Source of the DNA: a virus
Lineage: Duplodnaviria; Caudoviricetes
DNA: 55,402 nucleotides
Virus record (IMG/VR): IMGVR_UViG_3300029448_000052
Span: 1-55,402 of that record
Strand: one strand, 5' to 3'
Shown: positions 1 through 55,402 of the stretch, in pieces
How the letters are laid out: the number at the start of each line of letters is the position of its first letter
Position numbering within the stretch: the stretch's first letter is position 1
Position numbers and translations under genes: made by a program
The notes under the pieces: generated by a model
Told to the model about the DNA's origin: nothing
Database searches by the model: none
Seen by the model: only the letters and a program-made list of their open reading frames with translations

Positions 1-1
1 T

Positions 2-442
2 AACACCACAACTATAGTGCCTAGAATTGGCTATACTGGTTCATCTGTTGATAGTGTTAATAAGTCTGGTGAAGATTATGTAGCATGGGTATTTGCACAA
101 GTTGAAGGATTTAGTGCGATTGGTTCATTTATAGGAAATGGGGATGATAACGGAATATTTGTCTACACAGGCTTCAGACCAGCTTGGGTTATGATAAAAC
201 GTGTAGATGCTGCAAATGATTGGCACATAATGGATGACCATAGAAACCCTATCAATGTAATGGATGGTCTTTTGTTTGCTAACCTTACTAATGGTGAAAC
301 CTCTGACGCTGCATACAATCGTGACTTCTTGAGCAATGGATTCAAGATTAGAGGGTCAGAAGCATATGTAAATGCTAGTGGTGGAACATTTGTTTATATG
401 GCCTTTGCTCATAGCCCATTTAAATTTGCTAATGCCTTTTAG
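2..442 (+). CDS. tail fibre / receptor-binding protein, C-terminal part (5' truncated by the window)
   Basis: Frame open from position 2; motifs GFRPAWVMIKR, DFLSNGFKIRG and YMAFA are typical of marine phage tail-fibre C-termini. Confidence 0.7.
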   Translation, partial: NTTTIVPRIGYTGSSVDSVNKSGEDYVAWVFAQVEGFSAIGSFIGNGDDNGIFVYTGFRPAWVMIKRVDAANDWHIMDDHRNPINVMDGLLFANLTNGETSDAAYNRDFLSNGFKIRGSEAYVNASGGTFVYMAFAHSPFKFANAF

Positions 443-453
443 GAGAATATAAA

Positions 454-1023
454 ATGCCGTGGAAATATAATGGGGCAACCCTTAAAGTAGGACGAGAGTT
501 TACTGGTACGGATGGTACGCAGTATCCTAAAGTCTGGATGCGTTATAGCGATAGCCAGAAGTCTGCGATTGGTATTACATGGGAAGACCCACCAGCAAGT
601 GAAGCTGCATTTGATAACAGGTTTTATCTTGGCAGACAGGCTGATGGCACACTTATCCCTAAAAGCCTAACAGATGTTAACGAAGTGGATGCAGATGGTA
701 ATGCTATAAACGGTATTGATGGCAATCAAATTGTTACACTTGGCCTCAAATCTGTGTGGGTAGCACAAACAAAAAGAATAGCGGCAGGTAAACTTGCAGT
801 GCATGACTGGTACGTTACTCGCAATGCTGAAAAGTCTACAGCCATACCTAGTTCAGTCACTACATACAGGGATGCGGTTCGTACTAAATGTGCAGAGATA
901 GAGACAGCGTTGAATGGCGCAGCTAATCTCACAGCATTTATGGCTTTGTTTGAAAATGAAATGAACTCAGACGGTACAATAAAAACTATTGCTAAGATTA
1001 ACGACTGGCCTGATGAGATTTAA
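454..1023 (+). CDS. tail fibre assembly/chaperone-like protein
   Basis: Follows the fibre gene; AGGAGA RBS; DWYVTR...YRDAVR...WP pattern. Confidence 0.55.
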   Translation: MPWKYNGATLKVGREFTGTDGTQYPKVWMRYSDSQKSAIGITWEDPPASEAAFDNRFYLGRQADGTLIPKSLTDVNEVDADGNAINGIDGNQIVTLGLKSVWVAQTKRIAAGKLAVHDWYVTRNAEKSTAIPSSVTTYRDAVRTKCAEIETALNGAANLTAFMALFENEMNSDGTIKTIAKINDWPDEI

Positions 1024-1034
1024 AGGAGAACTTC

Positions 1035-2921
1035 GTGCCTTTAACCAAGCTACAGTTTAGACCTGGAATCAACCGTGATATAACATCTTATTCAAACGAA
1101 GGTGGTTGGGTTGATTGCGACAAAGTGCGTTTTCGTCTTGGCTACCCTGAAGTTATTGGTGGTTGGGAGAAATATTCACAAAATACTTATATCGGCACGG
1201 CTAGAGGATTATTTAATTGGGTAGCTCTTGATGGCTCTGATTTTCTTGGGGTTGGTACAGAGTCTAAATACTATATTGAGCAAGGCCAAGCGTTTTACGA
1301 TATTACTCCTATAAGAGCTACTACCACTAACGGTATTACGTTTGCTGCGACTAATGGTTCTTCTGTAATTACTGCAACAGACTCTAGTCATGGCGCGGTG
1401 CAGGGGGATTTTGTTACTTTATCTGGCGCGGTATCTTTAGGTGGTCTTATAACAGCGGCAGTCTTAAACCAAGAGTATGAAATAGCCTCTGTCCCTACTG
1501 GAAATACCTACACTTTTACCGCTAAAGATACTACTGGTGCAACCGTAACAGCAAATGCCAGTGATAGTGGTAATGGTGGCGCAGGAGTTGATGGGGCGTA
1601 TCAGATAAATGCTGGCCTTAATACAGGTGTCGGAGGCAACGGTTGGGGTGCAGGAACTTGGGGCAGAGGTACATGGGGATCTGGAGCTACTATTAGTGTT
1701 ACAACATCTCTTAGAGTCTGGAGCCAAGATAACTTTGGCGAGGACTTGTTAATCAATGCTAGGGATGGCTCAATATTCTATTGGGATAAAAGTGATGGAG
1801 TCACATCTCGTGCAGTAGAAATAGGCACCGTGTCAGGTGCAGATGAAACACCTGTTATTGCAAAACAAATTATGGTTTCAGATGTTGATCGCCATGTAAT
1901 TGCATTTGGCACAAATCCAGTAGGAAGCACAACACAAGACCCTTTGCTTATACGTTTTTCCGACCAAGAATCTTTAACTGATTGGAATCCTAAAGCAACT
2001 AATACAGCAGGGGATTTGCGTATAGGTTCTGGCTCTGAGTTTGTAAAAGCCATTGAAACTAAACGTGAGATTATAATCTTTACAGATAGCTCTATACATT
2101 CTATGCAATTTATTGGGTCACCTTTTACATTTGGTATCCAGCCTCTAGCTTCTAATACCACTATCATGGGTCCTAATGCAGCGATTGCAGTAGAAGATGC
2201 AGTGTTTTGGATGGGTAGGCAGAACTTCTATCTATATGATGGTAAAACTCAACAGATGCCTTGCACAGTAAAAGAGCGTGTCTTTTTTGATTTTGATTAC
2301 GACCAAGCAGATAAAGTTTACGCTGCTGTAATTTCTGAATTTAGTGAAGTAATCTGGTTCTATTGTTCCGAAACAAATTCACTTGGCAACGGTGGTACAG
2401 GTGAGAACGACCGTTACGTTATTTTTAATTATGCAGAGAACACATGGTATTATGGAAATTTAGGGCGGTCGGCTTTTTTAGACAGAGGAATCCGCACTTT
2501 TCCCATAGGCTCAGAAGGTAATTACTTATATAACCATGAATCAGGGTACACGGACGATGGTTCTGCTATGACTTCTACAATAGAGTCTAGCCCAATTGAT
2601 ATGGGAGAAGGTGATCAATTTGCGTTTATACGCAGAGTTATACCTGATTTTACTTTTAATGGTTCTACAACTAATGACCCTACTGTAAATGTTACTTTAC
2701 AATCTAATAACTTTCCTGCTGGTAATTACTTACAGTCTGAGATTGCAAAAATAGATAGAACGGCTACTTCTACAACAGTGCCTTTTGAACAATACACAAA
2801 TAAAGCAGATATACGTTTAAGGGGCAGGGCTTTTTCAATTAAAGTAGATTGTTCTACTGCTGGGGTACGTTGGCGGTTAGGTAGTCCTCGTGTAGAAGTT
2901 AGAACAGATGGGAGGCGTTAA
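1035..2921 (+). CDS. tail tube / phage stabilisation (nozzle-like) virion protein
   Basis: 628 aa, beta-rich; start PLTKLQFRPGINR...GGW and end WRLG...DGRR resemble podovirus-type stabilisation proteins. Confidence 0.65.
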   Translation: MPLTKLQFRPGINRDITSYSNEGGWVDCDKVRFRLGYPEVIGGWEKYSQNTYIGTARGLFNWVALDGSDFLGVGTESKYYIEQGQAFYDITPIRATTTNGITFAATNGSSVITATDSSHGAVQGDFVTLSGAVSLGGLITAAVLNQEYEIASVPTGNTYTFTAKDTTGATVTANASDSGNGGAGVDGAYQINAGLNTGVGGNGWGAGTWGRGTWGSGATISVTTSLRVWSQDNFGEDLLINARDGSIFYWDKSDGVTSRAVEIGTVSGADETPVIAKQIMVSDVDRHVIAFGTNPVGSTTQDPLLIRFSDQESLTDWNPKATNTAGDLRIGSGSEFVKAIETKREIIIFTDSSIHSMQFIGSPFTFGIQPLASNTTIMGPNAAIAVEDAVFWMGRQNFYLYDGKTQQMPCTVKERVFFDFDYDQADKVYAAVISEFSEVIWFYCSETNSLGNGGTGENDRYVIFNYAENTWYYGNLGRSAFLDRGIRTFPIGSEGNYLYNHESGYTDDGSAMTSTIESSPIDMGEGDQFAFIRRVIPDFTFNGSTTNDPTVNVTLQSNNFPAGNYLQSEIAKIDRTATSTTVPFEQYTNKADIRLRGRAFSIKVDCSTAGVRWRLGSPRVEVRTDGRR

Positions 2922-3211
2922 TGGCTACTAATGTAACTCCTTTTCCAAGATTACCTACCCCACCCCAACAAATAGATACTCAATATTTAACTGATTTAGT
3001 AAGAGCATTAGAAATATTTCTACGTCAGGCACAAAACCCTCAGTTAAATTTTCAAGAAGTGCCTACTAGCGGCAATAATAATTTACTTCAACAAGGTGAT
3101 ATATATATTGCAGATGGCGGTTTTTTAAAAGTAATCGGTAAAACAGAGATTTTTAGTGGAAGTGTATCGGCAACTGGTGCGGTTGGTACTGTAACAATAT
3201 CAGTTTCATGA
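2921..3211 (+). CDS. hypothetical virion-associated protein
   Basis: Translationally coupled to the previous gene (TAATG). Confidence 0.5.
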   Translation: MATNVTPFPRLPTPPQQIDTQYLTDLVRALEIFLRQAQNPQLNFQEVPTSGNNNLLQQGDIYIADGGFLKVIGKTEIFSGSVSATGAVGTVTISVS

Positions 3212-3298
3212 GGTTGCATACAGTTTGATTTCTGTTTATGATGCAAGTAGCTACTATCAGGTATAGCTCCCTGCATCTCGTTTTATAAGGAAAGTAAG

Positions 3299-4828
3299 AT
3301 GCAAGGTATAGCGGCACTCCCATACGAAGTTTATGAACTCCCAATGATTCCAGAAGGGGGTATTCAACAGTACGAGCAAGCCGCAGATATGTTGGCTGAG
3401 TTTGGGCGTAATGGTGATACTTACATTGTTCATGCCGCTGAAGGCGAAACAATGGTTCCAATGGAAGTATTGGATAATAACCCACGTCTTAAAAAGATGT
3501 TATTCACCCAAATGGAAGAAATGGGTATTGAACCAGACCGTTATATTGTTGGTAATGAGCTTAACAGTATTAACCCTGTAACTGGTCAGCCTGAGTTTTT
3601 CCTTAAAAAAGCATTTAGGAAACTTAAAAGAGGCGTTAAAAAAGCTGGTAAATCTATTGCTAAAGTCGCTAAAAAAGTAGCACCGATAATATTACCTATA
3701 GCAGCTCCTTTCTTATTACCAGCTATGCCGCTTGCTTTTGCTAGTGGTATCGGTAGTTTAGCTGGTGGGTTAATAGCTGGACAAGATTTTAGTACAGCAC
3801 TTAAAGGTGCTGTGATTACAGGTGGTTTAGCTGGCCTTGGTAATATGGCTTTTGGCGGCAGTGGAGGATTTGGTAGTGGTAAGTTTTTTGGTAGTTATGC
3901 AGACCCTACAGCGGGATTAGGCAACTTTAGTTTCAAACAAGCCTTTACCCCTGTAAATCCATTTAGTCAAGCAGGGCAAGCACAACTTGCAGCATTAAGA
4001 GCACAATCAGCCGCACAAAATGCTAGATTTCCAGTTTCTGAGCAAGCTCAACTAAAAGCATTAGGACAAGATGTTACCTATCCTGAAGGACAAAACTTTA
4101 GCCAAAAACTTGTTCAACCATCAGATAGTCTTGCTGATCCAAGTCCTTTTGCAAAAGGTGGGGCAGATACACCAATAACTGATTTACTCAAAACACCAGA
4201 ACCACCAAGCACTTATGATAAAGCTGTTGAGTTTTACCAACAAAATATTAGCCCAAGTGGTAGAGCAGCAAATCTTGATAATGCTAAAGTTTTAGCTGAT
4301 GCTAAACAGATTAAAGCACAAACGATCCTTCAACAAGAAGCATTAGGTATACCTGTTAATGAAGCTGAGATAGCAAAAGCAGCATTAGAAAAAGCCACTG
4401 TACAAAATACTCCTGGAGTAATATCGCAATATGCACCTGTTACTGCACTTGGCACAGCAGGAGCAGTTGCCGCTGATTATGCTACAGATGGTGCAATACT
4501 AGGTATATTTACAGATGATGATGATGATGGGTTAGATGATGATACAGGTATGACTATGGAAGAGTACAAATCAGCATACCCAGAAAAGTTTTTTGATCCA
4601 AATAAATTTTATGGCACTAACCCCTCTTATCAAGGGTTTGCAACAGTTGCTCAGGGTGGAGAAATTGTTGGTCCTGGAACACCAACCAGTGATTCTATAC
4701 CAGCTTTATTAAGTGATGGCGAGTTTGTCATGAATGCTGCTGCTGTCCGTGGCGCAGGGGGTGGTGATAGAAAAGAGGGTGCAAAGAAAATGTATGCTAT
4801 GATGCGCCAGTTTGAGGGGAGAGCGTAA
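3299..4828 (+). CDS. putative internal virion / DNA ejection protein
   Basis: Gly/Ala-rich; INPVTGQPEFF and GPGTPTSDSIPALLSDGEFV motifs common in phage ejection proteins. Confidence 0.6.
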   Translation: MQGIAALPYEVYELPMIPEGGIQQYEQAADMLAEFGRNGDTYIVHAAEGETMVPMEVLDNNPRLKKMLFTQMEEMGIEPDRYIVGNELNSINPVTGQPEFFLKKAFRKLKRGVKKAGKSIAKVAKKVAPIILPIAAPFLLPAMPLAFASGIGSLAGGLIAGQDFSTALKGAVITGGLAGLGNMAFGGSGGFGSGKFFGSYADPTAGLGNFSFKQAFTPVNPFSQAGQAQLAALRAQSAAQNARFPVSEQAQLKALGQDVTYPEGQNFSQKLVQPSDSLADPSPFAKGGADTPITDLLKTPEPPSTYDKAVEFYQQNISPSGRAANLDNAKVLADAKQIKAQTILQQEALGIPVNEAEIAKAALEKATVQNTPGVISQYAPVTALGTAGAVAADYATDGAILGIFTDDDDDGLDDDTGMTMEEYKSAYPEKFFDPNKFYGTNPSYQGFATVAQGGEIVGPGTPTSDSIPALLSDGEFVMNAAAVRGAGGGDRKEGAKKMYAMMRQFEGRA

Positions 4829-5775
4829 TGGCAACAGAAACTATAATTACCAAAGAATCCCCTGAAGTAGAAGCCTATAAACTTGGTTTACTGGAGCAAG
4901 CTAAAAATTTAGTAGATGCCCCTCCTGCTGGTGGTTTACCAACTATACAACAGGCAGGTTTAGATCCATTACAAACTCAAGCAGCGGGGTTAGCTTCACA
5001 GGGTGTTGGTGCATTTCAACCTTTTTTAACTCAAGCTGGCTTAACTCAAGCAGCAGCAGGAACACAGTTTGGAGCAGGGCAACAAGCATTAACTGATGCA
5101 GCCACTCAATATGGTATGGGGGTAGGCGCACCTAGTCAGGCACAAATGAGTGCCTATATGAACCCTTATCAGCAAGCAGTGCAAGCTGAAATTACTCGTG
5201 CTTTTGACCAACAGAGATCACAAATGGGTCAGCAAGCAGCACAAGCTGGTGCATTTGGAGGGAGCCGTGCGGCTGTTCAACAAGCTGAAATAGGTCGTAA
5301 TGAAGCAGCAGCATTAGCCAAAGCACAAGCTGATAATTTTCTACAAGCACAAGCAGCCGCACAAAATGAACTTAATAGAGCATTACAGGCTGGTCAAGGT
5401 TTAACTCAAATTGGTCAAGTAGGTGGGGCATTAGGTAAAGGTATTGGTTCATTAGGTATGGAGCAAGCGGCTCTTGGTGAATTAGGCCAACAATTAAATT
5501 TACAAGATGTAAATATTTTAAGTCAGTTAGGCCAGATAGGACAAGCTCAATCACAAGCAGAACTTGAAGCTGCTAGACAAACACAAATGCAAAATATTTA
5601 TGAGCCTTATCAACGTCTTGGTTTTTACGGTGATATATTAGCTGGCGCACCAACTAGTCAACAACAAATTAGTCAAAGTGCAGCACCTAACCCTAGTTTA
5701 TTAAATCAAATTGTAGGCGGTGCAGCTACAGGAATAGGATTATATGGAGCAGGAAAAGGCACGGGGTTAATCTAA
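4828..5775 (+). CDS. putative DNA transfer (pilot) protein
   Basis: Gln/Ala/Gly-rich; YMNPYQQAV and AGAFGGSR motifs. Confidence 0.6.
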   Translation: MATETIITKESPEVEAYKLGLLEQAKNLVDAPPAGGLPTIQQAGLDPLQTQAAGLASQGVGAFQPFLTQAGLTQAAAGTQFGAGQQALTDAATQYGMGVGAPSQAQMSAYMNPYQQAVQAEITRAFDQQRSQMGQQAAQAGAFGGSRAAVQQAEIGRNEAAALAKAQADNFLQAQAAAQNELNRALQAGQGLTQIGQVGGALGKGIGSLGMEQAALGELGQQLNLQDVNILSQLGQIGQAQSQAELEAARQTQMQNIYEPYQRLGFYGDILAGAPTSQQQISQSAAPNPSLLNQIVGGAATGIGLYGAGKGTGLI

Positions 5776-8330
5776 TGAATGTATTGCAGAGAAAAATGTT
5801 TGCAAATGGGGGTATGGCACAAGCTCAACCACCTATGATGCAACAGCCAATGGCTCCACCGCCAATGGCTCCACCTACTTCAGTGGGTAAAGGTATTACC
5901 TCAGGGTTGGTTGATCCTGCACAAGAGCAAATGATCGCCGAACAAGGGTTTGCTGAGATGGCTGGTGGTATGCAGAATATGTTAAGTAATATAGATTCTG
6001 CAGGTTCTACTGAAGAAGTTATAAATGCAATGCGCGGTGATGAAGCAAGTTTGCAAGAAAGATACAGTGAGTTAGCTGATATTGTTGGCGAAGGAGATGC
6101 AAAGAAAACACCAGAATCAGTTCTGGCGTTAGTACAACCCACATTTACAATGATGGATCTTGTACAAGAAGAAGCTCCTGCTGGTGGTATAGCTGATGCA
6201 ATGCCAAAGGCAGGAGGTGGACTCCTCGCCGGAAATATAGATGCAGCCTCACCTGTGCAAGCTCCAGGAATGGGTGAGGCTATGGCACGTATGCAAGCTG
6301 GAGAAACTCCTGTTAAAGCTAAATTTGGTGGGTCACAAAACGATTTAATAGCTAGACCAGATATTCGCATACCCCCTAGAGTTACACAAAATATTCAACC
6401 TATAAGTATGAGTTTGCCTAACCTTGGGGGACAAGCCCTTCCTGGATTACAAAGTATGGATCAATCCAGAGTACAGCGATATGCTGGGGATTATATGGGT
6501 GCGATGAAACCATATTTAGACCAGCTAACAGGCGGTAGTGGTCCTGATGTGAAGCAAAGCATGGAAATATTAGAGCCATATATGCCTAAACAAAGATCGT
6601 CTGCTGAAGTGTTACAAGAATATCAAGATTTACTTGGCTCAGGAGATATGGATGCTGCTAAAACACAAGCCTATCTAGCTTTAGTACAAGCAGGTCAATC
6701 TATATCTGAGTCTGGGAAACCTTTATTGGGTGCAGCAATTGATGCTGCTGGGGAAGCCGCGCCAACATTAAGTAAGATAGCTTCTGAAAAAGCAGCACAA
6801 GATAGGGCAATTAAATTAGCTTCTAGACAAGAACAGGTGCAACGTGAAGATGCAATAAGATCTGCTCAATTAGGTGTAGCACAAAATGCTATAGCCAGAA
6901 CAGCAGGAGCTAGTGCAAGTATAGAAAATGCAATACTCAGCGCACAACAAAAAGCTATTGATTATGGGTTAAAAATGGAGGGTGATGCAGTAAAAGTTGT
7001 AAATGATACAGCTATTAGGAATTGGTCAGCCGCTAATCAGTATGGTGTAACAGCTACTGAAACATGGGGTAGATATAACGAAGCAACTAAAAAAGTTGAC
7101 ATTCTTGGTGTAAGGCGCACTGCTGATGGCGTTAAATATATTGATGATAATAATGGAACATTAGTAGATGTGCCAAAAGGTTACGCTCCATACAATAAAG
7201 ATGCATTTGCCGCTGCTCATGGCACAGGCGCAATAGATTTCTCTAAAGCTAAAAAAGTAAACTTACTTATACCTGATATTACAGTAACAGATGCTGAGGG
7301 TAATGTAACTGAAGCTAGAGGATCTAAATCTGGGTTTAACCAATTTGCTGGATTTTTTGTAGGTGGTAATTATTATTACTCCCCAACAGGAGATGTTAAA
7401 GATGCTGTTAAAGCACCTCAAGGATTTATTGAAGGTGCTGAAAAAGATGTGTTAGAAATTTCTCAACCTGATGGTGCTGGAAGAATTAAAGTTACAGTTA
7501 AAGCTGGTCCAAATGCTGGTGATAGCTTTATCTCTACTATCAATGGCAAAGTATTTCCTGGAGTAGCTTATGAGTTAGATCCAGCAGTAAGAGATGATTC
7601 TGGTGCATATCAATCAGGTAATCCTCTTGTAACTACTGTTCCAAATCCAGGGGTATCGGTTGATAGGATGTCAGCCGCTAGGGTAAATAGTTTACAAGAT
7701 AAAGTAATCGCACAAACTCAAGCTATCACAGCAGCTAATTCAGTTCTTTCTGCTATCGGTGATGCAGTTGGTCCTCTAAATACTGTTAAAGCATTTACTT
7801 CTAATTTTGTTGCTCCATTAGCACCAGACTTTATGTCTGGTGCTTTAGAGTTTTCTGCTACAGAAAGAGGTAGGAGAGAAATGGAGTTATTTGGTCGTAA
7901 CCTAGCTCGTGCTTTAGCTTTGTCTGATAGATATGCGGTAAGGGAACAAGAACTTATTGCTCAATTAAATGAAGATCCAGTAGGTTTCTTTAAGAACCCT
8001 GATATGTCTACTGTAAGATTCCAAGAACTTATGCGATATCTACAAAATGACCTTACATTTAATAGAGGTATTCTTGATGATAAAAATGAAATAGGGTTTT
8101 TAAATAGAGTGCCTACAGGCACAGCTAATGACCCAATTATATTTGAAGCTCCTGGACAGTTTGATTATTTAAGTATTACCGCACAGAATGCTGGTGGAGC
8201 TGATAAATTAAATGGTATGTTTATTAGGATGACAGCAGCAGAAGCACGTAGGCAAGGTATTGATCAAAACTTAATTCCAGCAAACGGATCAGACTTAATG
8301 CTAGAAATAGGTAAAGATATCAACTTCTAA
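5775..8330 (+). CDS. putative internal virion protein
   Basis: 851 aa, coupled within the ejection-protein cluster. Confidence 0.5.
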   Translation: MNVLQRKMFANGGMAQAQPPMMQQPMAPPPMAPPTSVGKGITSGLVDPAQEQMIAEQGFAEMAGGMQNMLSNIDSAGSTEEVINAMRGDEASLQERYSELADIVGEGDAKKTPESVLALVQPTFTMMDLVQEEAPAGGIADAMPKAGGGLLAGNIDAASPVQAPGMGEAMARMQAGETPVKAKFGGSQNDLIARPDIRIPPRVTQNIQPISMSLPNLGGQALPGLQSMDQSRVQRYAGDYMGAMKPYLDQLTGGSGPDVKQSMEILEPYMPKQRSSAEVLQEYQDLLGSGDMDAAKTQAYLALVQAGQSISESGKPLLGAAIDAAGEAAPTLSKIASEKAAQDRAIKLASRQEQVQREDAIRSAQLGVAQNAIARTAGASASIENAILSAQQKAIDYGLKMEGDAVKVVNDTAIRNWSAANQYGVTATETWGRYNEATKKVDILGVRRTADGVKYIDDNNGTLVDVPKGYAPYNKDAFAAAHGTGAIDFSKAKKVNLLIPDITVTDAEGNVTEARGSKSGFNQFAGFFVGGNYYYSPTGDVKDAVKAPQGFIEGAEKDVLEISQPDGAGRIKVTVKAGPNAGDSFISTINGKVFPGVAYELDPAVRDDSGAYQSGNPLVTTVPNPGVSVDRMSAARVNSLQDKVIAQTQAITAANSVLSAIGDAVGPLNTVKAFTSNFVAPLAPDFMSGALEFSATERGRREMELFGRNLARALALSDRYAVREQELIAQLNEDPVGFFKNPDMSTVRFQELMRYLQNDLTFNRGILDDKNEIGFLNRVPTGTANDPIIFEAPGQFDYLSITAQNAGGADKLNGMFIRMTAAEARRQGIDQNLIPANGSDLMLEIGKDINF

Positions 8331-8344
8331 GGATAGGGGCAAAT

Positions 8345-11300
8345 ATGGCGACTACAATAGGCGCACCCACACAGCAAGGACTTACTGATTATCAACAAGG
8401 GGGTGTTGTTAATCCTGCTGATCCACGAGTAAATGTACCTCCTGGAACTACTGCACCTATGGGTGAAGTCACAGCAACTACTGATATATTGCCTAGCCGT
8501 GTAACGGGTAAACGTGATGAAGGTGTTGCTGAAGATTACACTGGTTTAGATTTAGGATACATTGGTGATTTTGCTCGTGGTGCAAATGATCTAATACTTG
8601 CTTTACCTGATGCTGCTATCAATGCTGTGGCAGAAGGATTAGAAGCTGTAGGAATAGTAGAGCCTAATACAGTAGATAGGCGTTATTTAGCACGGATATT
8701 TAACAGTTCTGATTTTGAGAGCCAGAAAGTTATTATCCCATATTTATTGCATTACGGTACTGGTGAGTTTGGTGGGCAAGCAGATCAAGAAGGAACAGTT
8801 TCAAAAGTAGTTAGAGGTGCTGGTCAGGCTGCTATTGCTTCATTACCTATTGTTGGCATGCAAATGAGAGCTGCTGCTGCACCAACTATAGCTAGTTCAA
8901 CAGCCTTACAAACACCATCATCATCCACCACTACACAAAGAGTTGTAGAGGGTATGATAGCACCATTTAGAACAAGTCCTGGAACTGCTGCTGCTGTAGA
9001 AACTGGACTTGGCGCAGCTAGTGGAGCTGGTGCGGTTACTGAACAAGAATTATTTGGCACAAGTGGTATGGTCGGTGCATTAGCACCCATTCTCCCTGCT
9101 GCCGCAGCTAGTGCTTTAGGTAAAACTCCCGGAATAAACCTAGCTAAAAAAGGTTTTAATTGGACTAAATCTTTTGCTAAAGGTAAAATTGATGATACTA
9201 AAGTATTAACTGGTAAAGTAAAACCAGGAGAAGGAGCAGAGGGAGAAGCTGCATTAGCTAAATTAGGAAGTGAAGTCCAAGAAGCAGCCGCCACACCACA
9301 AGCACAAGTAAATCTACAAAAAGCGGCTGAAATAGAGGCTAAATTAAGTGGTTATGCAGATGAACCTATTACACTTAGCCCAGCAGAAGCTACGTTAGAT
9401 GCACCCTTACTAGCCACTCAAACTAGAATGGAAGGTACTGGTGATGCTGCATTTACTCGTGCAAATAATCAACGTAAGACAAATGTATTAACTGCTGCCC
9501 AAAGATTTATAGATGGTGACCTTACAGCAAGCCCTGTGGATGATGCACCAATGTTCGTTTATAATCAAGCTGAAGGTACATATGCCGCAACTGTTGGTAG
9601 AATAAATGCTGATAGTGATGAGTTAGCGGCTAATTGGAGTATAGTTACAGATGCCGATACAGGTGTCTATCCTACATTAGGTAGCCGTGCTGAAACAGGG
9701 GCTAATATAAGAAAAGCTATTGTAGATGCAGAACAAGCCGCAAAAGATGATGCTGCAAAATTAGCAGCTAAACTTAAAATAAATGATGCTGATCCAGTAG
9801 GTGATGCTAATACCACAGCAGCCGCTCAAACAGCGGTAAGAGATAGTCTTACAAGTAGGGCTGGTGAAGACGCAATCAGCTACCAAGGATTACCACCTTT
9901 AGTAAGAAAATTTGTTGAATTTAAATTCAAAGATAACAGGATGTCTTTCCAAGATTGGAAGTCTTTCCGTGATCAAGTAGGTAGTGCTATTGGTAAAGCA
10001 TCAGCGATTGGTGATAAGGCTTCAATCAGGCCTCTTGCCGTATTAAGCGATCAACTTGATAATATGGCTGCTTCGTATGGTAAAACAAATGAGAAATTTG
10101 ATGACTTCCGCATTATGTATGATGCTAATGTTGTTACCCCTTTTCAACGTAGTGGTGTAACCAGAGTTACTGCAAAAGGTCAAGGAAGTACAAAAGAAAG
10201 ACCACAATATTATGTAGCAGATGAAAAAGTAGCAGATGCTTTTTTACAAGATACAAATACAGCTAAACAATTTATGAAATTATTTGCTGATAAACCAGCC
10301 GATATGCGAGCTATGAAAAATGTAGTTCTTGATAAATTACGCACTACAGCTTTTAATCAAAGCAAAGGTATATTTGAGCCAGATAAAGTAAATAAATACA
10401 TAAATACTAATAGAGAAGTTCTTACTGAGCTTGGTATAGTTGATGATCTGTTAGATACAGAAACTATGTTACGTGAAATGGTAACACGTAACGCTGAGTT
10501 AGAGGTTCGTCGCAGAACTATCAATGGTAATTTACTCATGGGTTCTGTAGCAAGAGCAACAAAAAATGAAAGCCCTGATCAACTTTTCACAGAGGCTTTA
10601 CGTAACCCAGCTAAAATGAGAGAGCTGAGACAAGTAGCTTCACAAGCTACTGACGACCTTACAGAAGAAGAAGCTAGTCAGGCTTTCCGCGCTGCTATAA
10701 CTCAAAAAATGTTAGATAGAGCAAAAACAGCTTTAAGTGACCCCACTGCATTTAAACAGTGGATGGTTAGAAATGAAGAAGTTTTAGATGCAGCTTTTGA
10801 CAAAAGTCATGTAGATAATTTATATTTAATGGCCGATGCTGCGGAGCGTGTACTAATTACAGGAATTGGTAGAGGTAAAGGTATAACTGATGAAGATATA
10901 GTTACTCGGTTTACAGGTGCTTTAGGCACAACCCCTGCTGGTATATCAAACCGTTTTATAGCTGTGCAAGAAGGACGCCTTGGTTCTAAAGCTATGGTTG
11001 GCTATATACTTAGCCGCGCGATTAGGCAACAATCTGGTGTGCGTTCTGATGCCCTTTTCCGTGAGGCTATGTTTGACCCTAATATTGCTAAATTACTTAC
11101 CACAGAAGGTGGCGAGTCAGTTCCACCATTAGGTATAAGTGAGCCACTTAAACGTAGACTTAACGCCTTCTTATTTAATATAGGTGTAGATTATGGTGAT
11201 GGTATAACAGGTGAAGGTGCCAAAGAAACACTTATACTTGAGCCTAATATTACTGATCAGCCTATATTACAAACACCCCCACCAGTGCCAGATCCAGTGC

Positions 11301-11488
11301 CAGATCCAAAACCGTTTGTGTATCCTCCTACGCCAACTATACCAAATAGAACTTCTGCCACTCCCCCCTCTGCACCTCCGCTAAATACGGCACAGGTTGG
11401 TATTGAAACATTGTTCCCTAATGACCCCACTTCTATAGCGATTGCTAAACGCAGAGGTGCTAGTCAGGGAGTGATGGGTATAACCTAA
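8345..11488 (+). CDS. putative large internal virion protein
   Basis: 1047 aa, Ala-rich and helical; last gene of the cluster; LFPND C-terminal motif. Confidence 0.5.
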   Translation: MATTIGAPTQQGLTDYQQGGVVNPADPRVNVPPGTTAPMGEVTATTDILPSRVTGKRDEGVAEDYTGLDLGYIGDFARGANDLILALPDAAINAVAEGLEAVGIVEPNTVDRRYLARIFNSSDFESQKVIIPYLLHYGTGEFGGQADQEGTVSKVVRGAGQAAIASLPIVGMQMRAAAAPTIASSTALQTPSSSTTTQRVVEGMIAPFRTSPGTAAAVETGLGAASGAGAVTEQELFGTSGMVGALAPILPAAAASALGKTPGINLAKKGFNWTKSFAKGKIDDTKVLTGKVKPGEGAEGEAALAKLGSEVQEAAATPQAQVNLQKAAEIEAKLSGYADEPITLSPAEATLDAPLLATQTRMEGTGDAAFTRANNQRKTNVLTAAQRFIDGDLTASPVDDAPMFVYNQAEGTYAATVGRINADSDELAANWSIVTDADTGVYPTLGSRAETGANIRKAIVDAEQAAKDDAAKLAAKLKINDADPVGDANTTAAAQTAVRDSLTSRAGEDAISYQGLPPLVRKFVEFKFKDNRMSFQDWKSFRDQVGSAIGKASAIGDKASIRPLAVLSDQLDNMAASYGKTNEKFDDFRIMYDANVVTPFQRSGVTRVTAKGQGSTKERPQYYVADEKVADAFLQDTNTAKQFMKLFADKPADMRAMKNVVLDKLRTTAFNQSKGIFEPDKVNKYINTNREVLTELGIVDDLLDTETMLREMVTRNAELEVRRRTINGNLLMGSVARATKNESPDQLFTEALRNPAKMRELRQVASQATDDLTEEEASQAFRAAITQKMLDRAKTALSDPTAFKQWMVRNEEVLDAAFDKSHVDNLYLMADAAERVLITGIGRGKGITDEDIVTRFTGALGTTPAGISNRFIAVQEGRLGSKAMVGYILSRAIRQQSGVRSDALFREAMFDPNIAKLLTTEGGESVPPLGISEPLKRRLNAFLFNIGVDYGDGITGEGAKETLILEPNITDQPILQTPPPVPDPVPDPKPFVYPPTPTIPNRTSATPPSAPPLNTAQVGIETLFPNDPTSIAIAKRRGASQGVMGIT

Positions 11489-12051
11489 TGGAACCCATAT
11501 CCACAGCTTTAGCTGGTATCGCATTATTTAAAAGTGCCGTTGATGGTATTAAAGGTGCTATCGGCACAGCAAAAGATGTGGGTGAGATAGCTGGTTTTAT
11601 CGACCACCTTTTTGAAGGTGAGAAACAAGTACAGCAAAAACGTAACCAAAAATCAACTCAAACAGTTGGTGATCAATTTGGTATAAAATCAGTAGCACAA
11701 GAAATCATAGATGCAAAATTAGCTAAAGAACAAATGCAAGAGATAGCAACTATGGTAGATATGCGCTTTGGTCATGGAACATGGCGCAGTATTGTAGATG
11801 AAAGGGCTAAACGTATACGTGAAGCTAAAGAAGCTGAAGCATTAGCTCGTAGAGAAGCAGCTAGAAAACACAAAGAGTTACAAGAAAACATAAAACAAGC
11901 GATGATGATAATATCAGTTATCCTTGTAATGGTGGGATTTTTTGTAATCATGATAATTTGGGTTGCAAAAGCATCCTTAAATGATCCACTCTTTATACCC
12001 CTCAGCCAACACTCTGCTACTAATATCAATTTTACTTCGCAAAGCCTTTAA
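11488..12051 (+). CDS. hypothetical membrane protein (coiled coil plus C-terminal TM helix)
   Basis: Coupled start; hydrophobic MMIISVILVMVGFFVIMIIWV; overlaps the convergent helicase gene by 75 nt. Confidence 0.6.
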   Translation: MEPISTALAGIALFKSAVDGIKGAIGTAKDVGEIAGFIDHLFEGEKQVQQKRNQKSTQTVGDQFGIKSVAQEIIDAKLAKEQMQEIATMVDMRFGHGTWRSIVDERAKRIREAKEAEALARREAARKHKELQENIKQAMMIISVILVMVGFFVIMIIWVAKASLNDPLFIPLSQHSATNINFTSQSL

Positions 12052-13422
12052 TACTTTTTCATCTACTGTTTTTTCTGTAACAATATCTACATAGGTTACT
12101 TTATTAGTTTGTCCTATACGGTGTGCTCTATCTTCACTTTGCAACCTAACTTCAAGATCGTATCCATTACTGTAATATATGACTGTTTTAGCCTCAGTAA
12201 GAGTTAGACCATACCCACCTGTTCTTGGTTGTCCCACAAAAAATCGTAGAGGGTTAGCAGGGTCTTGGAAGCGTTCTACAATAATCTGGCGTTCCTCTGC
12301 TGGGGTAGCACCGTAGAATAATTCTACGCTATCCTCACCATATTCTTTGGCAAGAGCTTTTTGTATTATCTGTAGATCATGTGTAAAGTTACCCCATATA
12401 ATAACTTTACCATCTGTTTCTTCAAGAACAGACATTAGTTCAGGTAACTTATTACTTGGAACTTCAACCATTCTGCCATCTTCAAATTTAGCAAACCCAG
12501 AGCATACTTGTTGTAATCTAAGTATTTGAGTTAGCACAGTAGGCGCAGATATAAGCCCACCATCATCCCCTTCTACAATAGCAAGAGCCATAGTTTTCAT
12601 TTGCTCGTACAGTTTCTTTTGCTCGGTAGTGAGCTCTACTGTTCTGCGAGTGTAGACTTTATCTGGTAGATCTAAACAATCTTCTTTACGTACTCTGTAA
12701 CTGAAGGTTTCTATCATACCATTTAATTCATCTAAATTTTGGTACCCAACAATTTGGTTGAAGCTGTGCGCTCCCATTGTACGACGCATCATTTTAGCGT
12801 ACCTGTTTTGGAATGTCCAAAAGCTGCCTTGCCCAAGGATATAATGCTCTAAAAACTCACACTGAGTGTATAAATCAAGAGGCGATTTAGTTACTGGCGA
12901 ACCTGTAAGTATCCTACGATACGGCGCATTTTTACCTATTCTTATCAAGTTTTTAGTGCGTTGGGCTGTCCTACTTTTTATAGTAGTGCTTTCATCTACT
13001 GCAAGCATAGCCCTATGCGTAAGTAGAAATTTATCTGCTGCTTCTAAACCACGTTTAGTGCTAAGAGCTTCTACATTCATAAGGAATATTTGTAAGTCTT
13101 CAGTAACTTGCCTGAGTGTATCTAACTCTTTTCTTTTCTTTTGAGTTTGCTCAGGTGACCATGTAACAATGTTCATGTTTATATGGTCAGGCATATGGGT
13201 TGGTAATTCTTTACGTTCCCAGTTTCTATATACACCTTTAGGTGCAATAATTAGAGCACTATCAAGTTCACCTTTATCGTACAACATAGCTATTGTATCG
13301 ATAAGAACTTTAGATTTGCCTGTACCCATATCCATAAACAGAGCGTAATACGGTTTATTCCATGATTTTATTAAAGCCTCGAGCTGATGCTCATAGGGCT
13401 TATGCTTAAACTTGTACCTCAT
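11977..13422 (-). CDS. SNF2-family (SF2) helicase
   Basis: DMGTGKS (motif I), VDES (II), ILTGSP (III), GGYGLTL (V), QSEDRAHRIGQ (VI). Confidence 0.92.
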   Translation of the reverse strand: MRYKFKHKPYEHQLEALIKSWNKPYYALFMDMGTGKSKVLIDTIAMLYDKGELDSALIIAPKGVYRNWERKELPTHMPDHINMNIVTWSPEQTQKKRKELDTLRQVTEDLQIFLMNVEALSTKRGLEAADKFLLTHRAMLAVDESTTIKSRTAQRTKNLIRIGKNAPYRRILTGSPVTKSPLDLYTQCEFLEHYILGQGSFWTFQNRYAKMMRRTMGAHSFNQIVGYQNLDELNGMIETFSYRVRKEDCLDLPDKVYTRRTVELTTEQKKLYEQMKTMALAIVEGDDGGLISAPTVLTQILRLQQVCSGFAKFEDGRMVEVPSNKLPELMSVLEETDGKVIIWGNFTHDLQIIQKALAKEYGEDSVELFYGATPAEERQIIVERFQDPANPLRFFVGQPRTGGYGLTLTEAKTVIYYSNGYDLEVRLQSEDRAHRIGQTNKVTYVDIVTEKTVDEKVLKALRSKIDISSRVLAEGYKEWII

Positions 13423-13500
13423 AACTTCCTCTTTCTACTGGAATATTTTTATTCTACTGTTTTTACATATAGGGTGCAAGTTTCATTTTATCCACTTTAC

Positions 13501-13740
13501 TATATAGGATGGAAACGACAACGAGTGAAAATTTGTTTTTTAACATTTTCCGATATCACCAAAAAATATATATAACTTTCTCTGTCCGCGCGATAATTTT
13601 TGAAAACTTTTTTGTTTTGTTTCAATGCGTTTTACCCCCTATTATAAAAAGTGCGGATATAGCGGATATATTTGTTTTTTACCAGAGCAAACTTGACAGG
13701 CATATTTTGCCAATATATGTTAAACCTTAATAATAATGCG
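13501..13740. promoter_or_regulatory. divergent intergenic control region, possible replication origin
   Basis: AT-rich gap between divergent genes; TTGACA at about 13693; shares motifs with 31503-31652. Confidence 0.45.
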
Positions 13741-13766
13741 TAACCATGTGGAGAAAGGCATGAACA

Positions 13767-14096
13767 ATGACAGTATATATAACACAGGAGATGCGGGGTC
13801 GTGATATTACGGATGCCACAAGTTTCGGAGATATCGAAATATTACTTCCCGCAGGAGAGCAAGCCAGCTACTCTACTCAACCTACTATTAGAAAACTGGG
13901 TAGAAAGCTCGGCAAGTTTACCGACGAAGATTACTTACTTCTTGCAGGAGATCCCGCAGCTATTGCTTTAGCTGCCGCTGTAGCTGCTAGAGCTAATGGC
14001 GGTAGGTTTAAGATGTTGAAGTGGGATAGGCAAGAGGGTAAATACTTCCCTCTCATAGCAGACCTTAACTTTCGTCCAGGAGATAACGATGGTTGA
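13767..14096 (+). CDS. hypothetical protein (replication module)
   Basis: ORF with RBS; DYLLLAGDP...LKWDR. Confidence 0.65.
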   Translation: MTVYITQEMRGRDITDATSFGDIEILLPAGEQASYSTQPTIRKLGRKLGKFTDEDYLLLAGDPAAIALAAAVAARANGGRFKMLKWDRQEGKYFPLIADLNFRPGDNDG

Positions 14097-14640
14097 TTTT
14101 GAAAGTGTGGCAGCTAAACTCAGCACAATTGATGAGTCTGGTTTAAGCCAAGTAAGTAAACTGGCTCAGTTACAATTACAACTTGAGCAGCGTGTTTACG
14201 ATTTAGAAGCTGATCTGAAGCAAGCAAAAATAGATTTAAAACAAGTAGCCGAAGACCAACTTCCAGCAGCAATGGCTGAGCATAACGTAACTGAGTTTAA
14301 ACTAGCTGATGGTTCTAGTATTAGCGTGGCTAAATTCTATAGTGCAAGCATCCCAAAAGATAGATCGGATGAGGCGTTTACTTGGTTAGTGCAAAACGAC
14401 CACGGTGATTTAATTAAAAACCAAGTCGCTACTAATTTTGTACGTGGTCAAGAAGAGCAAGCTGAAAAGTTTGCAAGTGAGTTGGCTGGCCGAGGTATGC
14501 CTGTCAACACAAAAAAGTGGGTGGAACCTATGACTCTTAAGGCTTGGGTTAGGGAAAAAACCGAAGATGGAACAAACATACCACATGATTTGTTTGGTGT
14601 GTTTGTTGGTGAAAAATCTAAAATCACAAGGAGTAAGTAA
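14089..14640 (+). CDS. hypothetical protein (coiled-coil N-terminus, replication module)
   Basis: AFTWL...GDLIKN...TLKAWVRE pattern typical of genes preceding phage SSBs. Confidence 0.65.
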   Translation: MVDFESVAAKLSTIDESGLSQVSKLAQLQLQLEQRVYDLEADLKQAKIDLKQVAEDQLPAAMAEHNVTEFKLADGSSISVAKFYSASIPKDRSDEAFTWLVQNDHGDLIKNQVATNFVRGQEEQAEKFASELAGRGMPVNTKKWVEPMTLKAWVREKTEDGTNIPHDLFGVFVGEKSKITRSK

Positions 14641-15461
14641 TGAGTGAAGGAAAACAAGAAATAGTGCGCGGTGCGTTGGCTGCTAAGAGTAGCACTGATC
14701 TAGCTGTGGCGGCACAGTTTGAAGAGTATAGCAGTGCAGGATTCAGTGAGGTTACTGCTGAAGATTTATCTATACCTTTTATCAGGGTATTGGCACAGCT
14801 AAGTCCACAGGTAAATAAGCGTGATGGTGCCTATGTAGAAGGTGCCGAGGCAGGAATGCTTTTTAATACCGTTTTAAACGAAGTTTACGACGGTGTAGAG
14901 GGTATCCAAGTAGTGCCGTGCCATTATAACCGTAGATTCGTCGAGTGGAAGCCACGTGAGCAGGGTGGGGGTTATGTACAATCGTATGAAACTACCGATC
15001 CGATTGTAAATACTACAACTAAAAATGATGTAGGGCAGGATGTATTACCAGATGGTAATTTACTGAGTAATACAGCGCAGTTTTTTGTTCTATTGATGCA
15101 TCCTGAGTTAGGAGCGCAACGTGCTTTAATAACTATGTCTTCCACACAGTTGAAGAAGGCTAGAAAGTGGATGACACAAGCACAATCTATGACTGGTCAG
15201 GGTAAAAACGGTGTGTACACTCTGCCACTAATGTCACAGGTTTATAAGGTAGGTACAGTTCAAGAGCAGAATGATAAAGGTACATGGTTCGGGTTTGATA
15301 TTACTCGGGTGCGTGGCCTTGACCTTGCAAGCGAGGACGATAAACAACTGTTCGCTACTGCTCTACAGTTTGCAGAATCTATTAAAGCTGGTGATGTGCA
15401 AGTAAAAGAAGACAAATCCGCTAACACAGAAAAAGACGGTGACGACGACATACCGTTTTAG
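14640..15461 (+). CDS. putative single-stranded DNA-binding protein
   Basis: Acidic C-terminal tip DGDDDIPF, the SSB-Ct motif; lies upstream of primase and helicase. Confidence 0.7.
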   Translation: MSEGKQEIVRGALAAKSSTDLAVAAQFEEYSSAGFSEVTAEDLSIPFIRVLAQLSPQVNKRDGAYVEGAEAGMLFNTVLNEVYDGVEGIQVVPCHYNRRFVEWKPREQGGGYVQSYETTDPIVNTTTKNDVGQDVLPDGNLLSNTAQFFVLLMHPELGAQRALITMSSTQLKKARKWMTQAQSMTGQGKNGVYTLPLMSQVYKVGTVQEQNDKGTWFGFDITRVRGLDLASEDDKQLFATALQFAESIKAGDVQVKEDKSANTEKDGDDDIPF

Positions 15462-15572
15462 TTCAACGAGGGGGGTTGATCGCCCTTTCGTTGCGAGAGA
15501 GTAGTTGGCAAAGTTCCAGAAGAAGAGGGTTCACCCCTTCTACTCTCTCACCCTATTTAGCAGGAGGATACG

Positions 15573-17096
15573 ATGTCACTTGCACAAAGATTTTATGATT
15601 TATTTAAAGGCAGCGATATTGCTCACGGCACATATGTCGTAAAGAGCAGTCGTAGCACTGATGGCAAAAAGCAGGGTCAGGCTACAGTTTTGCGTGAGCC
15701 AACTACTGTAGATATGTGGGAAGAACATTTAAAAGGTGGCACAGGATTAGGCATAATACCTATCCGCAGTGATAACCTTTGCCAGTGGGGTGCAATAGAT
15801 ATAGACCAATATGATGTTAGCCATAAAGATTTAGTAACAGTATTAAAAGATAATAAGATACCAGCCGTTGTTGGTAGGACTAAATCAGGTGGAGCGCATA
15901 TCTGGGTATTTTTAACTGAGCCAATTGAAGCTGAAGATGTACAAAGGCGTATGACAGAATTAAGTGCGGCTCTTGGTTATTCGGGTAGTGAAATATTCCC
16001 CAAACAAACGACCATATTAAAAGACCGTGGTGATACAGGTAACTTCTTAAATATGCCTTATCATGGTGGTGATAATTCCACACGTTATGCTTTTAATAAT
16101 GAAGGTGAGGCATTGGGTGCAGAACAATTTTTAGATTACGCACAATCATTTATTCTTACACCAAATAAATTCTTAAAACTTGTTATGAGTTTTGGAACTA
16201 AAGATGGTGTGCTAGAAGAAGGTCCCCCATGTTTGCAGCACCTATGTAGTAAAGGATTTGGCGAAGGCTCACGTAACAATGCTTTATTTAATCTTGGTGT
16301 GTATGCACGAATGTTTGATGAAGAAAATTGGGAAGTGTTAGTTCAGCGATACAATATGGATTACTTACACCCACCCCTCAGTCATAATGAGGTAGGTGTG
16401 GTTATTCGCCAGCTTAAAAAGAAAGATTACTTTTATAAATGCGACGATCAGCCAATAAAGCCCTTCTGCGATAAAGAAATATGTAAGGGCAGGAAGTATG
16501 GTGTTGGTCCAACAGGTATAGGCAATGATATGTCTAGCCTTACAAAAATTGATGGTGACCCACCTATATGGATATTAGATGTAGATGGTGAACGGTTAGA
16601 GCTTTCCACTAATGGGTTAACTAGCCAAGCACAGTTTCAAAAAGAATGTGTTTCACAAATAAATAAATTCCCTGTAGTTGTAAACCAGAGGGCATGGCAG
16701 ACAAGAATACAACTGTTATTGGATAATTTAACTATTATAGAAGTGCCGCCCGATGCCACAATAAAGGGTGAGTTTGAAGATTTACTTCATGCCTTTTGCT
16801 GTGAGAGAGCTAAAGGTGAAGACCGTGAAGATATATTACAAGGTGTTGCTGTTTGGGTAGAGGGCAGGGTGTTTTTCCAAGTAAAAGATATTAAAAAGCA
16901 CTTGTCTGTAAATGATTTTACACATTACAGTTCTAATAAGATCACACTGCGATTACAGAATATAGAAGCAGAAAAGATGTTCTGGCGTGTGAGAAATAAA
17001 GGTGTACATGTTTGGTCGTTACCCCAAGAGTTTTTTCAAGGGGAGGATGTTGATATTCCACTGCCAGACTTACCAGTAGCAGATGGGATTATATAG
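15573..17096 (+). CDS. primase (AEP-like prim-pol with PriCT-like domain)
   Basis: AIDID, TKSGGAHIW and EIFPKQ motifs; GEGSRNNALF. Confidence 0.8.
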   Translation: MSLAQRFYDLFKGSDIAHGTYVVKSSRSTDGKKQGQATVLREPTTVDMWEEHLKGGTGLGIIPIRSDNLCQWGAIDIDQYDVSHKDLVTVLKDNKIPAVVGRTKSGGAHIWVFLTEPIEAEDVQRRMTELSAALGYSGSEIFPKQTTILKDRGDTGNFLNMPYHGGDNSTRYAFNNEGEALGAEQFLDYAQSFILTPNKFLKLVMSFGTKDGVLEEGPPCLQHLCSKGFGEGSRNNALFNLGVYARMFDEENWEVLVQRYNMDYLHPPLSHNEVGVVIRQLKKKDYFYKCDDQPIKPFCDKEICKGRKYGVGPTGIGNDMSSLTKIDGDPPIWILDVDGERLELSTNGLTSQAQFQKECVSQINKFPVVVNQRAWQTRIQLLLDNLTIIEVPPDATIKGEFEDLLHAFCCERAKGEDREDILQGVAVWVEGRVFFQVKDIKKHLSVNDFTHYSSNKITLRLQNIEAEKMFWRVRNKGVHVWSLPQEFFQGEDVDIPLPDLPVADGII

Positions 17097-18613
17097 TGCA
17101 TATTGTACTCGGACCTCCAGGAACAGGTAAGACAACTAAGCTCTTGGATTTAGTTGAACAATACATGCAATCGGGAGTACCGCCAGACCGTATTGGTTAT
17201 TTTGCTTTTACTCGTAGGGCAGCAATAGAAGCTATAGATCGCGCTTGTATTAAGTTCAATTTAACAAAAAAAGAGTTACCGTACTTTCGCACCCTACATA
17301 GTTTAGCTTTTTTCATGTCAGGTATGAAACACTCACAAGTTATGACTGGTGAGAAATACCAAGAAGTTGCTGAATGGTTAAAAATAGGTAAGTTTTTTGG
17401 TGGAGGGGTAGTTGACCAAGGACCATACAAAGATTTCGGGTATGGTGATAAATTCCTTGAAATAATTAACGTATCTCGTATTTTGCGTCAACCATTACGC
17501 CAAGTTTATAATGAAAGTATTGTCCCCTTAAAAACAGATTGGGCAAGAGTAGAATATGTTAGCCGAGGATTGCAGCATTGGAAAAAAGCATACGGCTTAC
17601 AAGATTATGCGGGAATGTTAGAAACTTTTGTAGACCAAGAATTATGCCCACGATTAGAAGTAGTTTTTATTGATGAAGCACAAGATTTATCCCCCCTTCA
17701 GTGGGAGATGGTAAGATTACTAGAGCGAAATAGCCAGATGTGCTATGTCGCTGGAGATGACGACCAAGCCATTTTTCGTTATGCTGGAGCAGACGTAGAT
17801 CATTTTGTAGGACTCCAAGGAGAAGTCACCCTCTTGAATAAGTCCTATCGTATTCCCTCCTTGCACCATGCACTTAGTCACAAAGTTATAAAGCGCATCG
17901 TAGGAAGGCGGGACAAAATCTTTGAACCCAAAGAAGGTGATGGTGGTATGTTCTGGCATAGGCACTCCGAAGAAGTGGATTTAAGTTCGGGTGATTGGCT
18001 GTTACTTAGTCGCACTACTCGTGGCGCACAGCAAATAGAGGAAGAAGTACGCCGAAGAGGACACCTCTATATTTACAATGGTTCAACAAGTATAGATAGT
18101 AAAGTGTTAGAGGCAGTACGCTATTGGGAACATTTACGCGAAGGTAATCGTTTAAATGCAGAACAGGTCAAACTTGTTTACAAACACATGCTTTTGAATA
18201 CTCAGGTGGCTTATGGTTATAAGACTATGCCTGATGGTGATGATTCTAGTTTTTATAGCCTTGAAGAATTACAAAGGGATCATGGTTTAATGCACAGTCA
18301 GCCTTGGGATGTGGGGCTAGGTAAAATAAATGAACGTGATCGCACATATATAAAAGCCTGTTTACGTAAAGGTGAAAGCCTAACTGATACGCCACGTTTA
18401 CGAATATCTACTATTCACTCCTCCAAAGGAGCTCAAGCTACGAATGTTATGCTGTTGACTGATACTATGCGTAGACCCTACAGTATGTGGAGGAAAATAA
18501 ATAACCACGTAGAAGATGAAGCTAGGGTATTTTATGTAGGTTTAACAAGAGCTACAGATAACCTACATTTGATTCACCCGATGTTTAGTCAAGGATACGC
18601 TCTTCCCAGCTGA
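17096..18613 (+). CDS. UvrD/Rep-like SF1 helicase
   Basis: GPPGTGKT, IDEAQD, GDDDQAIF, STIHSSKG, YVGLTRA. Confidence 0.92.
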   Translation: MHIVLGPPGTGKTTKLLDLVEQYMQSGVPPDRIGYFAFTRRAAIEAIDRACIKFNLTKKELPYFRTLHSLAFFMSGMKHSQVMTGEKYQEVAEWLKIGKFFGGGVVDQGPYKDFGYGDKFLEIINVSRILRQPLRQVYNESIVPLKTDWARVEYVSRGLQHWKKAYGLQDYAGMLETFVDQELCPRLEVVFIDEAQDLSPLQWEMVRLLERNSQMCYVAGDDDQAIFRYAGADVDHFVGLQGEVTLLNKSYRIPSLHHALSHKVIKRIVGRRDKIFEPKEGDGGMFWHRHSEEVDLSSGDWLLLSRTTRGAQQIEEEVRRRGHLYIYNGSTSIDSKVLEAVRYWEHLREGNRLNAEQVKLVYKHMLLNTQVAYGYKTMPDGDDSSFYSLEELQRDHGLMHSQPWDVGLGKINERDRTYIKACLRKGESLTDTPRLRISTIHSSKGAQATNVMLLTDTMRRPYSMWRKINNHVEDEARVFYVGLTRATDNLHLIHPMFSQGYALPS

Positions 18614-18686
18614 AAACAAAAGAGTTATCATTTGTTATGGCTTAGTGCATTGTTAGGTTGCTGGTAACAAACAGAAAGGAGCTGCC

Positions 18687-18947
18687 ATGCAAGTGAAGTA
18701 TTTTAATAAAGCGTCTCTACTTGATGCAAACAATGAAGCTATAATATCTGAGCGCAACCGTTCTTTGCGTAACGAAAGCATTGTTGATACTGAAGATGAC
18801 ACTTTATTCCCCATCGTTTTTAGTATGCCACATAACGATGTGGAAATGCGGGTTCAACTTATGCTTGACCCAACAACAAGGGTTTGGTTAGATATGCCTT
18901 TTAAGGCATATGAAGCCTTACCTTCAATAGAATATCCAACACAATAA
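18687..18947 (+). CDS. hypothetical protein
   Basis: Promoter-like motif and AGAAAGGAG RBS upstream. Confidence 0.6.
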   Translation: MQVKYFNKASLLDANNEAIISERNRSLRNESIVDTEDDTLFPIVFSMPHNDVEMRVQLMLDPTTRVWLDMPFKAYEALPSIEYPTQ

Positions 18948-18971
18948 TACTCTAGAAAGGAGTAATTTATA

Positions 18972-20000
18972 ATGGCACATTTAGTTGAGACTATGGCGTA
19001 TGCAGGACAAGTCCCTTGGCACGGTTTAGGAACCGCTGTTGATGGTAATATGTCACCCCAAGAAATGCTGGTTGCGGCTGGTATTGATTGGACAGTTAGT
19101 AAGCGTCCTGCTTATACAGTTGACAAACCCAACTGTTGGAATATTATCGACCCAACTGGTGAGGCTGGTTTTATCCGCGCACCAGATAGCCACTTTCTTG
19201 TGCGGGATAGCGATAACAAAGTGCTTTCGCATTGTGGCGAGGGATATGTACCTTTTCAAAATGCTGAAGTTATGGACTTCTTTAAAAAGTTTACCGATGC
19301 AGGGCATATGACTATGGAAACTGCTGGCAGTTTGAAAGAAGGTAAAGATATATGGGGGTTAGCAAAGTTAACTGATAAGTTCAGCCTTAGTGGTGATGAT
19401 GAAGTTAAGGGTTACTTGCTTTTGAATAATAGCCACCAAGTAGGTAAAGCGATGACTATTATGTTCACACCTATTCGTGTTGTGTGTAACAATACTCTTA
19501 CACAGGCTATGAGTATGGAGGGCAACCGCTTCCGTGTATTACATTTGCAGATGTTCGATGAAGAAATACAGAAAGCCGCTGAAGAGGCTTTGGGTATTAG
19601 TGGTCAACAAATGACCAAGTTCAAAGAGCAGTCTGAGTTCTTGGCAAATAAACGTGCAAAAGAGTTTGATGTTGATAACTTTATTGCAGAGTTGTTCCAA
19701 CCCCACTTACTAATTGAGCGAGCCAAGGCTTCTATAAAAGATGACCTACCACCTCTGCGTGATGAGTTCAAACGTACTGCTGAACTTGTTGAAGAAGCAT
19801 TACACACGAGTCCTGGTGCGAGTATGAAGTCTGCCAAGGGTACTTGGTGGGGTGCGCTCAATGCAGTAACTTATGTTGTAGATCACCAAAAGCGTTCACA
19901 GGCTGAGGGTAATGCTTTGCATTCAGCTTGGTTTGGCTCTGGTGCTAATACTAAACGTAAAGCACTGACTAAGGCTTTGGAGTATGCCGAAGCTGCATAA
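18972..20000 (+). CDS. DUF932-family phage/plasmid protein
   Basis: MAH.VETMAY...PWHGLG, TPIRVVCNNTL, GTWWGALNAVT. Confidence 0.85.
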   Translation: MAHLVETMAYAGQVPWHGLGTAVDGNMSPQEMLVAAGIDWTVSKRPAYTVDKPNCWNIIDPTGEAGFIRAPDSHFLVRDSDNKVLSHCGEGYVPFQNAEVMDFFKKFTDAGHMTMETAGSLKEGKDIWGLAKLTDKFSLSGDDEVKGYLLLNNSHQVGKAMTIMFTPIRVVCNNTLTQAMSMEGNRFRVLHLQMFDEEIQKAAEEALGISGQQMTKFKEQSEFLANKRAKEFDVDNFIAELFQPHLLIERAKASIKDDLPPLRDEFKRTAELVEEALHTSPGASMKSAKGTWWGALNAVTYVVDHQKRSQAEGNALHSAWFGSGANTKRKALTKALEYAEAA

Positions 20001-20080
20001 ATTGACAAAGTAGTTCTTGTCGTAGCATGGTTCGTTAAGTAAAATGAACCATGCTATTTTCCATAGAAAGGGAGATGTAA

Positions 20081-20698
20081 ATGTTCTATGCAATATGTGA
20101 AGGTTTTCCAGGAAGTTCTGGTCCAGCCTACATTGTTTATAAGTTTCCTACGCTAGAATCTATGAAGCCGTGTGAAGCTGTAAATGAATATAGTATTATT
20201 TACAATGGCGATTCGCATAGGCAGCTAATTGATTTCTGCTCTTTAGAAGAGCTAATTGAGATAGCTACCTGTTTGTGTATTGCGTTTACTGGCACGGAAG
20301 AAGTTAAATTTGTTTCTCTCCAACAAGCGGCTGACTATGTCCACTCAGTAGTGGTAAAGAAAGCTAAATTATGGAAACCCGAAAAGGAGTCTGATATGTC
20401 TACTGTTCATGTAGATCAATTTAATAATAAAGCACAGAAGCATGAAGCAGAGGTAAAAGAAACTAAAAAACCTCGCACTCGTTTTAGGAATGATGCTCGT
20501 ATCATTCTGTTAAAAGATACACCTACTGTGCGTGAAGGCACTAATCGTTTTCGTAATATGAAAGTTATTATGGAAAGTGCTACAGTTGGTGAAGCAATAG
20601 CTAAACTTCGCGCACTTACTCCTGCTCCAGGATCTGGGGTGGATATTAAGATAGCATGCGACGCAGGTGTTATAAAACTAGACTGGCAAGAGGAATAG
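20081..20698 (+). CDS. hypothetical protein, with a possible in-frame internal start at 20396
   Basis: RBS hairpin upstream; internal AAGGAG-N6-ATG at 20396. Confidence 0.6.
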   Translation: MFYAICEGFPGSSGPAYIVYKFPTLESMKPCEAVNEYSIIYNGDSHRQLIDFCSLEELIEIATCLCIAFTGTEEVKFVSLQQAADYVHSVVVKKAKLWKPEKESDMSTVHVDQFNNKAQKHEAEVKETKKPRTRFRNDARIILLKDTPTVREGTNRFRNMKVIMESATVGEAIAKLRALTPAPGSGVDIKIACDAGVIKLDWQEE

Positions 20699-20700
20699 CT

Positions 20701-21597
20701 ATGTTACCCGAAGCTGTAGAAAGTTACTTCGGCTGGATAAATGAGCGGCACTCAATATATCAACGCAGATTATTGGGTGCGCCACCACCTTGGACTAATG
20801 ATTCTATCCTGCAAGAATATAAGTTTACAAACCCTTTCCGTGAAAACGATAGGGTAACTGTATGGATGCGTGATAAATGGACAAAGCCAAATGATAACCG
20901 CCCACATGGTGAGATGATATTTAACTGTTGTATGTTTCGTATGGTTGGCACAAGTGAGTTTGCTGAAGAACATGGGTGGGTGGAAGATTTTAACCCACAA
21001 AAAACCAAACACCTTATTGAGTCAAGACTTTCTCTTGGTAAAAGAACATTTACTGGTGCATATATAATCACTAACCAAGGACTCAAAGCACCAAAATCTG
21101 AGGTAGTAGTTGACCACTTCCTTACGCCAATCTGGGAAAATAAAGAAACGCTGGCGAAGATTGCCCAAAAAACGCAGTCGCTCCAAGCGTTACATGAAGC
21201 GATGGGTGCGTATAAAGGGTGGGGAGGAGGAGGTTTTATGTCATACGAGGTGGTTACCGACCTCAACTACACACCTGTACTGGACAAGGCAAAAGACCGT
21301 TTTACTTGGGCTAACGCAGGTCCGGGAGCTATACGAGGAATTAACCGTATCCTCGGAAGAGATTTAAAAAAGGGTATGACCCAGCCTACAGCTAATGAGA
21401 ATATGGTTAGATTATTAAAACATGCACCCTATCATGTTTTAGGACATATCCCACTTAAACAAATAGATATGCGTACTATTGAGCATAGCTTATGTGAGTG
21501 GGATAAATATGAGCGTGTAAGGTTAGGGCAAGGTAGACCAAGAAGTGTTTATCGCCCTACTTTATTAACAGATACACCAAAAGGAGCTGTAGAATGA
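20701..21597 (+). CDS. aGPT-Pplase1 family (amino-acid:DNA transferase-like) thymidine hypermodification enzyme
   Basis: WINERHSIY...PPPWTNDSILQEYKFTNPFRENDRVT, FMSYEVVTDL, GPGAIRG, IEHSLCEWDKY; adjacent to a TS homolog. Confidence 0.85.
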   Translation: MLPEAVESYFGWINERHSIYQRRLLGAPPPWTNDSILQEYKFTNPFRENDRVTVWMRDKWTKPNDNRPHGEMIFNCCMFRMVGTSEFAEEHGWVEDFNPQKTKHLIESRLSLGKRTFTGAYIITNQGLKAPKSEVVVDHFLTPIWENKETLAKIAQKTQSLQALHEAMGAYKGWGGGGFMSYEVVTDLNYTPVLDKAKDRFTWANAGPGAIRGINRILGRDLKKGMTQPTANENMVRLLKHAPYHVLGHIPLKQIDMRTIEHSLCEWDKYERVRLGQGRPRSVYRPTLLTDTPKGAVE

Positions 21598-22868
21598 AGT
21601 TTCTAATGACAATGTTTCAAATACAAGATTACGGTGGAATCATTAACCATGCTGAGTATCTTGCTAAAGGTTTAAAAGAGTTAGGCCATGAAGTTGATTT
21701 TACTATGCTCGTGCCTAAACATAAAGTAGCCGCTAAAAGTCCCCCACCAAAAAACTTTGACCAATATCGTAAGGTTGGCACAGGATATCTACACCATCAA
21801 GCTAGGGGGTGGGCTGGTTTACCTAAGATCCCTTATCTTTCTAAATACCAAAGGGATTTGTTTAAACAGAAGTGTAGCAAGTATGATGCTGTTTTATGGC
21901 ATATCCCTGTACCCACCATGAGTAAGGAAAATAAAGGTATTACCGATTGGTTAGATTTGTATGACCACGGTACTAAAAACATAGCTATCATACATGATGG
22001 CAATTTGCCTGAGTTATACCCACACCTAATCCATGTACGCGAGATGTTCCATTCTGCTGTATGTGTACATGAGTCAGCTATGATTTCTGGTAGTATGTTA
22101 CCCATACCCCGCAAGCTGATAGTAAATCCGTTTGATGTTGGTATGGCAGATGGTTGGACTGACTTTGAAAAACGTGATGGTTTTGCAGCGGTGCAAGTTT
22201 TTAAAGCATGGAAACGTGTAGATACTTTAGTCCGCGCGATTAGATACATGACCCACAAAGAACAAAAGCTAATCGGTGGTGAAGGTATAGAATACAGATA
22301 CATGACAAGCCGTGATAAATGTAAGCCTAAATATTTTGACGAGCTAGGCGAACGCATTTGGGATAGAGCCAAGCGTTATGGTATGGAGCATTTAGGAACT
22401 GTGCCAAATGATAAAGTGTTTGAAATACTAAAACAGGTAAAGCTACAGATTGACCCGAGCTACAGTAAAAAGTATTCTAATTTTGGCGCACATTTTAATA
22501 GGACAACAGTAGAAGCAATACTCTGTGGTGCTGTGCCTGTGGCTACTGATTGGGGTATGCGGGATAGTGAAATATTTAAAGCAGGACAAAACTATATACA
22601 AATCCCAGCAGAGTGTGAACCGTTTAAGTTTGCTGACATTATAGATAATGCCATACATGATAAAGATCAATGGCTTCGTATAAAAGAAAACAATCTAAAA
22701 TTACTAGAGTTGTTTGATATGCGTAATGTAGCTCAAAGCTATGTTGATCTGGTAAACAATACACAAGAACTACTTATCGGCACTCCAGATGCTAAAGCCA
22801 TGCAAAAATGCCATAAAAACCTAGAGTTCTTCGGTATTAGCTCTTCAGACACTGCTCGAGTGGTTTAG
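21594..22868 (+). CDS. GT-B fold glycosyltransferase, putative DNA-modifying
   Basis: GGIINH...LAKGLKELGHEVD N-terminus, KAWKRVD, EAILCGAVPV; coupled to the aGPT-Pplase gene. Confidence 0.8.
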   Translation: MKFLMTMFQIQDYGGIINHAEYLAKGLKELGHEVDFTMLVPKHKVAAKSPPPKNFDQYRKVGTGYLHHQARGWAGLPKIPYLSKYQRDLFKQKCSKYDAVLWHIPVPTMSKENKGITDWLDLYDHGTKNIAIIHDGNLPELYPHLIHVREMFHSAVCVHESAMISGSMLPIPRKLIVNPFDVGMADGWTDFEKRDGFAAVQVFKAWKRVDTLVRAIRYMTHKEQKLIGGEGIEYRYMTSRDKCKPKYFDELGERIWDRAKRYGMEHLGTVPNDKVFEILKQVKLQIDPSYSKKYSNFGAHFNRTTVEAILCGAVPVATDWGMRDSEIFKAGQNYIQIPAECEPFKFADIIDNAIHDKDQWLRIKENNLKLLELFDMRNVAQSYVDLVNNTQELLIGTPDAKAMQKCHKNLEFFGISSSDTARVV

Positions 22869-22927
22869 TATTGTTTAGGCCACACACCTACTACCCCTAA
22901 CCTTTAACCACGTCGAGGAGGCGTTGT

Positions 22928-23905
22928 ATGCAGTCAATTTATGCAAGAGGAGTAAGCGAAGCTCTGTTTTTAGGTCAACAAGCCTTATTTTCGTCAGGTA
23001 AGGAAGTAAACACCCGAAATGGTTTAGCACTTGAGTTTCCTACCCCTGTTATGACAACTTATACCCATAGCAGGGAACGAGTTTTGTTTTACCCAGAACG
23101 TGATGCTAACCCTTATTTCCATTTAATGGAAAGTTTATGGATGTTAGCAGGACGAAATGATGTGCCTTGGATTTTAGGTTTTAACGGTCGCATGAATACA
23201 TATAGTGATGATGGTAAAACTTTCCACGGTGCTTATGGTTACAGATGGAGGGAATGGTTTGGTAAAGATCAGTTAAAGATTATTCTGTTTAGATTAGGCA
23301 CTTACCATAACGACCGTAGAGCTGTTTTAGGAATATGGGATCCTCACCAAGATTTAGTTGAAACTAATGATGGGAAAGATTACCCCTGTAATACCCAGAT
23401 ATATTTTTGGGAGCGTAAGGGTGAACTAAATATGACTGTAACTAACCGCAGTAATGATATGATCTGGGGTGCGTATGGTGCTAATGCTGTTCACATGTCT
23501 GTGCTGTTAGAGTATATGGCTGGGATGCTTGGATATGTTGTAGGCACATATTATCAATTTAGTAATAATCTTCATGCATATACAGATGTCTTAGAAAAGT
23601 TAGAAGGTATGCAAGCAGATTATGAACCTTACCTTACATTAGGTGATGATGGGTTGAGTTATAACCCACCAGCTTTAATTGATGATCCTGATACATTTGA
23701 CCAAGAGCTACAAAAATGGTTTTTAGATGAAGCAAGAGTGACTTACAATAATAGTTATTTAGGATCTACTTGTGGAAATATGCGTAAGTCATGGAGATTC
23801 TGGAAAAATAAAAGTTACGATAATGCTTTTCATTGTGCCAATGCAATAGAAGATCGTGCATGGCGTAGAGCCTGTGTGGATTGGTTGCAAAGGAGAATTA
23901 AGTGA
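22928..23905 (+). CDS. thymidylate synthase homolog, probably dUMP hydroxymethylase
   Basis: GAYGYRWR, catalytic YPCN, RSNDMIWGAYGAN (Asn indicates dUMP-type specificity), NLHAY. Confidence 0.85.
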   Translation: MQSIYARGVSEALFLGQQALFSSGKEVNTRNGLALEFPTPVMTTYTHSRERVLFYPERDANPYFHLMESLWMLAGRNDVPWILGFNGRMNTYSDDGKTFHGAYGYRWREWFGKDQLKIILFRLGTYHNDRRAVLGIWDPHQDLVETNDGKDYPCNTQIYFWERKGELNMTVTNRSNDMIWGAYGANAVHMSVLLEYMAGMLGYVVGTYYQFSNNLHAYTDVLEKLEGMQADYEPYLTLGDDGLSYNPPALIDDPDTFDQELQKWFLDEARVTYNNSYLGSTCGNMRKSWRFWKNKSYDNAFHCANAIEDRAWRRACVDWLQRRIK

Positions 23906-24261
23906 ATAGGGAAAAATATGAGGATTACATGAAGCGTAAATTAAAAGAAGAAGAAGTAAGCTCTGTTATTAAACAGGTTGGTAAGCTCAGTGTTTTAGAC
24001 CATGTTAAGTTGGAAGAAGCTGAACAATCTTATGGTGATAGTTGGAAGCAGCGCGGTGGTGTTGGTGCTTTTATGATGTTAGCTCGTAAATGGGATAGGC
24101 TTGAAAAACAAGTCACAGAACATAATTATGATGTGTTTAAAGCTATACAAGAAGATAACAGGCAGGAAGGTATAATAGATGATATACGTGATCTGCGTAG
24201 GTATTTATTTCTTGTAGAAGCGGAGATGATTTTACGCGGCAATGTCAGAAAACAAAAGTAA
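23902..24261 (+). CDS. nucleotide-modification-associated helical protein (Nmad1/DUF1599-like)
   Basis: SYGDSW...RKWDRLE...DDIRDLRRY; position within the modification cluster. Confidence 0.6.
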   Translation: MNREKYEDYMKRKLKEEEVSSVIKQVGKLSVLDHVKLEEAEQSYGDSWKQRGGVGAFMMLARKWDRLEKQVTEHNYDVFKAIQEDNRQEGIIDDIRDLRRYLFLVEAEMILRGNVRKQK

Positions 24262-24418
24262 TTTAGATAAAGAAGTATTAGCCGAGTGCGAGTGCGGAAG
24301 AGAAACGAAGATTGTTACTTTCCGTAATCTTAAAAATAGATGGCCGATATGCAGTAAGTGCAAAAGGCCGATGAAAGTAAAAGGTAATGCAATACCCATT
24401 ATTTCAACCACCGACTGA
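24242..24418 (+). CDS. 58-aa zinc-ribbon protein (not in the ORF track)
   Basis: MSENKSNLDKEVLAECECGR...PICSKCKRPM; fills the gap before polA; GGAG upstream. Confidence 0.55.
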   Translation: MSENKSNLDKEVLAECECGRETKIVTFRNLKNRWPICSKCKRPMKVKGNAIPIISTTD

Positions 24419-26315
24419 GTGGGTTATGCCTGATGGCTACCCCGATATTTCTAGTGCTAAAGAAGTTGCTATTGATTTAGAAACACGCGATCCTAACCTT
24501 ACGACGATGGGAAGTGGCTGGCCTAGAAAAGATGGTCACATTATTGGGATAGCTGTGGCAACAGAAGGTGACCAATGGTACTTCCCCATCAGGCACGAGA
24601 TTGGTCCTAACTTTGATGTAAAAAGAACTTTAGGATGGTTAGCAGATGTTTGTAAAATTGATAGGACTTACGTTTTTCATAATGCTCCTTACGATGTCGG
24701 CTGGATGCTCGCAGAAGGTGTGCGTGTACAAGGAAAAATCATTGACACAATGGTCGTTGCGCCACTGTTAGATGAAAACAGATTCAGTTATGCTTTAAAT
24801 GCTATTGGTAGAGATTACCTGCAAGAGCGTAAAAGTGAAGTTGAGTTAAGGGAAGCAGCCGAGGCTTTTGGCGTAAATGCTAAAAGTGAGATGTATAAAC
24901 TTCCTGCTCATCATGTGGGAAAATATGCTGAACAAGATGCTGCGTTAACATTGAAACTCTGGCAGCATTTTAAAACACTAATAATAAAAGAAGATATTAA
25001 AGATATCTTTGAACTTGAAATCAATGTTCTTAAAACAATTATACCAATGCGCGAGCGTGGTGTCAGGGTTGATTTAGATAAATGTGAGCGTATAAAGAAA
25101 GAGTTGCTACAAAAAGAACAACAACTGTTAGGGTTGATAAAAAGACAAACAGGGGTAGAAGTAGAGATATGGGCGGCTGAAAGTGTATCTAAGGCTTTTG
25201 ATGCGTTAGACCTACCTTACAGTAAAACAGAAAAGACTGGTGCTCCTAGTTTTACTAAAGGGTTCTTAAGTAATCACCCTCACGAAGTCCCACAAATGAT
25301 TGTACAAGCTAGAGAATATCAAAAAGCACGTAGCACATTTGTAGATACTATACTTAAACACCAAATAAACGGACGTATACATGCTGAGCTGCACCCTTTA
25401 CGTAATGATGGGGGAGGCACGGTTACTGGTAGATTTAGCTATAGCAACCCTAATCTTCAACAAATACCAGCAAGGCATGGCGAAATAGGTCCAATGATAC
25501 GCAGTTTGTTTATACCAGAACAAGACTGTTTATGGGGCGCATTCGATTACTCCAGCCAAGAACCACGTATTGTTGTGCATTATGCTAAACTCATGGGCTT
25601 CAGAGGGGCTTCTGACTTTGCTGAACAATACAATGCTGACCCACGTACAGATTTCCACCAAATGGCGGCTGATATTGTGGGTGTCCCGCGTAAACAGGCA
25701 AAAGATATCAACCTTGGTTTATTCTATGGGATGGGTAGTAAAAAGTTAGCAGCGAGCCTTGGTTTAGAGTTTGAAGATGCTCAAGAACTGTTCGCCACAT
25801 ACCATGATAAAGTACCCTTTGTGCGTGAGCTTAGTGATTATAGCACTAATCGAGCTAACTCTCGTGGTGTTATCCGCACATTATTAGGGCGTAGGTGTAG
25901 ATTCGATAAATGGGAGCCTAATAAGTATGGGACTTGGAAGCCTATGACTTACCAAGAAGCCTACGCAGAACATGGTCCTGGAATCAAAAGAGCGTTTACA
26001 TACAAAGCTCTTAATAAACTCATACAAGGCAGCGCGGCAGATCAAACAAAAGCAGCGATGGTTGCTCTAGCTGATGAAGGCATACTACCCATGATTCAAG
26101 TACATGATGAGCTGGATGTATCTGTTGAGTCAGAAGAACAAGCAAAAAAGATAACTGAAATAATGCAAGATTGTGTTAAATTAGAAGTCCCTTCTATAGT
26201 GGATGCTGAGTTTGGTCCAAACTGGGGGGAAGCAAAACAAACTTTCACGGAAAAACCGTGGGTAAGAGGATTAAAAGATGGCAGCACAGAAATGCAGCAT
26301 AACATCACAAATTAA
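24387..26315 (+). CDS. polA: DNA polymerase family A with 3'-5' exonuclease domain
   Basis: IDLET (Exo I), TVTGRFS..NPNLQQIP, DYSSQEPR (motif A), KDINLGLFYGMG (motif B, Leu762), QVHDEL (motif C). Confidence 0.95.
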   Translation: MQYPLFQPPTEWVMPDGYPDISSAKEVAIDLETRDPNLTTMGSGWPRKDGHIIGIAVATEGDQWYFPIRHEIGPNFDVKRTLGWLADVCKIDRTYVFHNAPYDVGWMLAEGVRVQGKIIDTMVVAPLLDENRFSYALNAIGRDYLQERKSEVELREAAEAFGVNAKSEMYKLPAHHVGKYAEQDAALTLKLWQHFKTLIIKEDIKDIFELEINVLKTIIPMRERGVRVDLDKCERIKKELLQKEQQLLGLIKRQTGVEVEIWAAESVSKAFDALDLPYSKTEKTGAPSFTKGFLSNHPHEVPQMIVQAREYQKARSTFVDTILKHQINGRIHAELHPLRNDGGGTVTGRFSYSNPNLQQIPARHGEIGPMIRSLFIPEQDCLWGAFDYSSQEPRIVVHYAKLMGFRGASDFAEQYNADPRTDFHQMAADIVGVPRKQAKDINLGLFYGMGSKKLAASLGLEFEDAQELFATYHDKVPFVRELSDYSTNRANSRGVIRTLLGRRCRFDKWEPNKYGTWKPMTYQEAYAEHGPGIKRAFTYKALNKLIQGSAADQTKAAMVALADEGILPMIQVHDELDVSVESEEQAKKITEIMQDCVKLEVPSIVDAEFGPNWGEAKQTFTEKPWVRGLKDGSTEMQHNITN

Positions 26316-26811
26316 AACACTCACAACGGTCTGGGATGCCCAGTTTTTACTGAGGTACCACACTGTTGCGAATCAATCAGAAAGGCAAACCGTGGGAGCA
26401 CATTCATATGCAGTAAGTGTTTTGATAGATCAATTATGGCCTGATAGCACTAAACAACTGATAATGGCGGCACTATACCATGATGTGCCAGAAATAATTT
26501 TAGGTGATATTCCAGCTACAGCTAAATGGGCTTATCCAGAAATACAACAAGCCTTTGAAAAAGCTGAGAAAAAAGTATTTGATGACCTTGGTTTAATATT
26601 TGTACTTACCCCAGAAGAAAAATCACGACTCAAAATGGCAGATATGCTTGAGTTAGTTTTATATACTCATCGTCACTCACAGGGCAGTGATCAAATGAAA
26701 ATGATCATGCACTCAGGTATAAATTATTTATATGAAAAGTTTTCTTCACAAAAAGATTTTCAACCAATAAAAAAGGTTTTAGCTCACTACAATCTAGGAG
26801 GTGTACCGTGA
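26278..26811 (+). CDS. HD-domain 5'-deoxynucleotidase (YfbR-like)
   Basis: RYH...QTVGAHS...ALYHDVPE...GDIP...KMADMLE. Confidence 0.85.
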   Translation: MAAQKCSITSQIKTLTTVWDAQFLLRYHTVANQSERQTVGAHSYAVSVLIDQLWPDSTKQLIMAALYHDVPEIILGDIPATAKWAYPEIQQAFEKAEKKVFDDLGLIFVLTPEEKSRLKMADMLELVLYTHRHSQGSDQMKMIMHSGINYLYEKFSSQKDFQPIKKVLAHYNLGGVP

Positions 26812-27092
26812 ACTGCATCAAGTGTGGGAAAAAAAGTAAAGTTTATAACAGCCGACCTCATCAAAACACTATTAAAAGACATAGAAAGTGTTTGAAGTGT
26901 GGTCATAAATACGCCACATTAGAAGTTATATTTATTGTAGAAGAGTTACCTAAACCTAAACCAAAACCAACTAAATTGAAATTAGTTAAAAAACCTGTAA
27001 GAAAACAAAAAATGAAATTTGAAGACCTAGATCTAGCAAGCATGACAGATGAAGAGATAGAAATAGCTATATCTAGTGGTAATTATCTATAA
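26808..27092 (+). CDS. NrdR-like N-terminal zinc-ribbon protein
   Basis: MNCIKCG..SKVYNSR...IKRHRKCLKCGHKYATLE; no ATP-cone. Confidence 0.7.
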   Translation: MNCIKCGKKSKVYNSRPHQNTIKRHRKCLKCGHKYATLEVIFIVEELPKPKPKPTKLKLVKKPVRKQKMKFEDLDLASMTDEEIEIAISSGNYL

Positions 27093-27139
27093 GAGCAAAA
27101 AAGAACAGTCTTTGTTGCGCTATTATTGTAAAAATAAGT

Positions 27140-27637
27140 ATGAATATATTTATCATTGACTGGAACCACACGATCTGCGCTCAATGGCATTGCGATAAGC
27201 ATGTTGTAAAAATGCCACTTGAGACTACCCAAATGCTCAGCACTGTACACCATAGGCATAGTAATGATGGACCATACTTACCTGTTCATCAAAAACACCC
27301 TTGCACATTATGGGCTGGTCAAACAGTAGAAAACTACCGATGGCTTTGGCAGTTGGGTATCGCATTATGCAAAGAATATACTTATCGGTTTGATAAGACA
27401 CATGCTTGTGAGCGTATTCTTGCAATGTTACGCTGTCCACCAGTAGAATTGACTGCGAGGGGGTTTACAAAACCAGCTCAGGCAATGCCCGATGAGTATA
27501 AGCATTCTGACACGATAATTGCATACCAAGATTATTATATAAACGAAAAAGCGAGGATATGCTCATGGCGCAAAAGACCAATACCGCCCTTCATGGAAGA
27601 GATAATGTCATCCCCTTCATACCGAGAGACAGGTTAA
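27140..27637 (+). CDS. pyrimidine-dimer DNA glycosylase (DenV/endonuclease V-like)
   Basis: MNIF...HCDKHVVKMPLETTQMLST, HPCTLW, QAMPDEY. Confidence 0.8.
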   Translation: MNIFIIDWNHTICAQWHCDKHVVKMPLETTQMLSTVHHRHSNDGPYLPVHQKHPCTLWAGQTVENYRWLWQLGIALCKEYTYRFDKTHACERILAMLRCPPVELTARGFTKPAQAMPDEYKHSDTIIAYQDYYINEKARICSWRKRPIPPFMEEIMSSPSYRETG

Positions 27638-27810
27638 CCCATCATAGAGGAGAGAGCCAAATTGTCACAGAACATGAAGTAGAAATTCTACTCTGCTCGC
27701 TCTGTGGCTCCAAATCTTTCCACCTCATATCTGGTATGGATGGACAGATAGGATGCGGAGAGTGCGGATATCTAGTTGGAGCTAAATGGACATCTAATAC
27801 AGAAGAGTAA
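27559..27810 (+). CDS. hypothetical zinc-finger protein
   Basis: CSLCG...CGECG. Confidence 0.5.
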   Translation: MLMAQKTNTALHGRDNVIPFIPRDRLTHHRGESQIVTEHEVEILLCSLCGSKSFHLISGMDGQIGCGECGYLVGAKWTSNTEE

Positions 27811-27950
27811 AGAAGATGCGTAAAGAGTTGTTTTTGATAATCTTTTTAGGCATAGTATAATTATAAGTATGGCGGCCTTCTCCATTTTCACATATCTCTC
27901 GGCCGTCATACTTATGTTTTTGTAACAGTTGTCATAGAAAGGACAATGTC

Positions 27951-28196
27951 ATGCAGATCAAAAAACAATTACTCCACACTTATCACATCCTTGATGATGA
28001 AGGTATCGTGATGGAAACTCACACACATGAGGATAAAGCTAAATTGTATCGGTTAGTCCAAGATATTCAAAACCAAACTCATTGGACATATGTGTATGCA
28101 GGGCGTCAATATCATGCAACACATTGGGATCAACCTAATGATGAAGCTCGCGAACTGTTACTTAAATTGCGCGATGCCGAGGTTGTTTACGCTTGA
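27951..28196 (+). CDS. hypothetical early protein
   Basis: Preceded by a promoter and an AGAAAG hairpin RBS. Confidence 0.6.
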   Translation: MQIKKQLLHTYHILDDEGIVMETHTHEDKAKLYRLVQDIQNQTHWTYVYAGRQYHATHWDQPNDEARELLLKLRDAEVVYA

Positions 28197-28287
28197 TACA
28201 ACAAGATATTATAGGTATGGTCTATCAATAAGTCCATACCTATATTTAAAAATGTAGTTAAACAACGCTCGTAGAAAGGAGCATGAT

Positions 28288-28668
28288 ATGCAAACTATTG
28301 ATTTATCTGGGTTTACTGGTACTACTGATAAGTATGTCCATCGCCTACCAATGACCCCCGACCTGTTACTTACGGAGGGAGTTAAATACTTTGCCGAAGA
28401 AGCTGGAGCTTACTGGCTTATGGATATTGTGGCTACTGAGTTTGTTCCTAAACTCAGTGACGAAGATTATATTATCTTTATCCAAGTAACTGTTGATAGC
28501 GATAATGGTGCTGTTATTATAGGTAGCGATGGTGATAAGGGTGATGGTCCAAGAATACTGCATACTCGCACTATTCAGTTTACTGACCTACCCACTAACT
28601 CTACTTTCAATTTTATATTGATGGTAGACTACCAAGGTAATACGCTGATGTTACCGAGTGAGTACTAA
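28288..28668 (+). CDS. DUF6876-like protein
   Basis: FTGT..Y...LTEGVKYFAE.AGAYWLMD...LMLPSEY. Confidence 0.7.
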   Translation: MQTIDLSGFTGTTDKYVHRLPMTPDLLLTEGVKYFAEEAGAYWLMDIVATEFVPKLSDEDYIIFIQVTVDSDNGAVIIGSDGDKGDGPRILHTRTIQFTDLPTNSTFNFILMVDYQGNTLMLPSEY

Positions 28669-28882
28669 AATGGTTATCGGTGGTTACTCCATGGAAGATA
28701 AGCAGTTTAACGGTGAGCGTTGTATCACCGTTAAACAGCATGAGTCTGGGTGGTCTTTCTTTTTGCAAGGTGAGGCCGCACAGGATTTTTGTCGTGAATG
28801 GGAAATTTTTAAGTTGACCACGTGTGGTCTTAGCTTTGAAGATTTCTTATACGAAAACGACTATAACCTTTGGCTCCAGTAG
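28658..28882 (+). CDS. hypothetical protein
   Basis: Overlapping ORF in the operon; FFLQGEAA. Confidence 0.55.
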   Translation: MSTKMVIGGYSMEDKQFNGERCITVKQHESGWSFFLQGEAAQDFCREWEIFKLTTCGLSFEDFLYENDYNLWLQ

Positions 28883-28892
28883 GAGGTGCAGT

Positions 28893-29162
28893 ATGTACTC
28901 AGCTCAGGTTTATTATAAATCGCGTGAGGGGCATTCTCTCACGCCTATATATCCTAAAATAGGATTGTTAGAAACTTATCTACATTATACTGGTTTAGTT
29001 GATAATGTTGATGACATCAAAGAAATTGTAATCTTAAAAGGTGGGCGTCGCAAGATGCCCACTATCCACGGTTATTATGACTGGGTTAAAGGTAAACTCA
29101 AATTAGATAAGAGTAAGCCAGTTATGATCCATAACATTTTGTATGGATTAGGCAATGAATGA
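28893..29162 (+). CDS. hypothetical protein
   Basis: AGGAGGT RBS before the ATG at 28893. Confidence 0.55.
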   Translation: MYSAQVYYKSREGHSLTPIYPKIGLLETYLHYTGLVDNVDDIKEIVILKGGRRKMPTIHGYYDWVKGKLKLDKSKPVMIHNILYGLGNE

Positions 29163-29319
29163 AGTCCTTACTATTGCCTACGATTTAAAGCATCAGGTAG
29201 AATGTCTGCCTGATGCTTTATCGCGTTGCTCTAAAGTTGATAAGTACAATACTGATTTAACAATGTTAGAGCGCATTGAAACAATAATAAAAGTTCTTGA
29301 AAGGGGGAGTAATGGGTAA
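29155..29319 (+). CDS. hypothetical 54-aa protein (not in the ORF track)
   Basis: MNEVLTIAYDLKHQ...; overlaps the stop and start of its neighbours. Confidence 0.4.
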   Translation: MNEVLTIAYDLKHQVECLPDALSRCSKVDKYNTDLTMLERIETIIKVLERGSNG

Positions 29320-29530
29320 AGTAAAAGAGTTGTGGATGGTATCTCTTGAAAAGTTGCAAGAAGATTATTGCGAGGCTAATATTACTGAAGAAGAATTTAG
29401 ACGTAGTATGGGTAGCCTTGGAGTAGACTGTATAGATATTGATTGTTATATAATTGAAGCAAAACTATTGAGGGCGGTTAATGAATCATTTAAACCGTTT
29501 CTAAATAAAAATGCCAAACCTGAGATGTGA
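29312..29530 (+). CDS. hypothetical protein
   Basis: GGAG RBS; MGKVKELW. Confidence 0.55.
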   Translation: MGKVKELWMVSLEKLQEDYCEANITEEEFRRSMGSLGVDCIDIDCYIIEAKLLRAVNESFKPFLNKNAKPEM

Positions 29531-29634
29531 TACATGTGGTAATAAAGTAGAAGTCAATGAAGAAGGGCTTCTATTTTGTTCTCGTTGTTGGTTAAATGAA
29601 TATATCAAGCTCTCTAGAAAGGAGACAAGATCTT

Positions 29635-29700
29635 ATGGAACTCACAGATCTAATACCAGACTTGGTTACAATCTTTGTTCTACTCGTAGCATTTTTGTAG
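29635..29700 (+). CDS. 21-aa hydrophobic peptide (not in the ORF track)
   Basis: MELTDLIPDLVTIFVLLVAFL directly after a TCTC-TAGAAAG-GAGA hairpin RBS. Confidence 0.45.
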   Translation: MELTDLIPDLVTIFVLLVAFL

Positions 29701-29709
29701 GTGCGGAAG

Positions 29710-29952
29710 ATGCCTGACCTTGTACCTGTTGGGGATGATATAACCCATATCCCTTGCCCTCAATGTGGGGGTGAGGGGCATGTTGAATATGAGCGTTCTA
29801 TTGTTGATCACGAGCGCGGTGGATATTTAGAGGGTTACTACGATGATTGTGAAGAATGTGGAGGATTTGGCGAAGTAGAGATTGATCCTGACCGCGATTG
29901 TATTGTTGATGAATATGGTAATCTGTACTGGAAAGATGAGCCGAAGTTCTAA
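29710..29952 (+). CDS. DnaJ-type zinc-finger small protein
   Basis: CPQCGGEG...CEECGGFG. Confidence 0.65.
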   Translation: MPDLVPVGDDITHIPCPQCGGEGHVEYERSIVDHERGGYLEGYYDDCEECGGFGEVEIDPDRDCIVDEYGNLYWKDEPKF

Positions 29953-30066
29953 GATAAAATAAAATGTGCCAAGAGTGCAATCTGGCATAAAACTGTGTTA
30001 CTATAATAATAGGCGAGGGGCAGTCTCTTGTCTACCACTTACAACCACTCAAGAAAGGAGTAGGTT

Positions 30067-30534
30067 ATGACTGAGAAAGTTGAAGCTAATGGTGTTGTAT
30101 CTAGTATGTCTGGTGCTGCTACTGCTGTGCCTGAAGATAGCGAGGTAGGTGCTGTATGTACAGACATTGCTGCGCGTGATGAGTTTGACCCTACTAAGCA
30201 TGTTTTACATGAGCAGATTCAAGCACAAGCCCAGCGTATGAGTGATGTGCGCTCTAGGTTTGAGAACCTTGGTGCTGATATGCAACATATCATGACTCTG
30301 CTTTATGGTTTGCAAGAAGAGGTAAAAGCTCTACGCATAGGCCAAGAGAATATGACGGCGGCTGGTAAAACAGTTGATGATGTGTATGTGCGTATAATTG
30401 AAGTTGAAGCCAAAGTTGAAGAGCTGTTTGACTCAACCATTAGCACTAATGATTACGACCCTGATGAGTGGGTGCGTGAAAGTGATATTGGCGACCGTGT
30501 ACGTGAGCTACGCTTTAATGTAGAGGTTGAGTAA
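30067..30534 (+). CDS. hypothetical coiled-coil protein
   Basis: Promoter and AGAAAG hairpin RBS upstream. Confidence 0.6.
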   Translation: MTEKVEANGVVSSMSGAATAVPEDSEVGAVCTDIAARDEFDPTKHVLHEQIQAQAQRMSDVRSRFENLGADMQHIMTLLYGLQEEVKALRIGQENMTAAGKTVDDVYVRIIEVEAKVEELFDSTISTNDYDPDEWVRESDIGDRVRELRFNVEVE

Positions 30535-30809
30535 TGACACGCTACGCTGATGTGCGGAGTGCGGTGACGTACTTTCTCACACTTGATAAGCACCAGCATC
30601 ATCTTGAAAGAGGTGATCAGGCAAATTATGGGGATGACCGCGTAAGCGGTCACCTCTCCTATACCCTAGCTACTATCTGTTTCCGCAGTCCTGAAGCTAG
30701 GTCTATATTAGAAAGTATGATAGCTACCAAAGCCAGAGAGGTAGCAATAGCCGAAGAAAGGACTAAGAAAAATGGCCGATCCAGAAAACTACAAATCGAT
30801 ATCGCTTGA
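30534..30809 (+). CDS. hypothetical protein
   Basis: Coupled start (TAATG). Confidence 0.5.
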   Translation: MTRYADVRSAVTYFLTLDKHQHHLERGDQANYGDDRVSGHLSYTLATICFRSPEARSILESMIATKAREVAIAEERTKKNGRSRKLQIDIA

Positions 30810-31248
30810 CCTTGATACCTATAGCCTGTTGAAAACTGTGGCAGAAGCTGAGTGCCGCAGTATCGGTATGCAAGTACGTTGGATGATTAAACAGGGGATG
30901 GTAAATCCACCGAGTCCTAATGTAACTGCGATGCCTACTGCCTCTGCGACTGTTAAAGCAGTAATCAAACCGCGTGGTAAAATCTTTACTAATAGTGGGA
31001 CTGCACAAATTTTGATGCGGTTTTACGAGACTAATGCTACTCTATCCGTCGCCGATTTCCAGGATATTGGTGTAGAAGATGTGTACAAAACCTTAGTCAA
31101 TATTGAACAAAAAGGCGAGCTACGCAGAATAAGTCATGGTAAACCTGGACTCTGGCATATTACTCCAAGTGGAGTAGCTAAAGCTCGTGAAATTATCAGG
31201 CGTCGTAATGAAGAAGATACTTGTAAGCAAGTATTCAAAACAGGGTGA
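30772..31248 (+). CDS. putative DNA-binding regulator (ribbon-helix-helix-like N-terminus, winged-helix-like C-terminus)
   Basis: YKSISLDLDTYSLLKTVAEAECRSIGMQVRWMI; LRRI..GKPGLWHITPSG. Confidence 0.55.
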   Translation: MADPENYKSISLDLDTYSLLKTVAEAECRSIGMQVRWMIKQGMVNPPSPNVTAMPTASATVKAVIKPRGKIFTNSGTAQILMRFYETNATLSVADFQDIGVEDVYKTLVNIEQKGELRRISHGKPGLWHITPSGVAKAREIIRRRNEEDTCKQVFKTG

Positions 31249-31340
31249 GGTTCCGTACCTCCGTTAAATTTAGTATGGTATTTCTTGATAAATGTGGTAC
31301 TGTATCATACTCATGATAAGTTCCTCCCTTATGAGAACCT

Positions 31341-31372
31341 ACCCCCAATCAGCAATGGTTGGGGGTCTTTTT
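31341..31372 (+). terminator. rho-independent terminator
   Basis: ACCCCCAATCA-GCAA-TGGTTGGGGGT followed by CTTTTT. Confidence 0.75.
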
Positions 31373-31740
31373 ACCTATAAATATGGTTTATGACCCAAAA
31401 AAGAGGCCGCTCAGACGCCGCTCGACTGTCTCTAATGTAGTGGGTAGTAGGGTAGGTACCCCTAAAATAATGACTAATTACCAAGGTTTCTGATTAGTTT
31501 GCTATATAGGAGGTAAATGCGGATAGGAGTAAATTTGTTTTTTATGATTTGATAATATACAATATCTCACTATACACATATATTCAATGAGTTAGCATAT
31601 GAATTACGAAGATTGATCCAATATCTCAGTAAAGTATTTCCGTCCGCGCGATCTCATTTGTGATAAATTTGAATTTAACATAATTCGTTTTTAGACCTAT
31701 TATGCAAAGTACCCCATCAGGTACGAGAGAGAGGAATCAA

Positions 31741-32277
31741 ATGGCTTTAGCAAAAGCAACTCATAAGCCCACGCTTGATGTCGTCGCAAATCCACGCAAA
31801 GAAAAATCCATCACCCCTAAACAAGAAGAATTTGCACGACTTTATGTTTGTGAGGATATTTCACAAACGGAGGCGGCTGTCCGTGCTGGATATTCTGTGA
31901 AATCAGCCCATGCTATTGCCTCCCAATTATTAAATGGACAAAGGTATCCCCATGTAGTAGAGAGGATCCGTGAGTTAAAGCAAGAGTTAGCTCGTAAGTA
32001 TGAGGTCAGTTTTGAGGGTCATGTCAAAAAACTTGCTGAGATCCGTGATGCTGCGATGACAGGAGGAAATTTTGCTGCTGCCGTTGCCGCTGAAAAATCA
32101 CGAGGCCAAGCCGCAGGGATCTATATTGATCGTAAAGAAATCTTGCATGGTAAAATTGATCAGATGAGTCGTGATGAAGTTATGCGAGAAATAAAAAGGA
32201 TACAAGAGGAGTTCCCCGCATTAGCAGTTGTTACTGAGGGTAATATAATGATTGATCATGATGAGGGTGACAATTAA
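31741..32277 (+). CDS. terS: terminase small subunit
   Basis: ITPKQEEFARLYV...QTEAAVRAGYS..SAH.IASQLL. Confidence 0.85.
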   Translation: MALAKATHKPTLDVVANPRKEKSITPKQEEFARLYVCEDISQTEAAVRAGYSVKSAHAIASQLLNGQRYPHVVERIRELKQELARKYEVSFEGHVKKLAEIRDAAMTGGNFAAAVAAEKSRGQAAGIYIDRKEILHGKIDQMSRDEVMREIKRIQEEFPALAVVTEGNIMIDHDEGDN

Positions 32278-32347
32278 AGACTTATCATTGTAAGTCACCT
32301 ATGGCACTATATAATTGTAGCAACAGTCATAGAAAGGACACGTTACG

Positions 32348-32620
32348 ATGAACTACTTTAAACAAACTAACGACGCCGTATTAGACGGCTGGGTTGACTA
32401 TCACGCAATACAGCCAACACACCTTGAGGTCAATGATGACAAGGTGCTATGTTGCCTTGACGATTTGAGGCAAATAACTATTGTTGGTTTTGAGCACCAA
32501 ACGCACGTCATTATTACCAATACCAATAATGATGACGATAAGGTTACTTGCGAGTACTCAACAATAGTTGCTGAGGACACACACCTGTTTGACCTTAAAA
32601 GGTTTTTGCGTGACTACTAA
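32348..32620 (+). CDS. hypothetical early protein
   Basis: Promoter motif and AGAAAG hairpin RBS. Confidence 0.55.
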   Translation: MNYFKQTNDAVLDGWVDYHAIQPTHLEVNDDKVLCCLDDLRQITIVGFEHQTHVIITNTNNDDDKVTCEYSTIVAEDTHLFDLKRFLRDY

Positions 32621-32813
32621 GCCAAAAAAGTTAGGACGTCCTAAGGGGTCAGCCCAGTATACGGACGTCCCAACTATGGTGCATATTGGTGGACGCGAGA
32701 CGCTCCAAAATTTGCACGCTATCCGTGAGGTGTTAGAGGAACAGACAGGTATGGAGGTCACCTACCCTAATGTCGTTAACTACCTTATCAACTTTTACCT
32801 CAAAGAACGGTGA
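32610..32813 (+). CDS. small putative DNA-binding protein
   Basis: KKLGRPKG motif followed by a helical region; probable GTG start. Confidence 0.45.
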   Translation: MTTKPKKLGRPKGSAQYTDVPTMVHIGGRETLQNLHAIREVLEEQTGMEVTYPNVVNYLINFYLKER

Positions 32814-32897
32814 TACAACGGGACAGTAAAAGAGTTATCATTTACTGTCCCTTAGTTTACTTTATAATTATAGCAACACTCACAGAAAGGAGCCGCT

Positions 32898-33113
32898 ATG
32901 ATTAAACCAAAAGCTGAAACCTATGAGTTCAATGATGGTAGATCTCAAACCATATTGGACTTTTCCCGCGTCAATGAAGCATGGCTCGTGTGGCGTCAGG
33001 ATCCCGGAAGTCAGGGTAATGTAAAAATCCACCCTAGTTATGATGAGGCCAAGCGCGATTACGATAACCGCGTTGATGCCATACAAATGATGGAGGCACA
33101 CAATGCTGCATGA
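32898..33113 (+). CDS. hypothetical early protein
   Basis: Promoter motif and hairpin RBS. Confidence 0.55.
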   Translation: MIKPKAETYEFNDGRSQTILDFSRVNEAWLVWRQDPGSQGNVKIHPSYDEAKRDYDNRVDAIQMMEAHNAA

Positions 33114-33291
33114 GTGGACAAAAAAGCTAGGTCAGCAACACTGGTCTATCCCTGGATCTCACACTGGTACTCTTTGTGGGATGCCGATGCTCGGTAACAA
33201 TTATGCAAAGCATATAGATGAGGAAGACAAAACACCTTGTCCGCAGTGTGCTCATCAAGCGCAGTTGTATCGGTTAGATGAGTCAGCTTGA
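33103..33291 (+). CDS. hypothetical protein with His/Cys ligands
   Basis: QH...TLCG...CPQC. Confidence 0.5.
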   Translation: MLHEWTKKLGQQHWSIPGSHTGTLCGMPMLGNNYAKHIDEEDKTPCPQCAHQAQLYRLDESA

Positions 33292-33478
33292 TTACATAGT
33301 ACAGGATACCCAGACGGGCAAAAAGTTCGTCTGGGATTTACGTCGTGTACTGAGAAAAGTTAATGCTGATAGATCAACGTGGCAGCATGAGCAAAAGTAT
33401 AACAAGACCGACTGGACAGAAGGATGGAACCAGTGGGTTGATGGTTATAGGATAGTCGGTTTTATCCGTAACAAATGA
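33278..33478 (+). CDS. hypothetical protein
   Basis: Overlapping ORF in the operon; Trp-rich. Confidence 0.5.
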   Translation: MSQLDYIVQDTQTGKKFVWDLRRVLRKVNADRSTWQHEQKYNKTDWTEGWNQWVDGYRIVGFIRNK

Positions 33479-33560
33479 TAACAAAAGAAGTGTCTTCTAT
33501 TATCTGTAGTGCTACTTTATAATTGTAAAGGCAACAATGCTCGTAGAAAGGAGCTGACTA

Positions 33561-33770
33561 ATGCAACCAGGATTTTTCAATATTGAGGTTTATCATGCCG
33601 CCAGTGATGACTGGCTGTATGAGGGTGGTTTCAAAGATGAGCAAATGGCTCATGAATATGCTGAGGCCGTTCTCTACGACCACCATGTCCGCATTACGCG
33701 TGATGGTGTTAGTGTCTGCTCGGCAAGGCCGTTAACTCGGCTAGAAAAACAACAACTCGGTTTGCGATAG
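33561..33770 (+). CDS. hypothetical early protein
   Basis: Promoter and GCTC-GTAGAAAG-GAGC RBS. Confidence 0.55.
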   Translation: MQPGFFNIEVYHAASDDWLYEGGFKDEQMAHEYAEAVLYDHHVRITRDGVSVCSARPLTRLEKQQLGLR

Positions 33771-33784
33771 AAAGGAGCAGACTA

Positions 33785-34090
33785 ATGATACAGTATGTAG
33801 ATATGAATGATGATGGTAATATGGTGGTTACTAATGAAGACCCCAGTCGCCTCATGTTGTTAACGACTTTGTGGTATACGGAGACCACTATGGTTGATGG
33901 CACTCCGTTTACACCTAACCCTGATGTATACATGGTATCCTGGACAGATGAGTTAAGGCAACGTGCCGAGTTAGCAGGTCGTATCAATGCTCATAATGAG
34001 TGGGCAAGGGAGCAGGAGGGTAGACCAGTTGTCAAGTTTGCCAAGCAACAAGTCGTGCTTATCACGCCTACCACAACGGAGCTGGTGTGA
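33785..34090 (+). CDS. hypothetical protein
   Basis: TAGAAAGGAG RBS. Confidence 0.55.
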   Translation: MIQYVDMNDDGNMVVTNEDPSRLMLLTTLWYTETTMVDGTPFTPNPDVYMVSWTDELRQRAELAGRINAHNEWAREQEGRPVVKFAKQQVVLITPTTTELV

Positions 34091-34171
34091 TGGATGGCAC
34101 GTTAATCTTTTTAATAGTCTGCGATGCAGTGCTTTTGATAGCAATCGGTTTCAAAGTAAAGGAGGAAATGA

Positions 34172-34612
34172 GTGAGTAAACCAGAGTCCACGTTGTGGAA
34201 AAATCTGCGTGAGGGAACCAAAGATCTAGGCGTGTTTTGGACACGTCTAGAGTCTTGGTCTAGTCCTGGAGTACCTGACCTGCATGGCATCTTAGATGGT
34301 CATGCTTTTTGGCTTGAACTTAAAGTCCATAGGTTAAACTCGTTAAATAAAATTGCGCTGCGTCCTCACCAAATTGCTTGGCAGATAAGATATAGCAGAT
34401 ATTCTGGAAACGTCTGGAACTTGGTTGGTCATCCTTCCTCCCGAACTATAAATATATTTCGTGGTGCGAGAGCCATGGAGCTGACAGAAAAGAGGACAAA
34501 AGATGATCCCTTGATACCTGACTGGAGTTCGGGGATTCCTTACGATTGGACGGGTGCCATCAATCATATTCTATCATCATCTCGTCCCATCATAAAGGAG
34601 GAAGAGCTCTAG
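34172..34612 (+). CDS. PD-(D/E)XK nuclease, Holliday-junction resolvase / VRR-NUC-like
   Basis: PESTLW...RLES...GVPDL...WLELK...LRPHQIAW. Confidence 0.8.
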   Translation: MSKPESTLWKNLREGTKDLGVFWTRLESWSSPGVPDLHGILDGHAFWLELKVHRLNSLNKIALRPHQIAWQIRYSRYSGNVWNLVGHPSSRTINIFRGARAMELTEKRTKDDPLIPDWSSGIPYDWTGAINHILSSSRPIIKEEEL

Positions 34613-34843
34613 TTTCGTCATCAATTATCCTCGGTCTAAAGTCAAATCATCAATCTTCCTCAATCATTTTCCATTGACGATTTACGAGGATTCGCGAGGT
34701 ACGATCTCTTGACGATGATTGATGATGACAATAATATTTAATGATATTTAATGATAATTAAAGACTTGTCAATAAAACTCGGCCATGCTATTCTAACATC
34801 ATAAGCAATGGTGCTTATGGAGATGTCGTAGAAAGGACATGTC

Positions 34844-35260
34844 ATGACTGTAAAAACTGCTAAAAAATCAACTGCTAAAACTGTCGTTAAATCTGCTGAG
34901 TTAGTGGTCACTGATAAAGAAATCACCTATCCAGAAATCTGGGCATTTATCCAGGAGCATGCTGGTGGCAATGAGGCTAACGTCAAAATTGTGCCTCTTG
35001 ACAATGTTGACTTGGCAAGCGCAACGCCTGTCCCGTTTGGCTATGGTGGCAAGACAGGAGGCGTTCGTCAGGTTATACAAGATTGGATGCTTAAAGGTGT
35101 TGATGGTGATTTGTCGCTAAAAGCCTCTCTTAATAAAGCGGCACCATTAGGACACTCGCGTAAAAAGCCTGTCTGCTTACATGCTTTGATGCATGGGGGA
35201 TACAGCCCGTCCAGCAAATACTGGATGACACCATTCGTCAAACTTGTAGTCCAAGGCTAA
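34844..35260 (+). CDS. hypothetical protein, paralog A
   Basis: Has its own promoter, hairpin RBS and terminator; colinear with 35666..36112. Confidence 0.8.
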   Translation: MTVKTAKKSTAKTVVKSAELVVTDKEITYPEIWAFIQEHAGGNEANVKIVPLDNVDLASATPVPFGYGGKTGGVRQVIQDWMLKGVDGDLSLKASLNKAAPLGHSRKKPVCLHALMHGGYSPSSKYWMTPFVKLVVQG

Positions 35261-35266
35261 CATAGA

Positions 35267-35293
35267 GGGGGACGTCGGTTGGCGTCCCCTTTT
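35267..35293 (+). terminator. rho-independent terminator
   Basis: GGGGACGTC-GGTT-GGCGTCCCC followed by TTTT. Confidence 0.7.
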
Positions 35294-35554
35294 ACCGAGG
35301 AACCATGCTTGAGGAAGAGGGATGATGATTCCCTTTGCCCGAGGAAGACTTCCTATATAGGCATTAGTCTATATATATCATGTCATCATCAATCTTTCTC
35401 TAATAAGTTTTGATGAGTTTTGAGGATTTAACATTTTAAAATGAGCATGGTCACGAAAACTCAACTGCTACACTTTGTAAAAAACAAATAGCAAAGGGTT
35501 AAAAATGTGGTTGTTAATTTTTGCACTAATAGTGCTGGGTTTTTATGGCCTACT

Positions 35555-35611
35555 AAAAAAGTAAAAATAAATAAAAATAAGTATTGTGCGCGACGCTAAA
35601 GTGTGCATAAT
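35555..35611 (+). promoter_or_regulatory. sigma70-like promoter with A-tract UP element
   Basis: A-tracts at 35555-35580, TTGTGC, extended -10 TGTG-CATAAT. Confidence 0.5.
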
Positions 35612-35665
35612 AAAAATTGTAGCCGCTACTGGCTACCGCATTTAACCGTAGAAAGGGTTTATAAA

Positions 35666-36112
35666 ATGCAAAACACTACTAAAGGCAAGGCAGCCAAAAA
35701 TGCCACTACTACTACAGCCGTTGTACCTGTAGCCCCTACATTGCAGCATACTGGCAATGAGCTAACCTATGCTTGCCTATGGGCGTTTATTAACGGCCAA
35801 GCTGGCGGCAATTTGCACAATGTGCAGGTAGTGCCACTTAGCAATGTTAAGTTAAACGACGCACAGCCAGTACCCTTTGGTTTTAATGGTAAAGCTGGCG
35901 GTGTGCGGCACCAAATACAAACTTGGTTGTTAAACGGTGTTAAAGGTAATAACAGCCTAGCCGCAATACTGGCGGCAGCTAAACCGCTAGGCCATAGCAG
36001 CAAAAAGCCTATTTGTTTACTTGCCATGTTAAATGGCGGCTACAGCCCTAGCAGTGCAGTATGGGGTACTGGCTACGTTAAACTGGTAGTGCAGCCCCAG
36101 CCTACCAAATAA
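35666..36112 (+). CDS. hypothetical protein, paralog B (nearly TC/GA-free, Asp/Glu-depleted)
   Basis: ATG at 35666 after AACC-GTAGAAAG-GGTT; shares WAFI..AGGN, PVPFG, GGVR, PLGHS.KKP.CL.A..GGYSPSS and VKLVVQ with paralog A. Confidence 0.8.
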   Translation: MQNTTKGKAAKNATTTTAVVPVAPTLQHTGNELTYACLWAFINGQAGGNLHNVQVVPLSNVKLNDAQPVPFGFNGKAGGVRHQIQTWLLNGVKGNNSLAAILAAAKPLGHSSKKPICLLAMLNGGYSPSSAVWGTGYVKLVVQPQPTK

Positions 36113-36148
36113 CCCAGCGTTGGGGGTACTAGGGTACCCCCAGCCACT

Positions 36149-36178
36149 AACACCGCCCAGCTTGGGCGGTGTTTTTTT
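36149..36178 (+). terminator. rho-independent terminator
   Basis: AACACCGCCCA-GCT-TGGGCGGTGTT followed by a T run; a second hairpin lies at 36121-36142. Confidence 0.8.
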
Positions 36179-36395
36179 GTACCCCCGCGAGACCGTCCCC
36201 TTGGCTATAGCTCGGTCTGTAGCCATGTTTTGGACAAATCGTGTGGTCATAAAAAAGTTTTTGGATATTGACTTTTACTCGATCAAAAGCCGAGACCGCT
36301 ACCCCCCTTTACTGTAGAATCGTCATAGGTTCATTGCCCTAGAAAAATTTTCGATATATTTATAATATATTCGCATTATTGAGGAACCATGGATA

Positions 36396-37859
36396 ATGGA
36401 CATTCAGTTTGTACCAGAAGAGCAATTAAAGAAGTACGCCCATTTATTAGACCGCGCTAAAGAGATTACCCAAGCAGAGGCCAGCCAGCAGGATTTTATG
36501 GAGTATACGCAAACTGTTTGGCCTGAATTTATAAATGGACGCCACCATAAAATAATGGCAGAGAAGTTTAACCGTATAGCTAATGGAGATTTAAAGCGGT
36601 TAATTGTAAATATGCCACCGCGTCATACTAAAAGTGAGTTTGGCAGTTATTTATTACCTAGTTGGTTGATGGGTAAAAACCCCCGATTAAAGATAATGCA
36701 GACAACGCATACGGCAGAGTTAGCATTTAGATTTGGCCGAAAGGTGCGTAATTTAATGAACTCTACAGAGTATACTAGGGTTTTTCCTGGAGTAGAGTTA
36801 CGTGCGGATAGCCAAGCGGCAGGGCGTTGGGAGACAAGTAAGGGTGGAGAATATTTTGCGGCGGGAGTTGGTGGTGCGGTTACAGGGCGTGGTGCTGATT
36901 TATTGATTATTGATGACCCACATAGTGAGCAAGATGCTTTAAGCCCTACAGCATTAGAGCATGCTTATGAGTGGTATACATCTGGTCCGCGCCAGCGTTT
37001 ACAACCAGGAGGTGCGATTGTCATTATTATGACGCGTTGGGCAGATAATGATTTAACAGGCAAATTGATAAAGCAACAGGGTAGAGATATACTGGCAGAT
37101 AAATGGGAAGTGGTTGAGTTCCCAGCGTTAATGCCAGATAGTGAAGAACCCCTTTGGCCTGAGTTTTGGAAAAAGGAAGATTTGTTAAGTGTTAAGGGTA
37201 GTTTGTCAGTTGGTAAGTGGGAGGCGCAATGGCAGCAAAACCCTACTGGCGATATGGCAGCTATACTTAAACGTGAGTGGTGGAATGTGTGGAAAAAAGA
37301 TGATATACCACCATTAGAGTATGTAATGCAGAGTTATGATACAGCATACAGTAAAAAAGAGAGTGCGGATTTTAGTGCTATAACAACGTGGGGTGTTTTT
37401 TATCCAGAGGATGGAGGACCAGCAAACATTATTCTGTGTGATGCAAAACGTGGTAGGTGGGACTTTCCTGATTTAAGGAGGCGAGCACTTGAGGAGTATA
37501 AATACTGGGAGCCAGAATGTGTACTAATTGAGGCAAAAGCCAGTGGTATGCCGCTTACTCAGGAGTTACGCAATATGGGTATACCTGTGATGAATTATAC
37601 ACCTAGCAGGGGTAATGATAAATTTACAAGAGTAAACTCTATTGCGCCATTGTTTGAAAGTGGTTTAGTATGGTCGCCAGATACTCGTTGGGCAGAAGAA
37701 GTTGTAGAAGAGTGTGCAGCGTTTCCCGCAGGGGAGCATGATGATTATGTTGATACAGTTACCCAAGCTCTACGTAGATTTAGAGAAGGCGGTTTTATTC
37801 AGCACCCCGAAGATTATGAGGATGATGAAGCTGTCCCTGTACAAAGGATATATTACTAA
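36396..37859 (+). CDS. terL: terminase large subunit
   Basis: NMPPRHTKS, TGRGADLLIIDDP, SYDTA, IEAKASG, HDDYVD. Confidence 0.95.
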   Translation: MDIQFVPEEQLKKYAHLLDRAKEITQAEASQQDFMEYTQTVWPEFINGRHHKIMAEKFNRIANGDLKRLIVNMPPRHTKSEFGSYLLPSWLMGKNPRLKIMQTTHTAELAFRFGRKVRNLMNSTEYTRVFPGVELRADSQAAGRWETSKGGEYFAAGVGGAVTGRGADLLIIDDPHSEQDALSPTALEHAYEWYTSGPRQRLQPGGAIVIIMTRWADNDLTGKLIKQQGRDILADKWEVVEFPALMPDSEEPLWPEFWKKEDLLSVKGSLSVGKWEAQWQQNPTGDMAAILKREWWNVWKKDDIPPLEYVMQSYDTAYSKKESADFSAITTWGVFYPEDGGPANIILCDAKRGRWDFPDLRRRALEEYKYWEPECVLIEAKASGMPLTQELRNMGIPVMNYTPSRGNDKFTRVNSIAPLFESGLVWSPDTRWAEEVVEECAAFPAGEHDDYVDTVTQALRRFREGGFIQHPEDYEDDEAVPVQRIYY

Positions 37860-40237
37860 TGGCAATTAACCCACGTCCCAGCAATATTGACCGCAGTTTA
37901 TTACAAGCCCCTAATGATACATTTAGTGCATTAGAAGATAATTTGCTTGACCAAGAGTTAGAAGTTTTAACAGAAGAGGCCAGTGAAGATGGTGGGGCAG
38001 AAGTTATTTTTGGTGAGGATGACCAGCCATTAGGTGAAGAGCCAGCTAACTTTTACGATAATATAGCAGAATTTTTAAGTGAAGATACACTTGGTAAAGT
38101 ATCTAGCTATGTTATGGAGAGTGTTGATGATGATAAAACCAGCCGTGATGAGTGGGTAGAAACATATACAAAAGGTTTAGAATTATTGGGATTAAAGTAT
38201 GAATCCCGCACAGAACCTTTTGATGGTGCTACAGGTGTAATCCACCCGATATTAAATGAAGCTGTAACACAGTTTCAGGCTGGTGCTTATAAAGAGATGT
38301 TACCTAGCACTGGTCCAGTAAAGGGTAATATTATTGGTGAGCCTACCCCAGAAATAGAAGCACAGGCTAAACGTGTACAAGATTACATGAATTATCAGAT
38401 TATGTATGAAATGGAAGAGTATGAGCCTGAATATGATCAGATGCTCTATTACCTTGGACTCTCTGGTAGTGCGTTTAAAAAAGTTTACCGTGATGATGTG
38501 CTTGGTAGACCAGTAAGTAAGTTTGTACCAGCCGAAGATGTAGTTGCACCGTATACGGCAACTGATCTAGCTTCAGCAGAACGTATTACACATATCTTAA
38601 AAATGTCTAAAAATGAGTTACGTAAGCTACAAGTAACTGGTTTTTACCGTGATATGGATATACCCAAGGGTGAAAACACTCAATCAGATGATGTAAAAGA
38701 GGCTTATAACGAAATTGAAGGCAGAGAACCTGCTGGAGATAGTGAAGAAGTTATTTTATATGAGTGCCATTGTTATTTAGACCTTGAAGAATATCCAGAT
38801 ATGGGTCAAGATGGTGAAGAAACAGGTATAAAACTACCTTATATAGCTACAATTAGTTCAGATAATGAAGAAGTATTATCTATACGGCGAAATTATCTGC
38901 AAGATGACCCTATGAAGAAGAAAATTGGTCATTTTGTGCAATATAAATTTACTCCTGGACTTGGTTTTTATGGTTTTGGCCTGATTCATTTACTTGGTAA
39001 TTTATCTCGCACAGCTACAGCTAATTTACGGCAGTTAATTGACTCTGGGACATTGAGTAATATGCCAGCAGGGTTTAAAGCTCGTGGTTTACGTATAGCA
39101 GATGAGCAAACACCACTACATCCAGGAGAATTTAGGGATATTGATATTCCTGGAGGTGATATACGCACCAGTTTGATGTCTTTACCGTATAAAGAGCCCT
39201 CTGCTACGTTATTTCAGTTAATGGGTTTTGTAATTGAATCAGCACAACGGTTTATTGGTACTACAGATATTGGTGTAGGTGATGGCAGACAAGAAATGCC
39301 AGTGGGTACAACTATTGCTTTACTTGAGCGTGGTGCAAAAATTATTAGTGCAGTCCATAAAAGGATGCATGCGAGTTTAAAACAAGAATTAAAAATGTTG
39401 GGGCGGTTATTTGCAGAAGACCCAACCCCTTATCCTTATAATGTAAAAGCTGATGCACAAATAAAAGCTACAGATTTTGATGCAAGGGTAGATATAATCC
39501 CAGTAAGTGACCCAAATATATTTAGTATGTCACAAAGGGTGGTTTTAGCTCAAGAACAATTAAAATTAGCTACTGCTGCCCCTGAGATGCATAATTTAAG
39601 AGAAGCATACCGCAGAGTTTATGAAGCATTAGGTGTAAATAATGTTGAGCAAATTTTAAAACCAGAGCCGCAACCCCAACAAATGGATCCAGCGGCAGAA
39701 AACCAGTTTGCTAGTCAAGCGGCTGGTGGTCAGGGTAAAATGCAAGCCTTCCCAGACCAAGACCATGATGCTCATATTTCTGTGCATTTAGCTTACATGC
39801 AAAGTAGAGTAGCACAAATGCAGCCCCCTATATTGCTCACATTAGAAAAACATATTTATGAGCATATTGGTATGAAGGCGATGGTGCAGTTCCAGCAACA
39901 AATGCAGCAAGATCCTAATATGCAGCAAATGCCCCCTGAGGCTCAAGCTGCTCAGATTGCTAAAGTACAAGCACAATTGATGGCTGAGTATCAACAGCAA
40001 CAACCGCCAGCACCACCTAGTGATCCGTTAGTTGATATAAAGAAACAAGAACTTGCATTACGTGAGCAAGAAATGAAAATGGATCAACAATTAGACCAAC
40101 AAAAGTTACAAGTTGATACACAGAGTAAACAAGAAAATGCTGATATCGCCCGTGAGCGTATAGCTTCTACTGAAGATATAGCTAATATGCGAGCACAAAT
40201 TGCTTTACAAAGACAACAGCAAAATAGGGGTGGGTAA
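37859..40237 (+). CDS. portal protein
   Basis: Follows terL; GSAFKKVY, FYGFGLIH, EMPVGTTIALLE; Gln-rich C-terminal tail. Confidence 0.85.
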   Translation: MAINPRPSNIDRSLLQAPNDTFSALEDNLLDQELEVLTEEASEDGGAEVIFGEDDQPLGEEPANFYDNIAEFLSEDTLGKVSSYVMESVDDDKTSRDEWVETYTKGLELLGLKYESRTEPFDGATGVIHPILNEAVTQFQAGAYKEMLPSTGPVKGNIIGEPTPEIEAQAKRVQDYMNYQIMYEMEEYEPEYDQMLYYLGLSGSAFKKVYRDDVLGRPVSKFVPAEDVVAPYTATDLASAERITHILKMSKNELRKLQVTGFYRDMDIPKGENTQSDDVKEAYNEIEGREPAGDSEEVILYECHCYLDLEEYPDMGQDGEETGIKLPYIATISSDNEEVLSIRRNYLQDDPMKKKIGHFVQYKFTPGLGFYGFGLIHLLGNLSRTATANLRQLIDSGTLSNMPAGFKARGLRIADEQTPLHPGEFRDIDIPGGDIRTSLMSLPYKEPSATLFQLMGFVIESAQRFIGTTDIGVGDGRQEMPVGTTIALLERGAKIISAVHKRMHASLKQELKMLGRLFAEDPTPYPYNVKADAQIKATDFDARVDIIPVSDPNIFSMSQRVVLAQEQLKLATAAPEMHNLREAYRRVYEALGVNNVEQILKPEPQPQQMDPAAENQFASQAAGGQGKMQAFPDQDHDAHISVHLAYMQSRVAQMQPPILLTLEKHIYEHIGMKAMVQFQQQMQQDPNMQQMPPEAQAAQIAKVQAQLMAEYQQQQPPAPPSDPLVDIKKQELALREQEMKMDQQLDQQKLQVDTQSKQENADIARERIASTEDIANMRAQIALQRQQQNRGG

Positions 40238-41415
40238 TGCCAGAACCCGGAATGGGAGCCGCCGCAGGCTCTAAAGATTTTGGTCCATCAGGTAAATCAG
40301 GTTCTAAAAGTGGGGGTGGTCAAGACCGTTCGGGTATGAAAGATACCCAAGATAGGTATCGTGCTGAAAAAGCAGAGGCAAAAGAACAAGAGAACCAATT
40401 TGTTTCTAAGATTGATTCAGTAGTTAAAAGTGCAATATCGCAAGGTATAAATCCTTACTCGGACACTTTTAAAAATGTTTTGTCTGCTAGAATGATGAGT
40501 GGACAATTTGGTGATATCTCAGGTTTTCTAGGACCTACTTTTGGAGATCTTAAAGGTAGTAAGAAAAGTAAAACAAAAGGCGGTATTCCACAAACTGACG
40601 AAGTTCAACAATTTATATCTAAATACGCTCCCTCTACTGGGGATAAAATAAAACAAGCATTAGGTCTTACTGATTTAAAGAAAACTATAACTCCAGGACA
40701 AAAAACTCCTTTAGGTGGGCTTCCAGGACTTTTAAGTTTAACTGATATTCCTGGAAAACTCGGTGTTGGGCTGGCTAACCAACTCGCAGGGTTTTTAAAT
40801 ATAGGTGTGAATCCTGTAGATGCCGCAGTAGCAAAACAAATAGCAGCTTCTAATAAAGCCCTAGCAAAAGCTCCTGCTCCTGAAAAGCCAGTCACAAGTG
40901 TGGATATACAAAAATATACAGGTCGCCCTGATGATGCTGCTAAACAGCGCACTCCACAAGTAGGTGAAATTTTCAGTGCGGGTGGTCAAAAATACATAGC
41001 TGGTGTTAATGGTCCGATTGCATTATCGGGTGTGCCAGAACAAGAAGTTCAAACAGCGCAGCCTTTAGCTGCCGAAGGAACTTTAAGAACCCCAGATGAT
41101 ATGTATGGAATGTTGACACAGCAATTAGCACAACCCTTATCTCCCTATGGTACAGATTATGGTTTAACAGGTGCGCCTCCTGCTAATCCTTCAGGTGTAC
41201 AAAATGTAAATGTTTTTAGTGATGCTGTAAAAAATATTACAGATGGTGTTAAAAGTATTCCTGGAGGTTATCAAATAGGTGATAAACAATATACAGGCAC
41301 ATATGAAGAAAACCCTAGCGCAAGAACATACTCAACCACAGCAAAAGAGTATGTAAAGCCGTTTTCAAAAGAAATGTTGTTACAAGGTATTTCTACCCTT
41401 AACCCTTTTAATTAG
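40237..41415 (+). CDS. hypothetical protein
   Basis: 392-aa coupled ORF, low complexity. Confidence 0.55.
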   Translation: MPEPGMGAAAGSKDFGPSGKSGSKSGGGQDRSGMKDTQDRYRAEKAEAKEQENQFVSKIDSVVKSAISQGINPYSDTFKNVLSARMMSGQFGDISGFLGPTFGDLKGSKKSKTKGGIPQTDEVQQFISKYAPSTGDKIKQALGLTDLKKTITPGQKTPLGGLPGLLSLTDIPGKLGVGLANQLAGFLNIGVNPVDAAVAKQIAASNKALAKAPAPEKPVTSVDIQKYTGRPDDAAKQRTPQVGEIFSAGGQKYIAGVNGPIALSGVPEQEVQTAQPLAAEGTLRTPDDMYGMLTQQLAQPLSPYGTDYGLTGAPPANPSGVQNVNVFSDAVKNITDGVKSIPGGYQIGDKQYTGTYEENPSARTYSTTAKEYVKPFSKEMLLQGISTLNPFN

Positions 41416-41424
41416 GAGAAAAAA

Positions 41425-41739
41425 ATGTCAAGTAAAGATAGGGTTGGTCAATTAAAAGATCAATTACAAGATGCTAAAGAAAAAGGTGATGATGATAAAG
41501 TTTTGCAAATTGAAACAGAACTTTTTCAAATGAGGGATAAAAAAGCTGATGGCGGTTTCCCTGATTTAACAGGTGATGGTAAAGTCACCCGCAAAGATGT
41601 CCTTAAAGGCCGTGGTGTAAAGTTAGCCAGTGGTGGTGAGGCTGTGTTAGATGCTACTACTGATATAAATCCTAATGGTGGTATTTCCCGTGGTGGCGGC
41701 GCAGCTTTAAGAGGCACTAAATTTATAGGTATACGTTAG
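41425..41739 (+). CDS. hypothetical protein with an EF-hand-like loop
   Basis: FPDLTGDGKVTRKD; RGGGAALRG. Confidence 0.6.
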   Translation: MSSKDRVGQLKDQLQDAKEKGDDDKVLQIETELFQMRDKKADGGFPDLTGDGKVTRKDVLKGRGVKLASGGEAVLDATTDINPNGGISRGGGAALRGTKFIGIR

Positions 41740-41742
41740 CCT

Positions 41743-42057
41743 ATGGCGCAAAAGAAACTCCAAAAAGAGTCTAAGTTTGCCGAGTATGATGAAGACGGTG
41801 ATGGCGTCGTTAGCGATGATGAGTTATCACATGTAAAAGCTATAAAAGAAACAGAAACAGAGTTAAGAAAGAATTTAGCTCAATTACGCATGGCACGTTA
41901 TACTTTAATATCTATGGGGGTTTTTACAGTAGCTATGTTTTTTATCCCTTTAGATAGGGTTAAGGCTTTATCAGATATATCAAACTTGTTCTATATATCT
42001 GGAGCGGGTATCGTCGGTGCGTTTATGGGGACATCTGCTTGGATGAATAGGAAGTAA
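41743..42057 (+). CDS. EF-hand-like two-TM membrane protein, possible holin
   Basis: YDEDGDGVVSDDE plus two hydrophobic segments. Confidence 0.55.
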   Translation: MAQKKLQKESKFAEYDEDGDGVVSDDELSHVKAIKETETELRKNLAQLRMARYTLISMGVFTVAMFFIPLDRVKALSDISNLFYISGAGIVGAFMGTSAWMNRK

Positions 42058-42067
42058 AGGGAAAAAA

Positions 42068-42274
42068 ATGGAAGCGATACTTTTACTTGGCGCATTAGCT
42101 TATGGAATGCACCACTATCACCAATATGAAAATCAACAAGATACCACTATAGATGTCGGCCAGAAAGTTGTCTTCAACGAGGGCTTAGAAGAAATCGACT
42201 GGTCAAAAGCCGGTAACTTTAGGGTGTCGAGCACTAAAAACGATGTTCAATGGGTGGTTATTTCTGATGGATGA
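42068..42274 (+). CDS. hypothetical protein with N-terminal hydrophobic segment
   Basis: ORF in the lysis-region operon. Confidence 0.45.
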   Translation: MEAILLLGALAYGMHHYHQYENQQDTTIDVGQKVVFNEGLEEIDWSKAGNFRVSSTKNDVQWVVISDG

Positions 42275-42479
42275 AGAAAAGAAAAAGCCAATATCGTTAG
42301 CTGTTGGGGAGAACAGCTTTGAACTGGTCCTCCGCATATTAGGTAATGAGTTTATAGCTATACGGATAGGTTCTACTAATTTCAGCGGTAAGTTGATAGC
42401 CGGAGGAGTTTTGCTCCTGTTTTTCACGTTTATGCTTATGGAGGTGTTTGGTCTGTCACGTATAATGGGTGTTGAATAG
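42267..42479 (+). CDS. hypothetical membrane protein
   Basis: ENSFELVLRILGNEFIA plus a TM helix. Confidence 0.5.
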   Translation: MDEEKKKPISLAVGENSFELVLRILGNEFIAIRIGSTNFSGKLIAGGVLLLFFTFMLMEVFGLSRIMGVE

Positions 42480-42874
42480 TGGCCACTAAGTTAAGCGAAA
42501 ACACAGAGTTATCTATGCCAATCCGCAATTTGATTGCGATGGTGGTTGGCGCAGCAGTAGCAACGTGGGCATATTTTGGAGTTATTGAAAGGCTCAATAC
42601 GCTTGAAAATAAATTTATTATTGTCCAGACGGATTTGGGTCAAAACACAGAGTTTCGTATCAAATGGCCTAGAGGTGAGATGGGCAGTTTGCCAGCCGAT
42701 TCAGAACAGTTTATGATGATAGAGCATTTGGCTAGTGAGTTAGAAAAGCTGGCTGAAAACATAGAAAGCGGTAACGCTCCACATGATCAGCAACAAAAGC
42801 TGGTTTTAGAGTTTTATGATAGGCGGCTTACTAAGATAGAGGACAACATAGAAAAGCTGACGAACAATGATTGA
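42479..42874 (+). CDS. hypothetical membrane-anchored coiled-coil protein
   Basis: MPIRNLIAMV...WAYFG; LPADSEQFM. Confidence 0.6.
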   Translation: MATKLSENTELSMPIRNLIAMVVGAAVATWAYFGVIERLNTLENKFIIVQTDLGQNTEFRIKWPRGEMGSLPADSEQFMMIEHLASELEKLAENIESGNAPHDQQQKLVLEFYDRRLTKIEDNIEKLTNND

Positions 42875-43076
42875 AGTTACCTTTGTTTTACTATTGATGA
42901 TTGGCGATGAAAAAGTAGAATATACGCCGTATGAAAACTTGTCTCAATGTTTGACCGTGCGCCGTAAAATCAAGCGTAATACTGGACATACAATTGATTT
43001 TGATAAAAGGTGGGCATGTAAGCAGTTGAAGGTAAAAATTGAGGCAGGCGAAATAATGGAGATTATTGAGCAATGA
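42867..43076 (+). CDS. hypothetical protein
   Basis: Coupled ORF with two Cys. Confidence 0.5.
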   Translation: MIEVTFVLLLMIGDEKVEYTPYENLSQCLTVRRKIKRNTGHTIDFDKRWACKQLKVKIEAGEIMEIIEQ

Positions 43077-43450
43077 TACAAGCACTTATAGGTCCAATAG
43101 CTAATCTGGCTGGTTCTTTTATGGAATCAAAAATAGAGCAAACAAAGGCTAAAGGCAGAGTTGCACAAGCTAAAGCAGAAGCTGAAGCAGAAGTTATGAA
43201 AGTAGCTGCCACTCACGAAGCTGGCTGGGAAAAAATTATGGCTCAGTCTAGTGACAATAGCTGGAAAGATGAAGCGTGGACTATACTATTTATCGTCATA
43301 ATAGCCATGTGCTTTATACCATACACCCAGCCCTATGTTGAAAATGGATTTGCTGCTTTATCGAGAACACCAGAATGGTTTCAATGGGCAATGTATGCTT
43401 CAATAGGAGCTAGTTTTGGAATTAGAGGTATAAAAGGATTTAAAAAATGA
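43073..43450 (+). CDS. putative holin
   Basis: SWKDEAWTILF...TM...PEWFQW...ASFGIRG; upstream of the lysozyme. Confidence 0.55.
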   Translation: MIQALIGPIANLAGSFMESKIEQTKAKGRVAQAKAEAEAEVMKVAATHEAGWEKIMAQSSDNSWKDEAWTILFIVIIAMCFIPYTQPYVENGFAALSRTPEWFQWAMYASIGASFGIRGIKGFKK

Positions 43451-43599
43451 GCTTGTATGAAAACATCCATAAAAGAAGAAAAAGTGGCAAGCCTATGAGA
43501 AAACCGGGACAAAAAGGCGCACCGAGTGCTGCTGATTTCAAAGCAGCAGCTAGAACTGCTAGGAAACGTGGTGGTAGTGCGAAAAAAGGTAAAAAATGA
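43447..43599 (+). CDS. 50-aa basic protein (not in the ORF track)
   Basis: MSLYENIHKRRKSGKPMRKPGQKGAPSAADFK...; ATGA overlaps at both ends. Confidence 0.6.
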   Translation: MSLYENIHKRRKSGKPMRKPGQKGAPSAADFKAAARTARKRGGSAKKGKK

Positions 43600-44048
43600 A
43601 TAAAGATAAATTACGCGAAGAGATCGCAGAAGATGAAGGTTGTAAGTACGAGGTGTATCTCGATCATCTTGGGCTTCCGACTTGTGGTATAGGCCATCTC
43701 ATTACAGAAATTGACGAAGAGCATGGCAAAACTGTTGGCACTGTTGTTGAGCAAGAGCGTGTTAAACAGTTATTTGCTCTTGATATGGCTGTCACTGTTG
43801 AGGAGTGCCGAGTGCTGTATGATGATTTCGATGATCTGCCCGAAGAATGCCAACATATTATTGCAAATATGATGTTCAATATGGGCAGACCTAGACTGAG
43901 TAAATTCAAAGGCATGAGGGCTGGTGTTGATGCTCGTGATTGGAACGTCGCAGCAGATGAGATGGTTGATTCTCGCTGGTATACTCAAGTTCCAAATAGA
44001 GCCAGAAGACTTGTAGAACGTATGAGGGCGTTATCAGAAAATGAATGA
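43596..44048 (+). CDS. endolysin, T4-type lysozyme (GH24)
   Basis: EDEG....YLDHLGLPTCGIGHL, NMMFNMG, SRWYTQVPNRA. Confidence 0.9.
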   Translation: MNKDKLREEIAEDEGCKYEVYLDHLGLPTCGIGHLITEIDEEHGKTVGTVVEQERVKQLFALDMAVTVEECRVLYDDFDDLPEECQHIIANMMFNMGRPRLSKFKGMRAGVDARDWNVAADEMVDSRWYTQVPNRARRLVERMRALSENE

Positions 44049-44238
44049 CCTTTACATTTACGAGAATATGCTTAAGATAATTCGCGAACGGTCAAAATCA
44101 GTTCAAGAAAGCATTTTATATGGTGCTGTAGCTGATTTTGCTGCCTTCAAGGAACTCCGAGCTAAACTTGGAGAGCTTGCACAAACTGAACAGGATTTAA
44201 AAACCCTGCTAGATAAGGTATCAAAAACAGATGGCTAA
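44041..44238 (+). CDS. hypothetical protein
   Basis: Coupled ORF before GroES. Confidence 0.55.
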   Translation: MNDLYIYENMLKIIRERSKSVQESILYGAVADFAAFKELRAKLGELAQTEQDLKTLLDKVSKTDG

Positions 44239-44668
44239 GACATTACTCGTCCCAGATTACATTGTTAAACAAAAAGAAAAAGAAAAACAAACCGACCCTG
44301 AAGTACCCTCTCTTGAAAAGTTACCAAAACCTACTGGTTGGCGTATACTGATACTACCCTTTAAAGGTAAAAAACAAACAGAAGGTGGGATATTATTACC
44401 TGACCAAGCTATTGAGCGTGAGGCTCTGGCTACTGTTTGTGGGTATGTTCTTAAAATCGGACCTCTTGCTTATCAAGACCCTAACAAATTTGGCAACCCC
44501 GAAGACCCTAGCAAAAACTGGGAACCGTGGTGTAAAGAGGGTGATTGGGTGATTTTTGGCAGATATGCTGGGAGTCGTTTTAAAATTGATGGTGGTGAAG
44601 TGCGTCTTTTAAATGACGATGAGATTTTAGCTACAATCAATAATCCAGAAGATATTCTGCACATTTAA
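44231..44668 (+). CDS. groES: co-chaperonin GroES-like protein
   Basis: PTGWRILI...TEGGILLP...GDWVIFGRYAG...LLNDDEILA. Confidence 0.9.
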   Translation: MAKTLLVPDYIVKQKEKEKQTDPEVPSLEKLPKPTGWRILILPFKGKKQTEGGILLPDQAIEREALATVCGYVLKIGPLAYQDPNKFGNPEDPSKNWEPWCKEGDWVIFGRYAGSRFKIDGGEVRLLNDDEILATINNPEDILHI

Positions 44669-44682
44669 CCATGGAGTGATTC

Positions 44683-45588
44683 ATGCCTGAGAAGAAACAA
44701 GAAGAGTTGTTTGAAGAATCTGATAACCTCGAAATAGAGGTAGAAGAAGATAACGAAGCAGAAAGTGAAGAGGTTGTTACTGAAGAAAATCAACCTAAAG
44801 AGCAAACTGCAGATTCCTCGGAAGACGAGCTAGAAAATTATAGCGAGGGTGTTCAAAAAAGGATTAGTAAGCTCACAGCTAAAATGCGTGAGGCTGAAAG
44901 GCGTGAAAAAGCCGCTACAGAGTATGCTCAAGCTGTTCAAAAACAATTACAAGAAAGTAATCAAAAAAGCACTGCTTTAGATGATTCTTTTGTAAGTGAG
45001 TTTGAAACAAGGGTTACTTATCAAGAAGAGTCTTTACGTAACAAATTAAAAGAAGCTATTGATCGTGGTGACGTTGACAAACAAGTAGAGGCACAAGCTG
45101 CTTTAGCTAAGTTAGCACAAGATAATGAACGATTAGCTTATGTCAAAAAACAAAAAGAACATATTGCTAAACAAGTTGAACAAGTTCAAGCAGCCCCACA
45201 ACAAGTACCTCAACAACAAGCACCTGCTCAGCCAGATCCTAAAGCCTCTGCTTGGGCAGAGCGTAATTCTTGGTTTGGCTCAGATGAGCCTATGACGCTT
45301 ACTGCATTTAGTATCCATAAAAAACTTGTGGAAGAAGAGGGTTACGATCCTACAAGTGATGATTATTATGGAGAACTTGATAATCGTATTAGGAGAGATT
45401 TTCCTCATAAATTTGAGAGTAAAACTAATAAAAGCTCTGGTCCTGCGGTTGCAGGAGCAAATAGGGGTGGCAAAACTTCTGGGAAAAAATCTGTGAAGTT
45501 AAGTCAATCTCAAGTTGCAATAGCGAAAAAACTTGGTATAACTAATGAACAGTATGCGAAACAACTACTCGCATTACAAAATTCGTGA
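44683..45588 (+). CDS. capsid scaffolding protein
   Basis: Acidic N-terminus, coiled coil, WAERNSWFG, IAKKLGI...YAK; upstream of capsid genes. Confidence 0.7.
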   Translation: MPEKKQEELFEESDNLEIEVEEDNEAESEEVVTEENQPKEQTADSSEDELENYSEGVQKRISKLTAKMREAERREKAATEYAQAVQKQLQESNQKSTALDDSFVSEFETRVTYQEESLRNKLKEAIDRGDVDKQVEAQAALAKLAQDNERLAYVKKQKEHIAKQVEQVQAAPQQVPQQQAPAQPDPKASAWAERNSWFGSDEPMTLTAFSIHKKLVEEEGYDPTSDDYYGELDNRIRRDFPHKFESKTNKSSGPAVAGANRGGKTSGKKSVKLSQSQVAIAKKLGITNEQYAKQLLALQNS

Positions 45589-45598
45589 GGATGTCAGT

Positions 45599-46054
45599 AT
45601 GACCGATAGAAGCCCACGCACTGCCCAGTCTAGGGAAAAAGCCAGCCGCACTAAACCGTGGCAACCACCGTCTCAGTTAGACGCTCCAGATCCTCCAGAG
45701 GGATTTGTTCATCGTTGGATTCGTGAGTCAATCATGGGTGTCGATGATAAGAAAAACCTGTCTGCTCGCCTCCGCGAAGGCTTTGAATTAGTTCGCGCTG
45801 ATGAGTACCCTGATTTTGAAGCACCTACAGTCCAGGATGGAAAACATGCTGGCGTGATTGGTGTGGGAGGTCTAGTACTCGCAAGGTTCCCAAAAGAGAC
45901 CAGAAATGAACGCAACACTTATTTCCGCAATGCAACGCGGGATCAAATGACTGCGGTTGATAATGATCTTATGCGGGAGCAGCATCCATCTATGCCTATT
46001 AGTAAACCTGATAGGCAATCTCGTGTAACTTTCGGTAGTAATAATACCGAATAA
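45599..46054 (+). CDS. conserved head-module protein
   Basis: WQPPSQLDAP...HRWIR; GAGG RBS before 45599. Confidence 0.6.
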   Translation: MTDRSPRTAQSREKASRTKPWQPPSQLDAPDPPEGFVHRWIRESIMGVDDKKNLSARLREGFELVRADEYPDFEAPTVQDGKHAGVIGVGGLVLARFPKETRNERNTYFRNATRDQMTAVDNDLMREQHPSMPISKPDRQSRVTFGSNNTE

Positions 46055-46073
46055 TTGTTAGGAGACTAAAATC

Positions 46074-46688
46074 ATGGCAAACACTGATTCGCCTTTTGGT
46101 TTGCGTCCTCATAACAAACTAGGGTCAAACGCTAATTCCATGGGTTTGACGCCTTACAAAGTACAAATCGCGGGTGTAGCAGGTTCATCATCTTCAATTT
46201 TTCAAGGTGATATGGTGATACCTCTCTCTAACGGTCTTGTGGATGTAAGCGCGGCAGACGGTGGTTCAGTGGCGATTCTAGGTGTTATGGCAGGGTGTGA
46301 GTATACTGCACTCGACGGTACGCCGACTTTCTCACCAAACTATCCCGGAACTTCTTCTTTGAAGTCAGGCACAGAAGCAACTGTGTTCGTATACGATGAT
46401 CCTCATCAAGTATACGAGTGTCAAGCTGATGCAAGTTTAACTAATCTTGCAACTGCAACTGCTTTGATTCATTCGAATGCAGAAGGCACTGGATTTGGTT
46501 CTGAAACAGCAAATGGTATCTCAAGTGGAGAAATTTCGGTTTCTACTGCTGGTGCTACTACTACAACGGATAATTTCCGTATTGTTGGAATCAAAGATGT
46601 TCCCGGAATAGATTATGCTTCTGCAGGAGTTGTACTCCTCGTGAAGTTAAATCTTCCTCTCCATACTTCAACCACTGGTATAGCATAA
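46074..46688 (+). CDS. putative capsid decoration/cement protein
   Basis: MAN.DSPFGLRP...IFQGD...VYDDP; immediately before the major capsid gene. Confidence 0.6.
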   Translation: MANTDSPFGLRPHNKLGSNANSMGLTPYKVQIAGVAGSSSSIFQGDMVIPLSNGLVDVSAADGGSVAILGVMAGCEYTALDGTPTFSPNYPGTSSLKSGTEATVFVYDDPHQVYECQADASLTNLATATALIHSNAEGTGFGSETANGISSGEISVSTAGATTTTDNFRIVGIKDVPGIDYASAGVVLLVKLNLPLHTSTTGIA

Positions 46689-46700
46689 GGAGAAAATGAT

Positions 46701-47609
46701 ATGGCTATTGCAAGATCCCAACTCCTTAAAGAGCTAGAGCCAGGACTAAACGCCCTGTTCGGCATGGAGTATGACCGCTACGAGAACCAACATACTGAAA
46801 TCTTTGAAACTGAATCTTCGGATCGGGCTTTTGAAGAAGAGGTAATGTTGTCAGGATTTGGAGCCGCACCTGTAAAGGGTGAGGGTCAGGCAGTTTCATT
46901 TGATACTGCAAACGAATCATTCACTGCTCGTTACACACACGAAACAATCGCGCTTGCTTTTGCGATTACTGAAGAGGCTGTAGAGGATAATCTTTATGAC
47001 CGCTTGAGTTCTCGTTATACTCGTGCATTGGCTCGTTCAATGTCTAACACAAAGCAAGTGAAAGCTGCTTCTGTTCTCAACAATGCGTTCGATAGCGGCT
47101 TTGCTATCGGCGATGGTAAAGAGTTGTGTGCTACTGACCACCCGACTAACGGTGGTGGTACTTTCCGCAACGAACTCAGCACTGCTGCTGACCTGAACGA
47201 AACATCTTTGGAGCAGTCACTAATTGACATTGCAGCCTTCATTGATGAGCGTGGGTTGAAAATTGCTGTGCAAGGTCGCAAGTTGATCATTCCTTCTTCA
47301 CTACAATTTGTAGCTGAAAGATTGATGGCTTCCAACCTACGCCCAGCGACAGCAGACAATGATGTCAACGCTATGAGAAATATGGGTATGTTGCCTGAGG
47401 GTTATGTTGTTAACAACTTCCTCACAGATACAGACGCATTTTTCATCAAAACGGATGCACCTAACGGCTTCAAGCATTTTGAGCGAGCAGCTATTAGGAC
47501 TTCTATGGAAGGCGATTTTGACACAGGTAACGTGCGTTACAAAGCTCGTGAGCGTTATAGCTTTGGAGTTTCTGACCCACGTTGTGTGTTTGGTTCTCCT
47601 GGAGCTTAA
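46701..47609 (+). CDS. major capsid protein
   Basis: MAIARSQLLKELEPGLNALFG...ITEEAVEDNLY...GDFDTGNVRYKARERYSFG; strong RBS and downstream terminator. Confidence 0.9.
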   Translation: MAIARSQLLKELEPGLNALFGMEYDRYENQHTEIFETESSDRAFEEEVMLSGFGAAPVKGEGQAVSFDTANESFTARYTHETIALAFAITEEAVEDNLYDRLSSRYTRALARSMSNTKQVKAASVLNNAFDSGFAIGDGKELCATDHPTNGGGTFRNELSTAADLNETSLEQSLIDIAAFIDERGLKIAVQGRKLIIPSSLQFVAERLMASNLRPATADNDVNAMRNMGMLPEGYVVNNFLTDTDAFFIKTDAPNGFKHFERAAIRTSMEGDFDTGNVRYKARERYSFGVSDPRCVFGSPGA

Positions 47610-47623
47610 CTTAAAGCACAATG

Positions 47624-47654
47624 AAAAGAGCGGCTTGCGAGCCGCTCTTTTTTT
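47624..47654 (+). terminator. rho-independent terminator overlapping a sigma70-like promoter
   Basis: AAAAGAGCGGCT-TGCG-AGCCGCTCTTTTTTT; TTGCGA-N17-TATAGT. Confidence 0.8.
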
Positions 47655-47722
47655 GTATATAGTTTTTACACTTCCTGACAGTCGCATTGTGTGGCTGACA
47701 TTAGCCAAGACAGGAGACTTAA

Positions 47723-48706
47723 ATGGCTACTACTACTTTTAACGGTGCAGTCCGCTCCGAAAACGGATTTAAACAAATCACTAAAAATGCCACTACTGGT
47801 GCGATTACAGAAAACTATTCTGTAAGTTCAACAGGTCAAGTTACAGCAGCAGCTTCTACCACAATTTTTCAGTACAACTACATTACTTGTCCACCTCCAA
47901 TGACAGCGATGTTATCAAATAGTGCTGTTGGTGTTTTAGGTGATGGCGATAAATTTGGCATGATTTTTATAGGTCCTCAAGGCCAGATGTATCCCGCAGC
48001 TTGTGTTGCAGTAGGGGCATTTACCGCTGGAGGCACAGCTCCTATGCTTGATGGAACCGTGCCAGCAACTGATACGGCAACCACACATGCTGGTTTAAAC
48101 CTTTGTATGGATGGCGAGACAGCCGACAATGTAGGTTTGCAAATGATTTGTGGTGGTAATCCTCAAGGCACAGGTCCTCATACTTTTACAGTGGGTACTC
48201 ATTCAGGTGCTATTGATGCAACTTTCCAAGCTGCTGATTACACAGACTTTGATTGTATTGTAGTTGGTTTCAGAAAAACAGAGGAGTTTGCAACTGGGTT
48301 CAATGCTGCTGTAGCTGCGGCAACAGCAGGTGATTTAGTTTACACTGATGTTGTTGCTTTTGGAGCACAAGGTGACACTAATATTGAAATCCAAACTGAC
48401 TTAAATAACTCAGGCACTTCCACATCTACAGATTGTGGCGCATCAGTTCCAGTTGATACCCAGAACTTACGGTTGAAAGTTAATCTTTCTTCTGCTGGTG
48501 TGGTAACTTATGAGTTGGTTGTAAACCAAATAGCAGGTGCAGGAACTTTAGCTGCCCCAGCGTCAACAGCCGCTTTCACCTTTGATGATGGCGATGTTCT
48601 TGTCCCATATCTGGCTATCCTTAAAAATGGCACAGCAGTGGATGAAATCTTCCTAAAAGATATCACAGTCACTCGTACTCCTGGAGATTCTTTCGAGAGA
48701 CTATAA
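47723..48706 (+). CDS. putative virion structural protein
   Basis: MATTTFNGAVRSENGF N-terminus; Thr/Gly/Ala-rich. Confidence 0.6.
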   Translation: MATTTFNGAVRSENGFKQITKNATTGAITENYSVSSTGQVTAAASTTIFQYNYITCPPPMTAMLSNSAVGVLGDGDKFGMIFIGPQGQMYPAACVAVGAFTAGGTAPMLDGTVPATDTATTHAGLNLCMDGETADNVGLQMICGGNPQGTGPHTFTVGTHSGAIDATFQAADYTDFDCIVVGFRKTEEFATGFNAAVAAATAGDLVYTDVVAFGAQGDTNIEIQTDLNNSGTSTSTDCGASVPVDTQNLRLKVNLSSAGVVTYELVVNQIAGAGTLAAPASTAAFTFDDGDVLVPYLAILKNGTAVDEIFLKDITVTRTPGDSFERL

Positions 48707-48712
48707 TTAACA

Positions 48713-48739
48713 GAGAGGGGGAAACCCCTCTCCTTTCTT
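48713..48739 (+). terminator. hairpin / putative terminator
   Basis: GAGAGGGG-GAAA-CCCCTCTC followed by CTTTCTT. Confidence 0.5.
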
Positions 48740-48752
48740 GAAGGAGATTGAT

Positions 48753-49355
48753 ATGGCAGGTTCAGACGTAAAAGTTCAATTAATCAGCGATGAAGTCGCT
48801 GCAGATGATGATTTTATTGTTACAGCAGCCCGACCCAATACAGGGGCAACATTAGCAAACACTGCTTTTGCTTCTGGAGGTGCGAGGCTTCTCGGTGTCA
48901 CCACAACTGGCACTGGTGATAACGCCAAAACTAACACTATTGTTGGTACAGATGTTTTTGATAATGCGCTAACAGAAATCATAACTTCAACAGGGTCAGC
49001 CGAACAGGTTGATGGAACGAAGTTTTTTAAAACAATAACTTCCATTACAAGTTCTGCTCAATTTGCAGCAAACATTAAAATCGGCTCCCTCGCTACCGCT
49101 GCTCAGGCTGTTGGTGGTGGTGCAAGAGTTAGACTCAGGGGGTATTCAATAGTATCTGGTGGATCTGCAGGTATTATTGAGTTTATAGATGGGACACCAG
49201 AAAGTGGTACTGTTTTGTTTAAAGCAAGAACTATCGGAACAGATAATACTACTTTAGATAATACTATCCCCGATGAGGGTATCTTGTTTAAAAGTGGGTT
49301 ATCTATCAGGTATACTGTAGGCACTATTGATATGATGAATATCTTCCATGGCTAG
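48753..49355 (+). CDS. putative virion structural protein
   Basis: MAGSDVK...IPDEGILF. Confidence 0.6.
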   Translation: MAGSDVKVQLISDEVAADDDFIVTAARPNTGATLANTAFASGGARLLGVTTTGTGDNAKTNTIVGTDVFDNALTEIITSTGSAEQVDGTKFFKTITSITSSAQFAANIKIGSLATAAQAVGGGARVRLRGYSIVSGGSAGIIEFIDGTPESGTVLFKARTIGTDNTTLDNTIPDEGILFKSGLSIRYTVGTIDMMNIFHG

Positions 49356-49632
49356 TACAAAAGATGTAAAAAGAACCCCTTCGGGTAAAATATCATACCG
49401 AGGGGAGACTTTTCCTGGATTTAATAAACCAAAGCGCACTCCTGGAGCTAAGAAAAAATCAGCAGTGTTAGCTAAAAAAGGTGACCAAATAAAGTTAGTT
49501 CGTTTTGGTGACCCCAACATGAGTATTAAAAAGGATATACCAGCAAGGCGTAAATCTTTTAGAGCGCGTCATAACTGCGCTAGTGCTAAAGATAAATTTA
49601 GTGCGCGATATTGGTCATGTAAGGCTTGGTAA
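49348..49632 (+). CDS. conserved basic protein
   Basis: VRFGDPNM....P.RRKSFRARHNC...SARYWSCKAW. Confidence 0.65.
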   Translation: MASTKDVKRTPSGKISYRGETFPGFNKPKRTPGAKKKSAVLAKKGDQIKLVRFGDPNMSIKKDIPARRKSFRARHNCASAKDKFSARYWSCKAW

Positions 49633-49790
49633 TGAAAGCAGATGATGTATTAAAGTTGTTAGAAAAACACGAGGCAGATTGCAGTGCGCGATATGCCCAA
49701 ATACAAAAACAACTTGACAAATTAGATATGAGGTTATGGGGTATAGCCGTTTTAATCATAGCGGCTGCTGCAATCCCGAGGTTGTTGTAA
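49632..49790 (+). CDS. 52-aa coiled-coil plus TM protein (not in the ORF track)
   Basis: MKADDVLKLLEKHEADCSARY...LWGIAVLII; coupled at both ends. Confidence 0.6.
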   Translation: MKADDVLKLLEKHEADCSARYAQIQKQLDKLDMRLWGIAVLIIAAAAIPRLL

Positions 49791-50074
49791 TGGCTATGAA
49801 CAGAAGTAATATGGCGCAACAAATAAAGAAAGCTCCTGCCAGCCGAAAGAAAAAGAAGAAAAAACCAAAAGTGCCAGCTAAGTATTTAGCTGGTCTTAGC
49901 TCTGCTGATAGGGCTAAAAAGAAAAAAGAGATAGAACGTAATAGGAAAAAATCACCAAAGGATCCCTCTGCTTATGTTTTCCCAAGTGATTTTGATAAGC
50001 GCGGTAAAAGAAGAAAAACCAAAGAATCCGTGCATACTAAAAAATTTAAAAAAATGTTTGGTTCTAAAACGTGA
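49790..50074 (+). CDS. Lys-rich protein (DUF5824-like N-half)
   Basis: VPAKYLAGLS...TKES.HTKKFKKMFG. Confidence 0.5.
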   Translation: MAMNRSNMAQQIKKAPASRKKKKKKPKVPAKYLAGLSSADRAKKKKEIERNRKKSPKDPSAYVFPSDFDKRGKRRKTKESVHTKKFKKMFGSKT

Positions 50075-50358
50075 CAAAAGAAAAAGATCCAAAAAAAGGC
50101 ACAGGTAAAAAACCTAAAGGTTCTGGTAGGAGGTTATACACAGATGAAAATCCAAAAGATACTGTCGGGATTAAATTCGCGACTCCAGCAGATGCAAGAG
50201 CGACTGTTGCAAGAGTTAAAAAAATTAAAAAACCTTTTGCTAGGAAAATCCAAATCCTCACCGTCGGTGAACAAAGAGCCAAAGTTATGGGTAAAACCAA
50301 AGTCGTCAAAATCTTTAAAGACGGGAAAGAAAGTCTCCGCAACGAAAGGAAAAAGTGA
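50071..50358 (+). CDS. basic hypothetical protein
   Basis: GRRLYTDENPKDTV.IKF...QRAKV. Confidence 0.6.
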   Translation: MTKEKDPKKGTGKKPKGSGRRLYTDENPKDTVGIKFATPADARATVARVKKIKKPFARKIQILTVGEQRAKVMGKTKVVKIFKDGKESLRNERKK

Positions 50359-50633
50359 TGGCACTAAGCGCAGCAACAAAAAAGTCTCTAGCAAAAAAAG
50401 CGGAAGCAGCCCGAAAAAAAGGTAAAAAAGTTTCGGCTGGTCAGTTAGCTAGAGTATATAATAAAGGATTAGCTGCGTATAGAACAGGACACCGTCCTGG
50501 AACATCACCAAATCAATGGGCTATGGCACGAGTTAACAGTGTGTTGACAGGAGGCAAAGCTGCCAAGGTAGATGCTCATATATTTGGTAAAGGGAAGAAA
50601 CCAAAAAAGAAGGAAGATAAAAAGAAAACATGA
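50355..50633 (+). CDS. basic protein (DUF5824-like C-half)
   Basis: VYNKGLAAYRTGHRPG....QWAMARVNS. Confidence 0.55.
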   Translation: MMALSAATKKSLAKKAEAARKKGKKVSAGQLARVYNKGLAAYRTGHRPGTSPNQWAMARVNSVLTGGKAAKVDAHIFGKGKKPKKKEDKKKT

Positions 50634-51334
50634 GTTTTTTACAAAGTAACATACCGTATTTCAAATGTTGGGTAAGAAGAGAATATACATGCAATCATGA
50701 AAACCACCATGGAGAGTTTTTACATGCTATGGCTATAGCGGTAACAACGATGCCAAATAGGTGTTTAAGTTTTCAAGTTATATTTACAGGTTGTGAAGCA
50801 GAAATGAATGATGAGGCAAATGTACATGGTGGAGCTATGTGGGCAAGGATGCCTATAACTGCTTTAGTAGGTGATACGCCTTTTGATGAATGGGCAGAGC
50901 CTATGCCTGTGCATTCAGCTCAGCCTTGGGATTGTATGTCTCATACACATTCTGTTTATGTTTTAAACAGAGCTACGCCATGCCCTTGGATGGCAAAAAT
51001 AAATGGAGAGTTTTTCCCTGCTAAATATTATTTTACTGTAGACTATACAGATAGTGAAATAGCAGATGACCCAGCCCAACATAAACAAAGCCATGTGTTA
51101 GAGCTGCTAGATGCTGGTCGATGGACTGGTAATATTGTGGCTTTGCCTAACAATCGTGTCCGTGTCACGCACCCAGCATGGTTTGAAACTGGTGAAGGCG
51201 CACCAGATTTTAAACCGTCTCAACACATACACTATTCAAAGTCTGATTTAGACTATACAATGGATGTAAATCAGATATTCGACAATCTTTATGCTGAAGA
51301 GGAAGAAGATAATGGCAATGAAGAAAAAGGGTAA
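50630..51334 (+). CDS. conserved hypothetical phage protein
   Basis: GGAMWARMPI, QPWDC, HKQSHVL, ALPNNR. Confidence 0.65.
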   Translation: MSFLQSNIPYFKCWVRREYTCNHENHHGEFLHAMAIAVTTMPNRCLSFQVIFTGCEAEMNDEANVHGGAMWARMPITALVGDTPFDEWAEPMPVHSAQPWDCMSHTHSVYVLNRATPCPWMAKINGEFFPAKYYFTVDYTDSEIADDPAQHKQSHVLELLDAGRWTGNIVALPNNRVRVTHPAWFETGEGAPDFKPSQHIHYSKSDLDYTMDVNQIFDNLYAEEEEDNGNEEKG

Positions 51335-51521
51335 TGCTAAAGGCGGCAAGCGCATGATGAAGTCTAAAGGCGGTGCTATGGGCGGTAAAAAGCGCATGAT
51401 GAAGTCTAAAGGCGGTGCTATGGGTGGCAAGCGCATGATGAAGTCTAAAGGTGGTGCTATGGGTGGCAAGCGCAAAATGATGTCAGGTGGTGGTGCTATG
51501 ATTAAAGGTCCTTATAGCTAG
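51312..51521 (+). CDS. small Lys/Met/Gly-rich repeat protein
   Basis: (KRMMKSKGGAMGG) x3. Confidence 0.6.
   Translation: MAMKKKGNAKGGKRMMKSKGGAMGGKKRMMKSKGGAMGGKRMMKSKGGAMGGKRKMMSGGGAMIKGPYS
51348..51473 (+). repeat. tandem repeat, about 39-nt unit, 3 copies
   Basis: AAGCGCATGATGAAGTCTAAAGGYGGTGCTATGGGYGGY. Confidence 0.9.
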
Positions 51522-52208
51522 ATGGCTGTTTCAGGTTCAAATGATTTTGAGCTAGATGTAGCTGATTATGTTGAAGAGGCTTTTGAGCGTTGTGGCTTAG
51601 AGGTTCGTACAGGATATGACCTTAGAACAGCCACACGCTCGTTAAACCTTATGTTAGCTGATTGGGCTAACAGAGGTTTAAATCGTTGGACTATGACGCA
51701 AACTTCACAAAGTATAACGGCTGGCACACCTAATTATAATCTTGGTGCAGATACAATTGATATATTGAGTGCTGTTATAAGAACAGGTAGTGGTACAACT
51801 CAATCAGATATATCTTTAAGTAGAATAAGTAGAGATGCTTATTTAAGTATTACTAATAAAAACAGTACAGGCAGACCAACACAATTTTATGTTGATAGAC
51901 AAATCAACCCGATAGTAAAATTGTGGCCTACCCCTGATAGTGTTGATACATATACACTTGTTTTTGATAGATTAGTAAGAATGGATGATGCTGATAATTC
52001 AATTAACACTCTAGATGTACCTTTTAGATTTTATCCTTGTTTAGCGGCAGGGTTAGCCTACTACATAGCTTTGAAAAAAGCTCCTGATAGGATACAGATA
52101 TTAAAAGCTGTGTATGAAGAAGAGTTTGAAAGAGCAGCTTCCGAAGACCGTGATAGAGCTACATTAAGTCTAACTCCGAGTAGAGATTACTATACGTTTA
52201 TATCATGA
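51522..52208 (+). CDS. head-tail adaptor / tail tubular A-like protein
   Basis: EEAFERCG...RSLNLMLADWANRG...GRPTQFY...LWPTPD. Confidence 0.7.
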   Translation: MAVSGSNDFELDVADYVEEAFERCGLEVRTGYDLRTATRSLNLMLADWANRGLNRWTMTQTSQSITAGTPNYNLGADTIDILSAVIRTGSGTTQSDISLSRISRDAYLSITNKNSTGRPTQFYVDRQINPIVKLWPTPDSVDTYTLVFDRLVRMDDADNSINTLDVPFRFYPCLAAGLAYYIALKKAPDRIQILKAVYEEEFERAASEDRDRATLSLTPSRDYYTFIS

Positions 52209-52939
52209 GATATGCTTCTGGTAAAAGGTCTTTAGCTATATGTGATCGGTGTGGTCAAAGATACCGTTACTTAAAATTACGTAAAGAATGGACTGGTTTA
52301 AAAACATGTCCTGATTGTTTTGAACCAAAACACCCACAATTAGAACCGAGTAAAGTTCCTTTTGAGCCACAGGTTTTGCATGAGCCTAGACCAGATATTA
52401 AAGAAGTATCTGGTGTTACTGTTTCTTTTCCTGTGACCAACTCAGATACTTATGCTTTAGAACCACAGCTCCCTGTTTTACAGGTTTCAGTAGGCACGGT
52501 AACTTTGGGTGGAGATGTAGTTACCCCAGTTACCTCAACTATTACAGGTGTATCTAGCACAGGGTCTATAGGCACTGTTACAGCCTCTGGTACAGGTCTT
52601 TTGATTGCTGCAACTTACACTGTCACTGTTGCCAATCCAGGAGCGGGGAATAGGTATTATCTTAATAGCTCATTACAACTTACGGTGAACCTAACTGAAG
52701 GATCAACTTATAGATTTGATCAAAGTGATTCTTCTAATTCAGGCCACCCTCTTAGATTTTCTACAACGTCTAATGGAACACACAGTGGTGGATCAGAGTA
52801 CACCACAGGAGTATCAACAAATGGCACTCCTGGATCATCGGGTGCATATACTCAAATAACAGTAGCTTCTGGCGCACCGACGTTGTATTACTATTGTACA
52901 AATCATAGTGCTATGGGCGGTCAGGCGAACACACCATGA
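52205..52939 (+). CDS. virion protein: N-terminal Zn-ribbon plus C-terminal cupredoxin-like beta domain
   Basis: CDRCG...CPDC; TYRFDQSDSSNSGHPLRFS...LYYYCTNHSAMG. Confidence 0.65.
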   Translation: MRYASGKRSLAICDRCGQRYRYLKLRKEWTGLKTCPDCFEPKHPQLEPSKVPFEPQVLHEPRPDIKEVSGVTVSFPVTNSDTYALEPQLPVLQVSVGTVTLGGDVVTPVTSTITGVSSTGSIGTVTASGTGLLIAATYTVTVANPGAGNRYYLNSSLQLTVNLTEGSTYRFDQSDSSNSGHPLRFSTTSNGTHSGGSEYTTGVSTNGTPGSSGAYTQITVASGAPTLYYYCTNHSAMGGQANTP

Positions 52940-53790
52940 GCTATACATACACAGAATTAAAATCATCAATACAAGATTACACTGATAATAATGAATCTAG
53001 TTTTGTTTCTAATTTAGATAGATTCATAAAATCTGCAGAGCAACGCATTTTTTCTACTGTGGATTTAGAGTATTTTCGTAAAAATGTATCAGGATCAATG
53101 ACAGCTAGTAATCAATTTATGGCTGTACCAACTGATTATCTAGCTTCTTTTAGCATGTCTATAGAGAGTTCTAGCTCAAAAATCTTTTTACTGCAAAAAG
53201 ATGTAAACTTCTTACAGGAAGCTCACCCTAATTCTAGTACAACAGGAATACCTAAATACTATGCTGTGTATGATATAAACAATTTTATAATTGCTCCTAC
53301 ACCTAATGATAGTTTTTCTACAGAGCTTCATTATTATTATCGTCCTACTAGTTTAGCATCCAGCACTTTTAATTTAACTGTTAATAGTGTTTCTGGGACG
53401 TTTGCAGCAGGAGAAACTATAACAGGCGGTACGAGTGGTGAAACTACTTCTATAATCTCTGTTACTTCCACCACTGTTTTTGTTGTGGGTATACCTACTG
53501 GTTCTTTCACTGTTGGAGAAACAGTGACAGGTGGAACAAGCGGAGCTACAGGTGTTGTAGTATCTACTTCTGCAGACACCACTTTAACGTGGGTCAGTGA
53601 AAATGCACCAAATGCTTTATTATATGGCAGCTTATTTGAGGCATATACCTATATGAAGGGCGAAAAAGATATATTAGATTTGTACAATGGTAGATTTATA
53701 GAGGCAATAAGTCGAATTAAAGATTTAGCAGAAGCCCGTGAAAACTCGGATGCTTATAGAGTAGGGTTACCAACTAGAGCAAGGTCATGA
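52936..53790 (+). CDS. head-tail connector-like protein with an inserted duplicated motif
   Basis: FIKSAEQRI, PKYYA, APTP, ALLYGSL; insertion with two F..GET.TGGTSG units. Confidence 0.65.
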   Translation: MSYTYTELKSSIQDYTDNNESSFVSNLDRFIKSAEQRIFSTVDLEYFRKNVSGSMTASNQFMAVPTDYLASFSMSIESSSSKIFLLQKDVNFLQEAHPNSSTTGIPKYYAVYDINNFIIAPTPNDSFSTELHYYYRPTSLASSTFNLTVNSVSGTFAAGETITGGTSGETTSIISVTSTTVFVVGIPTGSFTVGETVTGGTSGATGVVVSTSADTTLTWVSENAPNALLYGSLFEAYTYMKGEKDILDLYNGRFIEAISRIKDLAEARENSDAYRVGLPTRARS

Positions 53791-54464
53791 AAATAGCCAT
53801 AGTAGGCCTCGGTGGTAGTTATGCTGATTACATTTCTGCCAGAGTTGCGTCACAAGAATTTGATGAAGTATGGGGTATAAATTGTATAGGAGCAATAATA
53901 CACGTTGATAAGACGTTTATGATGGATCCTGTTTCTAGATTTTTAGATACAGAAAATGCTGGTACACAAACAGGTGTAGCTAGAAATTTTTTAAAAAATA
54001 ACAAAAAACCTATCATTACTTGCCAACTTGATAAACGTATAAAACAGTTAGAGCTATTCCCTTTAAAAGAAGTCGCAACAGAACTTGGTTTTTGTTATTT
54101 TAATAATACTGTCGCTTATGCGGTAGCTTATGCTATATGGGCAAAAGCCACTCAGATTTGTTTGTACGGTATTGATTATACTTACAAAAATGTGAGTATG
54201 GCAGAATCAGGTAGAGCATGTGTTGAGTTTTGGTGTGCGATAGCTGCTAGTAAGGGTATTAAACTTGAAGTAGCCCACAGATCTACTTTATTAGATACCA
54301 ATGTTCCAGATAACGAAAAACTATATGGATATCATCGTTTAGATGATCCTTTAGTACAAACTGTAAAAGATGGGGGACTGGTTATAACAAGACAGTCTGA
54401 GGTAGAACCGCCAGAGCCAGTGGAAAACAACCCCATTATTTTTGGGAGACATGATAATGTTTGA
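53787..54464 (+). CDS. Rossmann-like protein, possibly glycosyltransferase/MptE-related
   Basis: KIAIVGLGGS, EVWGIN, NTVAYAVAYA, ICLYGID. Confidence 0.45.
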   Translation: MKIAIVGLGGSYADYISARVASQEFDEVWGINCIGAIIHVDKTFMMDPVSRFLDTENAGTQTGVARNFLKNNKKPIITCQLDKRIKQLELFPLKEVATELGFCYFNNTVAYAVAYAIWAKATQICLYGIDYTYKNVSMAESGRACVEFWCAIAASKGIKLEVAHRSTLLDTNVPDNEKLYGYHRLDDPLVQTVKDGGLVITRQSEVEPPEPVENNPIIFGRHDNV

Positions 54465-54744
54465 TTTAAATGTAGGAAGTGTGGGGGCTGTTAATATAGT
54501 GACCTCTGAAAACGGTGGTTTATCTAATGATCAAATAGCAGAAATGTTGGCTAGTAAACTTATTTATATCTCTGATGATGCTCCAGAACCTATACGTTTA
54601 CAAGCTGAGGCTTTTAGAGATAAAGTAAGGAATCTAGCGCAATACTATATAGAGTTGGCTAGAAAAGAAGAACGTGCTAGTATTTGCTCCAAGGTCCGTG
54701 AGGCTGGACAAATGGAACTAGCAAACGCTATTGGGAGACTGTAA
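54457..54744 (+). CDS. hypothetical protein
   Basis: Coupled ORF in the tail region. Confidence 0.55.
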   Translation: MFDLNVGSVGAVNIVTSENGGLSNDQIAEMLASKLIYISDDAPEPIRLQAEAFRDKVRNLAQYYIELARKEERASICSKVREAGQMELANAIGRL

Positions 54745-55196
54745 TGGCAATCGCACAAGCAATGTGTACAGCATTTAAACAAGAGTTGATGCTAGGGACA
54801 CACAATTTCGCAACAAATGGTAATGCTTTTAAGTTGGCACTTTATGCAGAGGGTGGTGGTGGCAAGTCTAGCACTACAGCTACTCTTGGTGCAGCAACGA
54901 CAGCTTATACTACCACAGGGGAAGTTGCTAACAGCGGGTCTTACACGGCTGGTGGTGGCACTCTTACTAAAGTAGCTCCAACTACTTCTGGCACGACAGC
55001 GTTAACAGATTTTGCTGACATTAGTTTTACAACAGCTACTATTACTGCAATGGGTGCGTTGATATACAATGATACCAACAGTGATAAAGCTGTAGCTGTA
55101 TTGGACTTTAGTTCTAATAAAACATCTACTTCTGGGACATTTACGATTCAATTTCCTACAGCAGATGCGAGTAATGCTATTATACGAATAGCCTGA
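54744..55196 (+). CDS. putative tail protein
   Basis: MAI.QAMCT.FKQEL...FKLALY...GALIYN...AVLDF...FTIQFP. Confidence 0.65.
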   Translation: MAIAQAMCTAFKQELMLGTHNFATNGNAFKLALYAEGGGGKSSTTATLGAATTAYTTTGEVANSGSYTAGGGTLTKVAPTTSGTTALTDFADISFTTATITAMGALIYNDTNSDKAVAVLDFSSNKTSTSGTFTIQFPTADASNAIIRIA

Positions 55197-55207
55197 TGAG
55201 GTAGCTT

Positions 55208-55402
55208 ATGTCTTTAACAGGATGGGGTAGAGGTACTTGGGGTGAGGGTGCGTGGAACCAAAGTGTTCCACTTGCTGTAACAGGAGTTGTTGGAACTACT
55301 TCTCTAGGGTCTGTTACGGTACAGAACATATTGGAAATTCCTGTAACGGGGGTTGCTGCAACTGGAGCGGTTGGAACTGTTAGCGTATCAGGTACAGCGG
55401 CT
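55208..55402 (+). CDS. putative tail protein (3' truncated by the window)
   Basis: GAGGT RBS; MSLTGWGRGTWGEGAWN...VTGV.ATGAVG; open to the window end. Confidence 0.6.
   Translation, partial: MSLTGWGRGTWGEGAWNQSVPLAVTGVVGTTSLGSVTVQNILEIPVTGVAATGAVGTVSVSGTAA

Follow-up and report, generated by a model that had tools for sequence, protein, structure and literature searches.

A covarying hairpin with an AGAAAG loop overlies the ribosome-binding sites of early/middle genes in HTVC023P-type phages

What does a small RNA hairpin with an almost constant AGAAAG loop do at the ribosome-binding site (RBS) of about 15 early/middle genes of a single phage, that is, in about 15 copies per genome? The hairpin was noticed by a first-pass annotation of a 55,402-nt stretch of phage DNA (hereafter the window), which proposed that it is an operator for an RNA-binding protein. 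To our knowledge, almost nothing is known about gene regulation in HTVC023P-type phages, the lineage concerned here. These phages are described as a widespread marine lineage (PMC9599517).

All the sites listed by the first-pass annotation were present in the window (Table 1). The strict module was found at 13 sites, 12 on the plus strand and the one at 13426-13443 on the minus strand, and consists of an uninterrupted stem of 3-5 bp, followed by a spacer of 1-3 nt, AGAAAG and the 3' arm; three looser variants were also located. In general terms the stem measures 3-6 bp, the loop has 7-9 nt and ends in the near-invariant AGAAAG, and the 3' arm starts with G(A/G)(G). Strict and loose sites are confined to 13.4-35.7 kb, each of them on the sense strand of its own downstream gene, and the ATG of the window sites lies 8-10 nt beyond the last G. 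AGAAAGG occurs 18 times in the window, 16 of them on the plus strand and all 16 within 13752-35650, while 100 shuffles of the window gave a mean of 8.6 and a maximum of 16, with none reaching 18. At 11 of 14 sites, fold prediction on 76-nt contexts at 37 C gave the hairpin base-pair probabilities averaging 0.66 or more, and at 13 of 14 the AGAAAG loop was predicted to be unpaired (at least 0.78).

Table 1. Hairpin-type ribosome-binding sites of the window. E values refer to a covariance model built from relatives only and run on the window.
Position (strand)	Element	E value	Downstream gene	Context
13426..13443 (-)	variant hairpin RBS TTCC-AGT-AGAAAG-A-GGAA	1.4 (weak match, 11.3 bits)	SNF2-type helicase gene 11977-13422 (minus strand)	
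13745..13762 (+)	hairpin RBS CATGT-GG-AGAAAG-GCATG		13767-14096 (Pam3_gp32-like)	sigma70-like promoter 13693-13721 nearby
18673..18681 (+)	loose variant, AGAAAGGAG RBS without local stem		86-aa gene 18687-18947	
18948..18964 (+)	hairpin RBS TACTC-T-AGAAAG-GAGTA	0.022	DUF932 gene 18972-20000	intercistronic, without promoter; orthologous sites in relatives have different stems, still paired
20058..20075 (+)	hairpin RBS TTTCC-AT-AGAAAG-GGAGA	5.5e-5	205-aa gene 20081-20698	
27929..27946 (+)	hairpin RBS TTGTC-AT-AGAAAG-GACAA	7.2e-5	27951-28196	
28267..28282 (+)	hairpin RBS GCTC-GT-AGAAAG-GAGC	5.4e-6	28288-28668 (DUF6876)	
29611..29625 (+)	hairpin RBS TCTC-T-AGAAAG-GAGA		conserved mini-ORF (~21 aa) 29635-29700	
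30047..30061 (+)	hairpin RBS ACTC-A-AGAAAG-GAGT		30067-30534	
30748..30765 (+)	loose variant, imperfect hairpin RBS TAGCC-GA-AGAAAG-GACTA (one C.A mismatch)	0.29	30772-31248	within 3' end of upstream ORF
32326..32339 (+)	hairpin RBS GTC-AT-AGAAAG-GAC	0.52	32348-32620	TATAAT ends 10 nt 5' of hairpin (promoter-like site 32288-32315)
32879..32892 (+)	hairpin RBS CTC-AC-AGAAAG-GAG	0.21	32898-33113	TATAAT ends 10 nt 5' of hairpin (promoter-like site 32841-32868)
33539..33554 (+)	hairpin RBS GCTC-GT-AGAAAG-GAGC	1.7e-5	33561-33770	
33759..33783 (+)	loose variant with larger loop: 7-bp stem GGTTTGC/GCAGACT, 11-nt loop with AGAAAGGA		33785-34090	
34823..34840 (+)	hairpin RBS ATGTC-GT-AGAAAG-GACAT	2.1e-4	paralog A 34844-35260	
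35644..35659 (+)	hairpin RBS AACC-GT-AGAAAG-GGTT	1.7e-5	paralog B 35666-36112	

The module was found again in 80 related IMG/VR loci. Across these loci and the window, a stem of at least 3 bp accompanied 483 of the 677 plus-strand occurrences of AGAAAGG versus 25 of 103 on the opposite strand. We then took 392 unique AGAAAG+ATG sites, picked irrespective of their stems, and permuted their 5' halves 200 times: stems of at least 4 bp were present in 53% of the real sites versus 16% (maximum 20%) of the permuted ones. The covariation score of an unbiased 150-site alignment was 0.463, compared with 0.226 +/- 0.015 for shuffled alignments (0 of 500 shuffles reached it) and at most 0.233 for slid controls. 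The covariance model built from relatives only recovered seven window sites at E <= 0.022, all on the plus strand and within 18.9-35.7 kb. RNAalifold returned no consensus pairs for the same 150-site alignment, which mixes in non-RBS sites and holds spacer-1 and spacer-3 sites out of register, and Rfam matched none of the sites, either at the gathering threshold or at E <= 10 across 13300-36200. These results demonstrate a short RNA hairpin with a covarying stem under selection. Of the checks that the first-pass annotation had suggested, the covariance model and the covariation analysis thus bore out an RNA-level hairpin over the RBS, strand-specific and kept in relatives, whose stems vary yet remain paired, and the Rfam search brought up no family.

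Next, we considered which genes and which phages carry the module. In five full-length relatives all 30 model matches fell in the early/middle region, no more than 10 kb to either side of the DNA polymerase gene, and the structural region (36-40 kb) was free of them; late/structural genes use a plain AGGAGA RBS. The earlier remark that structural genes lack the motif is therefore correct for the window and for these relatives. The module is largely missing from two cultured or assembled outgroups. In one of these, phage 023Pt_psg01, there are three plain AGAAAGGA RBS, spaced from the ATG as in the module and one of them with a spacer-less hairpin, which indicates that the sequence functions as an RBS without the standard hairpin. 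Merely 0-2 sites apiece were counted in 34 unrelated IMG/VR loci with one 14-mer in common. A scan of bacterial genomes for relatives was negative, and no tRNA genes were found in the phage. The module is a conserved feature, probably with a regulatory role, of the HTVC023P-type lineage, an abundant one in the ocean, and its hairpin RBS form a class apart from the plain AGGAGA sites of late genes, with class-specific timing as a possible benefit.

In sequence, (U)AGAAAGGAG(G) exactly complements the 16S rRNA 3' end ...CCUCCUUUCU(A)-3' of many bacteria outside the E. coli type. Likewise, (U)AGAAAGGAG is the exact complement of the reported end ...CUCCUUUCU(A)-3', and UAGAAAGGAGG that of CCUCCUUUCUA, published for several bacteria; the tail of the phage's own host may differ. 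Tails of the form GAUCACCUCCUUUCU(A) are given for Listeria, Streptococcus, Neisseria, Deinococcus and B. subtilis, and a CCUUUCU(A)-3' end, complementary to AGAAAGG, is reported in many bacteria (PMC6288834, Table 1; PMC6107228); for lactococcal phages the Shine-Dalgarno (SD) consensus is described as AGAAAGGAGGT (PMC8050962). This complementarity to the 16S end would make the "loop" a 5' extension of the SD. The first-pass annotation had argued that the hairpin is more than an RBS, since it persists where the SD is degraded. That argument is not supported, because the sites with GGAC, GGGTT or GGCAT retain 7-8 nt of complementarity through AGAAAGG, with predicted duplexes of -9.7 to -11.6 kcal/mol. 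Pairing with a UUUCUA-type tail, assumed for the host, was predicted at -9.7 to -16.5 kcal/mol for 15 hairpin-type RBS; the same assumed tail gave -5.6 to -10.4 kcal/mol for 13 late-gene RBS.

The geometry of the sites is congruent with pairing to the ribosome. We counted 478 AGAAAG sites whose stem has at least 3 bp. In 381 of them the ATG follows the final G of the hexamer at 8-10 nt; spacers of 2 nt are the most frequent (348 sites), ahead of those of 1 nt (95) and 3 nt (35). A loop that varies between 7, 8 and 9 nt suits pairing with an RNA strand better than it suits a fixed protein-binding loop. When hairpins ahead of gene starts were collected in unbiased scans, 159 and 199 of the loops had AGAAAG as their hexamer, while register shifts of it accounted for at most 38 and unrelated hexamers for at most 21; the commonest one-letter variant, AGAAGG (10), would still allow a G.U pair with the tail. 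A U stands at position -1 in 54% of the sites, complementary to the terminal A of a UUUCUA tail, and position -2 is biased towards purines (G 42%, A 35%). Plain SD pairing leaves the near-invariance of all six loop letters unexplained, ordinary SDs being degenerate, and the same applies to the purine preference at -2 and to the restriction to early/middle genes and to a single lineage.

We favor the reading, with a probability of about 0.5, that the hairpin is a cis-acting, structured RBS of the early/middle genes of the HTVC023P-type lineage. The loop would display the 5' half of an unusually long SD of 9-10 nt that runs on into the 3' arm, while the stem would hide the GGAG core by means of an internal anti-SD mimic (CUC, CUCC and similar). 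[quoted passage not shown] The benefit could be a strong capture of the 30S subunit on short leaders, independent of sequence context, because many sites lie only a few nucleotides past a sigma70-like promoter. Such a toehold predicts a UUUCU-type 16S tail in the host, not the end CCUCCUUA.

The promoter context also bears on another possible role, that of a 5' mRNA stabilizer in which a hairpin close to the 5' end and a very strong 30S site would shield short early mRNAs against 5'-end-dependent decay by RNase E, RNase J or RppH. By consensus matches only, a -10-like hexamer was found within 40 nt of 169 of 322 unique sites, and in 85 of them it ended 10-15 nt 5' of the stem, which would put the hairpin near transcript positions +3 to +8. 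At least 41 nt separate the upstream ORF from the site in 240 of the 322, and 32326, 32879, 33539 and 20058 are window examples of this arrangement. Stem-loops at the 5' terminus and SD-like 5' stabilizers are known from E. coli and B. subtilis. Nevertheless, we consider this role unlikely: the module also stands in promoter-less contexts (the intercistronic 18948, and 30748 and 33759, which reach into the ends of upstream ORFs), 64 of the 322 sites overlap an upstream stop or lie within 15 nt of it, the promoters counted in its favor are consensus calls, and stabilization alone has no need of an invariant loop.

A more serious, though still tentative, alternative to the structured RBS is that the hairpin and its loop are the operator or target of an RNA-binding repressor or endoribonuclease, from phage or host, that would turn the entire early/middle class off, or on, at a defined moment, as in the T4 RegA, RegB or iron-responsive-element regulons. 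A loop identical to the SD would permit such a factor to compete directly with the 30S subunit. The class-specific distribution in the window and the five full-length relatives and the lineage-specificity of the module are in line with it, and a near-invariant loop over variable stems is typical of protein-bound hairpins. Lineage-restricted genes without an assigned function exist too, among them the basic paralogs A and B (pI 9.5 and 10.0; 61% identity; both preceded by a hairpin RBS), which are present in 21 of 23 full-flank relatives and went undetected in two outgroups over their first 27 kb. However, no recognizable RNA-binding or RNase domain was found with Pfam (30 early/middle and large proteins) or PHROGs (30, in overlapping sets), and a confident predicted model of the paralog (pLDDT 85) had no structural neighbor in PDB or BFVD (best E 1.8 and 1.0); many small ORFs carry no annotation. 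Moreover, loop and stem both vary in length, and the identity of the loop with the complement of a 16S tail would be a coincidence, unless the factor had evolved onto a pre-existing SD.

The first-pass annotation had named the paralogs and the 205-aa protein 20081-20698 as candidate binders; the latter has no family and was detected in just 18 of the 23 full-flank relatives. What stands of the operator idea is the covarying hairpin on early/middle RBS, while an RNA-binding protein was not found among the proteins scanned and the defining features of boxB and CsrA sites are absent. It is also conceivable, if doubtful, that the hairpin SD acts as a regulon-wide address label, read by a phage factor or by a particular state of the host ribosome that switches the early/middle set; the lineage-restricted basic paralogs 34844-35260 and 35666-36112 are among the candidate readers.

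The pairing of the core SD with a pyrimidine stretch resembles fourU and ROSE elements, in which the same kind of pairing occurs, and the predicted stability of the hairpins, -2.0 to -9.2 kcal/mol at 37 C, is about twice as high at 15 C (-5.0 to -14.3 kcal/mol). An RNA thermometer or cold gate, with GGAG masked at low sea temperature and melting when warmer, is nonetheless very improbable: it does not require a conserved loop, an exposed toehold of 6-7 nt would admit the 30S subunit at all temperatures, and there is no tie between these genes and temperature. We give even less credence to a DNA-level element, be it a promoter for a phage RNA polymerase (an N4-type hairpin or T7-type) or a recombination cassette similar to PeSL. 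Near-identical repeats of ~22 nt (28263-28286 and 33535-33558) could promote a modular shuffling of small genes, and most small early genes of the window are found in less than half of the 23 full-flank relatives. Yet the motif sits at a fixed 8-10 nt from the start codon and its strand is that of the gene, the single minus-strand gene included, and arms that differ in sequence but stay complementary argue against a sequence-specific DNA site. No RNA polymerase gene or family was found among the large ORFs, and the upstream arm is variable in sequence, unlike an N4- or T7-type promoter. The PeSL of T4-like phages are repeated cassettes with sigma70-like promoters ahead of small early ORFans (PMC2839356; PMC4122927), whose stem-loops are described as GC-rich terminators of transcription located around the -10 and -35 boxes (PMC2839356), whereas the stems here are 3-6 bp long, mixed in AU and GC, and lie 3' of the -10 box, over the RBS.

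The motif provides a sequence signature that distinguishes early/middle from late genes of HTVC023P-type phages, and it predicts the starts of transcription units and the true start codons of many ORFans, including the conserved mini-ORF (~20 aa). If the toehold mechanism is true, the module would be a natural, repeated case of SD accessibility set by a local hairpin and not by the surrounding sequence. If a trans-acting factor reads it, it would define a new phage translational regulon, and an address label read by a phage factor or a ribosome state would amount to a translational timing system without described counterpart in a very abundant ocean phage lineage.

Finally, we compared the module with known systems. 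Phage translational operators (T4 gp43, the MS2/PP7 coat-protein hairpins, T4 RegA sites) likewise place a small hairpin at or beside the RBS. The gene 43 operator of T4 has a 5-bp stem and an 8-nt loop and, like the coat-protein operators, is a single site; many early genes are under RegA control, at sites that are unstructured. Here the loops have 7-9 nt and no cognate protein was found among the proteins scanned. The lambda boxB/N hairpin shares the short stem, the purine-rich, GAAA-containing loop and the location on early transcripts. However, boxB has a 5-bp stem and a fixed, GNRA-like loop of 5 nt, is found next to boxA, at a distance from the RBS, and has one copy per early operon, as opposed to 7-9 nt loops located 8-10 nt 5' of start codons, about 15 per genome. 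CsrA/RsmA sites present GGA in the loop, while here it is located where loop and stem meet and in the 3' arm, and no CsrA domain was found in the 30 phage proteins scanned with Pfam. T4 RegB/S1 targets mark the SDs of early mRNAs as a class for inactivation and are described as 11-nt and single-stranded, with GGA followed by an A-rich 3' sequence (PMC1702504); in our module the A-rich part is 5' of a GGA that is base-paired. SD-sequestering hairpins (RNA thermometers, riboswitch expression platforms) also pair GGAG near the start codon with a short pyrimidine stretch, but they have no invariant loop and are usually single loci, whereas here the loop is part of the SD and about 15 genes per genome are concerned. 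Among the closest known systems are the extended SDs of the AGAAAGGAGG type in Firmicutes and their phages, with the same sequence, the same distance to the start codon and the same complementarity to CCUCCUUUCU(A) (PMC6288834; PMC6107228; PMC8050962), and the extended SD of rpsU in Flavobacteriales, which in Flavobacterium is described as a high-information address that serves a single class of ribosomes (PMC9976891). Unlike these, the SD of our module lies inside a covarying hairpin that masks its core, and it is limited to one temporal class of genes in one phage lineage.

Every hairpin site listed by the first-pass annotation, which had proposed a covarying hairpin with an AGAAAG loop over the ribosome-binding site (RBS) of about 14 early and middle genes, was present in the window. 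The heptamer AGAAAGG has 16 copies on the + strand, the outermost at 13752 and 35650, and two on the − strand; this total of 18 was not attained in any of 100 shuffles. Chance or composition was rejected as the source of the motif. Thirteen sites, one of them on the sense strand of the sole minus-strand gene, form a contiguous stem of 3–5 bp in the order 5′ arm, spacer of 1–3 nt, AGAAAG and 3′ arm, with the start codon at a fixed distance 3′ of the motif, and three further sites are loose variants. The predicted free energy of the hairpins is −2.0 to −9.2 kcal/mol at 37 °C, and at 13 of 14 sites the predicted probability that AGAAAG is unpaired is 0.78 or higher. We consider it very unlikely that these hairpins serve as an RNA thermometer. 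Congruently with the earlier remark that the hairpin does not precede structural genes, those ORFs of the structural region that have intergenic space carry (A/T)AGGAGA and no AGAAAG. Directly 5′ of three of the RBS hairpins lie longer hairpins with stems of 6–9 bp, which may terminate or attenuate transcription of the unit before them. Behind the hairpin RBS at 29611 lies a hydrophobic mini-ORF of 21 codons (MELTDLIPDLVTIFVLLVAFL), represented in relatives by an ORF of 18–23 codons with a similar start; both in the window and in one relative (L007) the next ORF, directly downstream, contains a pair of zinc-finger-like CxxCGG(E/F)G motifs.

Coordinates of the features discussed in the text
Feature	Positions	Strand	Detail
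Minus-strand hairpin RBS	13426-13443	−
Loose hairpin variants	18673; 30748-30765; 33759-33783
Longer hairpins	20031-20058; 28205-28236; 35619-35636	+
AAAGA(C/G)TT(A/G)TCA copies	18619-18630; 32276-32287; 32829-32840; 34760-34771	+	four exact copies
Gene of the 205-aa protein	20081-20698
Thymidine hypermodification module	20656-23905; 26278-26811	+
5-hmdU DNA kinase helical domain	within hypermodification module	+	E 1.7e-50
Thymidylate-synthase-like protein	within hypermodification module	+	PHROG E 2.3e-102
Group-1 glycosyltransferase; HD-type dNTPase-like protein	within hypermodification module	+
NrdR-type zinc-ribbon protein	26808-27092	+	94 aa
Mini-ORF	29635-29700	+
ORF with zinc-finger-like motifs	29701-29952	+
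Paralog A	34844-35260
Paralog B	35666-36112
302-aa ORF	46701-47609
Mu-gpT-DE RNA match	47673-47725	+	RF03012
327-aa ORF	47723-48706

The module is carried by 80 related loci (DNA polymerase 69–99% identical). When these loci and the window were pooled, a stem of at least 3 bp accompanied 483 of the 677 AGAAAGG copies on the + strand, compared with 25 of the 103 copies on the opposite strand. A stem together with an ATG close by was present at 478 sites: 348 of these have a spacer of 2 nt, 95 one of 1 nt and 35 one of 3 nt, and at 381 the ATG lay 8–10 nt past the last G. Position −2 was a purine in 77% and position −1 a U in 54%. For a permutation test we used 392 unique sites picked blind to pairing: 53% had a stem of at least 4 bp, compared to 16% (maximum 20%) when the 5′ halves were permuted 200 times. 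Covariation was then scored for a named 6-pair helix on a random 150-site alignment, giving 0.463 against 0.226 ± 0.015 in 500 shuffles, none of which reached the observed score, while slid controls stayed at or below 0.233. The composition of the fourth pair in this alignment was AU 34, UA 28, GC 24 and CG 14, and at the orthologous sites of the DUF932 gene the paired arms differ between relatives. These results upheld the proposal that the stem covaries; RNAalifold predicted no structure on the same mixed alignment, a negative result all the same, which we attribute to the short stems, the 8-nt loop and the presence, in about a third of the rows, of sites that are not RBSs or are shifted in register. 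A role of the motif in the DNA itself seems to us highly improbable. A covariance model trained solely on sites from the relatives matched seven window sites at E ≤ 0.022, all on the + strand between 18.9 and 35.7 kb; in the structural region it gave no hit with an E-value under 0.1.

With an estimated completeness of 94%, this 55.4-kb IMG/VR viral contig encodes a large terminase, a portal, tail proteins, a primase, two helicases and a family A DNA polymerase, the nearest named phages of which are 023Pt_psg01, DSL-LC04 and the Pelagibacter phages HTVC027P and HTVC023P (50–56% identity). It fits the published description of HTVC023P-type phages (~59 kb, 42 ± 6% G+C; PMC9599517), and its thymidine hypermodification module matches the TS and aG/PT-PPlase hypermodification genes reported in that paper for some clades. 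From ~13.5 kb all genes except one point rightward, and the order runs from replication and modification genes through many small ORFs (27.9–36 kb) to the genes for packaging and structure, which wrap around as far as 11.5 kb. No RNA polymerase gene was found among the large ORFs and no tRNA gene in the window. A megablast of positions 13000–36000 against GenBank phages gave no match, a host or prophage search with the DNA polymerase over bacterial genomes returned 55 pattern hits with no relative among them, and part of the window was present in 20 of the 24 listed sequencing runs (all Logan contigs). In the one RNA run among them, compared over positions 16500–36400, no molecule ends were seen, and its contigs carry no information on transcripts or cleavage. 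A full-length match to the Rfam Mu-gpT-DE RNA (71.8 bits, gathering score 49, E 8.6e-15) sits in a 113-nt gap between the 302-aa and 327-aa ORFs of the head-gene region.

The module is restricted to one gene class and one lineage. In five full-length relatives (51–62 kb) the model had 30 hits at E ≤ 0.05, every one on the strand of the genes and no further than 10 kb from the DNA polymerase gene; the remaining 30–40 kb gave none, the absence elsewhere being the informative part of this result, as the model was trained on DNA-polymerase-flanking regions. When IMG/VR was scanned with a single 14-mer form of the motif, 117 stretches matched, 79 of which were analysed: all 23 loci with at least three hairpin sites have proteins in common with the window, and the 34 loci that share no protein with it have 0–2 sites each. 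The hairpin is largely absent from the outgroups HTVC023P and 023Pt_psg01, the latter carrying three AGAAAGGA ribosome-binding sites at the same ATG distance as in the window lineage.

The sequence (U)AGAAAGGAG(G) is the exact complement of the published 16S tail ...CCUCCUUUCU(A)-3′. This 3′ end, mature or genomic, is given for Listeria, Streptococcus, Neisseria, Deinococcus and B. subtilis (PMC6288834, Table 1; PMC6107228), whereas the same sources have enterobacterial 16S rRNA ending in CCUCCUUA; for lactococcal phages, AGAAAGGAGGT is described as the working Shine-Dalgarno (SD) consensus (PMC8050962). Because of this complementarity, we read the conserved "loop" as a putative 5′ extension of the SD. 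Sites described in the first-pass annotation as having a degraded SD (GGAC, GGGTT, GGCAT) proved to retain 7–8 nt of complementarity to the published tail type. Assuming a UUUCUA-type tail, the predicted duplexes range from −9.7 to −16.5 kcal/mol at 15 hairpin-type sites and from −5.6 to −10.4 kcal/mol at 13 late-gene sites. When the stretches ahead of gene starts were scanned without bias for hairpins of any kind, AGAAAG was the dominant loop hexamer (159 and 199 times), with unrelated hexamers found at most 21 times, and its commonest one-letter variant, AGAAGG, would keep a G·U pair with the tail.

We propose, with a probability of roughly one half, that the module is a cis-acting structured ribosome-binding site. 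We infer a host tail of the published type, for whose free 3′ end the loop would be a toehold; the stem would act as an internal anti-SD mimic that masks GGAG, and the 16S end, once on the loop, would displace the 5′ arm, the cost of opening the hairpin being covered by the long complementarity. The benefit would be strong capture of the 30S subunit on very short leaders, insulated from context. A −10-like hexamer lies within 40 nt in 169 of 322 unique sites and ends 10–15 nt before the stem in 85, and at least 41 nt separate the previous ORF from the site in 240 of the 322. Stabilization of the mRNA 5′ end by the hairpin is an unlikely explanation by our estimate, and it may act jointly with a function in cis or in trans. 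The window also contains copies of AAAGA(C/G)TT(A/G)TCA, three of which start 54–55 nt, and the fourth 70 nt, ahead of an RBS of the AGAAAG type, upstream of the −10-like hexamer. This sequence may represent a −35/UP element, or an activator box, shared by a single class of promoters; when one mismatch is tolerated, four matches are reached in 5 of 100 shuffles.

The variable loop and stem lengths fit an RNA–RNA interaction better than a shape-specific protein site. A cis-acting RBS does not explain why all six loop letters hardly vary, why position −2 is a purine or why the module is confined to a single lineage and a single temporal class, and these features keep alive a possible, if doubtful, alternative, in which a trans-acting repressor or nuclease recognises the early-gene RBSs by their hairpin, like T4 RegA or RegB. 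Against it, the window proteins scanned contain no known RNA-binding domain, including the candidate binders put forward earlier, paralogs A and B and the 205-aa protein. The paralogs are 61% identical, basic (pI 9.5 and 10.0), each behind a hairpin RBS and just upstream of the large terminase gene; metagenome proteins gave 207 hits to their family, none of them named, and the family was not detected in the first 27 kb of the outgroups. The AlphaFold model of paralog A is confident (pLDDT 85.1, pTM 0.77) and has no Foldseek match at E ≤ 0.001 in PDB or BFVD, a result neutral as to RNA binding. By tblastn at 1e-4, which can miss fast-evolving proteins, the paralogs were present in 21 of 23 full-flank relatives, the less widely detected 205-aa protein in 18 (~39% identity) and an NrdR-type zinc-ribbon protein (pI 9.8, zinc ribbon E 2e-11, without the ATP-cone) in only 9. 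The 205-aa protein belongs to no family, and the ESM Atlas gives only unnamed viral clusters below 0.9; neither it nor the zinc-ribbon protein looks like a universal partner of the motif.

Finally, we compared the motif with known elements. The Rfam scan suggested in the first-pass annotation gave six unrelated weak hits at E ≤ 10, none at the motif, and its boxB-like and CsrA-like suggestions were rejected, as the motif lacks the defining features of both. We also rejected a PeSL cassette (PMC2839356) and a phage-polymerase promoter, whose defining features are likewise absent, and a RegB target, which is described as GGA in single-stranded RNA with an A-rich sequence on its 3′ side (PMC1702504), a form that the motif does not have. 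The literature on HTVC023P-type phages and on AGAAAGGAG in phages, supplementary tables apart, yielded no description of the motif; the words Shine-Dalgarno and promoter are absent from the main text of PMC9599517, whose supplement might hold motif tables. In the literature searched we did not find the combination of a hairpin with an extended SD, about 15 times per genome, before early and middle genes. The closest known things are SD-masking hairpins and extended SDs whose pairing spans the entire 16S tail; the extended SD of Flavobacterium rpsU is described as an address of high information content, read by a subpopulation of ribosomes (PMC9976891); here the module is repeated ~15 times per genome and confined to the early and middle genes of a widespread marine phage lineage.

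Follow-up and report, generated by a model that had tools for sequence, protein, structure and literature searches.

The window that we analysed, 55,402 nucleotides in length, is the entire phage record IMGVR_UViG_3300029448_000052, which is 94% complete and has both contig ends in structural-type genes. The phage's own sequence is also present, as assembled contigs, in marine metagenome runs from several studies, and a megablast comparison of the region discussed here with cultured phages gave no match. On the plus strand, this region contains a PF18723 gene followed in order by genes for a GT-B glycosyltransferase, a thymidylate synthase (TS) homologue, a 119-aa protein, a family A DNA polymerase (PolA) and an HD nucleotidase. 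A first-pass annotation had described the same genes as an aGPT-Pplase1-like gene, a coupled GT-B glycosyltransferase, a TS homologue with a dUMP-type Asn, an Nmad-like gene, polA and an HD nucleotidase, and had noted that a 5hmdU kinase was missing. With the exception of the Nmad-like gene, these assignments agree with the results given below.

The PF18723 protein (HMUDK_hel, the former aGPT-Pplase clade 1; 298 aa, 20701–21597) lies in a reading frame that is open from 20656, and its start was set at Met 20701 after the starts of its relatives. In the Pfam search, it matched the family with an E-value of 1.7e-50 and 172.4 bits against a curated cut-off of 25, and the match covered profile positions 3–276 of 281, which amounts to full-length membership. 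Its counterpart in phage PaMx11 is gp50 (phmmer, 3.8e-41). In an alignment of 26 sequences, 20 columns are invariant, among them L264-C265-E266, and this Leu-Cys-Glu motif is kept across glycosyltransferase-linked, kinase-linked and kinase-fused members of the family. The Cys-Glu pair falls on the motif of the amino acid:DNA transferase (ADDT), although the hhalign E-value of this alignment is weak (0.03), and the ADDT Pfam model weakly matches the C-terminal half of PF18723 genes in nine records, with 13–21 bits. According to the accessible text of PMC13458397, the ADDT motif holds a metal-binding Glu and a catalytic Cys. Because the Cys-Glu motif is invariant and aligned with the catalytic Cys of ADDT, the PF18723 protein probably has an enzymatic role and is not just a passive helical domain, as far as its sequence indicates. 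For clade 1, the accessible text of PMC8989533 reports no activity as demonstrated and describes M6 gp55 as dispensable in vitro.

The AF2 model of the PF18723 protein has a pLDDT of 93.5; a Foldseek search of solved structures with this model returned nothing below an E-value of 0.78, the weak best matches being HhH DNA glycosylases, and a search of solved structures by sequence gave no match. Among 18 longer homologues, 15 are fused to thymidylate-kinase-like domains; the set comprises kinase, MazG or PolA fusions and none with a glycosyltransferase, in a search that is weak as evidence. The kinase fusions indicate that PF18723 works beside an activating enzyme. The Pfam name HMUDK_hel implies association or fusion with a kinase, but the present genome is without a kinase and the neighbouring gene encodes the glycosyltransferase. 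A complex prediction for these two proteins, with both supplied as alignments, scored 0.00 and is neutral on whether they bind each other.

The glycosyltransferase gene (424 aa, 21594–22868) begins with an ATG that overlaps the PF18723 stop codon by four bases. Its product matches Glycos_transf_1 with 33.2 bits against a cut-off of 26.4 (E 4.8e-8), and the AF2 model (pLDDT 90) has the GT-B fold with two Rossmann domains, so that both the sequence model and the fold place it among the GT-B enzymes. The best Foldseek matches are retaining GT-B enzymes, namely HepE (1.8e-14) and also PimA, BshA and MshA. The model also matches the DNA-bound T4 alpha-glucosyltransferase (AGT) with an E-value of 5e-12 and a TMq of 0.62; judged from predicted structure, this likeness appears as good as that to any GT4 enzyme, but it is a likeness at the level of the fold only. 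By sequence, the protein does not belong with AGT or BGT: tblastn against 50,697 phage records gave no T4-type match, and a PDB profile search gave HepE only. An invariant Glu307 lies within VEA..CGAVPV, at a distance from the preceding FG unlike that in the canonical pattern of the E-x7-E donor-binding motif of GT-B Glycos_transf_1 enzymes. Homologues were absent from the 50,697 records of cultured phages (tblastn) and numerous in metagenomes (228), where 220 loci were confirmed in viral contigs; no longer homologues indicating a fusion were found, in a search that is weak as evidence. The closest relatives in sequence and structure use non-DNA acceptors, an observation that speaks against DNA glycosylation. 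From its linkage to TS and PF18723 or to Tet_JBP genes, we propose that the enzyme may glycosylate a hydroxymethyl-pyrimidine in duplex DNA. According to the accessible parts of two reports, GT-B-like phage glycosyltransferases often lie close to thymidylate synthase genes (bioRxiv 10.1101/2023.12.21.572611), and the T4 beta-glucosyltransferase is able to glucosylate 5hmU within DNA in vitro (PMC4111573).

The next gene (22928–23905) encodes a thymidylate-synthase-superfamily enzyme of 325 aa (Pfam 1.7e-18, phrog_5131 2.3e-102) that matches PaMx11 gp51 at 3.6e-78 (phmmer). Among solved structures, the CMP hydroxymethylase MilA is its best relative (1.7e-14), with true TS further down (7.5e-10), and it scores under every NCBIfam TS equivalog cut-off (e.g., 71.6 vs. 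174.6 bits). The dUMP-type Asn lies in GANAV at the position of MilA's Asp. At the level of homology, the protein is a candidate for the dUMP hydroxymethylase of the HMUDK/ADDT pathway. PolA (24387–26315; DNA_pol_A 2.5e-61) carries a 3′-5′ exonuclease domain (DNA_pol_A_exo1 6.5e-8) and is followed by an HD-domain YfbR-like 5′-deoxynucleotidase (26278–26811; YfbR-like 4.7e-11). The latter matches the NCBIfam 5′-deoxynucleotidase model at 4.8e-8, which is under that model's cut-off, and PaMx11 gp52 at 4.7e-17, and is syntenic in PaMx11 and PhiJL001; we propose that it biases the nucleotide pool away from dTTP.

Two further proteins are conserved, both without an assigned function. The 119-aa protein (23902–24261) has homologues in most related loci, where their genes adjoin the TS gene or lie directly upstream of the glycosyltransferase. 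The Nmad-like reading of this protein was not borne out, and we rejected its assignment to DUF1599/Nmad, as the Pfam, NCBIfam and DUF1599 HMMs were all without a match; the only support on that side comes from a language model, which points to a cluster where DUF1599 is present in 11% of the members. We also rejected it as the counterpart of gp18, the dTTPase/dUTPase of SH-Ab 15599 (BLASTP E 2.6). The 205-aa protein (20081–20698), at the position of the PaMx11 kinase, has no match in Pfam, PHROG or NCBIfam. An alignment of 13 homologues shows that the N-terminal half varies and that a C-terminal domain of about 70 aa is conserved; the protein occurs in most close relatives, and the others are without it or have the C-terminal part only. 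A decayed kinase was rejected at this position because the Gly-rich N-terminal stretch is unconserved in the 13 homologues and only the C-terminal part is kept.

According to the first-pass annotation, 5hmdU in DNA is pyrophosphorylated by a P-loop kinase in the characterised pathways before an aGPT-Pplase-family enzyme transfers a group. Two of these premises require correction. As described in the accessible text of PMC8989533, the kinase adds one phosphate, and group transfer in M6, ViI, PaMx11 and PhiW-14 is carried out by clade 2 (PF18724, ADDT), whereas the window contains clade 1 only. The absence of a kinase was confirmed by the HMM search of the genome for which that annotation had called: PF18748, PF18747, PF13671, PF02223 and PF06414 had no match at E ≤ 10 in the whole record, and the PaMx11 kinase (gp49) found nothing among 508 six-frame ORFs (phmmer). 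The 5-hmdU DNA kinase of the HMUDK/ADDT pathway was therefore not found in the record by searches that detected the PaMx11 control kinase. The Walker-A pattern has five matches only, one in a UvrD helicase and four in ORFs of 164–1057 aa in the structural half; of these, the Walker-A-like match at 54744–55196 was rejected as a kinase, since the protein concerned is rich in Gly and Thr, is of the structural type and matches no kinase family in Pfam. In addition to what had been noted before, the clade-2 transferase is absent: PF18724 had no match at E ≤ 10 in the record, and the amino acid:DNA transferase of the HMUDK/ADDT pathway is thus missing as well. Similarly, PF12851 (Tet_JBP) had no match in the record, which leaves it without the JBP/TET thymine hydroxylase of the base J pathway. 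The relatives give the same picture. PF18748 was found in none of 50 records, 20 of which are at least 90% complete; PF18724 was above its cut-off in none of the 50 (PaMx11 control, 97 bits); and AAA_33 exceeded its cut-off in only two, both times far from the module, in a search that found the PaMx11 kinase control. The kinase is likewise missing from relatives with 100% completeness or with terminal repeats.

The module is conserved. Of 80 related viral loci, 62 have the glycosyltransferase, PF18723 and the TS homologue together; the order of the genes takes at least three forms, and this linkage is kept down to approximately 37% glycosyltransferase identity. In 48 of the 62 loci, the glycosyltransferase gene directly adjoins that of PF18723, and the two overlap by four bases in 31. 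The glycosyltransferase family also lies beside a Tet_JBP oxygenase in 10 of the 12 searched records that have the glycosyltransferase alone, and such an oxygenase is beside it in none of 45 TS-bearing records. Because the glycosyltransferase pairs with either TS or Tet_JBP, its constant partner is a maker of hydroxymethyl-pyrimidine in DNA; because it is also found without PF18723, at the Tet_JBP loci and at five loci with the glycosyltransferase and TS, PF18723 is not an obligatory partner. In the PF18723 tree, glycosyltransferase-linked and kinase-linked members do not form separate clades, and at least two switches are required, with none of 200 bootstrap trees having one.

Several known systems resemble this module in part. 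The clusters of M6 and PaMx11 (also ViI, PhiW-14 and SH-Ab 15599) combine a dUMP hydroxymethylase, 5-HMUDK, ADDT (aGPT-Pplase2) and PF18723. They share with the present phage the synteny of PF18723, the TS-type hydroxymethylase, the HD protein and PolA, and would share the replacement of T by 5hmdU before replication and the modification of the polymer afterwards. Unlike them, this phage lacks the kinase, ADDT and the tailoring enzymes (PLP, radical SAM, FAD, acetyltransferase) and has a GT-B glycosyltransferase between PF18723 and the hydroxymethylase. In the T-even phages, which have the dCMP hydroxymethylase gp42 and alpha/beta-glucosyltransferases, a TS-family step on the nucleotide precedes a GT-B step on DNA, as we propose here, and T4 AGT-DNA complexes superpose with the glycosyltransferase model. 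However, the pyrimidine here would be of the uracil type (Asn, not Asp), the enzyme belongs to Glycos_transf_1, and a PF18723 protein is coupled to it. The predicted product class, a sugar on 5-hydroxymethyluracil in DNA, is that of base J in kinetoplastids, which is made by the thymine hydroxylases JBP1/2 and by JGT, and glycosyltransferase homologues are paired with TET/JBP oxygenases in other phage contigs. The differences are that hmU would be supplied here by a nucleotide-level hydroxymethylase and that an alpha linkage is more likely, as against beta in base J. The accessible text of bioRxiv 10.1101/2023.12.21.572611 assigns the JGT-like enzymes of phages to GT-A, whereas the enzyme of this phage is GT-B. 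The lineage of the present phage has no cultured member; a cultured parallel is PhiJL001, an Alphaproteobacteria phage of the Mesyanzhinovviridae, in which PF18723, a glycosyltransferase, a TS homologue, an HD protein and PolA likewise form one cluster (gp19–gp28). PhiJL001 is also without a detectable P-loop kinase (AAA_33), its one weak match being a Walker A in a 414-aa ORF; it encodes an Nmad5 protein, and its glycosyltransferase belongs to the TAGT family (PF20691, 2.7e-53), not to Glycos_transf_1. According to the accessible text of PMC4276943, restriction enzymes cut the DNA of PhiJL001 normally.

Taken together, the incorporation of 5hmdU and its subsequent O-glycosylation on DNA, giving a base-J-like product in a kinase-less variant of thymidine hypermodification, is the reading that we consider somewhat probable. 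The TS homologue would make 5-hydroxymethyl-dUMP, host kinases would convert this to the triphosphate, the HD nucleotidase may help to deplete thymidine nucleotides, and PolA would lay 5hmdU into DNA instead of T. The gene linkage and the fold suggest that the GT-B enzyme would then take a sugar from a nucleotide-sugar of the host and attach it directly, within the polymer, to the 5-hydroxymethyl oxygen of 5hmdU; should the enzyme share the retaining mechanism of its structural neighbours, the resulting base-J-like glycosyl-hydroxymethyluracil would probably have an alpha linkage. Phosphate activation and amino acid transfer would play no part because the kinase and ADDT are absent. The least certain step is that of the translationally coupled PF18723 protein. 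With its ADDT-like Cys/Glu site, it could plausibly be catalytic on sequence grounds, and its target may be the same 5-substituted uracil, flipped out of the helix, which it would either hand over to the transferase or, at a later stage, resolve at a fraction of the sites. The invariant Cys-Glu hints at further chemistry, and plain glycosyl-hydroxymethyluracil may therefore not be the final base. Since the glycosyltransferase occupies the place that a DNA kinase and an amino-acid transferase hold in cultured relatives, the DNA of this phage probably bears sugar-coated thymine, of a kind not yet chemically demonstrated in phage; given the pairing with TET/JBP oxygenases elsewhere, glycosylation of hydroxymethyl-pyrimidine in DNA is the reading that needs the fewest assumptions. 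The earlier proposal of a variant chemistry with glycosylated 5hmU thus gains from the lack of a kinase, from the glycosyltransferase in the kinase's place in a conserved module and from the TET/JBP pairing, while the product itself, including its sugar, linkage and acceptor, is one that we infer.

We considered three alternatives. A kinase-dependent pathway could persist if the kinase had diverged beyond recognition, came from the host or lay in the 6% of the genome that is missing. 5-HMUDKs are indeed very divergent (the PaMx11 kinase retrieves only 28 phage records by tblastn and is under the PF18748 cut-off), the record is 94% complete, and many small ORFs have no assignment. However, P-loop kinases need a Walker A, the matches to which are confined to the helicase and to large ORFs of the structural half; five kinase HMMs are silent, complete or terminally repeated relatives lack the kinase too, no ADDT is present to make use of the phosphate, and both contig ends fall in structural-type genes. 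We consider such a pathway very improbable. Slightly less improbable is that modification stops at 5hmdU or that T stays as it is, with the glycosyltransferase acting on a host envelope glycan or a phage protein and its linkage an accident of early-gene position. In Pfam and Foldseek, the enzyme falls among generic GT4-type enzymes that serve polysaccharide, lipid and small-molecule pathways, and the normal digestion reported for PhiJL001 DNA points the same way. Against an accident speak the linkage with PF18723 and TS, which persists through three or more rearrangements and down to 37% identity, a TET/JBP DNA oxygenase as the alternative partner in 10 records and the four-base overlap with PF18723 in 31 loci.

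A third alternative accepts the sugar and changes its purpose. The glycosyltransferase would activate 5hmdU as the kinase does, and the Cys of PF18723 would attack C6, expel the sugar and resolve the exocyclic methylene to thymine or to a new substituent, leaving virion DNA with a patterned mixture of T and modified base. This is unlikely, yet it deserves more weight than the two preceding alternatives. It would explain the invariant Leu-Cys-Glu on the ADDT motif, the weak ADDT matches in PF18723 genes and the kinase fusions, and many T-containing palindromes are avoided, which fits DNA that is still rich in plain T. Moreover, according to the accessible text of PMC8989533, M6, ViI, SP10 and PhiW-14 turn 5hmdU into a hypermodified base or into canonical thymine before packaging, and that text does not name the thymine-forming enzyme. 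By chemical reasoning, however, a glycoside is a far poorer leaving group than phosphate; the module is without a gene that would supply a reductant or nucleophile, the hhalign E-values are weak, and M6 gp55 was not needed in the in vitro reactions that the same text reports. In its most developed form, PF18723 would resolve activated 5hmdU, for example to thymine, by ADDT-like Cys-at-C6 chemistry, with sugar replacing phosphate as the expelled group, kinase and glycosyltransferase as interchangeable activators swapped at least twice, and virion DNA as a sequence-patterned mosaic of thymine and glycosyl-hydroxymethyluracil; this form is a shade more doubtful than the general idea.

To our knowledge, all thymidine-hypermodification pathways worked out to date first phosphorylate 5hmdU in DNA and then transfer an amine or amino acid. 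If glycosylation of 5hmdU in the polymer is correct, this module represents a second branch that skips both steps and places a sugar on hydroxymethyluracil. Glycosylated hydroxymethyluracil is known from kinetoplastid base J; in the literature searched, we found no report of glycosyl-5hmU in phage or of a pairing of PF18723 with a glycosyltransferase. The branch would be wider than one contig, given the 220 confirmed loci in viral contigs and the occurrence of the sequence in marine runs of several studies. It would also single out PF18723, which is widespread and without a demonstrated activity, as a likely enzyme by virtue of its invariant Cys-Glu site, and a new 5hmU DNA glycosyltransferase would be a useful tool for mapping 5hmU.

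The composition of the record bears on the extent of the modification. Many T-containing six-base palindromes are strongly avoided: AAGCTT occurs 0 times against 20 expected, CAGCTG once against 19.5 and GCTAGC 0 times against 13. Such avoidance would be unexpected if every T were shielded, and the modification is therefore probably partial or context-specific. As a separate observation on composition, the dinucleotide TC is under-represented on the plus strand (rho 0.74).

The window is the entire record of the virus, linear and 55,402 bases long (CheckV completeness 94%), and nearly all of its genes lie on the + strand. On that strand, a 205-aa protein without a family match (20081-20698) is followed by PF18723 (HMUDK_hel; 20701-21597, E 1.7e-50), a glycosyltransferase that matches Glycos_transf_1 above the cut-off (21594-22868), a thymidylate-synthase (TS) homologue (22928-23905, Pfam 1.7e-18), a 119-aa protein (23902-24261), PolA with a proofreading domain (24387-26315, DNA_pol_A 2.5e-61) and a YfbR-like HD protein (26278-26811, 4.7e-11). 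A small protein with an NrdR-type zinc ribbon occupies 26808-27092. Family matches and the GT-B model agree with the aGPT-Pplase1-like gene, the GT-B glycosyltransferase, polA and the HD nucleotidase of the first-pass annotation; its Nmad-like gene was not recovered, the 119-aa protein having no family match. The PF18723 ORF as listed opens at 20656, and most relatives start at a methionine matching 20701, which bears out the start assigned on first reading; its stop and the glycosyltransferase ATG share a 4-base overlap. In the replication block (11977-18613), an SNF2-type helicase lies on the minus strand; the block also encodes three Pam3 gp32-34-like proteins, an AEP-type primase (AEP-TOTE, PriCT_1) and a UvrD-type helicase. 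Amid tail-fibre-like genes, a 225-aa ORF (53787-54464) without a Pfam match starts with a Rossmann-like Gly-rich strand.

The 5hmdU kinase, which the first-pass annotation had failed to find, is really absent, and the amino acid:DNA transferase (ADDT, PF18724) is absent too. Five kinase models (PF18748, PF18747, PF13671, PF02223 and PF06414) and the ADDT model had no match in the record at E<=10, and the kinase and ADDT of Pseudomonas phage PaMx11, used as phmmer queries, had none among 508 six-frame ORFs. Of five Walker-A pattern matches in the window, one lies in the UvrD-type helicase (17096-18613) and the other four fall in structural-half ORFs of 164-1057 aa. Among 50 related records (20 at least 90% complete, three with terminal repeats), PF18748 was not detected and PF18724 was never above the cut-off; AAA_33, which detected the PaMx11 kinase as a positive control, was above the cut-off in only two (in one, a 151-aa protein at a large distance from the module; in the other, on a 135-kb contig). 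Because these relatives likewise lack PF18748, the missing 6% of the window genome is answered as a hiding place for a kinase. The protein at 20081-20698, in the kinase's syntenic position, was considered as a decayed kinase and rejected: its N-terminal Gly-rich stretch is unconserved among 13 homologues, in which only a C-terminal domain of ~70 aa is conserved.

The glycosyltransferase, PF18723 and the TS homologue form a widespread, conserved module. No homologue of the glycosyltransferase occurs in 50,697 cultured-phage records; a metagenomic protein collection yielded 228 homologues (E<=0.001), and tblastn confirmed 220 loci on viral contigs. When window proteins were compared with six-frame ORFs of the best 80 of these 220 loci, the three genes occurred together in 62 of the 80, the glycosyltransferase and TS homologue without PF18723 in 5 (one of which ends at the glycosyltransferase), and the glycosyltransferase alone in 13. 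Within the same best 80, loci whose glycosyltransferase is only ~37% identical still have the triad, three or more gene orders occur, PF18723 directly adjoins the glycosyltransferase in 48 of the 62 triad loci, with the identical 4-base overlap in 31, and the PaMx11 kinase or ADDT has a match in none. The window stretch was also found, as assembled contigs, in marine metagenome runs of several studies. Among the papers searched, none describes the module or glycosyl-hmU in phages; Iyer et al. 2013 or supplementary files of other papers may already list such neighbourhoods.

The TS homologue is far closer to PaMx11 gp51 (3.6e-78) than to any true TS, falls under every NCBIfam TS equivalog cut-off, and has as its best solved relatives the CMP hydroxymethylase MilA (1.7e-14) and then TS (7.5e-10). 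The Asp of MilA aligns with an Asn in the window protein, and this position tells uracil- from cytosine-specific members of the family; the dUMP-type Asn seen on first reading thus stands. These family relationships, with the derivation of PaMx11 and M6 DNA bases from 5hmdU (PMC8989533), suggest a hydroxymethylase rather than a methylase.

The glycosyltransferase has one of two partner machines: a hydroxymethylase that works on nucleotides or a dioxygenase that works on the polymer. In whole-record searches, Tet_JBP occurred in 10 of 12 searched records with the glycosyltransferase alone and in 0 of 45 bearing the TS homologue, the window among them. Because of this clean split, the glycosyltransferase family accompanies one of two makers of 5-hydroxymethyl-pyrimidine in DNA. 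The order in the related locus L076 is DnaB-type helicase, Tet_JBP oxygenase (1.2e-25), an ORF without assignment and glycosyltransferase. Glycosyltransferase homologues (~37% identity) adjoin Tet_JBP at L076:7622-11350 and in nine further records (G039, G041, G042, G048, G051-G056), separated from it by a 282-aa ORF without assignment; these contigs are pieces of phage genomes that are far larger, with an estimated completeness of 3-33%. Phage GT-B-like glycosyltransferases are often close to thymidylate-synthase genes (bioRxiv 10.1101/2023.12.21.572611), and many phage 5mYOX enzymes are probably 5hmU makers that co-occur with glycosyltransferases (PMC13229309). At another locus, L067:6960-14741, where TS, PF18723 and Tet_JBP were not found, a glycosyltransferase homologue has two radical-SAM proteins on one side, one of them with a B12-binding domain, and on the other a PolIII-alpha that carries a fused uracil-DNA glycosylase domain.

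The AF2 model of the window glycosyltransferase (pLDDT 90) has a GT-B fold, and Foldseek places it next to retaining GT4-type enzymes (HepE, 1.8e-14; PimA, BshA, MshA). The T4 alpha-glucosyltransferase-DNA complex (E 5e-12, TMq 0.62) equals these neighbours in TM-score, and the likeness suggested by the model is one of fold, not of family membership. Since no nucleotide-sugar synthesis gene was found among the other window ORFs scanned, the sugar donor would be a host nucleotide-sugar.

The first-pass annotation described a kinase that pyrophosphorylates 5hmdU before an aGPT-Pplase-family enzyme transfers a group. In Pfam, clade 1 of the former aGPT-Pplase family now bears the name HMUDK_hel (PF18723) and clade 2 the name ADDT (PF18724). 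The order of kinase and transfer stands; however, the kinase attaches one phosphate only, and it is clade 2, the ADDT, for which transfer of glycine, serine, putrescine or diaminopropane has been demonstrated (PMC8989533; PMC13458397). PaMx11 gp46 is the ADDT, gp49 the kinase and gp50 the PF18723 protein, and the window protein resembles gp50 (3.8e-41), not gp46. Therefore, the window has clade 1, the member without demonstrated activity; M6 gp55, of this clade, was not needed in reported reconstitutions (PMC8989533; PMC13458397). In SH-Ab 15599 (L096; record positions 8961-12326), the phage of the dapT pathway published in 2026, an unannotated PF18723 gene immediately precedes the genes for the dUMP hydroxymethylase and the dTTPase/dUTPase; it is not mentioned in the accessible part of that paper.

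PF18723 nevertheless looks like an enzyme from its conserved residues. Across 26 sequences linked to the glycosyltransferase, with identity as low as 24%, twenty columns are invariant, Leu264-Cys265-Glu266 included, and the Cys-Glu is also kept in the kinase-linked proteins of PaMx11 and Sonora, in PhiJL001 and in eight kinase-fused homologues. In weak hhalign alignments (E 0.03) with two ADDTs, this motif falls both times on the stretch where ADDT has a metal-binding Glu four residues ahead of the catalytic Cys (PMC13458397). The ADDT Pfam model independently gives sub-threshold matches (13-21 bits) in the C-terminal half of PF18723 genes of nine records, with coordinates verified for three of the nine. 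The AF2 model (pLDDT 93.5) has no significant solved neighbour in the structure search, its weak top matches being HhH DNA glycosylases (TM ~0.3). In a maximum-likelihood tree of 38 sequences, with three stand-alone kinase-linked rows only and an arbitrary root, the glycosyltransferase-linked proteins do not stand apart from the kinase-linked as a single cluster; branches with good support require two or more partner changes, and a single change is compatible with 0 of 200 bootstrap trees. Fifteen of 18 longer homologues (P0129-P0143) carry a fused thymidylate-kinase-like domain. None of the 18 is fused to a glycosyltransferase, and a search for longer forms of the glycosyltransferase turned up no fusion with PF18723 either. 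Some of the kinase-fused proteins are encoded on contigs of 0.46-3.4 Mb, probably from cellular genomes or prophages, and the family therefore extends beyond free phages.

We propose that the TS homologue would make 5hm-dUMP, which is very likely; that replication would place 5hmdU in place of T; that the glycosyltransferase would put a sugar directly on the hydroxymethyl group in DNA, which we consider fairly probable; and that PF18723 may work on the same base. Towards the chain as a whole we lean only slightly. As the main alternative, the sugar might be expelled through the Cys chemistry of PF18723, as phosphate is in known pathways. M6, ViI, SP10 and PhiW-14 do turn 5hmdU into a hypermodified base or thymine before packaging (PMC8989533), which favours such a step, and the accessible part of that paper names no enzyme for the thymine-forming branch; we consider the expulsion unlikely.

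The modification of T is probably partial or context-bound, because full shielding would relax selection on T-containing palindromes, and many of these are avoided (observed vs expected: AAGCTT 0 vs 20, GCTAGC 0 vs 13, CAGCTG 1 vs 19.5, ATTAAT 1 vs 12.7). AACGTT, TGCGCA, GTGCAC and GCGCGC join AAGCTT and GCTAGC among the many 6-base palindromes that are nearly missing, with 0 occurrences each (4-20 expected). CCGG occurs 10 times in the window against 56 expected, CG is depleted (rho 0.63), and TC is depleted on the + strand (rho 0.74).

The cultured marine phage PhiJL001 would provide a ready test case for glycosyl-hmU. Its locus (L094; AY576273.1 positions 10929-19256) has, one after another, dGTP_diPhyd_N, PF18723, a TAGT glycosyltransferase, Nmad5, a TS homologue, an HD protein, DUF3310 and PolA. 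PF18723, the TS homologue, the HD protein and PolA are shared with the window, whereas the glycosyltransferase is of the TAGT family (2.7e-53) rather than Glycos_transf_1; AAA_33 shows no kinase in PhiJL001 beyond helicase-type Walker A. PhiJL001 DNA was reported to be cut normally by restriction enzymes (PMC4276943), which also speaks against blanket modification.

What the first reader, a model, noticed from the sequence alone, without database searches (positions are those of the whole stretch)
34844..36112. Tandem paralogs, one of them recoded at protein level to avoid GA/TC
Seen: 34844..35260 and 35666..36112 are colinear homologs, each with its own promoter, hairpin RBS and terminator. 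Paralog A has 11 Asp/Glu and paralog B has 2. Acidic residues need GAN codons, and they are replaced position by position: YPEIW>YACLW, IQEH>INGQ, GNEA>GNLH, PLDNVDL>PLSNVKL, IQDW>IQTW, GVDGD>GVKGN. All Ser in B use AGY. The RBS hairpin stem also changes from ATGTC/GACAT to AACC/GGTT while keeping the AGAAAG loop. Inference: a DNA-level constraint overrides amino-acid choice. B could be a bootstrap copy that works from incoming virion DNA, with A taking over later. The basic protein could be a reader of modified DNA, a transcription helper or an anti-defence factor. This looks like an undescribed system.
Basis: partly seen in the sequence, partly recalled or inferred. Interest (0 to 1): 0.92.

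Follow-up and report, generated by a model that had tools for sequence, protein, structure and literature searches.

The report
Phage gene purged of GA/TC dinucleotides
A marine phage that chemically decorates its own DNA keeps one small gene cassette, a copy of the gene next door, almost free of the two-letter words GA and TC. It even gave up acidic amino acids to do so, probably so that this cassette escapes the decoration.

Summary
Window 35462-36188 (727 b) holds 0 TC and 4 GA, against one GA/TC per 9.9 b genome-wide. It is the only such stretch in the 55-kb phage genome, and GA/TC is the only depleted dinucleotide (O/E 0.04 vs 0.85).

The island matches one expression cassette: a conserved 19-codon micro-ORF, a promoter, a 5' hairpin, paralog B and two terminators. 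Paralog A next door is ordinary.

I collected 190 distinct family genes from relatives.
- All 88 A copies carry 40-72 GA+TC.
- Of 102 B copies, 24 carry none and 68 lie below every synonymous resampling.
- In 52 purged B alleles, Ser is TCN/AGY 1/386, and T|C codon junctions are 1 of 1649.

This is selection at the nucleic-acid level, not only on protein charge. Two far-diverged lineages have perfect islands too.

The phage is a relative of HTVC023P-type pelagiphages with a thymidine-hypermodification cluster. My best reading (about 45%) is that TC is the modification context and the cassette is kept site-free, so that its expression is blind to modification.

Against this, 32 B alleles are unpurged in phages with the same genes. 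No modification data exist. The A/B protein has no known fold or family.

The parts
35462..36188 (.). GA/TC-purged island: 0 TC and 4 GA in 727 b
   Evidence: It is the only such stretch in the genome. Only GA/TC is anomalous among the 10 dinucleotide classes.
35666..36112 (+). Paralog B, 148 aa: basic, 2 acidic residues, disordered Lys/Ala/Thr-rich N-terminus followed by an alpha/beta domain
   Evidence: AF2 model pLDDT 82.6. ATG start supported by the conserved RBS in relatives.
34844..35260 (+). Paralog A, 138 aa: 11 acidic residues and ordinary GA/TC content (20 GA, 22 TC)
   Evidence: All 88 distinct A alleles carry 40-72 GA+TC.
35505..35564 (+). Conserved 19-codon hydrophobic micro-ORF with its own RBS, inside the island
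   Evidence: The sequence. The ORF and its hydrophobic character are kept in most aligned relatives, purged or not.
35584..35611 (+). B promoter-like element: TTGTGC, 16 nt, CATAAT
   Evidence: Read and conserved in relatives. It is below the threshold of the consensus scan, so it is inferred.
35619..35636 (+). 5'UTR stem-loop GTAGCC/GGCTAC
   Evidence: Fold. Compensatory changes in relatives (GTAAGC/GCTTAC, AAACGC/GCGTTT, TGTTCC/GGAACA) were read by eye from the alignment.
35638..35669 (+). RBS hairpin: stem AACC/GGTT, loop GUAGAAAG. The RBS lies at 35648-35656.
36119..36180 (+). Two terminator hairpins (36119-36144 and 36149-36173) followed by a T run
   Evidence: -39.9 kcal/mol, z -3.7.
34766..34843 (+). 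A promoter-like element (TTGTCA, 17 nt, TATTCT), a 5' stem-loop at 34800-34819 and an RBS hairpin at 34820-34843
35263..35294 (+). Terminator hairpin after A
   Evidence: -22.8 kcal/mol, z -4.75.
34172..34612 (+). PD-(D/E)xK-type nuclease-like gene, always found upstream of A
   Evidence: PHROG 2165/93/5702 hits. Synteny in relatives. The PD...ELK motif was read from the translation.
36396..37859 (+). Large terminase subunit, always found downstream of B
20656..21597 (+). PF18723 (HMUDK_hel) protein, homologous to PaMx11 gp50 and YuA gp14, and annotated as aGPT-Pplase in one phage record
21594..22868 (+). GT-B glycosyltransferase
22928..23905 (+). Thymidylate-synthase homolog (candidate dUMP hydroxymethylase)

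Best explanation
The B cassette is a transcription unit that selection keeps free of the dinucleotide TC on both strands (TC, and GA as its complement). It comprises a micro-ORF, a promoter, 5' hairpins, gene B and terminators.

The most likely reason is that 5'-TC-3' is the context in which this pelagiphage-like virus hypermodifies thymidine. The candidate machinery is a TS-like dUMP hydroxymethylase, an aGPT-Pplase-family PF18723 protein and a glycosyltransferase, all beside PolA. A unit without TC carries no bulky adducts. Host RNA polymerase can then read it equally well from fully modified virion DNA and from fresh replicas.

On this reading B is the modification-blind copy of a small basic protein, and A next door is the ordinary, modification-sensitive copy.

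Shown: the purge, its limits, its age, and its maintenance by selection.
Inferred: the link to T modification, the TC context, the effect on transcription, and the protein's role.
For: 1. The purge acts at the nucleic-acid level and on both strands.
- In 52 purged B alleles, Ser TCN/AGY is 1/386 (A: 642/202) and TTC, ATC, GTC, CTC are 0, 0, 1, 0.
- GGA is 2/775. T|C junctions are 1 of 1649 (A: 608 of 2582). G|A junctions are 0 of 2647 (A: 741 of 3407).
- Flanks are purged too.
- A motif avoided together with its reverse complement points to duplex DNA.

2. The purge is local and specific.
- There is one island per genome in G000, G001, G004 and G010.
- Only GA/TC is depleted.
- The limits match promoter to terminator.

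3. The purge is old and maintained.
- 24 of 102 distinct B alleles have 0 GA and 0 TC.
- Perfect islands occur in lineages of 38% and 55% GC, with B at about 35% identity.
- 36 of 78 full-length family clusters have at most 1 acidic residue, and 35 have at least 7.

4. A thymidine-modification cluster is present.
- It is in the window.
- The PF18723 gene is in 9 of 9 large relatives. The glycosyltransferase was sought in 5 of them and found in all 5.
- The same pair of genes is reported for HTVC023P-type clades V, VIII and IX (PMC9599517, passages).

5. Published analogies.
- Modified T in M6, ViI and phiW-14 sits in TG/TC contexts (PMC6449724, passages).
- hmU templates raise E. coli RNAP output to 350%. 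5-HMUDK phosphorylation cuts it to 10% of that, and a bulky cage abolishes it (PMC6457204, passages).

6. Alleles with GA 0 but TC 16-23 (L046, L048, L052) leave the template strand site-free. That fits a polymerase-reading constraint.
Against: - There are no chemical or signal-level data on modification in this phage, and none on its sequence context.
- The canonical P-loop 5-hmdU DNA kinase was not found. The only convincing Walker A motif in the window is in the helicase; the record is about 94% complete.
- 32 of 102 B alleles are unpurged. All 3 complete genomes with such alleles carry the same PF18723 and GT genes. No gene-content difference explains the state.
- All other genes, including early replication genes, have normal GA/TC. 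Modification therefore cannot be an absolute block to transcription.
- Natural hypermodified thymines in a T7 promoter had only moderate effects, positive or negative, with T7 RNAP (PMC11550810, abstract).
- Alleles with GA 10-11 but TC 4-5 (L049, L054) show the opposite strand bias to L046.
- No island exists in the T-hypermodifying phages PaMx11 and YuA (first 50 kb of each).
Confidence: 0.45

Rival explanations
1. Safe harbour against host defences that attack modified bases. The cassette lacks modification sites so that modification-dependent glycosylases or type IV nucleases cannot damage it. It encodes a counter-defence protein that must be made while the rest of the genome is under attack.
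For: - The site-free logic is the same as in the best explanation.
- Such defences against hypermodified phages exist: glycosylases, END nucleases and GmrSD-type enzymes. I saw only search listings and abstract starts.
- It would explain why purging varies among close relatives and why B alleles are shuffled between backbones, if host defence pressure varies.
- Template-strand-only purged alleles fit lesion-blocked transcription.
Against: - A/B shows no similarity to any known anti-defence family. Pfam, PHROGs and NCBIfam were searched. PADLOC was not searched.
- A 55-kb genome with about 5,600 target sites would be destroyed whether or not one gene stays intact.
- No host or defence data exist.
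Confidence: 0.2
2. A DNA site, not a gene, is being protected. The packaging recognition or cleavage region (pac or cos) next to the terminase gene must stay unmodified for the terminase or the neighbouring nuclease.
For: - The island always lies between the nuclease-like gene and TerL, even in distant lineages.
- GA/TC-rich TCATCAAT/ATTGATGA repeats flank it.
Against: - The purged stretch is 530-1180 b and follows promoter-to-terminator limits. That is far longer than known packaging sites.
- Protein sequence was sacrificed along the whole ORF.
- TerS lies 3.4 kb upstream.
- Strand-specific alleles do not fit a duplex binding site.
Confidence: 0.1
3. The modified base is G in 5'-GA-3', a DpdA-type 7-deazaguanine as in phages iggy and CAjan, rather than T in TC.
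For: GA is a proven strict DpdA motif in phage iggy, with about 97% of GA sites modified (PMC10484667, passages).
Against: - There is no TGT-family (PF01702) or QueC (PF06508) match in the window, while the controls rang in 14 of 14 genomes.
- The encoded cluster is of the thymidine type.
Confidence: 0.07
4. An RNA-level constraint: the mRNA avoids UC and GA to escape an endoribonuclease.
For: Some alleles purge only the sense-strand GA.
Against: - The two avoided words are reverse complements of each other, which an RNA enzyme would not require.
- The purge covers the untranscribed promoter region and the stretch past the terminators.
Confidence: 0.05
5. Mutation bias, such as TC-specific cytosine deamination of a highly transcribed unit, or selection on protein charge alone.
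For: AA/TT is somewhat enriched in the island (O/E 1.34 vs 1.06). B is basic.
Against: - Island GC is higher than the genome's, not lower.
- Conserved serines switched from TCN to AGY. Deamination cannot produce that switch.
- Codon junctions and flanks are purged.
- Counts of zero persist over deep divergence.
Confidence: 0.03

Closest known systems
Context-specific thymidine hypermodification of phages M6, PaMx11, ViI and phiW-14 (TS homolog, 5-HMUDK, aGPT-Pplase)
   Same: TS homolog, aGPT-Pplase-family protein, HD nucleotidase and PolA lie in one cluster. Published resistant restriction sites point to modified T in TG/TC contexts (PMC6449724, passages).
   Different: No P-loop kinase was found here, and a glycosyltransferase is present instead. 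The modification is unknown. PaMx11 and YuA have no dinucleotide-free island.
GA-motif dPreQ0 modification by DpdA (phages iggy, CAjan)
   Same: A two-letter modification motif, GA, covering about a sixth of the target base (PMC10484667, passages).
   Different: No DpdA/TGT or QueC gene is present here. The passages I read of that paper report no site-free gene.
Restriction-site avoidance in phage genomes (recalled, not from a call)
   Same: Selection removes a short DNA word that an enzyme recognises.
   Different: Classical avoidance concerns 4-6-bp words across a whole genome and works through synonymous change. Here a dinucleotide is removed from one cassette only, at the cost of nearly all Asp and Glu residues, and the enzyme avoided is probably the phage's own.
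SPO1 TF1, a small basic protein preferring hmU DNA (recalled, not from a call)
   Same: A small basic phage protein in a phage with modified thymine.
   Different: No sequence or fold similarity was detected between A/B and any known family. DNA binding by A/B is untested.

Membership tests
Thymidine hypermodification pathway (Lee et al. 2018, 2021) | Thymidylate-synthase homolog that makes 5-hmdUMP | tested here: met
   22928-23905: PF00303 E 1.7e-18 and phrog_5131 E 2e-102. Activity is not testable here.
Thymidine hypermodification pathway (Lee et al. 2018, 2021) | aGPT-Pplase-family protein | tested here: met
   20656-21597: PF18723 E 1.7e-50. It is a homolog of PaMx11 gp50 and YuA gp14, and is annotated as aGPT-Pplase in phage Sonora.
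Thymidine hypermodification pathway (Lee et al. 2018, 2021) | P-loop 5-hmdU DNA kinase | tested here: not met
   In a Walker A scan of all ORFs of at least 80 aa, the only convincing hit is the helicase. The record is about 94% complete, so the gene could lie in the missing part.
Thymidine hypermodification pathway (Lee et al. 2018, 2021) | Modified thymidine in virion DNA, in a defined sequence context | not testable with these tools
   Only assembled contigs of public runs were served.
DpdA / 7-deazaguanine modification | TGT-family transglycosylase and preQ0 synthesis genes | tested here: not met
   PF01702 and PF06508: no match in the window. Controls rang in 14 of 14 genomes.
Small terminase subunit | Terminase_2 or related domain in A or B | tested here: not met
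   No Pfam, PHROG or NCBIfam hit for A or B. A Terminase_2 gene lies at 31702-32277.
OmpA-like domain (top Foldseek rows) | Significant structural match | tested here: not met
Restriction-site avoidance | A 4-6-bp word depleted genome-wide | tested here: not met
   The depleted word is a dinucleotide, confined to one 727-b stretch.

The most novel reading that the evidence does not exclude
DNA hypermodification in these abundant marine phages acts as a genome-wide damper on host transcription. The phage carries a hard-wired exception: a cassette recoded down to its amino acids so that it holds no modification site. Its product would be a pioneer factor, made from the incoming modified genome, that makes modified DNA usable. 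The island would also read out directly the TC specificity of an uncharacterised thymidine-modifying pathway.
Probability: 0.3. Interest if true: 0.95.

Novelty: new variant of a known kind. Interest (0 to 1): 0.85.

Why it matters
If the reading holds, three things follow.
- This would be the first case where a phage's own base modification has visibly shaped a protein sequence. Nearly all Asp and Glu residues were given up because their codons contain the target word.
- It would reveal the sequence context of a modification pathway from sequence alone.
- It would mean hypermodification has a cost or a regulatory role in gene expression, beyond protection from nucleases.

The pattern is widespread in marine metagenomes: 10 studies hold this stretch or a part of it, at sampled-word shares of 0.20-0.98. 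It offers a simple genomic signature, a gene-sized stretch free of one dinucleotide, for finding modification motifs in uncultured viruses.

It also defines a new family of small basic proteins. About half of its members lack acidic residues altogether.

Tried and rejected
Searches for relatives or function of A/B that gave nothing:
- Megablast of 34000-37000 against GenBank phages.
- tblastn of A against 50,697 phage records.
- Pfam, PHROGs and NCBIfam for A and B.
- Foldseek against PDB and BFVD, best E 0.45 and 1.2.
- Profile search against PDB sequences, 0 hits at E up to 10.
- ESM Atlas returned only the family's own unnamed clusters. The nearest named one, DUF3489, scored 0.76, which I treat as chance.

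Ideas tested and dropped:
- Another dinucleotide is purged in the 'unpurged' B alleles. None is below O/E 0.35.
- Unpurged B alleles arose by gene conversion from A. The longest identical run is 16 nt or less, and nucleotide identity is 50-65%.
- A gene-content difference separates genomes with purged and unpurged B. Only small ORFs differ, in a sample of 4 versus 3 genomes, so this is not informative.
- Genome-wide coding-strand TC avoidance. TC is ordinary for an AT-rich codon usage, and B is the only outlier among 59 ORFs.
- Similar islands in other T-hypermodifying phages. None was found in PaMx11 or YuA (first 50 kb of each) or in the HTVC027P terminase region.

Searches for distant members:
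- P0140 and P0144 were not found in viral contigs.
- The PF18723 search of the L230 record found nothing. That record is 13 kb and 22% complete. Four metagenome loci were not held, so they were not searched.

A read-depth test of modification could not be done, because all 24 runs are served as contigs only. Laying the contigs shows only that the island sequence recurs unchanged in 4 runs of 4 studies.

Supplementary files were not opened. The restriction tables of PMC6449724 and the genome tables of PMC9599517 may bear on the TC context and on which clades carry A/B.

Literature searches for a described modification-site-free gene surfaced none. This covers only the held library.
Full report
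WHAT THE WINDOW IS. The window is a whole IMG/VR virus record of 55,402 b, about 94% complete. Its large terminase is 57-62% identical to those of Pelagibacter phages HTVC027P and HTVC023P. It carries a nucleotide-modification cluster beside an A-family DNA polymerase:
- A PF18723 (HMUDK_hel) protein at 20656-21597. It is homologous to PaMx11 gp50 and YuA gp14, and one phage record annotates the homolog as an aGPT-Pplase.
- A GT-B glycosyltransferase at 21594-22868.
- A thymidylate-synthase homolog at 22928-23905.
- An HD 5'-nucleotidase-like gene.

Passages of PMC9599517 report the TS plus aG/PT-PPlase1 pair in HTVC023P-type clades V, VIII and IX. I found no P-loop 5-hmdU DNA kinase. The only convincing Walker A motif is in the helicase.

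THE OBSERVATION. A (34844-35260) and B (35666-36112) are colinear paralogs, 61% identical over 115 residues. The GA/TC-poor stretch runs from 35462 to 36188. It holds 0 TC and 4 GA in 727 b, where the genome has one GA/TC per 9.9 b. The five longest GA/TC-free gaps of the window all lie in it. Of the ten strand-symmetric dinucleotide classes, only GA/TC is anomalous: O/E is 0.04 inside and 0.85 outside, and the longest gap is 331 b against about 86 b expected.

Resampling synonymous codons for B's own amino-acid sequence gives 9.7 GA and 15.8 TC. It never gives fewer than 14 in total in 2000 draws. The observed total is 2. A behaves as expected: 42 observed against about 39.

ANATOMY. The island is a cassette, not just an ORF. 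In order, it contains:
- A 19-codon hydrophobic micro-ORF with its own RBS (35505-35564). It is conserved in most aligned relatives.
- A sigma70-like promoter (TTGTGC, 16 nt, CATAAT). It is inferred from conservation and lies below the scan threshold.
- A 5' stem-loop whose stem changes by compensatory pairs among relatives.
- An RBS hairpin.
- Gene B.
- Two strong terminator hairpins.

The first GA follows 9 b after the T run. A has the same layout. The TAGAAAGG ribosome-binding motif is shared with about a dozen other genes, so it is not special to this pair.

RELATIVES. Searches of viral and metagenome contigs gave 208 loci. Where a locus is long enough, the order is nuclease-like gene, A, B, TerL. 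I pooled 190 distinct family genes after dropping two that contained N.
- All 88 A-type genes have 40-72 GA+TC.
- The 102 B-type genes range from 0 to 43.
- 24 B alleles have no GA and no TC. 49 have no TC. 30 have no GA.
- 68 B alleles lie below the minimum of 300 synonymous resamplings.

A caveat on these proportions: the metagenome search was seeded with acid-free proteins, so they over-represent purged alleles.

In the 52 B alleles with at most 5 sites:
- Ser is TCN/AGY 1/386 (A: 642/202).
- TTC, ATC, GTC and CTC number 0, 0, 1 and 0.
- GGA is 2 of 777 Gly codons.
- T|C codon junctions are 1 of 1649 (A: 608 of 2582).
- G|A junctions are 0 of 2647 (A: 741 of 3407).

The 150 b upstream and 70 b downstream are purged as well. 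This excludes selection on protein charge alone. Cytosine deamination is also unlikely, because it cannot turn TCN serine codons into AGY, and the island is richer in GC than the genome, not poorer.

DEPTH AND DYNAMICS. Two far-diverged lineages show the same thing.
- L235 (38% GC) has the nuclease gene, an A-type gene, then a B-type gene with no acidic residue, inside 700 b with zero GA/TC, then TerL.
- L230 (55% GC) has an island of about 1,180 b with a single GA. It holds a B-type gene and a second acid-free ORF.

Among 78 full-length cluster representatives of the family, 36 have at most one Asp or Glu and 35 have at least seven. The split into an acid-free half and an ordinary half therefore runs through the whole family.

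Within the window's own group the state is labile.
- GA/TC O/E of the B unit forms a continuum from 0.01 to 0.74. A units lie at 0.88-1.07.
- Some alleles have GA 0 but TC 16-23 (L046, L048, L052). Others have GA 10-11 but TC 4-5 (L049, L054).
- Rooted on A, the least purged B alleles are basal. A second unpurged clade nests inside purged ones.
- On a TerL tree, purged and unpurged alleles sit on nearly identical backbones. B cassettes are therefore exchanged by recombination.
- I found no sign of gene conversion from A.

WHAT DRIVES IT. The word and its reverse complement are both removed, including in untranscribed flanks. That points to a duplex-DNA feature. Dinucleotide specificity is typical of phage base-modifying enzymes.
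- For M6, ViI and phiW-14, resistant restriction sites implicate modified T in TG/TC contexts (PMC6449724, passages).
- For phage iggy, DpdA modifies G strictly in GA (PMC10484667, passages).
- The window has no TGT-family or QueC gene but does have the thymidine-type cluster. T in TC is therefore the more economical reading.

Why keep a cassette site-free? In vitro, hmU templates boost E. coli RNAP to 350%. Phosphorylation by 5-HMUDK reduces output to a tenth of that, and a bulky adduct abolishes it (PMC6457204, passages). A TC-free unit would be read the same whatever the modification state. The alleles that clear only the template strand fit this.

The pair then makes sense as one protein supplied from a modification-sensitive gene (A) and a modification-blind gene (B). 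Whether B acts first, from virion DNA, or last, when the DNA pool is fully modified, cannot be told.

WHAT SPEAKS AGAINST. There are no data on the modification itself. The kinase is missing. The PF18723 gene is present in all 9 large relatives tested and the GT in the 5 of them searched for it, including 3 complete genomes whose B is unpurged. No gene-content difference explains the state. Every other gene has ordinary GA/TC content, so modification cannot block transcription outright. With T7 RNAP, natural hypermodified thymines had only moderate effects (PMC11550810, abstract). PaMx11 and YuA show no island.

The main rival is a safe-harbour gene that stays intact under modification-dependent host defences. 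It shares the site-free logic and would better explain the lability. A packaging-site reading fits the position next to TerL, but not the length, the transcription-unit limits or the strand-specific alleles.

THE PROTEIN. B is basic (12 Lys+Arg, 2 acidic). It has a disordered Lys/Ala/Thr-rich N-terminus and a confidently modelled alpha/beta domain (pLDDT 82.6, pTM 0.76). Nothing similar was found in PDB, BFVD, Pfam, PHROGs or NCBIfam. A profile search of 1.84 billion representatives found 97 clusters, nearly all about 150 aa. Nucleic-acid binding is a guess from charge only.

REALITY OF THE SEQUENCE. Contigs from four runs of four studies carry the island with 0-2 differences. Ten studies hold this stretch or a part of it, at sampled-word shares of 0.20-0.98. 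It is not an assembly artefact.

VERDICT. Nucleic-acid-level selection against GA/TC in one cassette is established. The link to thymidine hypermodification in TC context, and to modification-blind expression, is the best-supported explanation, at about 45%. The searches I ran found no published description of such an island. I rate it as a new variant of motif avoidance, of high interest.

Noticed in passing
window 35505-35564: A 19-codon hydrophobic micro-ORF (MWLLIFALIVLGFYGLLKK) with a good RBS lies between A and B. An equivalent ORF is kept in most aligned relatives, whether B is purged or not. It may be a small membrane peptide.
   Followed up: partly
window 34577-34735 and 35305-35400: The GA/TC-richest 150 b of the genome (37 sites, mean 15.1, sd 3.9) lies just upstream of A. 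It is built of TCATCAAT/ATTGATGA-type repeats in both orientations, and a second set sits just upstream of the island. These could be binding sites for a regulator or packaging protein.
   Followed up: partly
L230 4533-4727: In a distant 55%-GC phage, the island holds a second basic ORF of 64 codons with no acidic residue, downstream of the B-type gene. No A-type copy was seen in the ORF listing of that 10-kb locus.
   Followed up: partly
window 13750-35656: The motif [ACG]TAGAAAGG sits 8-9 nt before the start codons of about a dozen genes (13767, 18972, 20081, 28288, 30772, 32348, 33561, 33785, A, B). There are 23 matches with up to 1 mismatch against 14 expected.
   Followed up: no
window, whole: TS homolog and aGPT-Pplase-like genes are present, but no P-loop 5-hmdU DNA kinase was found by a Walker A scan. 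With the glycosyltransferase, this hints at a pathway different from that of M6 and ViI.
   Followed up: partly
G010 (L148, L149) contig ends: Nearly identical B genes lie at both ends of the 60,123-b record. This is probably terminal redundancy of a circularly permuted assembly. In this phage two extra small genes separate A and B.
   Followed up: partly
L009 vs L062/L063; L098 vs L071-L074: Phages with almost identical TerL N-termini carry B alleles that differ by about 30 GA/TC sites. The B cassette is therefore swapped between backbones.
   Followed up: partly
L232 39217-39786 (PaMx11 gp49); L233 12053-12616 (YuA gp13): The proven or putative 5-hmdU DNA kinases of these phages are labelled 'terminase small subunit' in the public records (Table 1 of PMC8989533). 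The label is misleading.
   Followed up: no

Follow-up and report, generated by a model that had tools for sequence, protein, structure and literature searches.

A bacteriophage record of 55,402 nucleotides (hereafter the window, meaning the whole stretch of DNA that was analysed) carries one gene cassette, at 35463..36188 with no strand assigned, from which the dinucleotides TC and GA have been purged almost completely, and corresponding cassettes stand in its relatives, a widespread clade of marine phages. The cassette encodes a small protein, here called copy B, beside a paralog of normal composition, copy A. Whatever the agent, the cassette is very probably kept free of target sites by selection. 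As the agent acting at TpC, the clade's own thymidine hypermodification is our leading candidate, put forward tentatively, and the full statement, a TpC-free cassette kept by selection with hypermodification as its cause, is a possible account held just as cautiously. The idea of a modification-free gene is the single most likely reading and is unproven.

The 726-nt island (A219 T180 G165 C162) contained no TC, compared to 40.2 expected from its base composition, and four GA (at 35592, 35651, 35759, and 35858), compared to 49.8 expected. Our recount was identical to that of the original prediction, including all four GA positions, and the few dozen of each dinucleotide that it had expected agreed with the computed values, as did its remark that TT (54), CT (43), and CC (46) remain common. 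Across all 726-nt windows of the 55,402 nt, TC and GA together averaged 73.2 (sd 12.0), while the island, with a total of 4, lay at z = −5.75 and the next-lowest non-overlapping window held 47; the Poisson tail for four or fewer at this mean is 2e-26. None of the other nine dinucleotide pairs produced a 726-nt window with z < −2.95. The longest TC-free run, 735 nt (35463-36196), was more than three times as long as the runner-up in the whole window (226 nt). The sliding-window comparison for which the original prediction had called thus revealed no comparable depletion by chance. The probability that the island arose by chance, through faulty assembly, or by recent uptake of a foreign gene with unusual composition is negligible. 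The GC content of the island, only slightly above that of the genome (45% compared to 40.6%), can be cited for such an origin, but all three are refuted by the z score and the runner-up window, as well as by 37 independent contigs and by sequencing-run contigs from 9 studies that also carry the island, and an intact, conserved ORF with an adjoining paralog speaks against them too.

The island had been described as enclosing exactly one transcription unit. The ORF at 35666-36112 and the terminator (36149-36173 plus T-run) stood as described, but the depletion begins about 120 nt 5' of the promoter noted at the time, and this extra stretch, with a mini-ORF and a small hairpin, adds a leader segment to the one main transcription unit. 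The mini-ORF (35505..35564, plus strand; 19 codons, hydrophobic, MWLLIFALIVLGFYGLLKK) lies in the 5' part of the island, is preceded by an AAAGGG box and contains the small hairpin with a T-run (35523-35535); similar small hydrophobic ORFs were recognized by eye in the relatives L025 and L057. An AT-rich tract at 35555..35581 (plus strand), whose UP-element-like function is suggested by its sequence and whose position is occupied by AT-rich tracts in most relatives, lies 5' of a putative, tentatively assigned sigma-70-type promoter at 35584..35611 (plus strand; TTGTGC at 35584-35589, a 16-nt spacer, and CATAAT at 35606-35611). A strict consensus promoter scan did not call this promoter in the window; the boxes are clearer in relatives, e.g., TTTACA-17-TATATT.

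The leader (35613-35665), predicted to fold at −12.5 kcal/mol, contains a hairpin at 35619..35636 (plus strand; 6-bp stem GUAGCC/GGCUAC), which was found by eye at the equivalent position in about 10 relative loci. It is followed by a Shine-Dalgarno variant, GAAAGGG, at 35651..35657 (plus strand), in which the GGA core of the usual phage box (TAGAAAGGAG/C) has become GGG; the context reads gtagaaaggac in copy A and gtagaaagggt in copy B. Completely purged relatives have AAAGGGG or AAGGGG, and GGAG, GAGG, or AGGA boxes stand upstream of 38 of 60 phage genes. The copy B ORF itself (35666..36112, plus strand; 148 aa) has no TC and two GA. Two tandem intrinsic-terminator hairpins follow at 36120..36178 (plus strand; 36120-36143 and 36151-36171, then a T-run to 36178), with a predicted fold of −39.9 kcal/mol for 36105-36185, and Rfam returned only sub-threshold chance matches, over the terminators. 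At the 3' edge, outside the island, there is a conserved element (36179..36339, plus strand) composed of a C-run with GAGA (36179-36194), a hairpin (36202-36225), GTTTTGGACAAATC (36227-36240), and GGTTCATTGCCC (36328-36339). It is kept in island-less relatives too, and a packaging site or a late promoter are guesses at its role. The island is a self-contained and probably strongly expressed gene cassette. Contigs from metatranscriptome X20 cover copy A, copy B (35588-36053), and the adjoining genes; such contigs do not rank expression or show starts or ends, and they may stem from DNA carry-over.

Comparison of the two sequences shows that copy B has arisen by duplication and recoding of the adjoining copy A (34844..35260, plus strand; 138 aa), to which it is 57% identical, and copy A, with 22 TC and 20 GA, serves as the internal control for its composition. 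Copy B is a genuine protein under constraint: its phage family comprises at least 162 homologs with 31 invariant columns, and its AF2 model has a pLDDT of 84. Copy B is basic (pI 10.0, with two acidic residues; copy A has pI 9.5), and this small protein probably binds nucleic acid. The ban on TC and GA strips acidic residues from the protein, with a mean of 1.1 Asp plus Glu in 31 purged proteins compared to 11.7 in 36 normal ones.

Copy B had no match in Pfam, PHROG, or NCBIfam, its model had no fold match in PDB or BFVD at E ≤ 0.001, and a search of the ESM Atlas yielded nothing beyond that atlas's own clusters of viral hypothetical proteins. Comparison with cultured phages, by DNA and by protein, gave nothing for the 6-kb region or the copy B ORF. 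Among 1.84 billion proteins searched with a profile, the family was represented by 96 clusters, nearly all stand-alone. In one of these 96 representative clusters, the distant member P0191, the family domain (hhalign probability 98%) is fused to an HNH_2 nuclease (PF13391, E = 9e-11); the fusion was seen in this one protein, encoded on a 9.7-kb contig, and it scored 22 bits against a type IV-like family with a cut-off of 180. A search for longer forms of the family gave one further protein besides P0191, probably a chimeric gene call. The HNH domain of P0191 is unrelated to the phage's own neighbouring HNH-like gene, and a link to that gene through the fusion was rejected. A role of copy B as the small terminase was rejected as well, since it resembles no small-subunit terminase in family or fold searches; Terminase_2 is matched instead by another ORF, at 31702-32277 (E = 4.3e-14).

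Defined as at least 450 bp with at most four TC/GA, an island was present at 37 of 80 loci scored (37/60 in-clade and 0/20 outgroup). Islands stand upstream of TerL, mostly with a gap of about 100-540 bp (2.6 kb in L051 and 4.4 kb in L055), and runs with strictly zero TC/GA reach 1086 bp (L057). Eight near-complete genomes had one strong island each and three others had none; a second, milder low was seen at the start of the G006 record. GC content ranges from 36 to 48% within the clade, and the best cultured TerL relatives are pelagiphages, whose 57-62% identity is at outgroup level. The losses of TC and GA are separable, with 11 TC and 1 GA in L009/L011, 0 and 6 in L001, and 4 and 10 in L012. 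Alleles without the purge turn up here and there among purged sisters, a pattern resembling a pressure that switches on and off. Between L009 and L010, the flanks are 99-100% identical and the island interior 90-92%, and branches are long for copy B and short for copy A; by these sequence comparisons, the island is a divergence hot-spot. No ortholog cluster occurred in at least 6 of the 8 island genomes and was yet absent from all three island-less ones.

In the pooled islands (29 non-redundant, 22.8 kb), the observed/expected ratio (o/e) was 0.04 for TC and 0.05 for GA, and no further di- or trinucleotide was avoided; none of the trinucleotides without TC or GA fell below 0.76 of the Markov expectation, and TG was not depleted (o/e 1.15). 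C made up a fraction of 0.220 of the islands compared to 0.221 of copy A, and T one of 0.253 compared to 0.257. The lost pairs were replaced mainly by GC (1.82), GG (1.45), TT (1.37), and TA (1.28), with no gain in AA (1.33 compared to 1.30 in copy A). Conserved serines encoded by TCN (TCG/TCC) in copy A are AGC in copy B, GGA has become GGC, GTC has become GTG, GTA, or GTT, and Asp/Glu positions hold S, K, T, N, G, C, or L. In three independent purged pairs, the alleles are separated by 53, 31, and 19 synonymous single-base changes, of which about 11.3, 7.7, and 3.8, in the same order, were expected to create TC or GA, while the alleles hold 0-3 each. The serine switch from TCN to AGC, the unchanged C, and the synonymous divergence without new TC or GA indicate ongoing selection rather than deamination. 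Predicted promoter segments had 22 TC/GA compared to 76 expected and leaders had 10 compared to 178; automated promoter picking is noisy, and the aggregate counts alone were used. The depleted zone usually starts tens of nucleotides upstream of the −35 box.

A purely mutational footprint, left without selection by saturating TC-to-TT and GA-to-AA deamination or by another context-specific process, is very improbable. Somewhat raised AA and TT in the window's island (o/e 1.41 and 1.21) and a copy B protein rich in Asn/Lys and poor in Asp/Glu would fit such a process, but the C fraction was steady and T not raised over the pooled islands, the replacements were chiefly GC, GG, TT, and TA, Asp/Glu sites turned into more than just N and K, and the change from TCN to AGC needs several steps via non-Ser intermediates. 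The edges of the island are, moreover, the ends of a functional cassette. The deaminase named as an alternative in the original prediction is thereby left unsupported as the source of a simple footprint, and its other alternative, DarT with the canonical target TNTC, fared no better: over 11 genomes TNTC was at 0.90-1.00 of the expectation given TC, no lower than ANTC, CNTC, or GNTC and hence without dependence on the −2 base, and inside the island every TC is missing irrespective of context.

A weaker avoidance of TC, on the coding strand only, marks TerL across the 5-hmdU-kinase clade and is absent from the outgroup. In the window, the TerL and portal genes (36396..40237, plus strand) had TC o/e of 0.33 and 0.51, with GA at 0.92 in both, and the avoidable GA sites of TerL were normal (GGA 8/33, NGA 8/31, G-A junctions 21 compared to 33.6 expected). 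Coding-strand TC o/e in TerL was 0.53 over 34 island loci and 0.50 over 13 in-clade loci with no or a partial island, compared to 0.92 over 20 outgroup loci and 0.95 in HTVC027P outside the clade. The head genes, which are highly expressed, were not depleted of TC (o/e 0.9-1.2 per gene). Of the marks of an APOBEC-type footprint, strand-specific TC depletion was seen in TerL, while the C-to-T signature (C loss, T gain, and replacement by TT/AA) was absent from the islands.

The thymidine-hypermodification genes named in the original prediction were found by homology. They comprise a 5-hmdU DNA kinase homolog (20656..21597, plus strand; PF18723 HMUDK_hel, E = 1.7e-50), which is a candidate determinant of the modification context, a TS-like gene (22928-23905; PF00303, E = 1.7e-18; phrog_5131, E = 2.3e-102), a hydroxymethylase candidate called by homology that does not tell hydroxymethylase and methylase apart, and an HD hydrolase (26278-26811). 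A GT1-family glycosyltransferase gene (21594-22868; PF00534, E = 4.8e-8) adjoins the kinase and recurs in 7 of 11 genomes (3/3 island-less and 4/8 island). The kinase is present in all 11 clade genomes and absent from the complete outgroup genome HTVC027P. Relatives keeping the modification genes without an island had been named beforehand as a refuting observation, and such relatives exist: in all three island-less near-complete genomes, the HD and TS-like genes are retained together with a kinase, which in each case ranks with those most similar to that of the window (72%, 74%, and 61% identity). The cultured kinase phages M6, Sonora, and RHph_I72 had no dinucleotide-free island of any kind (3/3).

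Under hypermodification, selection would keep the cassette free of TpC on both DNA strands, and its mRNA without UC and GA, and a process acting at TpC could not touch the copy B cassette. The modification would be post-replicative, with the 5-hmdU DNA kinase acting on 5-hmU followed by C, a context that would cover about 17% of thymidines by arithmetic from the dinucleotide counts. That would leave the cassette as the sole stretch of plain 5-hmdU DNA, readable or bindable when hypermodified DNA cannot be, e.g., after entry or late in infection, and this reading could bootstrap the production of copy B. Dinucleotide preferences of this kind have precedents, since the account in PMC6449724 includes a TG/TC preference of hypermodification in M6, ViI, and phiW-14 inferred from restriction, and that in PMC10484667 a strict GA motif for DNA modification by DpdA of phage iggy; in 2018, the sequence context of thymidine hypermodification was "not yet known" (PMC5889632). 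The purge of both strands and of untranscribed promoter/UP DNA points to a reach at the DNA level, the TC-directed pressure in the kinase clade but not in the kinase-less outgroup suggests a link to modification, and a cause travelling with the phage fits the 36-48% GC span of the clade better than the enzyme of one host. On these points, together with the kinase gene set, the unmodified, "naked" gene of the original prediction held up; the island-less kinase relatives, the three cultured phages, the retained TG, and the one-stranded avoidance in TerL tell against it.

Several side observations are also at odds with hypermodification. Symmetric modification of dsDNA does not by itself predict that TerL should be depleted on one strand, the coding strand, alone. 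A block of RNA polymerase by hypermodified T would lead one to expect avoidance of template-strand sites (GA on the coding strand), the opposite of what TerL shows. TG, which together with TC makes up the published TS preference, shows no depletion, and highly expressed head genes keep TC. No phage gene co-varies with the island, TC and GA were lost independently in L009/L011, L001, and L012, and unpurged alleles occur among purged sisters. A further-reaching version of hypermodification, which we consider unlikely, would make TpC the address code of a new thymidine hypermodification, with its density tuned by gene and strand and the zero cassette as the only unmodified virion DNA; the cassette would encode an A/B reader, whose domain also occurs fused to HNH, made first or last and bootstrapping the handling of the modified genome. 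If this were true, the phage would be the first virus found to write a modification-free gene into a hypermodified genome, and the reader a protein family forced to work nearly without acidic residues.

Ranked second, and somewhat doubtful, is a putative host defence or toxin that is dinucleotide-specific on single-stranded nucleic acid and against which the cassette is proofed. A CmdT-type mRNA ADP-ribosyltransferase (GA), a UC/TC RNase or HEPN nuclease, a TC ssDNA deaminase, or a DarT-like enzyme could act in this way, and copy B would be a product still needed while other genes are hit, e.g., a counter-defence protein. Such an effector would suit the avoidance of TC on the coding strand only in TerL and portal, the intermediates losing TC or GA separately, the repeated flips of state among close relatives, the divergence hot-spot (L009/L010 and the long copy B branches), and the loss of GA from the Shine-Dalgarno core as well. 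Of two Cas13b enzymes, one reportedly prefers UC and the other GA. Published parallels include CmdT, described in PMC11618068 as modifying GA in ssRNA with the Shine-Dalgarno GA noted, the TC/GA depletion footprints of APOBEC3 in viral genomes, sometimes local and strand-specific in the account of PMC7449416, and Cas13 orthologs, which differ in dinucleotide preference according to PMC11417378. However, an agent acting on mRNA alone does not explain the purge of untranscribed promoter/UP DNA, the lack of a TNTC context effect excludes canonical DarT2, and the C-to-T signature is absent. TerL avoids TC equally with and without an island (0.53 and 0.50), in phages whose GC content spans 36-48% and whose hosts probably differ. 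Rescue of an infection by sparing one gene requires the assumption of an antidote, and the use of Shine-Dalgarno boxes makes a Bacteroidetes host with type VI-B CRISPR unlikely.

The cassette could also overlap a replication origin or a packaging/entry end, where DNA is single-stranded or must stay unmodified, with the gene merely lying inside, but this is improbable. As general background that carries no weight here, T4 endonuclease IV cuts ssDNA at T^C, packaging motors track the 5'-3' strand, P1 pac is regulated by GATC methylation, and genome-end arrangements have been described for lambda and HK97. Iteron-like periodic repeats just 5' of the island (three GATC with a 10-bp period in L034, L044, L045, and L058, four GTCAA in L018), the AT-rich tract inside the island, and its location directly upstream of the conserved element and TerL are consistent with such a site, as are the local APOBEC3 footprints at origins described in PMC7449416. 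In four of the eight island genomes, the detrended GC skew had its extreme within or next to the island, but this extreme coincides with where the strongly skewed TerL and portal genes begin and was not seen in the other four. The island varies greatly in sequence, which is not what a protein-recognition site would show, TC and GA both occur in the conserved candidate site, whose position is outside the island, and contig ends, which spread over 0-1.5 kb near the island and were not taken as physical ends, do not match it. Quite improbable, finally, is self-avoidance, in which copies A and B would bind TpC-containing or TpC-modified sites and coat the genome while the site-free copy B gene stays unsilenced. 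This would explain the coexistence of a normal and a purged copy, both copies are basic (pI 9.5 and 10.0), and in the HNH_2 fusion of P0191 the domain occupies the position of the DNA sensor in modification-dependent restriction enzymes. That fusion is, however, a single protein on a 9.7-kb contig with a type IV-like match of 22 compared to 180 bits, no fold match to any DNA-binding protein was obtained, and the coding-strand avoidance of TC in TerL would be left unexplained.

If the purge marks the phage's own chemistry, the context of a hypermodification, inferred only indirectly in 2019 according to PMC6449724, could be read from sequence alone, and for mapping by nanopore or SMRT the cassette would offer an internal negative control. 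If it marks a host effector, a dinucleotide-specific pressure would act on abundant marine phages and copy B would be a candidate counter-defence gene. Copies A and B, side by side under opposite nucleotide constraints, form an unusually clean natural experiment in which a ban at the DNA level reshapes a protein: without TCN, GAN, NTC, and NGA codons, it has about 1 acidic residue rather than about 12. A general screen for short words purged from single cassettes might reveal other modification or defence targets. A limited literature search found no report of a modification-site-free or dinucleotide-free gene in hypermodified phages.

Among known systems, the window shares the kinase and the TS-like hydroxymethylase candidate with the 5-hmdU kinase pathway (PMC5889632, PMC8989533); compared with 5-hmdU-hypermodifying phages of the type of Lee et al., it has the kinase and a dUMP hydroxymethylase homolog, but no aGPT-Pplase-type transferase was found among the ORFs scanned. 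Modification motifs at the dinucleotide level are documented in the TS preference and the GA motif of DpdA, as far as PMC6449724 and PMC10484667 describe them. The ACA-less mRNAs of the MazF system share the logic of removing every short target so that one message survives, but that system, as generally described, is mainly engineered and has as its target a 3-nt motif in RNA, on one strand, whereas the island is natural, has a 2-nt motif cleared from both strands and the promoter, and encodes a protein nearly free of acidic residues. Restriction-site avoidance in phage genomes and early-entering regions is statistical and concerns specific, mostly palindromic words of 4-8 bp. The island resembles it in that short words are shed to escape an enzyme that targets nucleic acid, but here every TC and GA is affected, with no tri- or tetranucleotide dependence.

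In the CmdTAC system, CmdT ADP-ribosylates the adenine of GA in ssRNA, with the Shine-Dalgarno GA as a likely target in the description given by PMC11618068. The transcript of the island has lost GA accordingly, including that of the Shine-Dalgarno box (four GA in the window and none in many relatives), but the loss extends beyond the transcript to promoter segments (22 compared to 76 expected, at predicted positions), and CmdT, as described there, explains neither the purge of TC (UC) nor that of the untranscribed promoter. The APOBEC3 footprint in human DNA viruses, in the account of PMC7449416, involves the same TC/GA pair, can be strand-specific and confined to a gene or region, as is TC depletion here, and has been read as evasion of a TpC-directed enzyme that works on single-stranded DNA. 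As described there, that footprint is graded and of the C-to-T kind, NTC falling as NTT rises, whereas the island is near-absolute over 0.6-1.1 kb without loss of C and, unlike the footprint, is sharply bounded and takes in a complete expression cassette; no TC-directed enzyme is known for the bacteriophage that carries it.

The 726 nt of 35463-36188 (the island) contain no TC and only four GA (35592, 35651, 35759, and 35858), against 40 TC and 50 GA expected from base composition, which confirmed the counts and positions of the original prediction. Over all 726-nt windows, the sum of TC and GA had a mean of 73.2 (sd 12.0), and the island, with 4 (z = −5.75), lies far outside this distribution, the next-lowest non-overlapping window having 47. 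The longest TC-free run is also that of the island (735 nt), followed by a run of 226 nt. The sliding-window dinucleotide comparison that had been proposed as a check left the island as the single extreme; nothing similar was seen for the other dinucleotide pairs, whose lowest z-values over all 726-nt windows were −2.1 to −2.95.

The virus record is 94% complete, with genes nearly all on the + strand. Besides an AEP primase, a UvrD-type helicase, a family-A DNA polymerase, and a DUF932 protein, we identified the small terminase (31702-32277), an HNH-like gene (34172-34612), TerL (36396-37859), and the portal gene (37859-40237). By TerL, the closest cultured relatives (57 to 62% identity only) are two pelagiphages, HTVC027P and HTVC023P. 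The marine metagenome runs in which the stretch occurs come from 9 studies. Position 33242 was joined to 34177, with 934 nt skipped, in contigs from two runs, one of RNA and one of DNA, which suggests a natural variant without this segment (33242-34177, including the ORF 33785-34090).

The prediction had also claimed that the phage encodes thymidine-hypermodification enzymes, and a set of these was indeed found, namely, a 5-hmdU DNA kinase (20656-21597; PF18723, E = 1.7e-50), a GT1-family glycosyltransferase adjoining it, a thymidylate-synthase-like gene, and an HD hydrolase. The glycosyltransferase is present in only 7 of 11 genomes of the clade of relatives with the kinase, and no aGPT-Pplase was detectable in the modification cluster (20081-23905), which holds the kinase and the thymidylate-synthase-like gene. 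Given this patchy distribution and the lack of a detectable aGPT-Pplase, relatives may not all share one final modification, and its chemistry may be undescribed.

Judged by its predicted parts, the island is an expression cassette. It contains a 19-codon hydrophobic mini-ORF (MWLLIFALIVLGFYGLLKK; 35505-35564) with an AAAGGG box in front, an AT-rich tract (35555-35581), a putative and tentative promoter (TTGTGC-16-CATAAT, 35584-35611), a 5' leader hairpin (35619-35636), and then, preceded by the Shine-Dalgarno box GAAAGGG, the main ORF (copy B, 35666-36112), which has the AAAGGG box as well and is followed by two terminator hairpins (36120-36178). The usual ribosome-binding box of this phage is TAGAAAGGAG/C, and GGAG, GAGG, or AGGA is carried by 38 of 60 genes; the box of copy B is the usual one except that GGG replaces GGA. 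Small hydrophobic ORFs like the mini-ORF were read by eye upstream of copy B in two related loci (L025 and L057).

Between the island and TerL, abutting the 3' edge of the former, lies a conserved noncoding element (36179-36339) with two C-runs about 120 nt apart, GAGA, a hairpin with a 9-bp stem, GTTTTGGACAAATC, TCGAG, and GGTTCATTGCCC. Its presence in island-less relatives marks it as a feature separate from the island, and it could be a candidate pac/cos site or late promoter. Directly outside the 5' edge, iteron-like short periodic repeats were seen in several loci: GATC three times at a 10-bp period in L034, L044, L045, and L058, GTCAA four times in L018, TCA repeats in L014, and AGTTTTGAKG twice in the window (35405-35425).

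We compared 80 TerL-anchored IMG/VR loci, 60 in-clade (TerL identity ≥74%) and 20 outgroup (64 to 69%), scoring as islands stretches of ≥450 bp with ≤4 TC/GA. Islands were found in 37 of the 80 loci, all in-clade (37/60, versus 0/20 in the outgroup), with strict zero runs reaching 1086 bp (L057), 906 bp (L041), and 854 bp (L023). No island was scored in 23 in-clade loci: nine have upstream sequence too short to judge, and the remaining 14 are either unpurged (L002/5, L008, L015, L026, L027, L068) or intermediate (L003/4, L009/11, L012, L013, L050). Among 11 near-complete genomes, eight have one strongly depleted island each and three have none. One of the eight, G006, shows a further, less pronounced low in TC/GA (11 per 600 nt) at the start of its record (positions 1-627); on a circular reading of the record, this low lies about 1.5 kb past the main island. 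Pooling 29 nonredundant islands (22.8 kb) gave observed/expected (o/e) ratios of 0.04 for TC and 0.05 for GA, and no other word was avoided.

Immediately upstream of copy B lies a paralog, copy A (34844-35260; reported identity 57%), with 22 TC and 20 GA versus 0 TC and 2 GA in copy B. A family HMM recovered this tandem pair in nearly every in-clade locus, where copy A always has 13 to 35 TC and 9 to 34 GA while the TerL-adjacent copy B is usually purged. The family is real, with at least 162 homologs, 31 columns invariant across an alignment of 44 sequences, and a confident AF2 model of copy B (pLDDT 84); no family match and no fold match was found for it. Both copies are basic. Acidic residues average 1.1 in purged proteins (n = 31) versus 11.7 in normal ones (n = 36), and this nearly acid-free composition is a by-product of the purge. 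In a distant family protein (P0191, 420 aa, from one 9.7-kb JGI contig), the domain (residues 62-194) precedes an HNH_2 nuclease fused at the C terminus, and the protein weakly resembles phosphorothioate-dependent restriction enzymes. As P0191 is a singleton, the sole convincing fused form found, we take it as only a hint that the family may bind DNA.

Conserved serines are encoded by TCG/TCC in copy A and by AGC in copy B, GGA shifts to GGC, GTC shifts to GTG, GTA, or GTT, and Asp/Glu positions of copy A become S, K, T, N, G, C, or L. The C fraction is the same in islands (0.220) and copy A (0.221), T is not raised, and the lost pairs are replaced in the pooled islands mainly by GC, GG, TT, and TA. 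Three independent pairs of purged alleles differ by 53, 31, and 19 synonymous single-base changes, of which about 23 would be expected to create TC/GA at random, whereas each allele has 0 to 3 such dinucleotides. From these codon switches, the unchanged C fraction, and the divergence of purged pairs, we conclude that the ban is actively enforced by selection and not a product of mutation.

Copy A alleles form one well-supported clade with short branches, and divergence is much greater among copy B alleles. Some alleles that are unpurged or only partly purged have purged sisters (L026/27 with L025, L012 with L017, L009 with L010, and L002 with the group of the window). L009 and L010 are 99 to 100% identical for >1 kb on each side and 90 to 92% identical inside the island, differing mostly at synonymous sites; L009 has 11 TC and L010 none. 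This pattern resembles a recombinational swap of the cassette. The two dinucleotides can also be lost separately (TC/GA of 11/1 in L009, 0/6 in L001, and 4/10 in L012).

The purge reaches beyond the ORF. In 25 loci (24 of the 29 nonredundant islands plus the window), predicted promoter segments, for which individual calls are noisy, had 22 TC/GA versus 76 expected, and leaders had 10 versus 178. In most of these loci, the zone starts tens of nucleotides upstream of the −35 box. Depletion of promoters and upstream DNA argues for a DNA-level component.

A weaker avoidance, confined to TC on the coding strand, runs throughout the kinase-bearing clade and is absent from the outgroup. TerL of the window has a coding-strand TC o/e of 0.33, with normal avoidable GA and with depletion in every class of avoidable TC (Ser-TCN at 5 of 23 serines versus 57% elsewhere, NTC at 3 of 49 NTY codons versus 24%, and 12 T|C codon junctions versus 32 expected). 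In 11 genomes, TC depletion did not depend on the −2 base. By gene, TC o/e was 0.51 for portal, 0.57 to 0.73 for replication genes, 0.9 to 1.2 for head genes, and 1.34 for the HNH-like gene. The latter and its surroundings (34172-34750) are TC-rich, with 37 to 39 TC per 400 nt, opposite to the nearby island and TerL. Mean TerL TC o/e was 0.53 in island loci (n = 34), 0.50 in in-clade loci whose island is absent or partial (n = 13), 0.92 in the outgroup (n = 20), and 0.95 in HTVC027P, with the lowest values in L053/L054 (0.18 to 0.19); TerL GA was depleted in no group. All 11 clade genomes have the kinase, and HTVC027P, a complete outgroup genome, lacks it; none was seen in four outgroup genome fragments either, a finding of little weight.

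Very probably, the island is a TpC-free cassette that is kept by selection and escapes a process acting at TpC. That this process would be the phage's own TpC-directed thymidine hypermodification, as originally proposed, is the leading explanation, a serious possibility that falls short of being probable. The enzymes are encoded, the pressure marks the kinase clade regardless of GC content or probable host, and both strands are purged, the promoter included. In published work, a TG/TC preference is inferred for hypermodification kinases (PMC6449724) and a GA motif is given for another phage modification enzyme, DpdA of iggy (PMC10484667), which fits such an agent. However, all three near-complete island-less relatives keep the kinase, none of three cultured kinase phages has an island, TG is not depleted in islands, the TerL signal is restricted to the coding strand, and no phage gene was found whose presence tracks that of the island.

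The second candidate, somewhat less likely, is a host effector that targets single-stranded nucleic acid, which would suit the strand asymmetries, the repeated switching between purged and unpurged states, the divergence hot-spot at the island, and the GA-less Shine-Dalgarno box. Precedents are CmdT, acting at GA in ssRNA (PMC11618068), and APOBEC3 footprints (PMC7449416). Against such an effector, promoter DNA is purged too, and TerL is equally depleted with and without an island. Four further explanations were judged less likely: avoidance of self-binding, a location in an origin or packaging zone, mutation alone, and chance.

As a type of adaptation, motif avoidance is already known. In the literature searched, we found no report of a single cassette cleared almost absolutely of a dinucleotide on both strands, with its adjoining paralog unpurged and its protein left nearly acid-free. 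If TpC does serve as an address code, the purge could be more than a variant of motif avoidance.
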